NCBI GenBank assembly: GCA_004298335.1
Contig: SCTG01000048.1
Location: 1 to 54,507 of the forward strand
Direction of reading: 5' to 3'
Length of the DNA: 54,507 bases
From: Nitrospirota bacterium
GTDB taxonomy: Bacteria; Nitrospirota; Nitrospiria; Nitrospirales; NS-4
The notes under the pieces were generated by a model, which saw only the letters and a program-made list of their open reading frames with translations, did not search any database and had not been told where the DNA came from. Shown here piece by piece: positions 1-54,507 of the stretch; within the stretch, counting starts at the first letter, position 1; each line of letters opens with the position of its first letter. Made by a program: the position numbers and the translations under genes.

Positions 1-966
1 AACCAGCTGGTGCGCGCAGCCTGCCTCAAAGTCGCCGAATCGCCGGCGACCGCATACAACCCCTTGCTGATCTACGGCGGCGTGGGTTTGGGCAAGACGC
101 ATTTGATGCATGCCATCGGCAACTTCGTGCTGGAGCAGTCGGACCTCCGGATCGCGTACGTCACGTCCGAGCAGTTCACCAACGAGGTCATCAACGGCAT
201 CCGTTACGACAAAATGATCGACGTCCGCCGGCGTTACCGCAACATCGACATGCTGCTGGTGGACGACATCCAGTTCATCGCCGGCAAGCAGGCGACCCAG
301 GAAGAGTTCTTCCACACGTTCAACAGCCTCTATGAAGCCCGCAAGCAGATCGTGGTGTCGAGCGATCGTTACCCGAAAGACATGCCCGAGATGGAGGAAC
401 GCCTGCGCTCCCGCCTGGAGTGGGGCCTGGTCGCCGACATCCAGCCGTACCCGCTGGAGGCGCGGATCGCCATCCTGCAGGACAAAGCCGACCGGGAAGG
501 CATCGCGATGCCGAACGATGTTGCGCTCTTTGTGGCGACCAACATCAAGGCGAACATCCGGGAGCTGGAGGGTTCGCTGGTCAGACTGGGCGCCTACGCG
601 CAATTGACGGGGCAGACCATCACGCTCGAGATGGCGCAAAGCGTCCTCAAAGAACTGATCAACGAGAGAAAGCGCGTGATCACGCTGGATGCCGTGCAGG
701 AGGTCGTGGCCGAGAAATTTCACATCAAGATTTCAGAGATGAAGTCGAAGCGGCGAACCAGGGTATTGGTCTACCCGCGGCAGATCGCCATGTTCCTGTG
801 CCGGGAGATCACGCAGCAGTCCTATCCGGAGATCGCACGGCATTTCGGAGGCAAGGACCACACCACCGTCATGCACGCGTGCAAACAGATCGAGAAGGCC
901 AAGCAGAGCGATCCCGGCCTGCTCGGAACGCTCGAGGAACTGAAGCGCCAGATCACTGGCACCTAG
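1..966 (+). CDS. dnaA: Chromosomal replication initiator DnaA (5'-truncated by window)
   Basis: YNPLLIYGGVGLGKTHL Walker A, LLVDDIQF Walker B, domain IV GGKDHTTVMHA. Confidence 0.98.
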   Translation, partial: NQLVRAACLKVAESPATAYNPLLIYGGVGLGKTHLMHAIGNFVLEQSDLRIAYVTSEQFTNEVINGIRYDKMIDVRRRYRNIDMLLVDDIQFIAGKQATQEEFFHTFNSLYEARKQIVVSSDRYPKDMPEMEERLRSRLEWGLVADIQPYPLEARIAILQDKADREGIAMPNDVALFVATNIKANIRELEGSLVRLGAYAQLTGQTITLEMAQSVLKELINERKRVITLDAVQEVVAEKFHIKISEMKSKRRTRVLVYPRQIAMFLCREITQQSYPEIARHFGGKDHTTVMHACKQIEKAKQSDPGLLGTLEELKRQITGT

Positions 967-983
967 GCCAGAAGGAGGGGGCG

Positions 984-4599
<3,616 letters not shown>

Positions 4600-4600
4600 A

Positions 4601-4679
4601 GCGGGTGACGCCGGTCGGGGGCCCACCGCCGCGCGCAGCTTTTCGGAGCACGGCGGGGGAAACCGGTGGCAGGCCCCGC
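4601..4679 (+). repeat. Short, diverged copy of hairpin repeat module B
   Basis: GCGGGTGACGCCGG...CCGGTGGCAGGCCCCGC has nearly the same basal stem as the module B copies at 28235, 43901 and 52769. Confidence 0.6.
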
Positions 4680-4695
4680 AATTTAGGAGGCATGC

Positions 4696-7203
4696 ATGCC
4701 GGTAGATGAACGGTTAACCCAGATCGCCATCGAGGACGAGATGCGCTCGTCCTACCTCGATTACGCGATGAGCGTGATCGTGGGGCGCGCGCTGCCGGAC
4801 GTCCGCGACGGGCTGAAGCCGGTCCACCGCCGGATCCTCTACGGCATGCACGAGATGGGCCTGGTCCACAACCGGGCCTACCGCAAGTCCGCCAAGATCG
4901 TCGGCGAGATCATGGGGAACTACCATCCTCATGGCGACACGGCTATTTACGATACGCTGGTCCGCATGGCGCAGGACTTCAACATGCGCTATTGCCTCGT
5001 GGACGGCCAGGGCAACTTCGGCTCGGTGGACGGGGACCCGCCCGCCGCCATGCGGTACACCGAGGCGCGCCTCACGAAGCTCGCCGAGGAAATGCTGGCG
5101 GACATCGACAAGGAGACCGTTGATTTCCGCCCCAATTACGACGAATCGCGCGTCGAGCCGGTGGTCCTGCCGGCCAAGGTGCCGAACCTCCTGGTCAACG
5201 GCGCCGGCGGCATCGCGGTCGGGTACGCGACGAACATCCCGACCCATAATATTACCGAAGTGGTGGCGGGCCTCATCAGGCTGATCGACAACCCGGCCAC
5301 GACGGTCGATCAGCTCATGGAGGTCATCCCGGGCCCTGACTTTCCCACCGCCGGCTACATCTACGGCACGCAGGGCATCAAGGACGCCTACCACACGGGG
5401 CGCGGGCTGCTGACGCTTCGGGCCAAGGCGAGCATCGAGACCGACGAGCGCACCGAGCGCGACCGCATCATCGTCACGGAGATCCCCTATCAGGTCAACA
5501 AAGCCCGGCTGATCGAGAAGATCGCCGAGCTGATCACGGACAAGCGCATCGAAGGCATTTCGGACCTCCGCGACGAGTCGGACCGGGACGGGATGCGGAT
5601 CGTCATCGAGCTCAAGAAGGGCGAGATTCCGCTCGTGCTGCTCAACAACCTGTACAAGCACACGCCGATGCAGTCCACGTTCGGCGTGATCATGCTGGCG
5701 CTGGTCCACAACCGGCCGGAGGTGCTGACCCTCAAGCAGATCCTCGAGGCCTTCATCGAGCACCGGCGCGAGGTCGTGCTGCGCCGGACGGCGTTCGACC
5801 TGCGCAAGGCCGAAGAGCGGGCCCACATCCTCGAAGGCCTCAAGATCGCGCTGGATAATCTGGACGCCGTGATCGCCCTGATCAAGCGGTCGCGCTCGCC
5901 GGAGGAGGCGCGCAACGGCCTGATGCGGCAGTTCGCCTTGTCGGAGCTCCAGGCCAACGCCATTCTGGACATGAAGCTGCAGCGGCTCACGCAGCTGGAG
6001 CGGGAGAAACTGACGCAGGAGTACGAGGAGATCATCAAGCGCATTGCCTATCTCAAGTCCGTCCTGGGCTCCGAGCCGCTGGTCCGGCAGATCATCAAGG
6101 ACGAGCTCCTGGCCGTCAAGGAAGAGTACAAGGACGAGCGGCGGACGCAGATCGTCCCCGAAGAGGCGGAGATCAACGTCGAGGATTTGATCGCGCAGGA
6201 GGAGGTGGTGGTGACCATCTCCCACACCGGCTACATCAAGCGCAATCCGGTCTCGCTCTACCGGGCCCAGCGCCGCGGCGGCAAGGGCAAGATCGGGATG
6301 GGGATCAAGGAAGAGGACTTCGTCGAGACCCTCTTTACGGCCTCCACGCACGACTATCTCTTGTTTTTCACCGACGCCGGCAAGGTGTACTGGCTGAAAG
6401 TGCACGAGATTCCGGAGGCCGGCCGCGCCGCCAAGGGCAAGGCAATGGTCAACCTGCTGGCGCTCGCGGGCGATGAAAAGGTGACGGCCACCCTGCCCGT
6501 GAAAGAATTTCGCGAGGACCGCTACGTTGTCATGGCCACGCGGATGGGGACCATCAAGAAGACGGAGCTCTCGGCCTACGGGAACCCGCGCCAGGGCGGC
6601 ATCATCGCGCTCACGCTGGATGACGGCGACAAGCTGATCGGGGTGGAAATCACCGACGGCCAGCGGGAGATCCTGCTCGGCACGCGCGACGGGATCGTCA
6701 TCCGTTTCAAGGAAGAGGACGTCCGGCCGATGGGCCGCACGGCTCACGGCGTACGGGGCATCAGCCTGGACGAAGGCAACTATGTGATCGGCATGGAGAC
6801 GATCACGCCCGATTCGACCGCGTCGATCCTCACGGTCACGGAAGGCGGCTATGGGAAGCGCACGCTGGTGGGCGAGTACCGGCTCCAGGGCCGGGCCGGC
6901 CGCGGGATCATTTCCGTGAAAGTGACCGAGAAGAACGGCCCCGCGGTGTCGTTTCATCAGGTCCGTGACGGCGACGAGATCATGGTCATGACGGCCGAGG
7001 GCAAGATCCTGCGCACCAAGGTGGACGACGTGCGCGAGATCGGACGGAACGCGCAGGGCGTCCGGCTGATCGACATGGAGGAGACCGATCGCGTGGTGGG
7101 TGTGGCCAAGCTGGCCGAATCCTTGGGCGAACCCGCCGGCGACGGCGTTGCCGGCGGCAACGGAGACGACGCTGGCCCTCCGGCCCAGGGCAATGGAGGC
7201 TGA
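4696..7203 (+). CDS. gyrA: DNA gyrase subunit A
   Basis: [23 protein letters not shown] catalytic Tyr, GyrA box QRRGGKG. Confidence 0.98.
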
Positions 7204-7699
7204 GCAACCCCAGAAGCCGCTCGATCCCCTCGTCAAGACCGCGTTCACGCTCTGCATCGGACTGATCGTCATCACGGTGGCGGGGATGATCCTGACCGCG
7301 CCGGACCGGTCCATCCCGCCATACAGCGTCATGGCTCAGCACGGTGAGAACGTGACCGTCAACGTCCCGCCCCGCACGACCGATCGTGAGATTGAGGCCC
7401 TGCTGGTCCGTTTTCAGGCAGCCGGCCGCGGGAGCGGGGACGGATTCGCCCACCTTAAGATTAAGCCGACAACGCCCGGCGATCCCGCCGGGCGCTATCG
7501 GCGCCTGACGATCTATGTCTTCGACAATCCCGGCCTGGCGGACGAGCCCTCGTTGCGGGACTACCTCGCCGGCACGGACCCGTTGGCCAGGTCCGGCTTC
7601 GAGCGTGGCGTGCGGGGACTGTATCGGCTCACGGGCGAAACGGAATACGGCGCCGTCGGCGCCAAAGTCCTCTTTCGGGGGAACCGCAGCGGAGGCTAG
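7193..7699 (+). CDS. Hypothetical membrane-anchored protein
   Basis: ATG overlapping the gyrA end; N-terminal hydrophobic helix. Confidence 0.7.
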
Positions 7700-8169
7700 G
7701 GCGCGGATTTCGAGAAGAGCGCTTTCAGGCGCGTTTGGAGGTCAGGATCGGCGACGGCTTGCACCGTCGCGTCGATGGCGGTGCGTGTCTCTACGCTGAG
7801 ATCCTCCTCCGCCTGTTCGGCGGGCGCGGGGCGAGAGGAGGGTCCTGCGCCGGCATCCGGAGAAGGCACGGTCCCGACCCTGAGGACGATATCGGTGAGC
7901 GCCTCGCCGTCCGCCGCGGCGTTGATCTTGGCCAGCAGTTCCGGTTTGAGGAAGAGCAGCTGCTGGAGCCAGACGGAGTTCTCGGCCACCAGGTAGAGCT
8001 TGCGGTGCCGGACGGAGTCCGGCCACGTGTGGCGTGCGACGTGTTCACCGACGATCTCGAGCCAGTGCTGCTGGAGCCTGCATTCCAGCATGTGGATCGC
8101 CATGCCGTGAGTTTTGAGAAACCGGGCGAGGATGTCCGGCAGCGGGTTCAGGCTGGGGCGCTTGGCCAT
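7696..8169 (-). CDS. dciA: DUF721/DciA-family helicase loader
   Basis: W.EIVG..VA.HT.P...L.L.A.NSVW.QQL pattern; located next to gyrA. Confidence 0.8.
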   Translation of the reverse strand: MAKRPSLNPLPDILARFLKTHGMAIHMLECRLQQHWLEIVGEHVARHTWPDSVRHRKLYLVAENSVWLQQLLFLKPELLAKINAAADGEALTDIVLRVGTVPSPDAGAGPSSRPAPAEQAEEDLSVETRTAIDATVQAVADPDLQTRLKALFSKSAP

Positions 8170-8219
8170 GGGCGTATCGTAGTACCTGACCGCGATAGCG
8201 TCAAGACGAAGGAGCCGTC

Positions 8220-8420
8220 ATGAAAATCAAAACGCTCTTTGACAATTCGCTCTTCGAGGAGTTCATGGGGCAGGCGCTGGAGAAGTTCGAAGAACATCTG
8301 AAGAACGAGGAGATCAAGAAGGGGCCGCTGGAGCAGCGTATGCGGGGGGCGCGGGAGTTCGCGGTATTCCTGCTGGGGCGGGGGCATCGCAAAGGGGAGC
8401 GGACGAAAGGACGGATATAA
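8220..8420 (+). CDS. Small hypothetical protein (66 aa)
   Basis: AAGGAG Shine-Dalgarno before ATG; host-like codon usage. Confidence 0.65.
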   Translation: MKIKTLFDNSLFEEFMGQALEKFEEHLKNEEIKKGPLEQRMRGAREFAVFLLGRGHRKGERTKGRI

Positions 8421-8430
8421 GATGCCCGTC

Positions 8431-8514
8431 GCGGGGCCGTCTCATCGCTCCTGCGCGCGCGTCACGAATAAGCAGATGCCGCTCGCTTACGGGCGCGGTT
8501 GAGACAGGCCCCGC
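8431..8514 (-). repeat. Hairpin repeat module A, copy 1
   Basis: Core CACGAATAA(G/A)CAGATGCCGCTCGCTTA shared with 28130 and 52665; closing stem GCGGGGCC..GGCCCCGC. Confidence 0.85.
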
Positions 8515-8577
8515 GCCTGTTCCAGCTGCTGACGAAGTGGAAATGGCCGCTAGCTTTGCGATATAGTATGTACGAAA

Positions 8578-8922
8578 GGGGGCGACCGGCTTCGACGGGG
8601 GTCATGACGCCAGGGTGGCATGCCGAGCTCCGGGAACTCGTAAAAGTCCGGAAACAATAACTGCCAACGAACAACTGGCACTCGCTGCTTAATTAAGCGG
8701 TGACGTCTCTCTTCTGACGCCCGCGCGGGGGATGAGGCGACGATTGCGGGCTGGCCCGACGCTGGTGCTCAGCGGCGGCGGGCGAGATGCACTGGGCTAG
8801 CGACTGTTCTAAGCCTGCCGGAGGGCGTGGACGGAAGCGAAACCCCAAATCGCCGGCTATGCATGTAGAAGCCCTTCGCTGACGGTCTTCGGACAGGGGT
8901 TCAACTCCCCTCGCCTCCACCA
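8578..8922 (+). ncRNA. ssrA: tmRNA; tag reading frame ANEQLALAA at 8663-8692
   Basis: 5' GGGGGCGACCGGCTTCGACGGGG; 3' T-arm GGGGTTCAACTCCCC plus CGCCTCCACCA; tag ends in LAA-stop. Confidence 0.96.
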
Positions 8923-8926
8923 TCAT

Positions 8927-8960
8927 AAGCCCCTGGGTCGCGGGACTCAGGGGCTTTTTA
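8927..8960 (+). terminator. Intrinsic terminator of ssrA
   Basis: AAGCCCCTGGGTC-GCGG-GACTCAGGGGCTT stem followed by a T tract. Confidence 0.85.
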
Positions 8961-9428
8961 TTGGGCCGTCTCGTCCGGGAAGGACAGGCACTCGGCATGT
9001 TCGCCGGACACCATCTTCAGGCGGCGGCTGGTCGCCTGGGCCAGCTTTTTGAAGATTTTATAGCCGAGGACCGGGCTGGTCTCCATCAACTGGGAGAATT
9101 TCATGCTGTCGATCGCCACGGCCTTGAACGGCTCGGTCGCCTGCACGGTCGCCGATGCGACGGTGTTATCATACAGGGAGAGCTCCCCGATGATGGTCCC
9201 TTTCTTGACGTCCCCGATCACCGATTGCTTCGACTGATCCACGCCTTTGGTGACGACGGCCTGCCCTGCGAGGAGGAAGAAGACGGACTTGACGGGCAGG
9301 CCTTCCTTGATGAGGCGGTCGTCGGCTTTTCCCTCCACCAAGCGGCAGAGGGGCGCAATGTGATTGATCTCCTCGTCGGTGAGATCCTTAAAGAGGGACA
9401 CCTGCTTGAGAAATTCTGGGAAGGTCAT
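8958..9428 (-). CDS. Stand-alone cyclic nucleotide-binding domain protein
   Basis: LF.DL, LIKEG, G..IGELSL, SATV.A pattern; no C-terminal HTH. Confidence 0.85.
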   Translation of the reverse strand: MTFPEFLKQVSLFKDLTDEEINHIAPLCRLVEGKADDRLIKEGLPVKSVFFLLAGQAVVTKGVDQSKQSVIGDVKKGTIIGELSLYDNTVASATVQATEPFKAVAIDSMKFSQLMETSPVLGYKIFKKLAQATSRRLKMVSGEHAECLSFPDETAQ

Positions 9429-9565
9429 CTGCGCGTCTCCTGATGCCTGTTCACAACGGACCGACGTCTCGGACAGCGCCCATTATAAACAATCGCGGAG
9501 CGAGAAGCACGTATCCATTGGGCCGGGACTGGCATGCGGCGGAAATCTCGTGTAACGTTGGCGGG

Positions 9566-9919
9566 ATGCCACGCACGTTGAAACCCTGTCCGTCATCGCC
9601 CAACTGCGTCTCGTCGCTGGCGGAAGAGGACTCGCAGCATCGCGTGCCGCCGCTGAGTTGGACCGGCGACCTCGTGCAGGCGAAGGGCCGGCTCCGGCAA
9701 GCCGTGCTGGCGGCCGGATACGCCACCTTCGTCGTCGAAGAAGACACCTACTGGCGCGTCGAATTTCGCAGCCGCCTCTTTCGATTTGTGGACGATGTGG
9801 AGTTCCTCTTCGATCCGCAGGCCCGGCGGATCCATATCCGTTCGGCCTCGCGCGTGGGGCACTCGGACCTGGGCGTGAACCGCAAGCGGGTTGAAAAGAT
9901 TCGGTTGCTCTTTCCATAG
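9566..9919 (+). CDS. DUF1499 domain protein
   Basis: LKPCPSSPNCVSS, FRFVDDVEF, RSASRVGHSDLGVNRKR. Confidence 0.9.
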   Translation: MPRTLKPCPSSPNCVSSLAEEDSQHRVPPLSWTGDLVQAKGRLRQAVLAAGYATFVVEEDTYWRVEFRSRLFRFVDDVEFLFDPQARRIHIRSASRVGHSDLGVNRKRVEKIRLLFP

Positions 9920-9926
9920 GTGCGTG

Positions 9927-10436
9927 ATGGATGAAAACCCGCTCCCAACGGACGACTCTCAAAGCAAAACCTTTCTGGTCAAGTGCGACCGCTGCGGCGC
10001 CACCAAGGAGCTGCATCTGTCCGATTTCGCGCTGGACGCAGACGATCCTTTCCAGTACGCCTGCGCCTGCGGGAATACGTGCCGGGCCGTCCTCAGCCAA
10101 CCCCGCGCGCTGCGCAAAACGGTCGATCTCATCTGCAGTTTCAAGCTTGTCTCGGACTCCCGGAAGGTCGACCAGTTCGCCGACGTGCTCGACATCTCCG
10201 CGAGCGGCATGCGCATCCAAACGGACCCTATCAAGAATATCGCCGAGGGCGAAGCCCTGACCGTGACGATCCTTCTGAGCAAGAAGGAGAAGACGAAAGT
10301 GGAACTGTGCGGCGTGATCCGCCGGATCATCCAGGAAAAGCCCGGCCTTGTCCTGGGCATCGAATTCCGGGCCCTGACGGATGACCACCGCCGGGCGCTC
10401 GCTCCCTATTTGACCGCGGGCACGGGCCATGCCTGA
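9927..10436 (+). CDS. Zinc-ribbon plus PilZ domain protein
   Basis: CDRC...CACG N-terminus; DISASG PilZ motif; GIEF near the C-terminus. Confidence 0.8.
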   Translation: MDENPLPTDDSQSKTFLVKCDRCGATKELHLSDFALDADDPFQYACACGNTCRAVLSQPRALRKTVDLICSFKLVSDSRKVDQFADVLDISASGMRIQTDPIKNIAEGEALTVTILLSKKEKTKVELCGVIRRIIQEKPGLVLGIEFRALTDDHRRALAPYLTAGTGHA

Positions 10437-11418
10437 GAAGAAACCACGCAAGTCGAAGGCCGCCGGGCGACGGCGGAGGAAACCCGCAGGGGCCTCGACG
10501 GGACTGCTGGCAACGGAACTGCAGGCGGCGCCGCCGCCGGGCGAAGTCGCCGATCTGCACCGCACGATCGAGGATGACGGCGGGAAGGCGCTTGCCCTGT
10601 ACCGGGAGCCCTACGGCGGACGCTGGGTCGTCCTGGCCGCGCTTCCGATCGAGAAGGTGGAGCCCACGCCCTATCAACGCAATCTCTCCGACACGCACGT
10701 CCGCAAGCTTGAAGCCGTGATCGGCAAGCTCGGGCGCTTTCTCGACCCGATCATAGCGGTGCGCGCGCCTGAAGGGCAACCCGCCCGGTACTGGACGCCG
10801 AACGGGCATCACCGCCTCTCGGCGATGAAGACGCTGGGCGCGAAGAGCATCACGGCCATCGTGGTGCCGGAAGCCGCCGCCGCCTATCAGATCCTGGCGT
10901 TGAACACCGAGAAGGCGCACAACCTTCGAGAAAAGGCGCTGGAAGTCATCCGCATGTACAAAGAACTGACGTGCCTGGACGGCGCCACGGAAGAGACCTA
11001 CGCGCTCGAATTCGAGGACCCGGCCTTCATTACCCTCGGGCTCTGCTACGAGGAGCGGCCGCGCTTCAGCGGCGGCGCGTATCATCCGGTGCTCAAGCGC
11101 GTGGACGGCTTCCTCCGGGGCCACCTGCGCGCGGCGCTGGAGACCCGCCGGACGCGTGCGCAGACGCTGCTCGCGCTGGACGATCTGGTCGTGCAGAAGG
11201 TCGAGGCCCTGAAAGCCAAGGGACTGACAAGCCCCTATCTCAAGAGCTTCGTCGTCGCCCGGATCAATCCGGTCCGCTTCCGGCCGAAGGAGGCCGAACC
11301 GTTGTCCTTTGATGAAGCCCTGGACCGTATGACCAAGGCGGCCGGGAAACTGAATCCCGAGAAGGTCAGAATCGACGACCTCGCCCGATCCGGGGGCGCG
11401 CCCGACGAGAGCGGGTGA
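10429..11418 (+). CDS. Orphan ParB/Srx-like domain protein
   Basis: PTPYQR, DPIIAV and NGHHRL resemble ParB box I and II motifs. Confidence 0.8.
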   Translation: MPEKKPRKSKAAGRRRRKPAGASTGLLATELQAAPPPGEVADLHRTIEDDGGKALALYREPYGGRWVVLAALPIEKVEPTPYQRNLSDTHVRKLEAVIGKLGRFLDPIIAVRAPEGQPARYWTPNGHHRLSAMKTLGAKSITAIVVPEAAAAYQILALNTEKAHNLREKALEVIRMYKELTCLDGATEETYALEFEDPAFITLGLCYEERPRFSGGAYHPVLKRVDGFLRGHLRAALETRRTRAQTLLALDDLVVQKVEALKAKGLTSPYLKSFVVARINPVRFRPKEAEPLSFDEALDRMTKAAGKLNPEKVRIDDLARSGGAPDESG

Positions 11419-11444
11419 GTGCATGAAACGCACGGTGCGGTGAT

Positions 11445-11813
11445 ATGGCCAGGATTCTGTTTATCGATGATGATGCCCACACCGGGGATATTTTCAAGGT
11501 GATCCTCGAAGACGCGGGGCACGACGTGGTCGTGGCCCGGGACGGGGTCGAGGGGCTCGCGTTCTACCGCCGCAACCCCACGGACCTGATCATCACCGAT
11601 ATCATGATGCCGGTGAAAGACGGCATGGCGGTCATCAACGAGTTGAAACGCGACTTTCCAGACGCCAAGATCATCGCCATCTCCGGGTCGGATGAGGACG
11701 AGCGGCGGCAGTTCTTTTTCGATGTCTCACGGATCCTGGGCGCCAAGCGGACTTTTCAGAAACCGGTCGATCCCGGCGAACTGCTGGCCGCGATCAAGGA
11801 GTTATTGCGTTGA
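11445..11813 (+). CDS. Single-domain response regulator
   Basis: ILFIDDD, DLIITDIMMP, IAISG, KP. Confidence 0.92.
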   Translation: MARILFIDDDAHTGDIFKVILEDAGHDVVVARDGVEGLAFYRRNPTDLIITDIMMPVKDGMAVINELKRDFPDAKIIAISGSDEDERRQFFFDVSRILGAKRTFQKPVDPGELLAAIKELLR

Positions 11814-11842
11814 TTGACACCCTCGGGCATCGCCCTTATAAT
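11814..11842 (+). promoter_or_regulatory. Sigma70 promoter of the rpmH operon
   Basis: TTGACA-17 bp-TATAAT, perfect consensus. Confidence 0.9.
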
Positions 11843-11886
11843 GACGTTTCAATTCACCGCATAACTGAAAACGAAGGAGTCATCAC

Positions 11887-12024
11887 ATGTCCGCCACAAT
11901 GCGGCAATCCTCGAACAAGGCGCGGAAACGCACCCACGGGTTTCTCGAACGGATGAAATCAAAAGGCGGCCGACGGACGTTGGCGCGCCGCAGGGCCAAG
12001 GGACGGCACAAGCTGACCGTCTGA
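11887..12024 (+). CDS. rpmH: 50S ribosomal protein L34 (absent from the ORF track)
   Basis: Translates to [45 protein letters not shown]; AAGGAG upstream. Confidence 0.96.
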
Positions 12025-12033
12025 TCTGGATCG

Positions 12034-12399
12034 GTGGCCCCACCCCGCTCCACTCGCGTACAGCACCTCCTTCGCAACAGCGCCGACATCCGGCTGGTTT
12101 TCAAGGAAGGGAAGCGGGTTTCGTGCCCGTTGTTCACGCTCCTCTACCGCCGGAACACGCTGGCCTGCACGCGGGTGGGCGTGGTCGTGGGCAGGAAGCT
12201 CGGCGGCGCGGTGGCCCGCAATCGCTCCAAGAGGCGGTTTCGCGAGCTCGGCCGGCTGAGTCTGCAGCGGGTTCCTTCCGGGCTGGACCTGTTGATTTTG
12301 CCGAAACGGGAATCCGTGACCGAGCCTGCACGGAGCCTGCGCGAAACCTGGCAGGCCACCCTTCGGCGGGCGCATTTGGTAGCGGCAGAGAGTTCATGA
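12034..12399 (+). CDS. rnpA: RNase P protein component
   Basis: RVGVVVGRKLGGAVARNRSKRRFRE motif; position after rpmH. Confidence 0.93.
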   Translation: MAPPRSTRVQHLLRNSADIRLVFKEGKRVSCPLFTLLYRRNTLACTRVGVVVGRKLGGAVARNRSKRRFRELGRLSLQRVPSGLDLLILPKRESVTEPARSLRETWQATLRRAHLVAAESS

Positions 12400-12617
12400 T
12401 GACCCGAAAGATTATCGCGCTGATCGCCCTCTACCAGCGGTGGATCTCGCCGCTGGGCCCGCCTTGTTGCGGGTTCGTGCCCACCTGCTCGACCTACGCA
12501 CGCGAGGCGCTGGTTCGCCACGGTCTTCTGCGAGGGCTGGGGCTGGCGGTGCGGCGTCTGCTGAAGTGCCACCCGTTCCATCGCGGCGGCTACGATCCGG
12601 TGCTGCCGGTTCGCTGA
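12396..12617 (+). CDS. yidD: Membrane protein insertion efficiency factor YidD
   Basis: YQRWISP...C.FVPTCS.Y...KCHPFHRGGYDPV. Confidence 0.93.
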   Translation: MMTRKIIALIALYQRWISPLGPPCCGFVPTCSTYAREALVRHGLLRGLGLAVRRLLKCHPFHRGGYDPVLPVR

Positions 12618-12628
12618 CGGGCACGCAA

Positions 12629-14314
12629 ATGGAAAAGCGCATCATCCTCTTCCTTGTCCTCTCGATGGCGGTCATCGTGCTCTATCCCTATCTCCTGGAG
12701 AAGATGGGAATTGCGAAGCGGCCGGTGCCGGCATCGTCTGCGCCTGCGGCCAAGAAAAAGGATGCCGACAAGGCGGCACCCGCGCCCGCGCTGCCCCCGC
12801 CGGCCGCGCAGGCGCCGTCTCTGCCCAAGGCAAGCGTGATGCTCCCGCCGCCGGCGCTGACCGGCGAGCACGAACAGGAGGTGACGGTTGAGACCGACCT
12901 GGCGAGGGTCGTTCTGTCGAACCGCGGCGGCGTGATCAAGCGCTGGGAGCTCAAACGCTATCTGAACACGGACCCCAAACAGCCCAAGCCCATCCAGCTC
13001 GTGCCCGCCGACGAAAAGGGCGTCGCGCTCATCCCGCCGCTGACCGTGGAGGTCCTTGATGCCAAACTGCAGGAGCGGCTGGCCAGAGGTTTGTATGCGG
13101 TTTCTGGAAAGGACCTCAACCTCAACGAGGGCCGGCCCGCCGGCGAGATCGGCTTCTCGTATACGGATCCGGAGACCGGCGCGCAGGTCACGAAGCGGCT
13201 CACGTTTCATCACGGCAGCTACCTCGTGGATCTGACCGTGGAGACATCCGGCGTGAGCAGCTCGACGACCCTCTCGTTGGGTACAAACTTCGGGATCCAT
13301 CAATGGGAGGAGGGCTTCGTCGGCTTCATCGGGCCGGCCACGCACATCGGCGGCAAGCTCGACAAGGCGACGCCCGAGAAAGAAGACCTGCGGGCAGGCC
13401 AGGTGAAGTGGGCCGCCATGCAGGACAAGTATTTTCTCGCGGCCGCCATCCCCGCTGATGCCGTGCTTCATATCGGCGTCGTCCGCAAAGAGGGAGAGCG
13501 GCTGGTCTCGGTCGGACTGCGCACGCCCGCCGCGCCCGGGACCGTCGCGAGCCGCTACCGGCTCTTCGTCGGGCCGAAGGAATACGACACGCTGGAGGCG
13601 CTCAAGATCGAGCTGGAGGAGACGATCGACTTCGGCTGGTTCATCTACGGAAGCTGGTCCTTCGTGCGGGCGGTGGCCAAGCCCCTGTTCTACGCCATCC
13701 GCCACCTCCATGACCTCACCCACAATTACGGCGTGGCCATCATCATCGTCACCATCGGGATCAAGCTCCTGCTCGCGCCCCTCGCTTACAAGAGCTATAA
13801 GTCCATGAAGGACATGGCCGCCATCCAGCCGGAACTGATGGCTCTGCAGAAGAAGTACGCCGACGACCGCGACCGGCTCAACAAGGAACTGATCAAGCTC
13901 TACAAGGACAAGAAGGTGAACCCGGTCGGCGGTTGCCTGCCGATGTTCTTCCAGATTCCCATCTTCGTCGCGCTCTTCAACATCCTCTACATGACGATCG
14001 AGCTGCGACAGGCGCCCTTCCTGCTGTGGGTGAAGGACCTGTCGGTGCAGGACCCCTACTATGTCCTGCCGATCCTGATGGGCGTCACGATGTTCATCCA
14101 GCAGAAAATCCAGCCGACCACGATGGACCCGAAGCAGGCCCAGATCATGCTGCTGCTGCCGGTTTTCCTCACGTTCCTGTTCGTCACGTTCCCGGCCGGG
14201 CTCGTGTTGTACTGGCTGACGAACAACGTCCTCACGATCGCCCAGCAGGTCGTCACCGACCGGTATCTCCTGCCGAAAGCGCCGGCCCCGGCGACGGCTC
14301 CGGCCGCCAAATGA
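12629..14314 (+). CDS. yidC: Membrane protein insertase YidC
   Basis: GPKEY, IDFGWF, NPVGGCLP, PAGLVLYW. Confidence 0.96.
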   Translation: MEKRIILFLVLSMAVIVLYPYLLEKMGIAKRPVPASSAPAAKKKDADKAAPAPALPPPAAQAPSLPKASVMLPPPALTGEHEQEVTVETDLARVVLSNRGGVIKRWELKRYLNTDPKQPKPIQLVPADEKGVALIPPLTVEVLDAKLQERLARGLYAVSGKDLNLNEGRPAGEIGFSYTDPETGAQVTKRLTFHHGSYLVDLTVETSGVSSSTTLSLGTNFGIHQWEEGFVGFIGPATHIGGKLDKATPEKEDLRAGQVKWAAMQDKYFLAAAIPADAVLHIGVVRKEGERLVSVGLRTPAAPGTVASRYRLFVGPKEYDTLEALKIELEETIDFGWFIYGSWSFVRAVAKPLFYAIRHLHDLTHNYGVAIIIVTIGIKLLLAPLAYKSYKSMKDMAAIQPELMALQKKYADDRDRLNKELIKLYKDKKVNPVGGCLPMFFQIPIFVALFNILYMTIELRQAPFLLWVKDLSVQDPYYVLPILMGVTMFIQQKIQPTTMDPKQAQIMLLLPVFLTFLFVTFPAGLVLYWLTNNVLTIAQQVVTDRYLLPKAPAPATAPAAK

Positions 14315-14320
14315 CCGCCC

Positions 14321-15703
14321 ATGAACGCCGGCGACACGATCTGCGCCATTGCCACGCCGCCCGGTGAGGGCGGCATCGGCATCATCCGGATCTCCGGCGA
14401 GAAGGCCCTAGACATCGCCTCGCGGGTCTTTGCCGGTGCCGGTGGCCGGACCGTCCGTGACTACTCGACGCACACCCTGCACCACGGCGAGCTGCGCGCG
14501 CCCGACGGCAAACGCCTAGACGAAGTCCTGGTGGCCGTCATGAAAGCCCCCCGCAGCTATACCTGCGAGGACGTCGTCGAATTCCATTGTCACGGAGGGC
14601 CGCTGATCCTTCGGCTCGGCCTGGAGGCCCTCATCCTGAGCGGTGCGCGGCTGGCGGAGCCGGGGGAGTTCACCAAGCGCGCCTTTCTGAACGGCCGGCT
14701 CGATCTCGCGCAGGCGGAGGCGGTCATGGATCTGATTGCAGCCCGTACCGACACCGGCCTGAGGGTTGCGCTGGAACAGCTCCGCGGAGCCCTGTCGGAG
14801 GAACTCGGACGCCTGCGCGAAGGTCTGGTGCGCCTGCTGGTCGAAGTCGAGGCCGGCATCGACTTTACGGACGAGGACATCACGTTTATTTCCCCGCAGG
14901 CCCTGGCCCAGGGCGTCACCGCGGTCCAGGACCGGATCGGGCGGCTCATCCGGACGGCGGAGGAAGGGCGCATCGTTCGCGAAGGCGTCACGGCGGCGCT
15001 GGTCGGGCGTCCCAATGTGGGCAAGTCCAGCCTCATGAATGCGCTGGCGAAGGCGGATCGGGCGATCGTGACCCCGATCCCCGGCACCACGCGCGACGTG
15101 CTGGAAGAGTTCGTCAACGTGCGCGGCATCCCCGTCCGCTTGCTGGACACGGCGGGCCTGCGGGCGACCGTGGACGTGGTGGAACGCGAGGGGGTGCGCC
15201 GCGCGCATGACGCGCTGGCGCGCGCCGAGCTCGTGCTGGCGGTGCTCGACGGAAACGAGCCGCTGGGCGCCGAGGACCGGCAGTTGCTGGATCTGACGCG
15301 GGGGAAGGCGACGATCCTGGTCGTCAACAAATCGGACCTCCCTCCCCGGCTGGACGTGCACCATCTCAAGGGACTCACGCAAGAAGACCGGATCGTCTGG
15401 ACCTCGGCGACCGGCGGCGCCGGGCTGGAAGAGCTGCGCGACGCGATCCGCGATGCCGTGCTCAAGCAGGGGCCGGAGCCGAGCGAAGGTGTGCTGATCA
15501 CGCACCTGCGCCATCGCGGCGCCCTCGAGCGGGCCCACGCCGCGCTCGCACAGGTGCGGCTCTCGGTCGAGCGCCGCATGGCGGCCGAGTTCATCGCCGT
15601 GGACCTGCGCGGGGCCGTCAACGCGATTGGCGAGATCATCGGCGAGACGACCACGGACGACATCCTTGACCGCATCTTCAGGGAGTTTTGCATCGGCAAA
15701 TGA
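14321..15703 (+). CDS. mnmE: tRNA modification GTPase MnmE
   Basis: [23 protein letters not shown]-terminal FCIGK. Confidence 0.97.
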
Positions 15704-17580
15704 TCGTCCAGGCGCACCAGGAACGCTTCGATGTGATCGTGGTGGGCGGCGGCCATGCGGGTTGCGAGGCCGCGCTCGCGGCGGCGCGCATGGGCGCGCG
15801 CACGGCGCTGCTGACGATGGAGGAGGACAAGATCGCGCAAATGTCCTGCAATCCCGCGATCGGCGGGATTGCGAAGGGGCACCTGGTGAAGGAAATCGAC
15901 GCCCTCGGCGGCGAGATGGGGCGCAACGCCGACGAGACCGGCATCCAGTTCCGGATGCTCAACACGCGGAACGGGCCGGCCGTGCGTTCGCTGCGGGCCC
16001 AGTGCGACAAGAAGCAGTACCGGCTGGTCATGCAGGCGACGCTGCGCGCGCAGCCGGGCCTCGTGATCGTGCGCGGGACCGTGGACCGGATCGAAACGTC
16101 CGGCGGGCGTGTCAGCGGCGTCGTCACCGGCGCGGGCGCGCGGCTCGCCGCCGGGGCCGTCATCCTGACAACAGGAACTTTCCTTAAGGGATTAATTCAC
16201 GTAGGGTTAAACCATTTCCCGGCCGGACGGGCCGGCGAGGCGCCGGCGGAGCATCTCTCCGACTGCATGAAGGAGTTCGGCTTCGAGTTGGGGCGGTTGA
16301 AGACCGGCACCCCTCCCCGCCTCGACCGGGACAGCATCGATTTCTCGGCGCTCGCGCCGCAGTGGGGGGACGATCCGCCGCTGCCGTTCTCGTTCCGGAC
16401 CGAGAAGATTCCAATGCCCCAGGTCTGCTGCCATCTCACGTACACCAACGACGAGACCCATCGCATCATCCAGGAGAACCTCGACCGGTCACCGATGTTC
16501 ACCGGCGTGATCGAAGGGACGGGGCCGCGCTACTGCCCCTCGATCGAGGACAAGGTCGTGCGATTTGCCGACAAGCCACGGCACCAGATCTTCATCGAGC
16601 CGGAAGGACTCGACACTAATGAATATTACCCTAATGGAATTTCGACCAGCCTCCCGGTGGACGTCCAGGCCGCGTTTCTGAAGACCATCCCCGGCCTCGA
16701 GCGCGCGACGATGCTCAAACCAGGGTATGCCGTCGAATACGACTACTTTCCGCCCCGCCAGCTGCATCCCACGATGGAAACGAAACTGGTGGAAGGGCTG
16801 TACCACGCCGGCCAGATCAACGGCACGTCCGGGTACGAAGAGGCGGCCGCCCAGGGGATCATGGCCGGCATCAACGCTGTCCTGAAGATCCGGGGTGAGG
16901 CGCCCTGTATCCTGGACCGGTCGGAAGCCTACATCGGGGTGCTGGTCGACGACCTCATTACCAAGGACGCGCGGGAGCCCTACCGGATGTTCACCTCGCG
17001 GGCCGAATACCGGTTGCTTCTCCGCCAGGATAACGCCGATCTCCGGCTCACGGACATCGGTTATCGGCTGGGGCTCATCCACGCGGGCGCGTACCGACGG
17101 TTTTGTGAGAAGCGCGATGCCATTAGCCTGGAGAAGGAGCGGTTCCTCAAGACCCGGCCCAGGCTCACCCCGGAGGTGGCCGCCAGGGCCGCTACGCTGG
17201 GCCTGGAGGGCCTGAGCCCGGACATGACCCTGGCCGGGCTGCTCCGGCGGCCTGAACTGGACTACGAGGGAGTCATGGACCTGACCGGCCTGGCAAGCCA
17301 CCCTGCCCAGGCCGTGCGCGAACAGGTCGAAATCCAGATCAAGTACGAGGGGTATATCCACCGCCAATCCCACGAGGTGGATAACTTTAAACGCCTCGAA
17401 TCACGCAGAATCCCATGCGATTTCGATTATGCCTGTGTTAAAGGCTTCTCGCGCGAGGTTTCGGAGAAGCTCCAAAAGGTGCGTCCGCACTCGCTGGGAC
17501 AGGCTTCCAGGATCGAGGGGGTCACCCCCGCCGCCGTATCACTCCTTCAGGTAGCCCTGGAGCGGTCCCGTCGAACCTGA
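15700..17580 (+). CDS. mnmG: tRNA uridine modification enzyme MnmG (GidA)
   Basis: [42 protein letters not shown]. Confidence 0.97.
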
Positions 17581-17583
17581 TAT

Positions 17584-17599
17584 TGTTCCACGTGGAACA
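17584..17599. promoter_or_regulatory. parS site 1
   Basis: Perfect palindrome TGTTCCACGTGGAACA matching the parS consensus. Confidence 0.93.
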
Positions 17600-18285
17600 T
17601 GTCGCCCAATCCTTCCGCCCCTGATCTTTTCTCTCCGGCCGCAGCCCTGATGGAGGGCGGCTTGCGTTTGGGGATACCCCTTTCCCCCCATACCGTCGCC
17701 AGGCTGGTCCGCTATCTCCAGGAACTCATGCGGTGGAGCGCAAGAGTCAACCTGACGGGCCTGATCACCGAGCGCGACATCATCAGCAAACACTTCCTCG
17801 ATTCGCTGGCCGCCGTCAAACTCATCAAACCGGACCTGGGGCTTATCCGGCCGGGACCCGGCTTGCGGGTTCTGGATGTCGGTACGGGCGCCGGGTTTCC
17901 CGGGCTGGTGTTGAAGCTCCAGGACCCTGACTTGGCCGTGACCTTGCTCGAACCGTCCCAGAAGAAGGCGGCGTTCCTCCACCACATGATCGGGCTCCTG
18001 GGGATTTCCGGAGTCGCGGTCCTGATTGCGCGGCTCGAGGACCTCGATCCCGTGCAGACAGGCCCCTTCGACCTCGTGACAAGCCGGGCCGTCCGGCCCG
18101 AGCTCATCCTCACGGAGGCCCCTCGGCTCCTGGCCCGCGGCGGTCGGGTTCTGCTCTTCAGGGTCAGCCCGATGGAACAAGGCCCATCGGGGTACCGCCT
18201 CATCCAGGAAGCGTCGTTCGCCCTGCCTTTTACCGACGACCCCCGCACCCTGACCCTCCTGGAACCTGCTGTTTCTTCTTCTTAA
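17599..18285 (+). CDS. rsmG: 16S rRNA m7G527 methyltransferase RsmG (GidB)
   Basis: W..RVNLT, KHFLDSL, LDVGTGAGFPG, SRAV. Confidence 0.93.
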   Translation: MSPNPSAPDLFSPAAALMEGGLRLGIPLSPHTVARLVRYLQELMRWSARVNLTGLITERDIISKHFLDSLAAVKLIKPDLGLIRPGPGLRVLDVGTGAGFPGLVLKLQDPDLAVTLLEPSQKKAAFLHHMIGLLGISGVAVLIARLEDLDPVQTGPFDLVTSRAVRPELILTEAPRLLARGGRVLLFRVSPMEQGPSGYRLIQEASFALPFTDDPRTLTLLEPAVSSS

Positions 18286-18294
18286 TCCTCCATT

Positions 18295-18310
18295 TGTTCC
18301 ACGTGGAACA
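18295..18310. promoter_or_regulatory. parS site 2
   Basis: Perfect palindrome TGTTCCACGTGGAACA. Confidence 0.93.
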
Positions 18311-18330
18311 ATAGGCCGAGCGAAGTTCCG

Positions 18331-18359
18331 TTGACACGTTAGGGCGCACTTGCTAGCAT
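18331..18359 (+). promoter_or_regulatory. Putative sigma70 promoter of parAB
   Basis: TTGACA-17 bp-TAGCAT. Confidence 0.7.
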
Positions 18360-18389
18360 GATCCCCTTTCGGAGGTTCCAAGCCGATCC

Positions 18390-19166
18390 ATGGGGCGAGT
18401 TCTCGCCATCGCCAATCAGAAAGGAGGGGTTGGCAAGACCACAACCGCCATCAATCTGGCGGCCTCTCTGGCGGTGGCGGAACGGACAGTCCTGCTGGTG
18501 GACCTGGACCCGCAGGCCAATGCCACCAGCGGCGTTGGAGTTGATCGGGACGGGATCAAGCTTTCGACCTATGATGCCCTGATCCGGGGCCGGAAGGTTT
18601 CGGAAGTTGTCGTGAGGTCGGCCGTTCCCCGGCTCGACGTGGTACCCTCCGAGCCTGACCTGGCTGCGGCGGAAGTGGAACTCGCTGGCTTGGAGAAGCG
18701 GGAACTGGTCCTGCGGCGGGTTTTGGAAGACGCCGCCAGGCAGTATGACTTCGTGCTGGTGGATTGCCCGCCGGCTCTGGGGTTGTTGACCGTGAATGCC
18801 CTCGTTGCGGCAGACGCGCTGCTGGTTCCCGTGCAATGCGAGTTTTACGCGATGGAGGGGCTGGGCCGATTGATGCAGACCGTCGAGATGGTGCGCAAGT
18901 CCTTGAATCCGTCGCTGGCCATTGAGGGGATCCTGCTGACCCTGTTCGACGGGCGGAACAATCTCCATAAGCAGGTGGCAGATGAGATACGTAAGCATTT
19001 TACGGGCAAGGTGTTCAAGGCCGTGATCCCGCGCAATATCAGGCTCGCGGAGGCTCCCAGTCATGGAGCGCCGGTGCTCATGTACGACGTGACCTCGACT
19101 GGGGCGCAGGCGTACCTGAGTCTGGCCAAGGAAGTCCTGGCACATGCAAAAAAAGGCGCTCGGTAG
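18390..19166 (+). CDS. parA: Chromosome partitioning ATPase ParA/Soj
   Basis: [37 protein letters not shown]. Confidence 0.96.
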
Positions 19167-19980
19167 AGGACTGCAAACCCTGATTCCCGTCGGCAATGCC
19201 GTCGGGCGGGATGAGATCGAGGACGTTCCGCTGTCCCTGGTCTCGCCCAATCCCTTTCAGCCGCGCCGTATCTTCGATGAGGCCGAGTTGGAGGAGCTGG
19301 CCAACTCGATCAAGGCCAAGGGGGTGTTGCAGCCGATCCTGGTGCGGAAACTCGGCGACGGCGGGTACGAGCTGATCGCCGGCGAACGGCGCTGGCGCGC
19401 GGCCAAACTCGCCGGCCTGAAGAAAATTCCGGCTATCATTCGCCCGGCCACCGATGCCGAGGCGATGGAAATGGCGCTGATCGAGAACCTTCAGCGCAAG
19501 GACCTGAATCCGATGGAGGCCGCGCGGGCCTATCAGCGCCTGATGAAGGAATTCGGACTGACACAGGAGGCGGTTTCACGTGCCCTGGGGAAAGAACGGT
19601 CCTCGATCGCGAACACTGTGCGGCTCCTGGCGCTCCAGTCCGAGGTGCAGGCCTGGGTCGAGAGCGACCAGTTGTCGTGGGGGCACGCCAAGGTCCTGCT
19701 GGCGGTCTCCGATCCGGAGCAGCAGATTCGCCTGGGGCGACAGGCCGTGACGGAGCGGCTGTCGGTGCGGGACCTCGAGCGCCTGGTCCGGCCAGCCCCT
19801 CGACCCGGCCGTTCGAACAACGCCCGCAAGGGCCACCGGCCCAGCGAGATCGAGGAACGGATGTCACGTCGGTTGGGCACGAAAGTGCGGCTGATCCACG
19901 GCAAGACGGGGGGGAAAATCGTCGTCGACTATTACTCTCCCGCCGATCTTGAAAGAGTCATCGACATGATCCTGGGATAG
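19144..19980 (+). CDS. parB: Chromosome partitioning protein ParB
   Basis: [28 protein letters not shown] region. Confidence 0.96.
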
Positions 19981-20026
19981 GTAATGAGTAGTAAAACGTA
20001 CCTAATTTTAATTAAGGAGAAAAATT

Positions 20027-20503
20027 ATGTGGAAAAAGGGCGATGATGTCGAGAAGCAGGAGGATGACCTGAACGGACCGGGCGCCGCGGGCGCGTCGGA
20101 CGAGGAGGTGATCGCCTTCGTCGGCCGGGGCGTCGAGTTCAAGGGCGTGATCACGTACGACGGGACGGTCCGCATCGACGGCCGCCTGGATGGAGAGATC
20201 CACACCGATGGCGTGCTGGTCGTCGGCGAGGATGCCGTCCTGACGGCGCAGATCACCGCCGGCACGGTGATCAGCCGGGGCAAGATCACGGGGGACATCG
20301 TGGCGGCCGGCAAGGTCCGCCTCCAGGCGCCGGCCGTGCTGAACGGCTCCGTGAAAGCGCCGCTGCTTTCCATTGAAGAGGGGGTGCTCTTCAACGGAAG
20401 TCTGGAGATGGCCAAGGCCGAACCGGCCGAAGCCGGCAAGGCTCAGGCGGGCGGGTCGGTCACGCCTATTCGCGTCAGCTCGACGATGAAGACGGTGGGC
20501 TAA
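20027..20503 (+). CDS. Bactofilin 1
   Basis: G.GVEFKG.I...GTVRIDG...GEI...EEGV.F.G beta-helix pattern. Confidence 0.92.
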   Translation: MWKKGDDVEKQEDDLNGPGAAGASDEEVIAFVGRGVEFKGVITYDGTVRIDGRLDGEIHTDGVLVVGEDAVLTAQITAGTVISRGKITGDIVAAGKVRLQAPAVLNGSVKAPLLSIEEGVLFNGSLEMAKAEPAEAGKAQAGGSVTPIRVSSTMKTVG

Positions 20504-20515
20504 AGGAGACGACCC

Positions 20516-20959
20516 ATGTGGTCCAAAAAGGACAAGAACAATCCCTACTCGATGACCGGCGAGGAGTCTTTCACGTTCCTCGGCAAGGGATCCCAGTTCA
20601 AGGGGATCGTCACCTTCGAAGGCACGATCCGCATTGACGGCCGGCTCGAGGGCGAGATCCACACGAAGGGCACCCTCGTCGTGGGCGAGCATGCCGTCAT
20701 TGAAGGAGACATCAGCGCCGACGTGGTGATCAGCGGCGGGCGGGTCACCGGCAACATCGTCGCCAAGGAAAAGGTCCAGCTGCTCTCCACCGGGGTCGTG
20801 CTCGGGACCATCAAGACCCCGCTGCTGACGGTGGAAGAGGGCGTCCGCTTTATGGGCAACTGCGAGGCGGAGGGGCGGGGCGAAGTCAGGACCCTGGAAG
20901 GGGCGAGAGAGACGATCCAGCAGCCGCAGCAAGGAACGGCGCGGGCTCGCGGCGCGTAG
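20516..20959 (+). CDS. Bactofilin 2
   Basis: Paralog of the preceding gene: FKG.VTFEGTIRIDG...EEGVRF.G. Confidence 0.92.
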   Translation: MWSKKDKNNPYSMTGEESFTFLGKGSQFKGIVTFEGTIRIDGRLEGEIHTKGTLVVGEHAVIEGDISADVVISGGRVTGNIVAKEKVQLLSTGVVLGTIKTPLLTVEEGVRFMGNCEAEGRGEVRTLEGARETIQQPQQGTARARGA

Positions 20960-20976
20960 GGGAACGGCCGCGCGGC

Positions 20977-21426
20977 ATGTTCACAGGGAAAGACAAGAAG
21001 AAAGAGCTCCCGCAGGAGGGGAAGGAAACCTTTACCTTCCTGGCGCGCGGGTTTGAGTTCAAGGGGACGCTGACTTTCGAGGGCACAGTCCGCATCGACG
21101 GCTCCGTGGCCGGGGAAATCCGCTCGAACGGAACCATTATCCTGGGCGAGCATGCGGCGGTCGAGGGGGACGTCAGCGCCGGCACGATCGTCAGCGGCGG
21201 GAAGATCACCGGGAACGTGATGGCGACGGAAAAGGTGCATCTTCTCCCGACCGCCATGCTGCGCGGGGATGTGATGGCCCCGCTCGTGCAAATGGACGAA
21301 GGGGTGAGCTTTCACGGCACGTGCGAGTCGGAAGGCCGCGTCAAGAAAAAGGCACCGGAGGAAGTGCGCGAGATGCCGAGCCAGGTGCCCAAAGTGCGCG
21401 TTTCTCATCGCGGGGAGGCCCTGTAA
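20977..21426 (+). CDS. Bactofilin 3
   Basis: Paralog: FKGTLTFEGTVRIDG...DEGVSF.G. Confidence 0.92.
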   Translation: MFTGKDKKKELPQEGKETFTFLARGFEFKGTLTFEGTVRIDGSVAGEIRSNGTIILGEHAAVEGDVSAGTIVSGGKITGNVMATEKVHLLPTAMLRGDVMAPLVQMDEGVSFHGTCESEGRVKKKAPEEVREMPSQVPKVRVSHRGEAL

Positions 21427-21432
21427 AACTCG

Positions 21433-22521
21433 ATGAAGTCTGTCGTCGTGGGCATGTCGGGAGGGGTGGACAGCGCCGTTGCCGCCGCGTTGCTGGTGGA
21501 GCAGGGCTGGCTGGTGCAAGGCGTCACGCTTCAGACCTGGGAGACCGAGGATGACGAAACGACCTCGAAGAAGTGGCAGGAACGCGGGTGCTGCAAGATC
21601 GGCATCGCCCGGTACGTCGCCGAGCGGCTGAGCATCCCGCACCGGGTGATCGACATCCGCGGCCATTTCCGCGCGGCCGTCGTGCAGGATTTCATCCAGG
21701 GGTATCTCTCGGGCCTGACGCCGAACCCCTGCGTCCGATGCAACGAACGGGTGAAGTTCGGCTGCCTGGTGGACGCCGCCCGGGAGATGGGGGCGGACTA
21801 TGTCGCGACCGGCCACTACGCCCAAGTCCTGCCGGACGAGACGGGCCGCCTGCATCTCCACAAGGGGGGAATGCCCAGGAAGGATCAGAGCTATTTCCTC
21901 TATCGCCTGAACCGTGGATGGCTTCCCGGCATTCTGTTTCCGGTGGGAGGCATGCACAAGGACGAAGTCTGGTCCCGCGCTGAAGCGATCGGTTTGCCGG
22001 CCGACGAAGTGAAGGAGAGCCAGGAGATCTGCTTCGTGACAAAGGGCGACTATCGCGGCTTTCTGGAAGAGGAGGCCCCGCAGGCCGCGCAGCCGGGCGC
22101 CTTTGTCGGCACGGACGGCACGGTGATGGGCACGCACCGCGGGGTGCCCTTCTATACGCCGGGGCAGCGGCGGGGCCTGGGCATCGCTGCGGACCGGCGG
22201 CTGTACGTTGTCCGCGTGGACGCCCCGAGCAATACCGTGGTGGTGGGGCGCGAGGAAGATCTGCAGGAGTCCGCGTGCACCGTCGGCGATCTGAATCTCC
22301 TCGGCTTGGATCATATTGAAGAGCCGGTCCGCGCGCAGGTCAAGGTCCGGTATGCCACCCCCGCGGTCCCGGCGACCATTCGGCCGATTGAAGAAGGGCG
22401 CCTCCGCATCCAATTTGATTCGCCCCAGCGGGCGCTTAGCCCGGGACAGTCTGCGGTCTTCTATCAGGGGGAGCGGGTCTTGGGAGGCGGCATTATCGAG
22501 GCTGTGGCCGGCAGGGGCTGA
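21433..22521 (+). CDS. mnmA: tRNA 2-thiouridylase MnmA
   Basis: MSGGVDS, TPNPCVRCN, ATGHY, KDQSYFL, ESQEICF. Confidence 0.95.
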   Translation: MKSVVVGMSGGVDSAVAAALLVEQGWLVQGVTLQTWETEDDETTSKKWQERGCCKIGIARYVAERLSIPHRVIDIRGHFRAAVVQDFIQGYLSGLTPNPCVRCNERVKFGCLVDAAREMGADYVATGHYAQVLPDETGRLHLHKGGMPRKDQSYFLYRLNRGWLPGILFPVGGMHKDEVWSRAEAIGLPADEVKESQEICFVTKGDYRGFLEEEAPQAAQPGAFVGTDGTVMGTHRGVPFYTPGQRRGLGIAADRRLYVVRVDAPSNTVVVGREEDLQESACTVGDLNLLGLDHIEEPVRAQVKVRYATPAVPATIRPIEEGRLRIQFDSPQRALSPGQSAVFYQGERVLGGGIIEAVAGRG

Positions 22522-22536
22522 AGCGTGGCGAAGTGC

Positions 22537-22565
22537 TTGACGGCATTAGGGTTTCGTGCTATGGT
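22537..22565 (+). promoter_or_regulatory. Putative sigma70 promoter of the atp F1 operon
   Basis: TTGACG-17 bp-TATGGT. Confidence 0.65.
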
Positions 22566-22628
22566 GCGCCGCTTTTTGAGTGAGCCTGCCAGCTCGACGC
22601 CACGTCACAAAAGGCGGTTGTTGATAAC

Positions 22629-23168
22629 GTGATTCAGACGGCGATTGCACGACGGTACGCGAAGGCCCTGTTCGAGTTGCAGGAGCCTGCCGATGTCGGC
22701 CCGACCGCGAAGACCCTCCGCGTGCTGGCGGAAGCGTTCGCGGGTTCCCGCGAGTTCCGGAACTTGCTGCTGAGCCCGGTATTCACCCGGGAGCAGAAGG
22801 CGGCCGTGGTCGCCCAACTGGCGGCCAAGACGGCGTGCCCTCCGATCACCGGCCGGTTCCTCGCCCACGTCGTCCGCAAAAACCGGATCGCGCAACTTCG
22901 GGAAATCAGCGACGCGTTCGGCAGGCTCGCCGACCAGGTGTCGAATCGCAAGGTCGTCGAGGTGGCGGCCGCCCGCCCGCTGACCGACGAGCAGCAGGCC
23001 GCCATCCGCACCAAGCTCGAGCAGGTCACGCGCAGCCAGATCGATCTCTCAATCCACGTTGATCCCGCCGTGCTCGGCGGGTTGGAAATTCGCATCGGCA
23101 GCACGGTGTACGACGGGACGGTCCGCGGCCAGCTGGCGCGGCTGCGGTCGGCCCTCGCGAAAGTTTAG
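22629..23168 (+). CDS. atpH: ATP synthase F1 delta subunit
   Basis: [23 protein letters not shown]. Confidence 0.93.
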
Positions 23169-23182
23169 AGAAGGAGCCAAGG

Positions 23183-24703
<1,521 letters not shown>

Positions 24704-24709
24704 AGACTC

Positions 24710-25573
24710 ATGCCGAGCTTACAGGGCCTGCGGCGCAAGATCGGGTCCATCAAGAACACGCAGAAGATCACCAAGGCCATGAAGATGGTGGCCGCGGCGA
24801 AGCTCAAGCGCGCCCAGGACCGCATTCTGGCCTCGCGGCCGTACGCGAAGAAGATGGCGGTGGTGCTCGGCAGCCTGTCGAGCCGCGTCAACCGCCAGAG
24901 CCATCCGCTGCTGCGCAAGCCGTCCGGCAACCGGATCGAGCTGCTCGTGGTCACGTCCGACCGGGGGCTCTGCGGCGCGTTCAACACCAATATCCTGCGT
25001 CGGGCGGTCGAGTTCCTCCGCGAGAAGCAGGAGGCCGGCTGCACCGTCACGGTCAGCGTGATCGGGCGCAAGGGCCGGGACTTCTTCCGCCGCCGCCAGT
25101 GGACCCGCAGGCAGGAGTGGGTCGGGGTCTTCGACCGGCTCTCGTACGAGCATGCGCTGGACATCGGCGGCGACATCGTCCAGCAGTTCACGGGCGGGAC
25201 GTTCGACGAGCTCCACATCGTGTACAACGAGTTCAAGTCCGTCATCCAGCAGCGGGTCGTTGTCGAGAAGTTGTTGCCCATCGAGTCGCTCGACCAGGAA
25301 GCGGAGAAACTCGGCGGCGGCTACCTCTTCGAGCCGGCCGAGGAGGAATTGCTGAAAGCCCTGCTGCCGAAGCACATCGAGGTCCAGACGTTCCATGCCT
25401 TGATGGAGTCCTCGGCGGCCGAACTGGGCGCGCGGATGGCCGCGATGGACGGCGCGACGCGCAATGCGGGCGAACTGATCAAGAAGATGACGCTCTATTA
25501 CAACAAGACCCGCCAGTCGGCCATCACCAAGGAGTTGATGGACATCGTCGGCGGGGCCGAGGCATTGAGATAG
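24710..25573 (+). CDS. atpG: ATP synthase F1 gamma subunit
   Basis: KITKAMKMVAA, DRGLCG, RQSAITKEL. Confidence 0.97.
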   Translation: MPSLQGLRRKIGSIKNTQKITKAMKMVAAAKLKRAQDRILASRPYAKKMAVVLGSLSSRVNRQSHPLLRKPSGNRIELLVVTSDRGLCGAFNTNILRRAVEFLREKQEAGCTVTVSVIGRKGRDFFRRRQWTRRQEWVGVFDRLSYEHALDIGGDIVQQFTGGTFDELHIVYNEFKSVIQQRVVVEKLLPIESLDQEAEKLGGGYLFEPAEEELLKALLPKHIEVQTFHALMESSAAELGARMAAMDGATRNAGELIKKMTLYYNKTRQSAITKELMDIVGGAEALR

Positions 25574-25581
25574 CGGATTAA

Positions 25582-27017
<1,436 letters not shown>

Positions 27018-27018
<1 letters not shown>

Positions 27019-27434
27019 TGGCCAAAATTCTTCTCGAAATCGTCACGCCCGACAAGCTCCTTCTCAGCAAGGAGGTGGACGAGGTCACCTGCCCTGGCAC
27101 CGAGGGAGAGTTCGGCGTCCTGCCGGGGCACTGCCAGTTTCTCTCCACCCTGCACGTCGGCGAGCTCAAGTACCGCGTAGGGGACGCGCATAGCTACATG
27201 ACGATCATGTGGGGGTATGTGGACGTCACGCCGACGCGCGTGACGGTCCTGGCGGAGGTCGCCGAGCATGCCGAGGATATCGACGTCGAGCGCGCCCAGG
27301 CCAAGGTGGTGGAAGCCGAGGCCAAGGTCGCGGCGGGCGGCTCGCGCGAACAGATCGAGGCCGCCCTCACGAGCCTGGAGAAGGCCCGTCTGCGCAAGAA
27401 AGTCGCCGAGCGCGCGAAGAGCCGGGCGCATTAG
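27018..27434 (+). CDS. atpC: ATP synthase F1 epsilon subunit
   Basis: LEIVTP, GEFGVLPGH, DIDVERA. Confidence 0.95.
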
Positions 27435-27478
27435 CCCGGCTCTCCTCGCCGCATTTTCTCAATCAGAGCGGTTGTACT

Positions 27479-27946
27479 TCAGGCAGGGAGCGCGCAGGCG
27501 CCGACCGGCGCATGCAGGGCCGCGACCAGCTTCCCGTACCGCTCCTCAGCCCAGGCGTTGAACGCGTCCGCGTGCGGAAACACCAGGTCCCACGTGCGGA
27601 CCGAGTCCAGCAGGAGAAGCTGCTGCGGGCCGTCGTTCGCCGGGGCGTACACCGCCAGCACCGTGCTCGGGCCGATCAGGCTGACATCGGTGAAGATGCG
27701 GGTCGAATCGCCTTCGGCAAGGCCCGCCTCGCGGGTTGCGGCTTCCAGAAGCGGACCGTAGAGGCGTTGTAGAAATTGAGCGATGGCCTCGTGCGGCACC
27801 TTGGCTTCGTGCAGGCGACGGTTTGGCGAGTCTCCGAAAAGATTTTGCGTCAGGTACTCGACCGCGTCGCCGGCGGGGAGCGCGTTGTCATTCACCAGCG
27901 AATCCGTCAAATACGAAATCCAGTTGCGGGCATACGGCGTCGGCAT
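27479..27946 (-). CDS. Hypothetical protein
   Basis: GGAGG before ATG at 27946; own promoter upstream. Confidence 0.75.
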   Translation of the reverse strand: MPTPYARNWISYLTDSLVNDNALPAGDAVEYLTQNLFGDSPNRRLHEAKVPHEAIAQFLQRLYGPLLEAATREAGLAEGDSTRIFTDVSLIGPSTVLAVYAPANDGPQQLLLLDSVRTWDLVFPHADAFNAWAEERYGKLVAALHAPVGACALPA

Positions 27947-28083
27947 AGGTCCTCCATCGTTCGACAGACACGCACCGGGCGTGCGGATGGCTCCGGTGGG
28001 ACTGCATTGTTGCTGGATCAAACTGACCGGTATTACAGACCTGGCAGGAAAACCCTGAGGACTAACCGGCGCAAGCAGGGATG

Positions 28084-28112
28084 ACTATACGACACGCACG
28101 GTATTCTGTCAA
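28084..28112 (-). promoter_or_regulatory. Putative sigma70 promoter
   Basis: Minus strand TTGACA-17 bp-TATAGT. Confidence 0.75.
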
Positions 28113-28129
28113 ATAAGGACAGGCCGGTC

Positions 28130-28351
28130 GCGGGGATGCCTCTTCGCTCCCTGCGCGCGCGCCACGAATAAACAGATGCCGCTCGCTTATGGGCGCTGTA
28201 GAGGCATCCCCCACTTCGGCCGTTCGGATTTCTGGCGGGTGGCGCCGGGTTGTCCGGACCGGCGCAGGACTTGAGGCCGGAGCGCAGCTCTGCGGGGCCG
28301 CGCCAGCGCAGGCCGGTCCGAGACGGCCGGACGCCCGGTGACAGGACCCGC
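28130..28351. repeat. Composite hairpin repeat: module A (28130-28214) plus module B (28235-28351)
   Basis: Closely similar to 52665-52884 except in the spacer and the apical part of B. Confidence 0.9.
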
Positions 28352-28365
28352 TCTTTAAAGGAAGA

Positions 28366-29007
28366 TTACGCGCTGTGTCCGTTGCCGTTGGACTTCTCGT
28401 TGACGCACTTCACAAGGTGCCAGAGACGGAGGGGATTCACCTTCTGTTTGTGGAGCACGGTAAGATGGGTGCCGTCCAGGACGGTCGCCAGGGAGAGGTC
28501 GGTGCGCCAGCCCAGGTGCTTGCAGAAGGGCGAGAGCACCTTCTCGAGCGCATTGATGACCGGGTTGCCGTTGCTGAAGTGGTTCAGCAGGATGATGCGC
28601 CCGCCCGGCTTGCAGACCCGGATCATCTCCAGCATCACCTTGCGGTAGTCCGGCACTGCCGTCACGACGTAGGCGGCCATGACGGCGTCGAAACTGTCGT
28701 CCGCGAACTCCATCGCTGAGGCGTCCATTTTCATCAGGCTGACGTGCTCGAGCCTGAGCTCCCGGACGCGTTCCCGACACTTGGCCAGCATGCCCTCCGA
28801 GAGATCGACGCCGACCACCTCGCAGGACCGGGGATAGCAGGGGAGGGCCAGCCCAGTGCCCACGCCCACTTCCAGGATGCGCTCGCCCGGAGACAGGCTC
28901 AGCAGGCGGACCGCGTGCTCGCGTCCGTCGTGGAAAATCTTGCCGAAGATGTGATCGTAGACTCTGGCGTAGTTGGTATAGACCCGCTCGACTGTGGCCG
29001 TGTCCAT
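28366..29007 (-). CDS. Class I SAM methyltransferase, PmtA-like phospholipid N-methyltransferase
   Basis: Y...A.VYD..FG, ILEVGVGTG, GVDLS, RVCKPGG.I..LNHF. Confidence 0.8.
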   Translation of the reverse strand: MDTATVERVYTNYARVYDHIFGKIFHDGREHAVRLLSLSPGERILEVGVGTGLALPCYPRSCEVVGVDLSEGMLAKCRERVRELRLEHVSLMKMDASAMEFADDSFDAVMAAYVVTAVPDYRKVMLEMIRVCKPGGRIILLNHFSNGNPVINALEKVLSPFCKHLGWRTDLSLATVLDGTHLTVLHKQKVNPLRLWHLVKCVNEKSNGNGHSA

Positions 29008-29111
29008 AACGCCTCGTCGCTCACCCAGCGAATCGACCGGTCTGATCTCTACTGGCCGACGGACCCCTGTGGCTGGGACGCGCGGCTCGTCGAAGGGGCA
29101 AAGCGGCCCCC

Positions 29112-29140
29112 AATCTAGCCAAACGAGGTAAACTTGTCAA
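29112..29140 (-). promoter_or_regulatory. Putative sigma70 promoter of the methyltransferase gene
   Basis: Minus strand TTGACA-17 bp-TAGATT. Confidence 0.65.
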
Positions 29141-29179
29141 GGTTTAAACGAGGGCTAATTGCTTGATTTCACTAAACAC

Positions 29180-30127
29180 TCAGCCAAGGTGGACGGCGTC
29201 GAATCCCAGGAGACGCAGGTGTTTGGCGAACTCGGGAAAACCATGGACGGTATACACCTTCGTCGGCCGGGCCTGGCGGACCAGCGCAAGGAGCTCCTGA
29301 AAGTCGGCGTGGTCGGAAAGGGGGATGGCCTCGTCCACCCGGTAGCGGAAACGACAGTTCCGGTCCATCGCCCAGCCGGTCAGCATGGCTGTGCGACAGG
29401 GCCCCAGGTCCTCGATGACCTGGGAGCGTTTGAGATGGGGCGGCAGGATGACGACCTTGCCGGCCGCGCCGTCGGCGTCCAGGCCAGGGTCCAGGAGTTC
29501 GTAGCGGCCGAACCGAACCCCGAATTCCTCGTAGATCCTGGCGATGTGGAAGATCGGCTCGGCCACGACGCAGGTATAGCCGCGGTCCCCGAGGAGCTTC
29601 AAGGCTTCCTGGCTCTTGCCCAGGGCGTAGGCCAGCAGGACCGGCGTCCGCCCCTCGTCCCAGGCCCCTTCGATGAAGCGGCAGAGCCGGCGCGCCACCT
29701 CGGCCGGCTCCGGGAACACGTAGTGCGGGCGGCCGAAGGTGCATTCCATCACGAGGACGTCGCAGGGCGCCACGGCGATCGTTTCGGCCGTGAGGCTCTC
29801 GCGCATCCGGCAGTCGCCGGTGTACACGATGCGCCGCCCCTCGTGCTCGATGAGAATCTGGGACGAGCCGAGGATGTGGCCGGCCGGCAGGAGCCGGCAC
29901 GTGGCGCCGTCCACGCGGAACGGGTCGTGGTACGCGTACGTTTCGGTCACCGTTTTGCCGAGGCGGTGTTCGTAGAGCCGGGCGGTCTGCGGGGAGGCGA
30001 TGATCCGGCGATGGCGGATGGCGTGGTCGCTGTGCGCGTGCGACACGAAGCATCGGTCGCGGGAGCGGGTGGCGTCCAGCCAGAGCGACGTGCCTTCGAC
30101 TCTCAACCCGCCGTCGTGCTCGATCAC
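29180..30127 (-). CDS. MBL-fold/beta-CASP nuclease (ligase-associated exonuclease-like)
   Basis: SHAHSDH, AGHILGS, YTGD, ECTFG, YALGKSQE, SDHAD, VHGF. Confidence 0.85.
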   Translation of the reverse strand: MIEHDGGLRVEGTSLWLDATRSRDRCFVSHAHSDHAIRHRRIIASPQTARLYEHRLGKTVTETYAYHDPFRVDGATCRLLPAGHILGSSQILIEHEGRRIVYTGDCRMRESLTAETIAVAPCDVLVMECTFGRPHYVFPEPAEVARRLCRFIEGAWDEGRTPVLLAYALGKSQEALKLLGDRGYTCVVAEPIFHIARIYEEFGVRFGRYELLDPGLDADGAAGKVVILPPHLKRSQVIEDLGPCRTAMLTGWAMDRNCRFRYRVDEAIPLSDHADFQELLALVRQARPTKVYTVHGFPEFAKHLRLLGFDAVHLG

Positions 30128-30186
30128 GGCTTGAGTTCTACACCGGCGCCCTGATCGATGCAAGAGCTTTATGGTACCCTCTTCCC

Positions 30187-30771
30187 ATGCATGCGGCGGT
30201 GCTCCTCGGCGCAGTCATCGTCCTGGGCTTGATCGTGGCGGACTGGAGGGCGTTCAGCCGGACGGCGCCCGCGGTCGTCACGTACGGCGTGGCCGTCGAG
30301 CGCCGGCAGGAGCCGCTCGCCGTGAGGCGGGGGCTGTTCGACGCCGACGGCCTGCTGAAGCTGCCGCGCGGCCGGGCGCGGCTCTTCCCCGAGCAACGGG
30401 CCATACTGTTGGAGCCCGACCTCAAGCAGTTCGGCGTCGCGCTCCGGACGGCCTGGCCGCTGAACGGATTCGTCCACTACGCGGAGGGGGAGGAATCGGC
30501 GCCGGCGACGCTCACCAAGCGGATGCCGTGGTCGTCGGTGCTGCTGACCGCGCTCTGGTTCCTGACGGTCGCGGGTGGGACGCTGGTCTATGTGGTGTCG
30601 TATGCCATGGCCGGCGGCCTGTCCTCGGCCGGCGGCGCGTTCCTGGCCGTCGCGCTGAGCGGGCTGGGCCTGCTGGTCTGCCTGTTCGGCCTGCTGATCG
30701 TGGTCGTCGCGTACCGGCTGGAGAACAAGCGGCTGATGGCGCTGTACGAGGAATTCAAGGCGGCGCTTTGA
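30187..30771 (+). CDS. Hypothetical membrane protein
   Basis: About three hydrophobic segments; host-like codon usage. Confidence 0.75.
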   Translation: MHAAVLLGAVIVLGLIVADWRAFSRTAPAVVTYGVAVERRQEPLAVRRGLFDADGLLKLPRGRARLFPEQRAILLEPDLKQFGVALRTAWPLNGFVHYAEGEESAPATLTKRMPWSSVLLTALWFLTVAGGTLVYVVSYAMAGGLSSAGGAFLAVALSGLGLLVCLFGLLIVVVAYRLENKRLMALYEEFKAAL

Positions 30772-31105
30772 ACGCCTCCGCGAAGGGCCGGCATTCTGGC
30801 ACCAGCAGCTCGGGGCGGTCGGCCAGCAGCTTGGTGATGATGCCGCGGCTTTTCTTCGCCAGGCCGGACTCGATGAAGACCTGCGCGAAGAGCGCGTTGC
30901 GCGGCGCCGGGTCGGCGGCTGCGGCGCGCAGGTCCTGTTCCGGCAGAGTCTTGAGCGTCTCGCGCAGGGCGAGCATCGCCTTCTCCACGCTGTGGTACGG
31001 CGGCGTGATCTGGAGGGAACGATAGAAGACCGTCACGCGGTGCCGGAAATCGGCCTCCAGCCGGCTGCGGAGTTCGCTGGCGGAAGCGGCAGGGAGACTC
31101 GTCAT
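30755..31105 (-). CDS. Hypothetical protein
   Basis: Host-like codon usage; -10 box TACAAT just upstream. Confidence 0.7.
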   Translation of the reverse strand: MTSLPAASASELRSRLEADFRHRVTVFYRSLQITPPYHSVEKAMLALRETLKTLPEQDLRAAAADPAPRNALFAQVFIESGLAKKSRGIITKLLADRPELLVPECRPFAEAFKAPP

Positions 31106-31153
31106 GGCAGGCGCATTGTACCAGACTCGCGTGATCTGTTAAGGTTTCGCTCC

Positions 31154-32407
31154 GTGTGGACCCGGCGCCGATTCATCCAGGCTGCGCTGGCCTCCGGCCT
31201 GGGGGCGTGCGTGCCCGTCCTGGGGGGCTGCTCCCGGGAGCCGTCGGTCGGCGCGATCCGCGACGCGCTCGCCGCCTTGCGGAGCCAGCAGGTCAGGCCG
31301 CCGTCCGTTGCCGGGTACGTGGAGTTCCGCGGCGTCGTCCATGCTCACAGCAACCTGTCGCACGACAGCACCGGCACGCCGCAGGAGGTCCTTGAGGCCG
31401 CCCGCCTGAACAGGCTGGACTTTCTCGTCGTCACCGACCACTACACGCCCCGCATTTTCACCGAGGGCCTCGAGGGCCGCCAGGGCGCGGTCCTGGTCGT
31501 GCGCGGGGTCGAGATCGCGCTCGGTTGCACGCGCGGCGGCGCGCTCACGCGGCGCTGCGCCAGCGTCCTGGCGGTCGGCCTCCGGGAGCCGCTCGTGCCG
31601 GGCGCGAACGAGCAGTGGGACTGGGACGCGCTGTTCCAGAGCATCCAGCGGCAGGGCGCGCTCTCCATCATCGCGCATCCGCGCGGCATGATGAACTCCA
31701 GCTATTTCCGGTACGCCGACGGCATGGAGATCTACGACATCGCGGACACCGTGCGGGACCGCCTGGTGGACGTCCCGCGCTTCCTCCTCGACTTCGCGGT
31801 CGATTACGCGGACTCCCGGGACGAAATCGTCCTCCCGCTCATCGTGGAACGGTCGGGCTGGAACCTCGCCGAATGGGACCGGTTCACGAAGACCCGCCGG
31901 TTCATCGGCCTGGCGGGGAACGACGCGCACCAGAATCTGCGGGCCTTCGGGCGGTATGCCGATCCGTACGCCCTGTCCTTCAAGGCCGTGAACACCCACG
32001 TCCTGGCGGCGTCGGAGACCGCGGAGAGCCTCAAGGCCTTCGCGCCCGGACTGACGACGGAGAAGCTCGTGGCCGCGCTCCGCGCGGGCCGCGCGTTCGC
32101 CGCCTTCAACCTCCTGGCTGATGCGACGGGTTTCCGGTTCGCTGCGCACGCCGGCGACGGCGGCGCGGTCATTGCCGTGCTGGGCGACGAGGTCCCCATG
32201 CAGGCGGGGCTCACCCTGGTCGCGCAGAGTCCAGTGCCCGGGCTTTTCGAGCTGCTGCGCGACGGCGTGCCGATCCGGCGCCGGGAGGGGCGCGAGTTGC
32301 GGCATCGGGTGGACCGGACGGGCGTCTATCGGGTGGAGGTGTCCCTGAAAGTGGTGGACCGCTGGCGGCCCTGGATCTTTGCCAATCCCATCTATGTACG
32401 TGCTTAG
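31154..32407 (+). CDS. Tat-exported PHP-domain metallohydrolase (possible lipoprotein); start approximate
   Basis: TRRRFI signal and LGGC; HAHS..SHD, VTDH, IAHP, GNDAH, ANPI. Confidence 0.8.
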
Positions 32408-33432
32408 GCGGCGAACACTTTTTTCAGGATCGCGCAGGCCTGCTCGATCTGCCCGCGCGACACGTCGAGGTGCGTCACGGCGCGGAGCGTGGTCGGGCTG
32501 AAGGGCACCAGCAACAGGCCCTCGGCCTTGAGCGCCGCCAGCGCCTCGTCGGCCGTCCGGCGCGTCTCACCGATATCGAACACCACGATGTTGGTCTCTA
32601 CATGATCGGGGTTGATCCGCAGCCCCGGGAGGCCGGCCAGCGTCGCCGCGAGCGTCTTCGCGTGGACATGGTCCTCCGCCAGCCTGGCGATGTTGTGGTC
32701 CAGCGCATAGAGCCCCGCTGCCGCGAGGATGCCGGCCTGCCGCATCCCGCCCCCGAACATCTTCCGCAGACGCCGCAGCTTCGTGATGCGCTCCCTGTCG
32801 GCGCAGATCAGCGAGCCGACCGGCGCGCCCAGACCCTTCGACAGGCAGAACGACACCGTCTCGAAGTGCCGCGCGTACTCGGACGCCGGGATGCCGGTGG
32901 CGACGACCGCATTAAACAACCGCGCGCCGTCCAGGTGCATGGCGATCCCCCGCGGCTCGGCCGCCTTCCGGATCGCCTTGATCGGATCGAGGGGATAGAT
33001 CGTCCCGCCGCCGCGGTTGTGGGTGTTTTCGAGGCAGATCAGGGTCGTGGGGGGATTGTGATAGTCGGGCGGGCGGATGGCCGCTTCGATTTGTTCGACC
33101 GTTAAGATTCCGCGAGTCCCTTGGAGCCAGCAGGTCTGGACGCCGGAGAGGCCCGCCGCCGCGCCGCTCTCGTAGCGGACGACGTGCGCGCCGGCCTCGA
33201 CGATGATCTCGTCGCCCGGCCTCGTGTGCAGGCGGACCGCGAGCTGGTTCGCCATCGTGCCGGAGGGGACGAAGAGCGCGGCTTCCTTGCCGAGCAGGCG
33301 CGCGGCGGTCTCCTGCAGGCGGTTGACGGTCGGGTCCTCGCCGAACACGTCGTCGCCGACCTCGGCCGTCGCCATCGCCTCGCGCATCGCGGGCGAGGGC
33401 TTCGTCACCGTATCGCTGCGCAGATCGATCAT
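32404..33432 (-). CDS. ltaE: Low-specificity L-threonine aldolase
   Basis: [38 protein letters not shown]. Confidence 0.95.
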
Positions 33433-33436
33433 CGCG

Positions 33437-34417
33437 TCAGACGTCGAGGGACATGCCCTCGCGGGCGAAGAACCAGTCGACCTCGTGCAGGCCCAGGTTC
33501 TCTTCCCGCGACGTCTTGACCTGGCGTTCGTAGTACTCCCGGGTGCGCGCCTCGGCCTGGGCGATCTTGTCGTCCGACGAGGCCGGCTCGTGGTGGATGA
33601 ACGCCACTTTTTTGATCCCCTCTTGCATGGCCAGATCGAGCCCGATGAGCGCCGCCGCGTGGCCCCAGTCCACTTTCTCCACGACCTCGACGATCGAGTA
33701 CTGGGCGTCGAAGACCATCAAGTCCACGCCCTGGTACATGGGCAGGTCCGGCCCCAGGTCCTCGCGGTTCGAACGCTTGCACTCCGTGTCGGCGCAATGG
33801 GAGAACACCTTGCCCTGGTGTTCGAGCCGATAGCCCCAGCAGGGGTCGGGATGGTCGAGCTGGTACGGCGTGACGGTGATTTCGCCCAGCCGCGTCGGCT
33901 GCCGCGGGGGCAGGCGATGGTAGACGAGCTTGGCGCCCAGCTGTTCCATCTGCACGGGGAAATTGGGCTTCCGGAAGATGGTTTTTAAAACATCCGGCAG
34001 GTCCGGTTCGACCGCGTACAGGTGGATCGTGTTGCCCGGAATGAAGATGGGCGTGAAGAAGGGGAGGCCGAGCACGTGGTCCCAATGGAAATGAGTGAAC
34101 AGGATGTGTACCTCGCCCTTGCCCTTGCCGCAGGGGCCCTTGAGCAGGTCGTAGCCCAGCGGGCGGATGCCGCTGCCGCCGTCGATGATGATCTGCTGGG
34201 CGCCGGTCGTGACTTCCAGGCACAGGGTGTTCCCCCCGTAGCCGCCAAGACGGTGCGGAGGCAGGCTTTCGAGAAATTTTTCGATCTCGGCCTTGCGGGA
34301 ATAGCCGATGTCGAAGAAGGCATGGAGCAGGTCACGAAACCGCGTGACAAGAGCCTCGGGCCCGGTCGGCGACGGCAGGGACCCCCGGACCCCCCAGAAT
34401 TTGACGTGCATGCCCAT
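33437..34417 (-). CDS. MBL-fold metallohydrolase (possible phosphodiesterase)
   Basis: FWGVRGS, YGGNT.C, THFHWDH, DAQY, WGH, HHEP. Confidence 0.85.
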
Positions 34418-34441
34418 GGTCAGTTCAATCCCTCCGTTGCC

Positions 34442-34807
34442 TCAGCCGCGTGCATCCCAGGGGGCGTCCATGTTCGTGAGGCTCCGCAGGGCCAGGGCCT
34501 CGGACTCGTGGATCGGAAACATGGCGGTGAAGCCGGCGATGTCGAACACCTCCCGGATGTGCGGCTTGAGCGCGCAGAGGGCGATCACGCCCCCGGAGGC
34601 CTTCAGTTTCTTGGCGGCCATCAGCAACACCCGCAAGCCGGCGCTGCTGATGTAATCCAGTCGGGCGAAGTTGACCACCAACTGCTTCGCCCCGCCGGCG
34701 AGCAGGCCCAGCACCTTCTCCTCCATCTGGGGGGAAGTGCCGGAGTCCAGGCGCCCCACGAGTCCGAGCAACACGATCGCGCCTTGCTTATCCTCGATAA
34801 TGTCCAT
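34442..34807 (-). CDS. STAS-domain anti-anti-sigma factor
   Basis: GRLD, LDYISSAGLRVL (phospho-Ser motif), VFDIAGF. Confidence 0.92.
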   Translation of the reverse strand: MDIIEDKQGAIVLLGLVGRLDSGTSPQMEEKVLGLLAGGAKQLVVNFARLDYISSAGLRVLLMAAKKLKASGGVIALCALKPHIREVFDIAGFTAMFPIHESEALALRSLTNMDAPWDARG

Positions 34808-34846
34808 TGCGGCTCCTCACTGCTGTTAGGTTGCACAGGGTTGGTT

Positions 34847-36997
34847 TCAGGCGGCAAATTTCTTTCTGAACGTCAGAATATTCCTGTCCCGCTCCCGGCG
34901 GTACTCGAGGGCGTCCATCATGGTTTTGATCAAGTGCACCCCCAGCCCGCCGATCGGCCGCTCCTCCAGCGGCTTGGTCAGATCCGGCTCCGGCGCCGTC
35001 AGGGGATTGAAGGCCCGCGCGTCGTCCTCGACCTCGACCGAAACGGTCCCCTCCAGGCAGGAGAGCCGCACGATGATATCGTGGGAAAGAGCGTCGGCGT
35101 AGCCGTACGAAATGATGTTGGTGAGGACCTCGTCCAGCGACATGTTCACCTCGAACAACACTTTCGGAGGAATACCGTGGCGCCCGCCGAATTCGTCCAC
35201 GATGACGCTCAGGCGTTCGATCTCGGTGAGCTGGTTCGTCAGCGTCACGGAGAGGCGGTCTTCCCGCACGGCCCCGGAAGCCTTCCCGAAGCGCAGGGCC
35301 AGGACCGTGATATCGTCGCTCTGCGCCGTGCCGGCCGAGAACTGCCTGACCTCGCCCACGACCCCATGGATCTGTTCGGCGGGCGTCGCGCTGTGGCTTC
35401 GCTGGAGGACCTCCTCCAGGCGCTGCTCGGTGAACATGCAGTCGCCGCTGTCCATGGCCTCCGTCACGCCGTCCGTGTAGAGGAAGAGGGCGTCTCCGTG
35501 TTGCAGCGTCAGGCGCTTGGTCTCGAACCGGGCCTCGTCCGCGATGCCCAGGGCCATGCCGGCGGACTTCTCCAGCATCGCGATCCGGCCGTCGCGCCCG
35601 AGATGATAGGGAATGTTGTGCCCGCCGTTGCTGTATTCCAGCATGCCGGTGTGGGCGTTCAGGATCCCGTAAAAGACGGTGACGAACATGGCCGCGTCGT
35701 TGTCGGGGCAGAGCAGGCGGTTGACCTGCTGCAGGCACTCGTCCGGCCCGACGCCCGTCAGCGCGGTCGCTTTCACGAGGGTCCGGCTCACGGCCATGAA
35801 GATGGCCGCCGGGACGCCCTTGCCGGACACGTCGGCGATGACGAAGCCCAGGCGCTCGTCGTCGATCAGGAAGAAGTCGTAGAAGTCGCCCCCCATCTCG
35901 CGCGCCGGAATGGTCTCGGCGTAGAGCTCGAACTCCTGGCGATGCGGGAAGGGCGGGAAGGTGCGCGGCAGGATCGAGCGCTGGATGTCGCTCGCGATCC
36001 GCAGCTCGCTGCCGATGCGCTCCTTCTCTTCCATCGTCCGCCGGAGCTCGTCGGTCCGCTCGATCACGCGCTGCTCGAGGTTCTGGTTCGCCTCGCGCAG
36101 TTCGTTCTGCTGCGTGACGATGACCCCCTGCATCCGCTCGAACGTCGCGGTGATATGGGTCGCTTCATCGCCGATCGGCGTCTTGGCCGCCTGCGCCGGC
36201 GCCCAGGGCCGCATGAACTTCGCGTCCTCCTTCGCCACGAAGGCCGCCATCCGCCCGGCGAGCGCCTTCAGCGGCCTCCGCACGGTCCGGTTGGTGCCCA
36301 ACGCCATGATGCCCAGGACCAGCAGGCACAATCCCACCCCGCCGCTCACGGTCGCGAAGAGGTCCCGGCGGGTTTCATCCACGTACTGATCCATGGGGAT
36401 GATGATTTCCAGCCCGCCCATCAGGTCGTTGAGCTTGAAGTCGTGCCGCGGGCTCTGGGCGTGGGCGTTGTGGCAGTTCACGCAGGACTGCGCCGCCGCA
36501 ATGTCGGCCGCCATGTACCGCATCACTTTCCGGTCCTGGAGAACCTCGTTGCGGATGAACTGCCCCTTCGGATTCGCCGTCAGGTAGGCGAAGGCGTCGC
36601 GATGGAAGTCGTCCCTGACGCCCTTGTCCTTGTTGATGGGCCAGGGGCTGAGGAGGTTCACCGTGTAGCCGTTGGCGAGCTTTTTGGTGATTTCGGACAC
36701 CTCCCGCACGAACGTGGCCGGCAGGGGGAAGCGCCCGTGGACCTCCTTGTAATCCACGCCGATGGTGCCTTCCAGTTCTTTGATTTTCGGGACGACCACG
36801 GAGGCGTAGTACGCGCGGTCCGCCATGATCTGGTGCTGGAGGCTCCTGGCGCGGTGCTCCAGTTTGTCGTTGACCTTGGTGACGTCGTGTTGATAGATGA
36901 GCCCGGCCGCGACCATCGTGGCGAGGGCGATGAGGGGGACCGTGAGGGCGATCAGCTTGGCGCCGATGCTCCAGCTCTGAAAATCAAGCCTGCGCAT
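34847..36997 (-). CDS. Membrane sensor: heme-c (DUF3365/Tll0287-like) domain, HAMP-like linker, SpoIIE/PP2C phosphatase and RsbW-like kinase
   Basis: TM, CVNCH, TM; GGDFYD, ADVSGKG, YTDGVTEA, DDIT; EVLTNII, GGLGVHLI. Confidence 0.88.
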   Translation of the reverse strand: MRRLDFQSWSIGAKLIALTVPLIALATMVAAGLIYQHDVTKVNDKLEHRARSLQHQIMADRAYYASVVVPKIKELEGTIGVDYKEVHGRFPLPATFVREVSEITKKLANGYTVNLLSPWPINKDKGVRDDFHRDAFAYLTANPKGQFIRNEVLQDRKVMRYMAADIAAAQSCVNCHNAHAQSPRHDFKLNDLMGGLEIIIPMDQYVDETRRDLFATVSGGVGLCLLVLGIMALGTNRTVRRPLKALAGRMAAFVAKEDAKFMRPWAPAQAAKTPIGDEATHITATFERMQGVIVTQQNELREANQNLEQRVIERTDELRRTMEEKERIGSELRIASDIQRSILPRTFPPFPHRQEFELYAETIPAREMGGDFYDFFLIDDERLGFVIADVSGKGVPAAIFMAVSRTLVKATALTGVGPDECLQQVNRLLCPDNDAAMFVTVFYGILNAHTGMLEYSNGGHNIPYHLGRDGRIAMLEKSAGMALGIADEARFETKRLTLQHGDALFLYTDGVTEAMDSGDCMFTEQRLEEVLQRSHSATPAEQIHGVVGEVRQFSAGTAQSDDITVLALRFGKASGAVREDRLSVTLTNQLTEIERLSVIVDEFGGRHGIPPKVLFEVNMSLDEVLTNIISYGYADALSHDIIVRLSCLEGTVSVEVEDDARAFNPLTAPEPDLTKPLEERPIGGLGVHLIKTMMDALEYRRERDRNILTFRKKFAA

Positions 36998-37674
36998 CAC
37001 GACACCATCCAGAAGAACACGACCGCCATCCGTTTGGAGCCCGGCTCGTGGTCCCAGCCGAAATAGGCCGTGGCCGAGTGCACGATGTCGGATTTGTAGA
37101 CGAGCAGGCGGTTGAACCGGTTCGGCACTTCGACGTCCTCTTCCCACATCGTCAGATCGGACCCCTCCTCGAAGCCCGCGATTTGGGCGAGGCTTTCGTA
37201 GGGCGGCGGGCAGATGTTGCCGCCGAGCGTCCCATCGGGGAGGCGCAGCCGGTAAAACGAGGTGCCGGAGTGTTTGGTCGGCGGATAGGGATGGAGGTAG
37301 AGCACGCCGGCGTAGTTGCAGAGCGTGCTGGAGTCCACGTGCGGCCGCGCGACGGCGGTGCCCCCGCCCACGATCTGCACGTGGTTGTGCCCGCTCACGC
37401 CGGCGGGCGGCTCGCCCTGCCGGTGGAGGGCCCGGGCGCCGATCTGCGCCTTGACCCACTCTTCGATGATCGTCAGTTCGTCGGGCAGCAGCGCGTCCGG
37501 CGCGCGCATGCCCGGCCAGGCTTCGGCGCGCCAGGGCCACCCCATGATCCAGGCCGGTTTATTGAAGCAGCGTTCCGCCACGTCCAGGGCGTTCGGCAGG
37601 ATGTCGTCCTTGATCCAGTAGTCCTTGCCGGCTTCCGGTTTGCGATAGGGGAGGGTGTCGGGACGAAGAGTCAT
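36997..37674 (-). CDS. Putative 2OG-Fe(II) oxygenase (DUF6445-like)
   Basis: PHVD...VLYL...GTSFY...NRL..Y....HS...R pattern. Confidence 0.7.
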   Translation of the reverse strand: MTLRPDTLPYRKPEAGKDYWIKDDILPNALDVAERCFNKPAWIMGWPWRAEAWPGMRAPDALLPDELTIIEEWVKAQIGARALHRQGEPPAGVSGHNHVQIVGGGTAVARPHVDSSTLCNYAGVLYLHPYPPTKHSGTSFYRLRLPDGTLGGNICPPPYESLAQIAGFEEGSDLTMWEEDVEVPNRFNRLLVYKSDIVHSATAYFGWDHEPGSKRMAVVFFWMVS

Positions 37675-38462
37675 TTCACACCGATCTTCACGGGCTCCGA
37701 GAACATGATGCGCCCGCTTGCTCCGCCGGGGCCCCCGCGGGGCCCGGCCCGTCCATTGGACATGACGGTTCCCAGGGGCTGCCCCTTTTCAGTCCCGTAG
37801 AAGAAGGCCGCCGCGATCGTGTACGTGCCGGGCTCCGGCGGCACCCGCAGCACCCAGGTCGTGCGGGTCTCGTCCACGCGTCCCGCGAGGGCATCGCCCT
37901 GCACCCCGTCGATCATCACGGTCGCGAGCCCCATGTCCGATCCCCGGTACCGCCGTTCGGCCCACTGCGCCTGTGGCTTCCCGCCCGGGCCGTACACCAG
38001 CGCGGGGCCGACGACCTTGAACCCGCTCGACGTGAGCGGCCGGGCCTGGAAGCGCAGCGTGCTGTCCACCAGCGCCACGCCCACGACGGGGCCCGCGCCG
38101 CCCCGCGTGACCACCGTCACGTCGATGCGGCTGTTCCGGCGGGCCTGGGTCGGCGACAGGATCCTGACCGAGGCGTACTTGTCGATCCACTTGACGGCGG
38201 CGATCAGCATGTCGCGGTCCTCGGGGCCGAGGTCTTTGTAAGCCGGGTCCGTCCTGATCCGGTTCACATGCTTGCCGTCGACGGTTTCACCGGCGGCCAG
38301 GTCGGCGGGCAGCTCCCGCAGCTGGTCGGGGCTGGTGGAGGCATGGCAGCTCGCGCAGAACGGCGCCATGTCGGTGACGGCGTGAGACGGCCCGTAGGGG
38401 TCCGCGAGGGCCACGGCGGCCGCGAGGATCGAGAGCGACAGCAGGGGGGCGATGAACCGCAT
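37671..38462 (-). CDS. Exported monoheme c-type cytochrome-domain protein
   Basis: Signal peptide ending ALA; single CASCH motif. Confidence 0.7.
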   Translation of the reverse strand: MRFIAPLLSLSILAAAVALADPYGPSHAVTDMAPFCASCHASTSPDQLRELPADLAAGETVDGKHVNRIRTDPAYKDLGPEDRDMLIAAVKWIDKYASVRILSPTQARRNSRIDVTVVTRGGAGPVVGVALVDSTLRFQARPLTSSGFKVVGPALVYGPGGKPQAQWAERRYRGSDMGLATVMIDGVQGDALAGRVDETRTTWVLRVPPEPGTYTIAAAFFYGTEKGQPLGTVMSNGRAGPRGGPGGASGRIMFSEPVKIGVK

Positions 38463-38518
38463 GGCTGGTCACTGTACCATGAAACATTATGGCGAGTGAA
38501 CCGGGGCGAGAGGCGCCG

Positions 38519-39064
38519 TTACGGAGGCGTGCCCTCCCGGCGCTGCTTGATCAGGTCGGTCGCGTACAGGACGATGAGCGCCCCGACCGCCAGCAGGTAG
38601 GCCCCGCCGAAGGGGATGAAGAACAGGCGTTCGGCCAGTTGGAAGGCGGCAGCCTCACCCAGCGACGGCAGTGTCCAGGCGAGCGTCAGCCAGCCGAACG
38701 GGTAGAGGAGTCCCAGCGACACCCAGAGGCTCAGGGCGGCCCTCGTCCGGGGCGAGAACCCCGTGTTGGCCAGGACCGTCAGGAGGATGATCGTGACCAA
38801 CCCCAGGCCGTGGCTGTGGAGGTGGAAGGTGTGCACGCGGGCCAGCGAACGGTCGGCCACCCGCTCGAGGATCACCTGGTCGATGTCCTCCACGCCCGTG
38901 AGCTGATGGGCGGCGGGGTGCGCCTGCGCCCGCGCGATCGCGTACTGGTGGATCTCCTGGCGATAGCCGCCCTGCAGCGCCCCGGAGAGCTCGCCGAACC
39001 CGAACAGCAGCAGGCAGGCCAGAACGCCCAGGCCCGGCGGGGCCTTGAGAGCGCCGGCGCTCAC
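38519..39064 (-). CDS. His-rich membrane protein of unknown function
   Basis: About four TM segments; HTFHLHSHG. Confidence 0.75.
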   Translation of the reverse strand: MSAGALKAPPGLGVLACLLLFGFGELSGALQGGYRQEIHQYAIARAQAHPAAHQLTGVEDIDQVILERVADRSLARVHTFHLHSHGLGLVTIILLTVLANTGFSPRTRAALSLWVSLGLLYPFGWLTLAWTLPSLGEAAAFQLAERLFFIPFGGAYLLAVGALIVLYATDLIKQRREGTPP

Positions 39065-39681
39065 CCGGGCAGCCCCGGCAGCAGCTCCGCCGCAAAATGG
39101 GACAGCACCGCCTGGCTCAACTGCCGCCGCAACTGCTCGAACTGGGTGGCCGCCTGCTGCCGTACCGCGCCGTCCATGCGGTCCAGGATCTGTTCCATCG
39201 TCTTGACCTGCGCGGGCCGCCTGCGGCCGAAGGTTTCCTCAAAGATGTGCGAGAAGTAGTCGCGGGCCAGGTCCATCACCACCTTGCGGGTGTCGGGCCT
39301 GACGTCCCGGTTCGGGAGCATGGCGGTGAGCTGGTCCAGTTTCTCGAGCATCAGGAGGTAGGTCAACGAATAGATGGCGCTCTTCAGCCGGGCCGCGTCG
39401 CGCGCCGCAATCGCCGCGCCCAGCGACTCGGCCACCGTCGTCCGGTAGGCCTGGTCCAGCTTGGCCGCCGTCTGGGTCAGGCCGAGCAGGCCCTTCGTCT
39501 GCAGCAGCTCTTCGACCGTCCCGATCTGGTAGATCGCCTCGGCGGTCTTGTTCTGCTCCAGCAGGAGCAGCACGCCGTACATGCGGTCCAGCAGGATCGG
39601 GATCGGCTGCCGCATCTCGTGGGCTTCCACCGGCGCCGTCGCGACCCCCACAAAGAACACCGCCATTAAGATCTTCACCAT
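39061..39681 (-). CDS. Exported helical hypothetical protein
   Basis: Signal peptide ending VEA; stop overlaps the next GTG. Confidence 0.7.
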   Translation of the reverse strand: MVKILMAVFFVGVATAPVEAHEMRQPIPILLDRMYGVLLLLEQNKTAEAIYQIGTVEELLQTKGLLGLTQTAAKLDQAYRTTVAESLGAAIAARDAARLKSAIYSLTYLLMLEKLDQLTAMLPNRDVRPDTRKVVMDLARDYFSHIFEETFGRRRPAQVKTMEQILDRMDGAVRQQAATQFEQLRRQLSQAVLSHFAAELLPGLPG

Positions 39682-39691
39682 CTGATCTTTA

Positions 39692-39812
39692 GCGGCCGCG
39701 CGAGGGATGCGCCCCAACTGCGGCGCATGAGGAGCGACGAGGGCCCGTTATAAACGGGTCCGGCGCGCCGAGGTTCACAGCGGAGCACGGGGCGCACCCA
39801 AGCAGGCCGCTC
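39692..39812 (+). repeat. Hairpin repeat module C
   Basis: Reverse complement aligns with 43785-43887 with compensatory stem changes. Confidence 0.8.
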
Positions 39813-39820
39813 CGGTGCCG

Positions 39821-41065
39821 TCACAATTTGCAGGCGCTCTGGTCCCGGCTTCCCGCGACGGCGTCGCCCGGCACCGTGGCCAGGATCTGATAGTGGCCGA
39901 GCCCCAGTTCCTTGCCGTAGGCCTGCCCGACGAGCACGTCCTGCACGTGCTGGTGGTCCCAGGCGCGGAAGTAGGAGCGGCCCTCCTTGCAGCCGTCGAA
40001 CTCGTGCCCTTCGAGCGCCTTGATCACCGCCGCCGTGTCGGTCGTGCCGGTGCGGCGCACCGCCTCCAGGATTTGCGTCATCGCGGCGTAGCCCAGGTAG
40101 CAGCGCGACGTGGGCGTGTGGTTGTACTTGTCGATCACGCCCTGGATGAACCGCTTCGAGCTGTCCGTGTTGACCTTCGGGTCCCAGATCAGGCCCCACA
40201 CGCCGGCGTTGTTCGCGTACCCGAGCGGCCGGCCGATCTGCTCGCCGCCGATCATGCCGCCCACGCCGATCTTCTCCTTGGCCAGCTCCAGCTTCGCGTA
40301 GCCCTTCAGCGCGTTGACCAGGTCCCACCCGTAGAGATTCAGAATGATGGCGCCGGGCTTGGCCGCCTTGGCCTCGGTGAGGACGGCGGTGAAGTCGGTC
40401 GTCCCGAAGGGCGTCGTCGCGGCGCCCACCACCTCGCCGCCGTTGGCCTTCAGCGCGTCGGTCATGGCCTGCAGCTCCGACTTGCCGTCCACGGTGTCCG
40501 CCGTGATCATGTACCAGCGGTTCCCGGAGGCCTTGATGATGTGCGGCGCGACGGCCTGCGCCATCATGCGGGCGTTGGGCATGAAGACGAACGTGTGGGA
40601 GCTGCATTGCGACCCCGTGAGCTCCATGATGTGGGGGCAGGTGGCCATGAACAGTTTGTTCTCCTGCTTGGCCACCTCGCCGACGGCGAGGGCCACGTCG
40701 CCGTTGAAGGTGCCCATCAGGAAGTCCACGCGGTCCTCCTTGATCAGCTTGGTCGCCGCCTTGATCGCCGTCTGGACGTTCGAGGCGTCGTCGGCCTCGA
40801 CAATGGCGACCTGGCGGCCCAGCACCCCGCCGCGCTTGTTGTACATGTCCAGCGCCACCGTCGCGCCGTGCACGTCGTGGATCGAGGACGTCTTGTAGGG
40901 GCTGGACAGGGGGTCGATGATGCCGACCTTGAGCGGCTCGGCCGCATGAGCCGACCGCGTCCCCCTGGTGAGGCCGAGTATCTGATCGGCCAGGTCGCCG
41001 AAGGCCACCGCGCCTCCGGCCGCCGCCGACAGTTGAAGAAAGCGTCTGCGCGAGATCGTGCTCAT
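39821..41065 (-). CDS. Tat-exported LivK-like (branched-chain type) substrate-binding protein
   Basis: SRRRFL; LKVG..DPLS, N..GGVLGR, DDAS, PFGTTDF, FRAWDHQ. Confidence 0.85.
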   Translation of the reverse strand: MSTISRRRFLQLSAAAGGAVAFGDLADQILGLTRGTRSAHAAEPLKVGIIDPLSSPYKTSSIHDVHGATVALDMYNKRGGVLGRQVAIVEADDASNVQTAIKAATKLIKEDRVDFLMGTFNGDVALAVGEVAKQENKLFMATCPHIMELTGSQCSSHTFVFMPNARMMAQAVAPHIIKASGNRWYMITADTVDGKSELQAMTDALKANGGEVVGAATTPFGTTDFTAVLTEAKAAKPGAIILNLYGWDLVNALKGYAKLELAKEKIGVGGMIGGEQIGRPLGYANNAGVWGLIWDPKVNTDSSKRFIQGVIDKYNHTPTSRCYLGYAAMTQILEAVRRTGTTDTAAVIKALEGHEFDGCKEGRSYFRAWDHQHVQDVLVGQAYGKELGLGHYQILATVPGDAVAGSRDQSACKL

Positions 41066-41176
41066 GGGGAGTCCTCCTTCATGGTCAAAGCCGCCAGATT
41101 ATATAGCACCCGGAGTCTTTTTGCTCCTGACCTTCTGGATCCCCCGCGGCGCCCCGACTCCACGGGGACAATAGGT

Positions 41177-41710
41177 TCACGCACACACCGAAGCTATCTC
41201 TGTGGGCAGCGGTCCGGCCCGCACCATCCGGTGGATATACCGCGAACAGTTGGGAAACGCTTGTTCCACTGTGACCTTGATGACCCGTTCCGCCCCTTGG
41301 AATTGTGCCGTCACCTTCGCATCCTCGATGATTTCTGCCCGCCCATTGACGCGCAAACGCCGTTGCGTTTCGAAATCGATGAAGAGCATCCCGACGTTCG
41401 GATTCACGCGGAGGTTGCCAAGGCTCATGTAGGAACCGTTGCCGTTGTAATCGGGGAACAGAAGGGTCCTGCCATCCATGACCTTCACAAATCCTGGGCT
41501 GCCTCCGCGATAGTTGCAGTCCAGGCGCCCTTCGTCGTCAGAGGTAGCCATAAAGAACATGAACTGTGCCTCGATGAACGCCTTAAAGCTCTCGCTAAGC
41601 ACGTCATGGATGTGCGCGATGAGCCGCCGCCCGGCGAGCTTGGTGCCGCTTCGCGTCTGCATCTCGATCTCGCCGGGATGCGGTTCATTGTGCGATCGTC
41701 TCGGTATCAT
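41177..41710 (-). CDS. Pyridoxamine 5'-phosphate oxidase-family FMN-binding protein
   Basis: FF.AT, RGG.PGFV, PDY.GNG..SLGN, GMLFIDF, NC.RYI; GGAGG upstream. Confidence 0.88.
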   Translation of the reverse strand: MIPRRSHNEPHPGEIEMQTRSGTKLAGRRLIAHIHDVLSESFKAFIEAQFMFFMATSDDEGRLDCNYRGGSPGFVKVMDGRTLLFPDYNGNGSYMSLGNLRVNPNVGMLFIDFETQRRLRVNGRAEIIEDAKVTAQFQGAERVIKVTVEQAFPNCSRYIHRMVRAGPLPTEIASVCA

Positions 41711-41720
41711 GTCCGCCTCC

Positions 41721-42167
41721 CTAGTCAGGTAGATAGCAGGACGGGGCATAGCTCACGGGCGCCTCGCGTCCGTCTCCCCCATTCGGGCTGAAGAGTTCCA
41801 CCCGGATCCCGTCCGGGTCGTAGAAGTACAGCTCTGCCTCATGTGCCCCATCCTGCAGTGGGACGATCCGGTTGTAATGGATGCGGACTCCCTTCTTCCT
41901 GAGAATCTGCTCGGCTTGCGTCAGTGCATCGACACTTCCGACGGACAGGGCAAAATGGTGGAGACCCGCGTTCGCCTTGGTATAGTGGTGCGCGCTCCCT
42001 TGCCAAAGCGTAACGAAGTTCTTGCCGTCGGCTAAGAACACATAGCCGAGCTTCGGATCGGCGCCGACTTCCTTCCATCCGAAGAGCTCCTGATAAAATG
42101 TCTTGGATCGTTCAATATTCGTCACGGTTAATCCGATGTGATGCACACCCGCTGCTTGAATAGTCAT
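41721..42167 (-). CDS. VOC/glyoxalase family protein
   Basis: HHIGLTV...FY..LFG, GLHHFA, YFYDPDGIRVE. Confidence 0.9.
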   Translation of the reverse strand: MTIQAAGVHHIGLTVTNIERSKTFYQELFGWKEVGADPKLGYVFLADGKNFVTLWQGSAHHYTKANAGLHHFALSVGSVDALTQAEQILRKKGVRIHYNRIVPLQDGAHEAELYFYDPDGIRVELFSPNGGDGREAPVSYAPSCYLPD

Positions 42168-42210
42168 CGCTTCCTCCTTATGGAATCTTGTTTGAGTGGC
42201 GCATAATAGC

Positions 42211-42239
42211 TAACCATCAAAATATAATTTTGACGGTTA
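42211..42239. promoter_or_regulatory. Palindromic operator candidate
   Basis: TAACCATCAAAA-N5-TTTTGACGGTTA (11 of 12 positions symmetric) between divergent genes. Confidence 0.7.
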
Positions 42240-42306
42240 TAGCACCGTTAGGCTAACCTGTCAAGCAAGATTTTGATGGTGTGCCATTATGGGAGCGGGA
42301 TGATCG

Positions 42307-42936
42307 GTGGCGATGCGAGAAGCGAAACCGGACAAGAACTTCCTGTTTGTCGGCAACCAGACCTGCCTGGATTTCATCAATACCCAGATGATCCAGCAGG
42401 GCAGACTGGTGGATCTGCTGGAGGACTTTTCCGACCTGATGGCATGGATGGTCCAGGCCCGTATCCTTGACGCGGGGGATGCGAAGGAGGCGATCCGCAA
42501 GTGGGGCGGTCGGCGAGAGGGCCTTCGGACGTTCGCACACGCGCGGGAGTTGCGTGCGACCCTGCGGGAAATGGCCGGGAGGATCGCGGCGGGGCAGGCG
42601 GTGCCGCAGTCGGCGATCGAGGCCATCAACGGGCTGCTTCGCCACCGCCTTGGCTATGCCCAGCTGACCAAGACGTCCGGCGGCTTTGAGCGGCGGTTCC
42701 ACGTGGAGGCCGGAGAGGCGATCCACCTGCTTGCACCGATCGCGGAGTCCGCAAGCGATCTGCTGGCCCACTGCGATCGCGCTCTCATCAAAAAGTGCAA
42801 GAACAGGGCATGCATACTCTTCTTTTATGACACGACCAAAAACCACGCCCGGCACTGGTGCAGCATGAGCATCTGCGGGAACCGCATGAAAGTGGCCGAG
42901 CACTATCGGCGCAAGCGACGGACGAAAGGGCGCTAA
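42307..42936 (+). CDS. ABATE/CGNR zinc-finger regulator
   Basis: LDFINT; C...C..FFYD.TKN..R.WCSM..CGNR.K. Confidence 0.92.
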   Translation: MAMREAKPDKNFLFVGNQTCLDFINTQMIQQGRLVDLLEDFSDLMAWMVQARILDAGDAKEAIRKWGGRREGLRTFAHARELRATLREMAGRIAAGQAVPQSAIEAINGLLRHRLGYAQLTKTSGGFERRFHVEAGEAIHLLAPIAESASDLLAHCDRALIKKCKNRACILFFYDTTKNHARHWCSMSICGNRMKVAEHYRRKRRTKGR

Positions 42937-42991
42937 GCCGGCGGAAAGAGCCTGTGGTATAGTGCGGTCGGAGATCGGTCGGAGAGCGCGC

Positions 42992-43771
42992 ATGCAGGAT
43001 TTCAGAGCAGTGGCGGTGGCGGCGGCGCAGCAGGCGGGGAAGCTCATCGCGGACGCCTATCGCACCGAGTTTCGCGTGGACTACAAGCAGGGCACGACGA
43101 CGAACCTGGTCACCGAGGTGGACCGCCGGTCCGAAGCCGCGATTGTCGAGGCGCTCGGCAAGGCCTTCCCCGACCACCGGATTCTCGCCGAAGAGGGCGG
43201 GGAGGGTTCACAGAACGAGTCTCCGTACAAATGGATCGTGGACCCGCTGGACGGGACGACGAACTTCGCGCACGGGTTCCCGGCGTTCTGCGTGTCGATC
43301 GGCCTGGAAGTGGAGGGGCGCGTGGTCCTGGGGGTGGTGTACGACCCGCTCCGCCAGGAACTCTTCGAGGCCGAGGCGGGCAAGGGCGCGTTCCTCAACG
43401 GCGAGCGGCTTCGCGTCTCGCGGGCGACCGCGCTCGACAAAGCACTGCTGGTGACCGGCTTCGCGTACGACCAGGAAGGCCGCCGGAGCAACCTGGATCA
43501 TTTCTCGCGTTTCGTGTTACGGGCGCAGGGCATCCGGCGCACGGGGTCCGCCGCCATCGATCTGTGCTACGTGGCATCAGGCCGGATCGACGGGTTCTGG
43601 GAGCTGAAGCTCTTTCCCTGGGACGTGGCGGCGGGGAGTCTGATCGTGGCGGAAGCCGGGGGGCGGGTCACGGATTTCACGGGCAATGCGTTTTCGATCT
43701 ACACCGATAAAATTCTCGCCTCGAACGGTCTCGTGCACGACGCGATGATCGCCGTCCTCGCGGGAAAATAA
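42992..43771 (+). CDS. suhB: Inositol monophosphatase family protein
   Basis: LVTEVD, AEE, DPLDGTTNF, WDVAAG. Confidence 0.9.
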   Translation: MQDFRAVAVAAAQQAGKLIADAYRTEFRVDYKQGTTTNLVTEVDRRSEAAIVEALGKAFPDHRILAEEGGEGSQNESPYKWIVDPLDGTTNFAHGFPAFCVSIGLEVEGRVVLGVVYDPLRQELFEAEAGKGAFLNGERLRVSRATALDKALLVTGFAYDQEGRRSNLDHFSRFVLRAQGIRRTGSAAIDLCYVASGRIDGFWELKLFPWDVAAGSLIVAEAGGRVTDFTGNAFSIYTDKILASNGLVHDAMIAVLAGK

Positions 43772-43784
43772 TCTCGATCCCGAA

Positions 43785-44015
43785 GAGCGGCCTGCTCGGG
43801 TGCGGCTCGTGCTCCCAGGTGAAGCACCGCGCGGTTCGGAAACCGCTCGGTATGGCCGCAGTGAGCCGCATCCCTTCGCGCGGCCGCACAGAAATTTCCT
43901 GCGGGTGGCGCCGGGCTGTCCGGACCGGCGCAGGGCTTGAGGCCGCAGCGCGGTCTGCGTGCCTGGTAGCGCGAGGCCGTCCCGAGACGGCCGGATACCC
44001 GGCGACAGGACCCGC
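43785..44015. repeat. Composite hairpin repeat: module C (43785-43887) plus module B (43901-44015)
   Basis: B matches 28235 and 52769; C is the inverted relative of 39692-39812. Confidence 0.88.
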
Positions 44016-44029
44016 TCTTTGCAATGGAT

Positions 44030-44860
44030 TTACCCGAAGGGGTTGTGGTCGCGCTCCTCGCGCACGGTGGTGGAGGGGCCGTGGCCGGGGAACAAAATGA
44101 AATTCTCGGGCAGCGTCAGCACGCGCGTCCGGACGCTCTTCAGGTGGGTGGGATACAGCGTCGACGGATTGGCCCGCCCGATCGAGCCCGCAAACAGCGT
44201 ATCCCCGACGAAGCAGTGCGTGTCCGTCCTGTAGCAGACCCCGCCCGGCGTATGGCCCGGCGTCGTCATGAACCTGACCTCCCGCCCGCCGACCCGGAGC
44301 GCCTCGCCGTCGCCGACGAACTTCCGCAACGAGACCGGCGGCTGCCAGCCGAGGATGCCCCAGTCGCCTTCGCCGATGTACACCGGCACCGGGTGGCGCG
44401 CCAGGATCGCGTCCAGCCCGCCGGCGTGGTCGGCATGTCCGTGCGTCAGGCAGACGGCGGTCAGGGTCAAATGCTCCCGCTCGATGGCGCGCAGCATGGC
44501 GTCCGGGTTGTAGCCGGTGTCGATCATGACGGCGTCGCGCGTGGCGGAATCGTACAAAAGGTAGCCCTTGACCTCGTAGCCGCCGATGTTGCCGCGGACG
44601 AGGATCACGTCCTGGGCCGCCTGGTGGGTCGGGTGGGCCGGCTCCCAGTGGTCGCAGGCGAGGGCCGCCAGCTTGGGCCCGTCGAGCGCGAGCGCGGCGG
44701 CCAGCGCCAGGACTTCCTCGCGCGCGGGGACGCGCCGGCCGGATTCCAGCTCGCGCAGGGCCGCTGCGTCGAGCCCCGACGCTGCGCGCACCTGGTCGAG
44801 GCTCAGGCCTTGACCGGTGCGGGCTTTCTTGATGATGTCCGAGAAGTCGTCTTCCAGCAT
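44030..44860 (-). CDS. XRE-like HTH fused to glyoxalase II-type MBL hydrolase
   Basis: IIKKAR..QGLS....ELESG; THGHADH, PGHTPG, GDTLF, PGHG. Confidence 0.85.
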   Translation of the reverse strand: MLEDDFSDIIKKARTGQGLSLDQVRAASGLDAAALRELESGRRVPAREEVLALAAALALDGPKLAALACDHWEPAHPTHQAAQDVILVRGNIGGYEVKGYLLYDSATRDAVMIDTGYNPDAMLRAIEREHLTLTAVCLTHGHADHAGGLDAILARHPVPVYIGEGDWGILGWQPPVSLRKFVGDGEALRVGGREVRFMTTPGHTPGGVCYRTDTHCFVGDTLFAGSIGRANPSTLYPTHLKSVRTRVLTLPENFILFPGHGPSTTVREERDHNPFG

Positions 44861-44922
44861 GGTCGCGCCACCCGCATCATAGCCAATGGTGGAGGGCCGG
44901 GCAACCGTGGTAAACTACCGCC

Positions 44923-45198
44923 ATGGCACGATCATCTTCGCGATACGCGATCTGGGCGCTGGCCCTTGCGCTGCTCTCTCCGCCTGCCGCCGGCTTTGTG
45001 ACGCCGTCCTCGGCGGAGGAGCAGAAGACGTCGTCCAAGGAGAAGCTCGATGCGGCCAAGAAGGATCTGGACAAAGGGGTCCAGGGAGCAAGCAAACCCA
45101 TCCAGAAAGTGATGGAGCCGATCGAGAAGGCCATCTCGGAAGGCGCCGGCAAAGCGGCGAGCACTGTCAAGAAAGCGGTCACGCCGGACAAGAAATAG
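44923..45198 (+). CDS. Small exported Lys-rich protein
   Basis: Signal peptide-like N-terminus; -10 box immediately upstream. Confidence 0.7.
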   Translation: MARSSSRYAIWALALALLSPPAAGFVTPSSAEEQKTSSKEKLDAAKKDLDKGVQGASKPIQKVMEPIEKAISEGAGKAASTVKKAVTPDKK

Positions 45199-45211
45199 CG
45201 CGCGCGCATCC

Positions 45212-45400
45212 ATGACGACCGACGACGCGCGGCTCCGCATCCAATCGGCGATCGAGCAGTTCGGCCCGAAGGCCGCGCCCATGATCGACCTCGTGATCGG
45301 CGAAACACGGTCGGCCCTCGGGAACGAGGCGGCGAACGGACTGATCGACGAGTTCAACCTGGAACTCCAATACAACATCTTCCCGGTCGAGTTCGAGTGA
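45212..45400 (+). CDS. Small acidic hypothetical protein
   Basis: Fills the gap in a co-directional run; host-like codon usage. Confidence 0.65.
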   Translation: MTTDDARLRIQSAIEQFGPKAAPMIDLVIGETRSALGNEAANGLIDEFNLELQYNIFPVEFE

Positions 45401-45418
45401 CTCGCCGCCGCTGACGCC

Positions 45419-46483
45419 ATGCGCGAGCGACGCTGGGAGGCCCGAGCAGCGCTGACGTTCCCGGACGTGCTGGCCCTGGGGGAGCGGCTCGCCTCGCTGG
45501 GCTTGGCGCCCGCGACGCCCGGGAAAGAGATCATCTGCTACATCGAGGAATGGCCGGTCCCCGCGCCGCAGGCGATTGACCGGCTGGATCCATGGACGAC
45601 CGAGGACGTGACGCTGGTCCACATTCACGAGGGCTGGCGCGGCGATTTCTTTCTCCTGTCCGGCGGCTATCACACCGTCTATCAGCGCCACCAGTCCGTC
45701 GGGACCTACTGTTCGATCGGCCACCCCTGGACGATTCCGGAGACGCTCCGGACGCTGCGCCCGGGCGCGATGTTCTGGCTGGGGTTCCGCCACGCGCATT
45801 CGTTCATCCGCGTGCGCCTGCATACGGCCGAGGTTGTGACGCCGCGCGAGACGCGCGCCGACGACCGGCGCGAGCTGTGGGTGGACGAGCGCCGCCGGGG
45901 CTTTGCCTCCGCCATCAAGGTGCTGAACCTGCCGGTCGAGCCCGACGTGGAGGGCGGGAGCCTGGTGCTGCGGCCGTTCGTCCGGACGGTCCCGTTCTTC
46001 TGCTCGTGGCCGGACGCCTTCGGGCCCTGCCAGTTCGAGTTCAATTCCCCCGACGCCTTCGAGTTTCTCGTGCCGGCGAGCCGGCTGGCCGCCACGCACG
46101 GCCGGGAGCCCGCGACGATCCGCGCCTATCTGACCGGATTCTCCGAACCGGCGCTGAAGGAGTTCGAGGCCGTTCAGCCGGACGCGCGATATGCCTACCG
46201 GTGCTCGGCGCACTGCCAGCTGGGCGAGCTGCCCGACGTCCTGCGCGCCATCGCGCCGGCCGGCCGGCTCTACGCGACGCTCTGCGAATTCCAGACGCAG
46301 GGCCTCCTGCCGGACGGCGCGGACGCGTGGGCGATCGTGGGCGTGATGGGGGTGGAAGGCGGGGGCTTTCAGGTCGAAGTGCGGTTGAACCGCGCGCCCC
46401 TTCCGGAGAACGAGATGGCGGAGTGGCTGCAAGCGCTCCTCGGCATGCCCGCGGCGTACGCGCCGCTTCCGCCGTTCGTGTGA
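45419..46483 (+). CDS. Hypothetical protein
   Basis: 354 aa; host-like codon usage; no family recognised. Confidence 0.75.
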   Translation: MRERRWEARAALTFPDVLALGERLASLGLAPATPGKEIICYIEEWPVPAPQAIDRLDPWTTEDVTLVHIHEGWRGDFFLLSGGYHTVYQRHQSVGTYCSIGHPWTIPETLRTLRPGAMFWLGFRHAHSFIRVRLHTAEVVTPRETRADDRRELWVDERRRGFASAIKVLNLPVEPDVEGGSLVLRPFVRTVPFFCSWPDAFGPCQFEFNSPDAFEFLVPASRLAATHGREPATIRAYLTGFSEPALKEFEAVQPDARYAYRCSAHCQLGELPDVLRAIAPAGRLYATLCEFQTQGLLPDGADAWAIVGVMGVEGGGFQVEVRLNRAPLPENEMAEWLQALLGMPAAYAPLPPFV

Positions 46484-46494
46484 GGCGCGCCGAT

Positions 46495-47604
46495 ATGCCG
46501 CTGGCCTCCATGATCCGCACCGCTCTCAGCAAGCCGTTCCTGCCGGCGGTCTTTTTCTTCTCCGGCGTGACCTTCGACAGTCTCACGCTCGCCCGCATCG
46601 ACAGTCTGCTGGATAACCTGGTCCTGCTCCTGTACCTGAGCCTGCTGGGCGCGTTGATCATCCTGACGGCGCGCCTGGATACGCGGATGGGCGGGGGGGC
46701 GCCGCCGGCCGGCCTCGGTGGTGTCCCGGGCCTGGTCGCACGCGCGCAGCCGTACTATCCGCACGCCATCCAGTTTCTGCTGGGCGGACTCTACAGCGCC
46801 TACGCGATCTTCTATTTGCAGAGCGCGTCGATGACCGCGACGGCGGTCTTCTTCGGCGTCCTCGTCGCGTTGCTGGTGGGCAACGAGTTCCTGCACGACC
46901 GCCTCTCCAACCTGCGCCTGCTGGTCAGCCTGTACGCGCTGGTCGCCCTGAGTTTTTTCACGTTCTTCCTGCCGGCGCTGATCGGGTTGATGAACACATG
47001 GGTCTTCCTGCTCGGCGCGGGATTGAGCGCGGCCGTGACGCTGAAAGTGGTGGAGCTGATCTATCGGGGACGTCCGACCGCGTCGCGATGGGAACCCGTC
47101 CTCTCCGTGTTGCCGGCGATCGGGCTGATCGTCGTCATGGTGGGGTTCTATTTCCTCAACTGGATCCCGCCGGTGCCGCTCTCGATGAAGTTCGGCGGGG
47201 TGTACCGGCAGATCGCAAAGACCGACGGGGCCTATAGCCTGACCTTTGAAGAGGGCGACTGGTACCAGTTCTGGAAACGCTCGGACGATCCCTTTCGGGG
47301 AACCGGCCCCGTGCATTGTTTTACCGCCGTGTTCGCGCCCGTCAATTTACACACGACGGTCTACCATCGCTGGCAGTACCGGCCCGCCGCCGGCCGGAAC
47401 TTCTCGACGACGGACCGAATCGCCATGGCGATTTCGGGCGGGCGCGAAGGAGGCTATCGCGGCTACACGATCAAGCAAGGCGTGACGCCGGGCGACTGGC
47501 GCGTGGACGCGGAGACGGCCGAAGGGCGCATCATCGGGCGGGTCAGCTTTCGGGTCGAGGAACCGGACGGCGAGGCCCGGGCGCTCGACACCATCACGTA
47601 CTGA
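46495..47604 (+). CDS. DUF2914-family membrane protein
   Basis: Multiple TMs, WIPPVPL, FTAVFAP, GGREGGYRG, GDWRV. Confidence 0.82.
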   Translation: MPLASMIRTALSKPFLPAVFFFSGVTFDSLTLARIDSLLDNLVLLLYLSLLGALIILTARLDTRMGGGAPPAGLGGVPGLVARAQPYYPHAIQFLLGGLYSAYAIFYLQSASMTATAVFFGVLVALLVGNEFLHDRLSNLRLLVSLYALVALSFFTFFLPALIGLMNTWVFLLGAGLSAAVTLKVVELIYRGRPTASRWEPVLSVLPAIGLIVVMVGFYFLNWIPPVPLSMKFGGVYRQIAKTDGAYSLTFEEGDWYQFWKRSDDPFRGTGPVHCFTAVFAPVNLHTTVYHRWQYRPAAGRNFSTTDRIAMAISGGREGGYRGYTIKQGVTPGDWRVDAETAEGRIIGRVSFRVEEPDGEARALDTITY

Positions 47605-47608
47605 TCAG

Positions 47609-48340
47609 CTACTCCGGCTCGCCGGTGTCATCGTAATACTTTTCGCGATAAATGGGGCACAGGCCTTTCTTCTGGATGAGCGTGGTCACGTCGTCGAGCA
47701 TGCCGCTGTTCCCGCAGAGATAGACGGCGAGGTTGTTCACGGACGCGACCCGCTCCTCCACCAGCCGTGTCACCCGGCCGCGCTCCCCGGACCAGCCCTC
47801 TTCCGGGCGCGACAGCGTCGTGGTGAACGTGAACCGGGGGTGCGCCTTTGCCCACGCCGCCAGCTCATCCTGGTAGTAGAGGTCCCGCCGGCTCCGCAGG
47901 CCCCAGAAGAGCGTGACCCCACAAGCGGCGTCCTTCTCGAACAGCGCGAGCAGCATCGAGCGGATCGGCGCGATGCCCGTGCCCGTGGCGACGAACAGGT
48001 GGTCCCGCGCGGGATCGTCGCGGAGGCGGAAGGAGCCCGCCGGGCCCTTGAATCGCGTCTCCGCCCCCTCCTTCAGGCTGAAGAGGTAGGTGGAGCCGGG
48101 TCCGCCGGGCACCAGGTTGAAGAGCAGGGTGAGGACGCCGGTGCTGCTCGGCGGCGAGGCGATCGAGTAGGGACGGATGAGCGCTTGCTGCTTCTCGTTC
48201 CGGCCGACGTCGAACGAGACGAACTGCCCCGCCTTGAAGGCGATCGCCGCCGGTTCGACGAGACGCAGGTCGAGCTCCCGCACGTCGTGGGTCAGGTCCA
48301 AGATGCGGCAGACGGTGGCGCGGAAGAGTTGCAGCGGCAT
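47609..48340 (-). CDS. FAD/NAD(P)-binding ferredoxin reductase-like oxidoreductase
   Basis: GQF, RPYSIAS, GPGS, ATGTGIAP, YLCG. Confidence 0.9.
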   Translation of the reverse strand: MPLQLFRATVCRILDLTHDVRELDLRLVEPAAIAFKAGQFVSFDVGRNEKQQALIRPYSIASPPSSTGVLTLLFNLVPGGPGSTYLFSLKEGAETRFKGPAGSFRLRDDPARDHLFVATGTGIAPIRSMLLALFEKDAACGVTLFWGLRSRRDLYYQDELAAWAKAHPRFTFTTTLSRPEEGWSGERGRVTRLVEERVASVNNLAVYLCGNSGMLDDVTTLIQKKGLCPIYREKYYDDTGEPE

Positions 48341-48363
48341 GGACTGATTATACCGGACGGCGC

Positions 48364-48663
48364 CTACGACGGCGGCGCGTCGGGCCAGGCGACGCAGGGC
48401 CCGCCGTTGCCGACGATCACGCCCGACGTCGCGGATGTTTTGATTGCCCGTTCCACCTGCCATTGCTGCAGCAGGGCGGGGATCTCGTCCGGTGCATGGT
48501 CGTCCAGAAACGAGCGCTTGAACGTCGCCAGGTAAAACGACCCGCTGCGGACCATCTTAAAGTCGTGGCCGTTCGCGCCGCGCGACTTGTCCGTGATCTC
48601 GTGGTGGGGAAAGTACATCCGGAGGTAGGTGCGCACGGCGTCGATCTTGACGGGGTCCGACAT
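48364..48663 (-). CDS. Hypothetical protein
   Basis: Co-directional, directly after the M16 pair. Confidence 0.65.
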   Translation of the reverse strand: MSDPVKIDAVRTYLRMYFPHHEITDKSRGANGHDFKMVRSGSFYLATFKRSFLDDHAPDEIPALLQQWQVERAIKTSATSGVIVGNGGPCVAWPDAPPS

Positions 48664-48675
48664 GGCGCGAACGCG

Positions 48676-50112
48676 TCAGCCCCCGGGTTTGAGCGTGAGG
48701 ACGGTGATCTTGCCGAACGTGGTGAGGGGCTGTTCGAAATCATCGTCCTTGCCGACCGCCAGGATGACCACCCGGTCGGGATGCAGGTGCGCGCGCGCGA
48801 CGCGCAGCAGGTCCTCCCGGGTCAGCTTGACCACGCCGTCCCGGAATCGCTGGAGGAAGTCCTTGGGCAGGCCGTGGTATTCCAGCGACATGAGCCGGCC
48901 GACGATCAGGCTGGCGTCGGCGAACGAGAAGACGAAGGAATTGAGAAACGCGTCCTTCGCGAGCTGCAGTTCCTCGGGCGACACCGGTTCCTGCCGCAGC
49001 CGCTCCATGTGGTCCAGCATGCTGGCCAGGGCCTGGTGCGTGGACGGTCCCTTGGTGAGGGCCTGCATCACGAAGAACCCGGGGCCCGCGTTTCCCGGCA
49101 CGATCCGGCTGCCCACCGAGTAGGCCAGGCCCTGGCGGCTCCGCACGTCGCGGAAGAGCCGGGAGGTGAACGAATTGCCGCCCAGGATGTCCTCCAGCAG
49201 GGCCAGCGCGAAATAGTCGGGGTCGTCCTCCTTGACCGAGAGATGGCCGATGCGCAGGTGCGTCTGAGACAGGTCCCGGCGCAGGATGTTCACCGAGCGG
49301 CTGGCGCCGGCGCCCGCGGTGACCGCAGGCAGCGCCGGCAGCGCCACCGGCTGCGGCGTCCAGTCCCCGAACGCCTTGCGCAGGGCCTCCAGCATGGCCG
49401 GCTTCTCGAAATCGCCGGTCACGCCCAGCATGAGCTGGTTCGGCACGAAGAACTGCCGGTGAAAGGCCGCGAGGTCGTCGCGCGTGATGCGCGACACGGT
49501 GTCGGTCGTGCTCTCGCGGCCGAGGGGATGGTCGGCGCCGAAGAGCAGCTTCCGGAACTCGCGCGCGGCGATCCCGGCCGGATTGTCCGGCCGGCGGCGG
49601 ATGGCCTCCAGGGCCTGGCGCCTGGCCAGCTCCACTTTCGCCGGCTCGAAGGCGGGCGCGCGGAGCATGTCGGCGAAGATGGCGAGCCCCCGCGGCAAGT
49701 CCTTCTTCAGGATGTCCAGCGTCGCCGCGCCGCTCTCGACGCCGATCCCCATCGCGATGTTCGCGGCCAGGAACTCCAGCTCCTCGTCGATCTGATCGCC
49801 GGTCAGGCGGGCCGTTCCGCCCGTGCGCATCACGGTCCCGGTGAGTCCGGCCAGGCCCACCTTGTCGGCCGGCTCGTAGATGGAGCCGGCGCGGACCAGG
49901 GCCGAGACGGTCACGAGCGGCAGCTCCCGGTCCGGCAGCAGGTACACGATGATCCCGTTTGCCAGGACGACGCGCTCGACCTCCGGGACGGTGAACGTCA
50001 CCGGATCGAACGTCATCGTGCGGGGATCGCCGGGCGGCGCCGTCTGCGCGAAACCGGCGGACACGGTCACCACCAACGCGAGCGCGGCGAGGAGACTCCT
50101 GGCCGCCGTCAT
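48676..50112 (-). CDS. M16 peptidase family, non-catalytic subunit
   Basis: LANG, no HxxEH, SRLF..VR...GLAYSV. Confidence 0.88.
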   Translation of the reverse strand: MTAARSLLAALALVVTVSAGFAQTAPPGDPRTMTFDPVTFTVPEVERVVLANGIIVYLLPDRELPLVTVSALVRAGSIYEPADKVGLAGLTGTVMRTGGTARLTGDQIDEELEFLAANIAMGIGVESGAATLDILKKDLPRGLAIFADMLRAPAFEPAKVELARRQALEAIRRRPDNPAGIAAREFRKLLFGADHPLGRESTTDTVSRITRDDLAAFHRQFFVPNQLMLGVTGDFEKPAMLEALRKAFGDWTPQPVALPALPAVTAGAGASRSVNILRRDLSQTHLRIGHLSVKEDDPDYFALALLEDILGGNSFTSRLFRDVRSRQGLAYSVGSRIVPGNAGPGFFVMQALTKGPSTHQALASMLDHMERLRQEPVSPEELQLAKDAFLNSFVFSFADASLIVGRLMSLEYHGLPKDFLQRFRDGVVKLTREDLLRVARAHLHPDRVVILAVGKDDDFEQPLTTFGKITVLTLKPGG

Positions 50113-51611
50113 GGCTTGCTCTCGACTTCCGATTTAGGCGGTTTGACGAGCGTGGCCACGACGCGGTTGCTCTTCGTGAAGTACCGGGCGGCCACGCGCC
50201 GGATGTCCTCGGGGCCGATCTTGGCGAGGCGGTCGCGCCGCTTGAAGGTCTCCCGCCAGTCGCCGTTGATCGCCTGGAAGTAGGCGAGGCGCGACGCCAT
50301 CCCGCCGTTGGAGCGGAGCGAGCGGACCTGCCCCGCGTCGATCTGGTTGAGGATCTTCTCCAGCTCGCGCGGGGCGACCGGCTCCTGCTTGAGGCGGTCC
50401 AGCTCCGCGTACACCGCCTGCTCGACCTCGGCGGCGGTATGGGGCGCGCGGGGCGTGGCGCCGACGATGAAGAGATTGGGGTACAGCGTGCCCGGATAGT
50501 CGGACGACGCCGAGACGGCGCCGGCGAGCTGTTTTTCCTGGACCAGGCGTTTGTGCAGGCGGGACGTGCGTCCGTCCGAGAGCAGCGATTCGATCACGTC
50601 GAAGACCTCGTCGTCCGGGTGACCGCTGCCCGGCTTGTGGAAGCCGATGAGGACCTGGGGCTCGGCGGCGTACTCGACCTCCACGCGGCGCTCGCCCGCA
50701 GAGGGCGGCTCAGTGGTGAGCACCGGCGGGGAGGGGGGCCGCGCCGGGATCCGGCCGAACGTCTGTTCCACGAGGGCGATGACGTCCTTCGGGTTGAGAT
50801 CGCCGACGATGGCCAGCACGGCGTTGGCGGGCCCGTAGTACGTCTGGAAGAAGGCTTCGGTCTGGGCCCTGCTGAGCGCGTCTAGGTCGGACGGCCAGCC
50901 GATCACCGGCAGCCCGTAGGGGTGCGCCCGGAACGCCGCCGACGCGAACGCCTCGTGCAGCCGCCCGCTCGGCGAGTTGTCGGTCCGCTGGCGGCGCTCC
51001 TCCAGCACGACGTTCTTCTCCTTGTAGAACTCGCGGAGCACGCCGTTGGCCATGCGGTCGGACTCCACGGCGGCCCAGAGCGGCAGCCGGTTGGCGGGAA
51101 AGCTCAGGAAGTAGCGCGTCAGGTCCTTGCCGGTGGTCGCGTTGATCCCCACGCCGCCGTGCCGCTGGTAGAGCATGGTGAGTTCGGCGGCGACCACGAA
51201 GCCGTCCGCCGTCGCTTCGACGTTCGCGAACTGCTTGTGCAGGGCCGCCAGGCGCGTCCGGTCGGCCGCGGCTCCCCTGGCCTTCTCGGCCGTGATGGCC
51301 TCCGCGAGGCGGTCCAGCTCCTCGAGGACCGGCTTTTCCTTGGCGGCGTCCGTGACGCCGATCGTGCGGCTCCCCTTGAAGGCCATGTGCTCGTACAGGT
51401 GCGCGACGCCCGTGATGCCGTTGTGCTCGTGGACGCCGCCGACCTTGTAGGTGAGGTTGACCGCGACGATCGGGGCCTGGTGGCGCTCCATCAGGAGGAG
51501 GGTCAGCCCGTTCGCCAGGTGGTGCTCGACGACCCGGTCTTCCAGTGTGGCCGCAGACGCGCCGGTGAGGACGACGAGGCAGAGAACGAGGGGAGCGAGC
51601 CGCCGCGCCAT
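50109..51611 (-). CDS. M16 zinc peptidase, catalytic subunit
   Basis: G.AHLYEHMAFKG (HxxEH), NATT, HPYG.PVIGW. Confidence 0.9.
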   Translation of the reverse strand: MARRLAPLVLCLVVLTGASAATLEDRVVEHHLANGLTLLLMERHQAPIVAVNLTYKVGGVHEHNGITGVAHLYEHMAFKGSRTIGVTDAAKEKPVLEELDRLAEAITAEKARGAAADRTRLAALHKQFANVEATADGFVVAAELTMLYQRHGGVGINATTGKDLTRYFLSFPANRLPLWAAVESDRMANGVLREFYKEKNVVLEERRQRTDNSPSGRLHEAFASAAFRAHPYGLPVIGWPSDLDALSRAQTEAFFQTYYGPANAVLAIVGDLNPKDVIALVEQTFGRIPARPPSPPVLTTEPPSAGERRVEVEYAAEPQVLIGFHKPGSGHPDDEVFDVIESLLSDGRTSRLHKRLVQEKQLAGAVSASSDYPGTLYPNLFIVGATPRAPHTAAEVEQAVYAELDRLKQEPVAPRELEKILNQIDAGQVRSLRSNGGMASRLAYFQAINGDWRETFKRRDRLAKIGPEDIRRVAARYFTKSNRVVATLVKPPKSEVESKP

Positions 51612-52252
51612 CAGGCGAACAGCCCGATGAGGTCTTCCGGCTGCTCGATGAACCAGTCCGGGCCGCAGGCGGCCATCTTCTCGCGGTTGCCCATGCCGTA
51701 GCCGACGGCGCAGACCTTGAGCCCCGCGTTGTGGCCGCCGTTGATGTCGTTCGTGCTGTCGCCGATGAGGACCGCCCGGTCCCGCTCGACCTTCAACTCC
51801 GCCAGGATCTTCAGGAGCATGCCGGGCTCCGGCTTGAGGCCGTACCCGTTGTCCCCGCCGACGACGTACGCGAAGTGGTGGGCGCCGAGGCCGTCCAGGA
51901 TGCGCGTCGTGTACTCCAGCGACTTGTTCGTGGCGACGGCCTTGTGCTTGCGGGCGAAGTGCGCCAGGACCCGGTCGATGCCGGGGTAGAACCGCGTGCG
52001 GTCGAGGCAGTGGGCGAGGTAGTGGCCGCGAAAGACCCGCAGGGCCTCCTCGTAGCGCGACTGGTTCTCCTCGCCGACGGCCAGCCGGAGCAGGCGCTTG
52101 ATGCCGTCGCCGACGAAGCCGAAGATCTCCTCCTCCCCGCGCACGGGCAGGCCCAGCTCGGCCAGCGTGAGGTTGACCGCCGTGGCGATGTCCCATTTGG
52201 ACTCGATCAGCGTGCCGTCGAGGTCGAAGATGAGCAGATCGATTTTGTGCAT
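51611..52252 (-). CDS. HAD-IA phosphatase (phosphoglycolate phosphatase-like)
   Basis: FDLDGTL, ATNK, KP.P, IGDS..D. Confidence 0.88.
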   Translation of the reverse strand: MHKIDLLIFDLDGTLIESKWDIATAVNLTLAELGLPVRGEEEIFGFVGDGIKRLLRLAVGEENQSRYEEALRVFRGHYLAHCLDRTRFYPGIDRVLAHFARKHKAVATNKSLEYTTRILDGLGAHHFAYVVGGDNGYGLKPEPGMLLKILAELKVERDRAVLIGDSTNDINGGHNAGLKVCAVGYGMGNREKMAACGPDWFIEQPEDLIGLFA

Positions 52253-52270
52253 GGGGCGGATTATAGCAGA

Positions 52271-52627
52271 TTAAAGTTGTTCGATCAGGAGCCCGGCGAT
52301 GGCGGCCAGGCCTCCGGCGACGGCGATGGCGTAGCCGATGCCGCCGAGCACGAACCAGAGCCGGATGCGGCGGTGCTCCTCGGGCGTGAGGCCGGCATGG
52401 TGGCGCGTCGGATGGATCCACCACTTCGGAGGAAGGTGACCGCGCCGGATCAGGATGCGGCGCAGGACGACGTGGTACCAGAAGCCGGTCGGCACGCCTT
52501 CCACCAGCCCCACCACCAGCATGACCAGCCCGATGTTGTGAAACACGTGCGGCGTGACGATCGTGATCATATAGCCCAGCAGGCCGATCCCGACCAGCGC
52601 CGCGAGCAGGAGGCTGATTTCAAGCAT
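52271..52627 (-). CDS. Hypothetical membrane protein
   Basis: Three hydrophobic segments. Confidence 0.7.
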   Translation of the reverse strand: MLEISLLLAALVGIGLLGYMITIVTPHVFHNIGLVMLVVGLVEGVPTGFWYHVVLRRILIRRGHLPPKWWIHPTRHHAGLTPEEHRRIRLWFVLGGIGYAIAVAGGLAAIAGLLIEQL

Positions 52628-52657
52628 GCGTCAATTCTGCCGTTAAGTTAAGAGCTT

Positions 52658-52914
52658 GCCTGTCGCGGGGCTGCCTCTTCGCTCCCTGCGCGCGCGCCAC
52701 GAATAAACAGATGCCGCTCGCTTATGGGCGCGGTTGAGGCAGTCCCCGCTCCAGCCTTCGGAAATCTTGCGGGTGGCGCCGGGTTGTCCGGACCGGCGCA
52801 GGACTTGAGGCCGGAGCCAGAGTTCCGGGGCAGCCGAAGCGCAGGCCGGTCCGAGACGGCCGGACGCCCGGCGACAGGACCCGCTCCGAGCGAAGAGGCA
52901 GCCCCGTGACGGGC
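52658..52914. repeat. Composite hairpin repeat A (52665-52749) plus B (52769-52884), bounded by 27-bp inverted repeats
   Basis: 52658-52684 matches the reverse complement of 52888-52914 at 25 of 27 positions. Confidence 0.88.
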
Positions 52915-52925
52915 CCGCCCTCTTC

Positions 52926-53237
52926 TCACCGCGAGGCGCACAGCGTGACGACGACCTCCTCGCCGAAGACGTCGGCCGAGTGGACCACGTTCGCGGCCAG
53001 GTCGAGCCGGTCGCCCGGCTCGAGGATGATCTCCTCGTGATCGATGAGCACCCGCATGCGCCCGCTGACCACCCAGCGGATCTCGGCCTCGGCATGGGCG
53101 TGGTCGCCGTAGACGTCCCCCGGCACCATCTCGAACCGGTAGGGGCTCAGGCCCTCCTGTTCGAGCCGGGCGCGGATCTTGTTGATGGTGATCTGTCCGG
53201 CGGCGGCCGGCCAGCGGGTCAGCGTGATTTTGGGCAT
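52926..53237 (-). CDS. Cupin domain protein
   Basis: Y..H.H...E.RWVVSG, LEPGD.L......HSA. Confidence 0.85.
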   Translation of the reverse strand: MPKITLTRWPAAAGQITINKIRARLEQEGLSPYRFEMVPGDVYGDHAHAEAEIRWVVSGRMRVLIDHEEIILEPGDRLDLAANVVHSADVFGEEVVVTLCASR

Positions 53238-53291
53238 GGCGACATCGTTCCTGTGGATAAATAAGGGCGGATTGTAACGAAAATCCGTGCC

Positions 53292-53320
53292 TTGACGCAA
53301 CCGGGGGGCCATGGTAAAGT
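53292..53320 (+). promoter_or_regulatory. Putative sigma70 promoter of hemL
   Basis: TTGACG-17 bp-TAAAGT with extended TG. Confidence 0.6.
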
Positions 53321-53335
53321 TCCGTAGTTTCCAGT

Positions 53336-54507
<1,172 letters not shown>

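What the first reader, a model, noticed from the sequence alone, without database searches (positions are those of the whole stretch)
4601..52914. Modular family of long intergenic hairpin repeats arranged in back-to-back pairs
Seen: three non-coding modules of about 80-120 nt recur at six loci. A is at 8431, 28130 and 52665; B at 28235, 43901, 52769 and a short form at 4601; C at 39692 and 43785. Each is a long irregular hairpin, typically closed by GCGG...CCGC. G-T versus A-C asymmetry suggests A and the 43785 C fold on the minus strand and B on the plus strand. All three composite loci have the same layout: a minus-folding module (A or C), a 13-20 nt spacer, then a plus-folding B. A and C therefore appear interchangeable as partners of B. 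Inference: this is a REP/REPIN/BIME-like non-autonomous element or a dispersed structured RNA family. It is longer and more structured than enterobacterial REPs, and I do not recognise it as a named family. No transposase is in the window.
Basis: partly seen in the sequence, partly recalled or inferred. Interest (0 to 1): 0.78.

Follow-up and report, generated by a model that had tools for sequence, protein, structure and literature searches.

The report
Invasive hairpin DNA repeats between genes
The repeated hairpins are real, behave like small selfish DNA insertions that come and go between (and elsewhere inside) genes, and one of them belongs to a family with the same conserved "foot" in bacteria of about eleven phyla for which no mobilising enzyme could be found.

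Summary
Modules A, B, a short B form (Bs) and C lie at the stated places and fold as long imperfect hairpins.

They are best read as non-autonomous, fast-turning-over palindromic DNA elements. At orthologous sites in six same-genus genomes the spacers are empty, hold the same module, or hold a different hairpin.

B and Bs are one superfamily. It is defined by a conserved, asymmetric basal "foot", GGGTGRCRCCG...GGYGRCAGGACCC, around a variable, covarying hairpin.
- It has about 27 copies in this Nitrospirales MAG.
- Strict-pattern matches number 3-20 in 19, and 1 in one, of 20 genomes of its family.
- A public-genome scan gave at least 120 loci under about 11 phylum-level labels.
- Copy number jumps between related complete genomes (2, 2, 25, 5).
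- Copies lie in either orientation to genes, and in one Solirubrobacterales genome in frame inside a helicase gene.
- Wobble asymmetry (G-T 27, A-C 1) and purine-purine covariation in the foot point to a single-stranded, strand-specific active form.

No Rfam family matches. It is not a REPIN-RAYT system. Y1, Y2, IS630-type, TnpB and RT genes are missing from two complete genomes with 20-25 copies, and neither IS110 nor a small GIY-YIG gene is found in both.

A and C are genus-restricted partners of B. Two of the three "same-layout" composites are copies of one 226-nt AB unit.

The mobilising mechanism remains unknown.

The parts
4599..4685 (+). Bs element in the gyrB|gyrA spacer. Core is 4603-4677 (GGGTGAC...GGCAGGCCCC) with an outer stem AAGC/GCAATT. 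It is flanked by TA on both sides.
   Evidence: The site is empty in G002, G003 and G004. Flanking genes are GyrB and GyrA.
8429..8520 (.). Solo copy of module A, 57 nt upstream of the tmRNA gene (8578-8922).
28128..28222 (.). Module A, left half of an AB composite.
28233..28355 (+). Module B (113-nt core 28237-28349), right half of the AB composite. It is a member of the foot-defined superfamily.
39690..39812 (+). Solo module C, between two minus-strand genes (a hypothetical gene and a periplasmic binding protein gene).
   Evidence: The site is empty in G004 and holds a B-type element in G005. Copies 94-95% identical lie next to B in G001.
43783..43895 (-). C-type module, inverted relative to 39690; left half of a CB composite.
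   Evidence: The composite is shared with G001 only.
43899..44020 (+). Module B (core 43903-44013), right half of the CB composite.
52663..52757 (.). Module A, left half of the second AB composite.
52767..52888 (+). Module B (core 52771-52882), right half of the second AB composite.
52890..52906 (-). A 17-nt perfect inverted copy of the 5' arm of A (52666-52682), to the right of B.
   Evidence: Read. The stretch 52888-52927 is replaced by 7 other letters in one contig of run X1.

Best explanation
The modules are non-autonomous, invasive palindromic DNA elements that insert into and are lost from gene boundaries on a species-level time scale.

B and Bs belong to one superfamily. Each member is a single long hairpin, sometimes branched, whose variable body is closed by a conserved asymmetric foot:
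- P1: GGGU paired with ACCC.
- Internal loop: G-R on the 5' side, R-C-A-G-G on the 3' side.
- P2: CRCCG paired with CGGYG.

Inferred: the foot, formed by the top strand as single-stranded nucleic acid (most likely ssDNA), is the recognition site of a trans-acting enzyme that copies or moves the element. That enzyme has not been identified and is none of the usual hairpin-transposon enzymes.

A and C are younger, genus-restricted hairpin modules. They travel with B as two-hairpin composites (AB, CB), nest into one another, and also occur alone.

Shown: repeat status, hairpin covariation, insertion polymorphism, patchy multi-phylum distribution, copy-number bursts, intragenic in-frame copies, strand-specific wobble.

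Inferred: mobility by an enzyme, the single-stranded intermediate, and horizontal spread.
For: Insertion polymorphism:
- The gyrB|gyrA spacer holds Bs in G000, nothing in G002/G003/G004, and an unrelated AT-rich palindrome in G001/G005/G006.
- Site 52628-52929 is a 0-nt TAA-ATG junction in G003. It carries different A-like and B-like hairpins in G001, G004, G005 and G006.
- Sites 39690 and 43783 behave likewise.
- A contig of an independent groundwater run (X3) joins 52627 to 52930 with only TTAG between.

Superfamily and distribution:
- 27 foot-bearing elements of 75-186 nt lie in the MAG.
- In the order scan, strict-pattern hits fell in 20 of 20 genomes of family f1 (1-20 each), 10 of 88 of f2, 0 of 87 of f3 and 0 of 5 of f4. 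The reversed-pattern control gave 0 everywhere.
- 108 of 121 matches fold closed by P1.
- An unselected inner motif GAG[CGT]A[CTG] occurs in 59 of 121, against 10.3 +/- 2.9 in shuffles.

Bursts: complete related chromosomes hold 2, 2, 25 and 5 strict copies, and a Latescibacteria chromosome holds 20.

Coding tolerance: two copies, one in each orientation, are read through in frame in an Lhr-type helicase. The orthologues lack them.

Orientation: 13 sense to 12 antisense among co-directional neighbours.

Structure:
- 92.1% of cells are paired against 80.2% in shuffles.
- Covariation score is 0.338 against 0.126 (0 of 500 shuffles reach it) and 0.05-0.09 when slid.

Strand specificity:
- At a foot pair that the search left free, G:C 84, G:T 27, A:T 9, A:C 1.
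- Loop purines are G..A 95, A..G 22, A..A 2, G..G 2, of 121.
- The top strand folds better in 100 of 121.

Neighbours are unrelated housekeeping genes, with no transposase among 84 flanking ORFs.
Against: - No mobilising enzyme was found. Y1_Tnp is in 0 of 5 complete carrier genomes.
- Y2_Tnp, DDE_3, TnpB and RVT_1 are absent from G203 and G205.
- IS110 is in G203 but not in G205. A small GIY-YIG gene is in G205 but not in G203, and is not flanked by elements.
- No clear target-site duplication: there is a single possible TA case.
- Flanks of 20 copies in G203 are locus-specific yet mutually complementary for about 12-18 nt. Ordinary cut-and-paste does not explain this.
- There is no strong replication-strand bias, as known ssDNA transposons show: 14:5 and 14:11 relative to dnaA-anchored replichores. 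That is my arithmetic, with the origin assumed at dnaA.
- Cross-phylum conservation of the foot and of inner motifs could also mean host-level function.
- The cross-phylum hits were selected by the foot pattern, so conservation of the foot itself cannot be measured on them.
- Most carriers are MAGs.
Confidence: 0.6

Rival explanations
1. The B/Bs family is a host-serving structured RNA element. It would be an intercistronic or 3'-end hairpin bound or cut by a conserved RNA-binding protein or RNase, controlling mRNA stability, processing or termination. It would be copied between sites only incidentally.
For: - Strong covariation and a conserved bulged foot with purine-purine covariation.
- G-U tolerated 27:1 over A-C.
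- Position 2-31 nt after stop codons and inside highly expressed operons such as gyrBA, nuo, atp and ribosomal-protein genes.
- Conserved inner motifs across phyla.
Against: - Orientation to the flanking co-directional genes is 13 sense to 12 antisense, and 4:4 for pairs with Pfam support on both sides.
- Copies occur in frame inside a helicase gene in both orientations.
- Sites are empty in sister species.
- Copy number varies 2 to 25 among related genomes.
- No Rfam match.
- No intrinsic-terminator call at the modules within 27000-46900.
Confidence: 0.15
2. The hairpins are genomic recognition sites of a host or selfish single-strand-specific DNA enzyme that does not transpose them. The analogue is the NTS/SRM hairpins cut by Ssn GIY-YIG nucleases, which modulate transformation or recombination. 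The repeats would spread by recombination or transformation rather than by transposition.
For: - Strand-specific wobble and asymmetric flanks around a hairpin, as in SRM repeats.
- Sections 6, 7 and 10 of PMC11893778, read, describe hundreds of hairpin copies, flanking non-palindromic tags and ssDNA-specific cleavage.
- Passages of Di Nocera 2013 (PMC3733652) state that CGTC-tagged REPs lack an associated transposase and also occur inside genes.
Against: - Small GIY-YIG genes are not consistently present. G203 has only the about 625-aa ORF that I take to be UvrC. The small GIY-YIG gene of G000 lies on an AT-rich contig without modules. The G205 gene is not flanked by elements.
- The elements are 75-115 nt, not about 28-30 nt.
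- A CGTC tag is present only in the GAC subfamily, and on the other side of the hairpin.
Confidence: 0.15
3. The modules are classical REPINs mobilised by a RAYT (REP-associated Y1 tyrosine transposase).
For: - Long hairpins with conserved ends, in intergenic positions, with tens of copies.
- The genome has one Y1_Tnp gene.
Against: - That gene is flanked by a private perfect 22-nt inverted repeat found only twice in the genome, and by none of the modules.
- Y1_Tnp is absent from 5 of 5 complete carrier genomes, including those with 25 and 20 copies.
Confidence: 0.04

Closest known systems
Rickettsia palindromic elements (RPE) and intragenic REPs (as summarised in Di Nocera et al. 2013, PMC3733652; passages read)
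   Same: - Palindromic repeats of roughly 100 nt scattered between genes.
- Also inserted in frame in housekeeping genes, including DNA-repair helicases.
- No transposase known.
   Different: - Unrelated sequence.
- Found here in free-living bacteria of many phyla.
- Defined by a conserved asymmetric foot rather than by whole-element similarity.
- The in-frame copies were seen in a Solirubrobacterales genome, not in this window.
REP / REPIN-RAYT systems and BIME mosaics of Enterobacteria and Pseudomonas
   Same: - Intergenic GC-rich hairpins just after stop codons.
- Modular composites in fixed order and orientation.
- Vertical persistence with local turnover.
   Different: - No RAYT partner (tested).
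- Elements are three to four times longer than a REP.
- The two ends are not simple inverted copies of one another (3-nt indel plus a purine pair).
- The same ends occur in distant phyla, whereas REP sequences are lineage-specific (the last point is recalled knowledge).
CGTC-tagged REPs = Ssn-related motifs (NTS/dRS3) with Ssn GIY-YIG ssDNA nucleases (PMC11893778)
   Same: - Dispersed hairpins with oriented, non-palindromic flanks.
- Act as single-stranded DNA.
- Widespread across phyla.
- No transposase.
   Different: - About 28-30 nt with a simple stem, against 75-115 nt with long covarying stems.
- No ssnA-like gene flanked by the elements, and none in G203.
MITEs such as Correia/NEMIS, ERIC, RUP, and BOX (features recalled)
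   Same: - Size of 100-150 nt.
- Whole-element hairpin.
- Inverted ends.
- Modular variants.
- Intergenic insertion polymorphism.
   Different: - No parent IS with the same ends was found.
- No consistent target-site duplication.
- IS630-type (DDE_3) transposase is absent from all 5 genomes tested.

Membership tests
REPIN-RAYT | A single-copy Y1 (RAYT) transposase gene flanked by the same REP sequences | tested here: not met
   The own-genome Y1 ORF (contig C46) has a private 22-nt inverted repeat with only 2 copies in the genome, and no module lies on that contig. PF01797 is in 0 of 5 complete carrier genomes.
REPIN-RAYT | Two inverted REP copies forming one long hairpin, tens to hundreds of copies per genome | tested here: inconclusive
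   The long hairpin is present and about 27 copies were found. The two ends differ by a conserved 3-nt indel and a covarying purine pair.
MITE (TIR transposon derivative) | Target-site duplication of fixed length | tested here: inconclusive
   One filled/empty pair is compatible with a TA duplication. Other copies show no consistent direct repeat.
MITE (TIR transposon derivative) | A full-length IS with the same ends encoding a transposase | tested here: not met
   - No convincing pair of foot ends 0.5-4 kb apart in the own genome.
- No transposase among 84 neighbouring ORFs.
- DDE_3 in 0 of 5. Y2_Tnp and TnpB only in G000, on other contigs.
- The MAG is fragmented, so an IS could be unassembled.
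RPE-like intragenic palindromic elements | Copies both intergenic and in frame inside conserved protein genes, absent from orthologues | tested here: met
   G203 Lhr-type helicase: a 433-aa open frame reads through two copies, and the orthologues in G201/G202/G204 lack them. This was not seen inside this window.
Ssn-related motif (CGTC-tagged REP) | Short hairpin of about 28-30 nt with a 5' CGTC tag, and an ssnA (small GIY-YIG) gene flanked by the repeats | tested here: not met
   The size and tag differ (against section 6 of PMC11893778). GIY-YIG hits are not flanked by elements, and G203 has none apart from an about 625-aa ORF that I take to be UvrC.
Any Rfam 15 RNA family | Covariance-model match at or near the gathering score | tested here: not met
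   Only tmRNA matched in the window. Nothing relevant at E up to 10 on two module loci, and nothing at E up to 0.01 on 16 cross-phylum loci.
Intrinsic terminator | Short GC-rich hairpin followed by a T run | tested here: not met
   No terminator-like call at the modules in 27000-46900. This is a simple consensus scan only. Three of 6 B copies are followed by CTCTTT.
BIME/BOX-type mosaic repeats | Distinct modules combined in a fixed order and orientation at many loci | tested here: met
   - AB composites at window 28128 and 52663, C35, C43 and G006:C109.
- CB composites at window 43783 and in G001.
- A nested inside a B-type frame at C128, and a C-base/A-apex chimera at C43.
- This is a descriptive resemblance only.

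The most novel reading that the evidence does not exclude
The B/Bs foot defines a pan-bacterial class of strand-specific hairpin elements, present under at least 11 phylum-level labels. They proliferate without any known transposase, reverse transcriptase or Ssn-type nuclease.

The conserved bulged helix (GGGUGR / RCAGGACCC with a G.A <-> A.G purine pair) would be the docking site of a still unrecognised enzyme acting on single-stranded nucleic acid. That would make it a new mobility or genome-maintenance mechanism.

The locus-specific but self-complementary outer stems would be made at insertion, for example by fold-back synthesis.
Probability: 0.3. Interest if true: 0.85.

Novelty: new variant of a known kind. 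Interest (0 to 1): 0.66.

Why it matters
Small palindromic repeats (REP, RPE, ERIC, BOX) are old puzzles. For most of them the way they spread is unknown, and each family is thought to be confined to a narrow lineage.

Here one family offers a precise, searchable signature:
- a conserved asymmetric foot;
- strand-specific wobble;
- a covarying purine pair.

It recurs in uncultured bacteria of many phyla. It bursts in some genomes. It tolerates translation. It occurs in complete genomes that lack every enzyme family tested.

That makes the question "what moves these hairpins?" directly testable, by phylogenetic profiling against the foot motif and by pull-down with the folded top strand.

On the practical side, the elements break short-read assemblies and create false ORF extensions in these MAGs.

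Tried and rejected
- **Rfam.** Gathering scan of the whole window, and permissive scans of two module loci and 16 cross-phylum loci: nothing relevant.
- **RAYT link.** Rejected.
- **Ssn/GIY-YIG link.** No association.
- **Other enzyme families** in G000, G203, G205, G006 and G017: Y2_Tnp, DDE_3, TnpB, RVT_1, IS110. None is shared by both complete multi-copy genomes.
- **Genes between inverted element pairs in G203.** They are lepA, an Rrf2 regulator and a helicase, not transposases. Nothing lies between the pair in L076.
- **Viral contigs.** 0 matches to the foot pattern.
- **Replication-strand bias.** 14:5 (G205) and 14:11 (G203), with the origin assumed at dnaA. Not convincing.
- **Module A ends outside the genus.** 5 hits in G000 and one chance-like hit in 300 other Nitrospirota genomes. 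That sample held only one other genome of family f1.
- **Ungapped inverted-repeat scan of the window.** It does not pick up the bulged modules.
- **RNA evidence.** No RNA holder was listed for the stretch. Only DNA contigs could be laid.
- **Earlier scan notes.** Look-up by sequence found nothing related.
- **Literature.** Five full-text searches listed no description of this family. I read passages of PMC12306157 and PMC3733652, and the outline plus sections 6, 7 and 10 of PMC11893778. Supplements were not opened and could hold REP consensus lists that bear on novelty.
- **My first gene call** 51731-52651(+) was wrong. Cross-species alignment shows a minus-strand gene starting at 52627.
- **Failed or empty script calls:** 13 and 14 failed, 41 printed nothing.

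Full report
**1. The observation**

The window is contig C155 of a 2.66-Mb, 250-contig MAG with 63% G+C. Earlier notes of this scan call it an uncultured Nitrospirales. A same-family genome, G015, matches by contig number and coordinates a public record titled "Nitrospirales bacterium".

Direct-repeat detection recovers A in three copies (84-91% identity) and B in three copies. Each module folds into a long imperfect hairpin well below shuffled controls, with Bs the weakest.

nhmmer over the MAG finds 9 A, 6 B and 11 Bs copies. The two C copies of the window share 49 nt at 82% in inverted orientation. Rfam finds only the tmRNA gene at 8578-8922.

**2. Gene context**

- Bs sits between gyrB and gyrA.
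- Solo A sits between a small ORF and the tmRNA gene.
- AB at 28128 lies between the stop of a methyltransferase gene and a promoter-like site, both on the minus strand.
- C at 39690 lies between two minus-strand genes.
- CB at 43783 lies between convergent inositol-monophosphatase and HTH-metallo-beta-lactamase genes.
- AB at 52663 lies inside a minus-strand operon, between a cupin gene and a small gene.

The "same layout" is real. However, the two AB loci are 90% identical over 224 of 226 nt, spacer included. More AB copies lie on contigs C35 and C43 and in G006, so AB is itself a repeated two-hairpin unit. CB composites recur in G001.

Modules also nest. An A copy lies inside a B-type frame on C128. 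C43 carries a C-type base with an A-type apex. A Bs copy abuts a lone B-type 5' end on C68.

**3. Turnover**

Six same-genus genomes were compared at four sites.

| Site | State in each genome |
|---|---|
| gyrB\|gyrA | Bs in G000; empty in G002, G003, G004 (stop codon overlapping the Shine-Dalgarno sequence); a different AT-rich palindrome in G001, G005, G006 |
| 52628-52929 | TAA-ATG with no spacer in G003; different A-like and B-like hairpins in the other four |
| 39690 | Empty in G004; a 110-nt B-type element in G005 |
| 43783 | Overlapping stop codons in G005; A-like hairpins in G002-G004; small unrelated hairpins in G006; CB only in G000 and G001 |

Contigs of another groundwater study (run X3) join 52627 to 52930 with TTAG between. 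They also bridge 39649 to 39820 with 30 other letters. In the best holder, X1, the 40 nt to the right of B are replaced by 7 letters in one contig. These contigs may come from related species rather than from the same population.

**4. The B/Bs superfamily**

B and Bs share only their ends, GCGGGTG[GA]CGCCG... and ...CGG[CT]G[AG]CAGGACCCGC. Pairing of these ends in the MAG gives 27 elements in length classes of 75/76, 84, 101, 107-108, 110-114, 132 and 186 nt.

The record titles name:
- Acidobacteriota, including Vicinamibacterales, Thermoanaerobaculia and Aminicenantes;
- Actinomycetota (Solirubrobacterales, Thermoleophilia, Acidimicrobiia, Microthrixaceae);
- Krumholzibacteriota, Latescibacteria, Omnitrophota;
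- Patescibacteria, including Daviesbacteria;
- Nitrospirota, Rokubacteria, Gammaproteobacteria, "Deltaproteobacteria" and Chloroflexia.

A few hits look like chance matches in coding DNA, for example L090 and L142. Of the 121 matches, 108 fold with P1 closed.

Within the order, strict matches occur in 20 of 20 genomes of the window's family (1-20 each). They occur in 10 of 88, 0 of 87 and 0 of 5 genomes of the other families. The reversed pattern matches nowhere. No viral contig matches.

**5. Structure and strand**

On 38 diverse copies, one of which (L130) was entered in the wrong orientation, the consensus has 14 pairs. Seven of them show compensatory double changes. These include the two outermost pairs and four pairs of P2 that the search pattern did not fix.

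- Paired cells: 92.1% against 80.2% in shuffles.
- Covariation score: 0.338 against 0.126 (0 of 500 shuffles), and 0.05-0.09 for slid partners.

The foot reads as follows:
- P1: GGGU:ACCC.
- A 2 x 5 internal loop: G-R against R-C-A-G-G.
- P2.

It can also be drawn as G:C plus an R.R pair with a three-base AGG bulge. That drawing is my inference.

The two loop purines covary: G..A 95, A..G 22, A..A 2, G..G 2, of 121. At a P2 pair left free by the pattern, G:C is 84, G:T 27, A:T 9 and A:C 1.

A G:T on the top strand is an A:C on the bottom strand. The 27:1 asymmetry therefore says that the top strand is the one that must fold. In line with this, the top strand folds better in 100 of 121 hits, although part of that comes from the fixed ends.

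An inner motif not used in the search (GCGCAG/GCGGAG ... GAGCAC/GAGGAC) recurs across phyla: 59 of 121 against 10.3 expected.

**6. Why DNA rather than a cis-acting RNA**

- The neighbours are unrelated housekeeping genes.
- Among loci with co-directional neighbours, the element is sense in 13 and antisense in 12. These are heuristic ORF calls. The ratio is 4:4 for pairs with Pfam support on both sides.
- Related complete Solirubrobacterales chromosomes carry 2, 2, 25 and 5 strict copies. BLAST finds more, about 6 to 14 places, in the low-count genomes.
- In the 25-copy genome the copies are near-identical, with a few compensatory variants.
- Two copies, one in each orientation, are read through in frame in variable loops of an Lhr-type helicase. 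The orthologues carry other inserts or none.

This is the behaviour described for Rickettsia palindromic elements and intragenic REPs (PMC3733652, passages read).

**7. What moves them**

This was not found.

| Enzyme family | Result |
|---|---|
| Y1_Tnp (RAYT / IS200 type) | The MAG's only Y1 gene has a private perfect 22-nt inverted repeat and is a TIRYT-type element. Y1_Tnp is absent from 5 of 5 complete carriers |
| Y2_Tnp, DDE_3 (IS630 type), TnpB, RVT_1 | Absent from G203 and G205 |
| IS110-type | In G203 but not G205 |
| Small GIY-YIG | In G205 and on an AT-rich contig of G000; never beside an element |

The flanks pose a further puzzle. In 20 G203 copies the 12-18 nt outside the core are locus-specific yet complementary to each other. 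They carry a semi-conserved mismatch zone, CTC/TC on the left and GCCGGAG on the right.

At gyrB|gyrA the empty site GTGTA|GGAGG is not palindromic. The outer stem AAGC/GCAATT therefore came in with the insert, possibly with a TA duplication. A mechanism that makes or carries a self-complementary outer stem would fit, for example fold-back priming on a single-stranded intermediate. This is speculation.

Orientation relative to dnaA-anchored replichores is 14:5 and 14:11. This is far from the near-absolute bias of IS200/IS605 elements; that comparison is recalled knowledge.

**8. A and C**

By BLAST, A occurs in the genus only. Its end pattern gives 5 hits in G000 and one chance-like hit in 300 other Nitrospirota genomes, a sample with only one other same-family genome.

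The ends of A (GCGGGGCTGCC...GGCAGTCCCCGC) resemble the 3' end of B on both sides. This is a similarity I note but did not test. C copies at 94-95% identity sit next to B in G001.

**9. Verdict**

The finding is real, and more interesting than a local repeat family. The window shows a community of hairpin modules colonising gene boundaries. One of them belongs to a multi-phylum superfamily with a sharply defined, strand-specific foot and no known mobilising enzyme.

The kind is known: REP/RPE/MITE-like selfish palindromes. The variant appears undescribed in Rfam 15 and in the five literature searches made. It may be the same superfamily, but I could not check that.

Noticed in passing
window 8578-8922 (+), with 7699-8169 (-): A standard one-piece tmRNA gene (187.6 bits) lies 57 nt downstream of a module A copy. 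A DciA-family gene lies upstream on the other strand.
   Followed up: partly
G000 contig C46:8240-8893 (L013 1409-2134): A 217-aa Y1_Tnp ORF is bracketed by a perfect 22-nt inverted repeat (AAAAGGGGACATTCTACTTTTT) that occurs only at these two places in the genome. It is a TIRYT-like element unrelated to modules A, B and C.
   Followed up: yes
L015, L016, L018 (gyrB|gyrA spacer of G001, G006, G005): A different, AT-rich palindromic element (GTTATTCGTTAAACG...CGTATAACGATTAAC) occupies the same intercistronic site that holds Bs in the window.
   Followed up: no
G000 C227:43860-43975; L198 (G001 orthologue of window 43783-44020): A small palindrome ACCCGTTGCA...GCAACGGGT sits at the apex of one A copy and brackets a B copy in G001. 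It is a further nesting module.
   Followed up: no
window 52890-52906 versus 52666-52682: A 17-nt perfect inverted copy of the 5' arm of A lies to the right of B. The stretch 52888-52927 is replaced by TTCTCCT in one contig of run X1.
   Followed up: partly
L158, L163-L165 (Lhr-type helicase of four Solirubrobacterales genomes): Two variable loops of the helicase carry in-frame palindromic inserts of at least two families. One is B-type. The other encodes GSPEQQRGGSGDPSP-like peptides. One genome has no insert in loop 2.
   Followed up: partly
window 42202-42291: A 22-nt inverted repeat, 86% complementary (CATAATAGCTAACCATCAAAAT / ATTTTGATGGTGTGCCATTATG), lies in a divergent intergenic region. 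It is a possible operator.
   Followed up: no
G000 contig C248:37-246 and 966-1325: A small GIY-YIG ORF and an IS110-type transposase lie on a short AT-rich contig unlike the rest of the 63% G+C genome. This may be foreign DNA or a binning error.
   Followed up: no
G000 contigs C160, C26, C177, C212: There are four RVT_1 (reverse transcriptase) hits in the MAG, one inside a 1472-aa open frame. Their type was not examined.
   Followed up: no
window 28112-28084 (-): A near-consensus sigma-70-like promoter (TTGACA-17-TATAGT, 11 of 12) lies directly left of module A, facing the minus-strand ORF 27482-28021.
   Followed up: no
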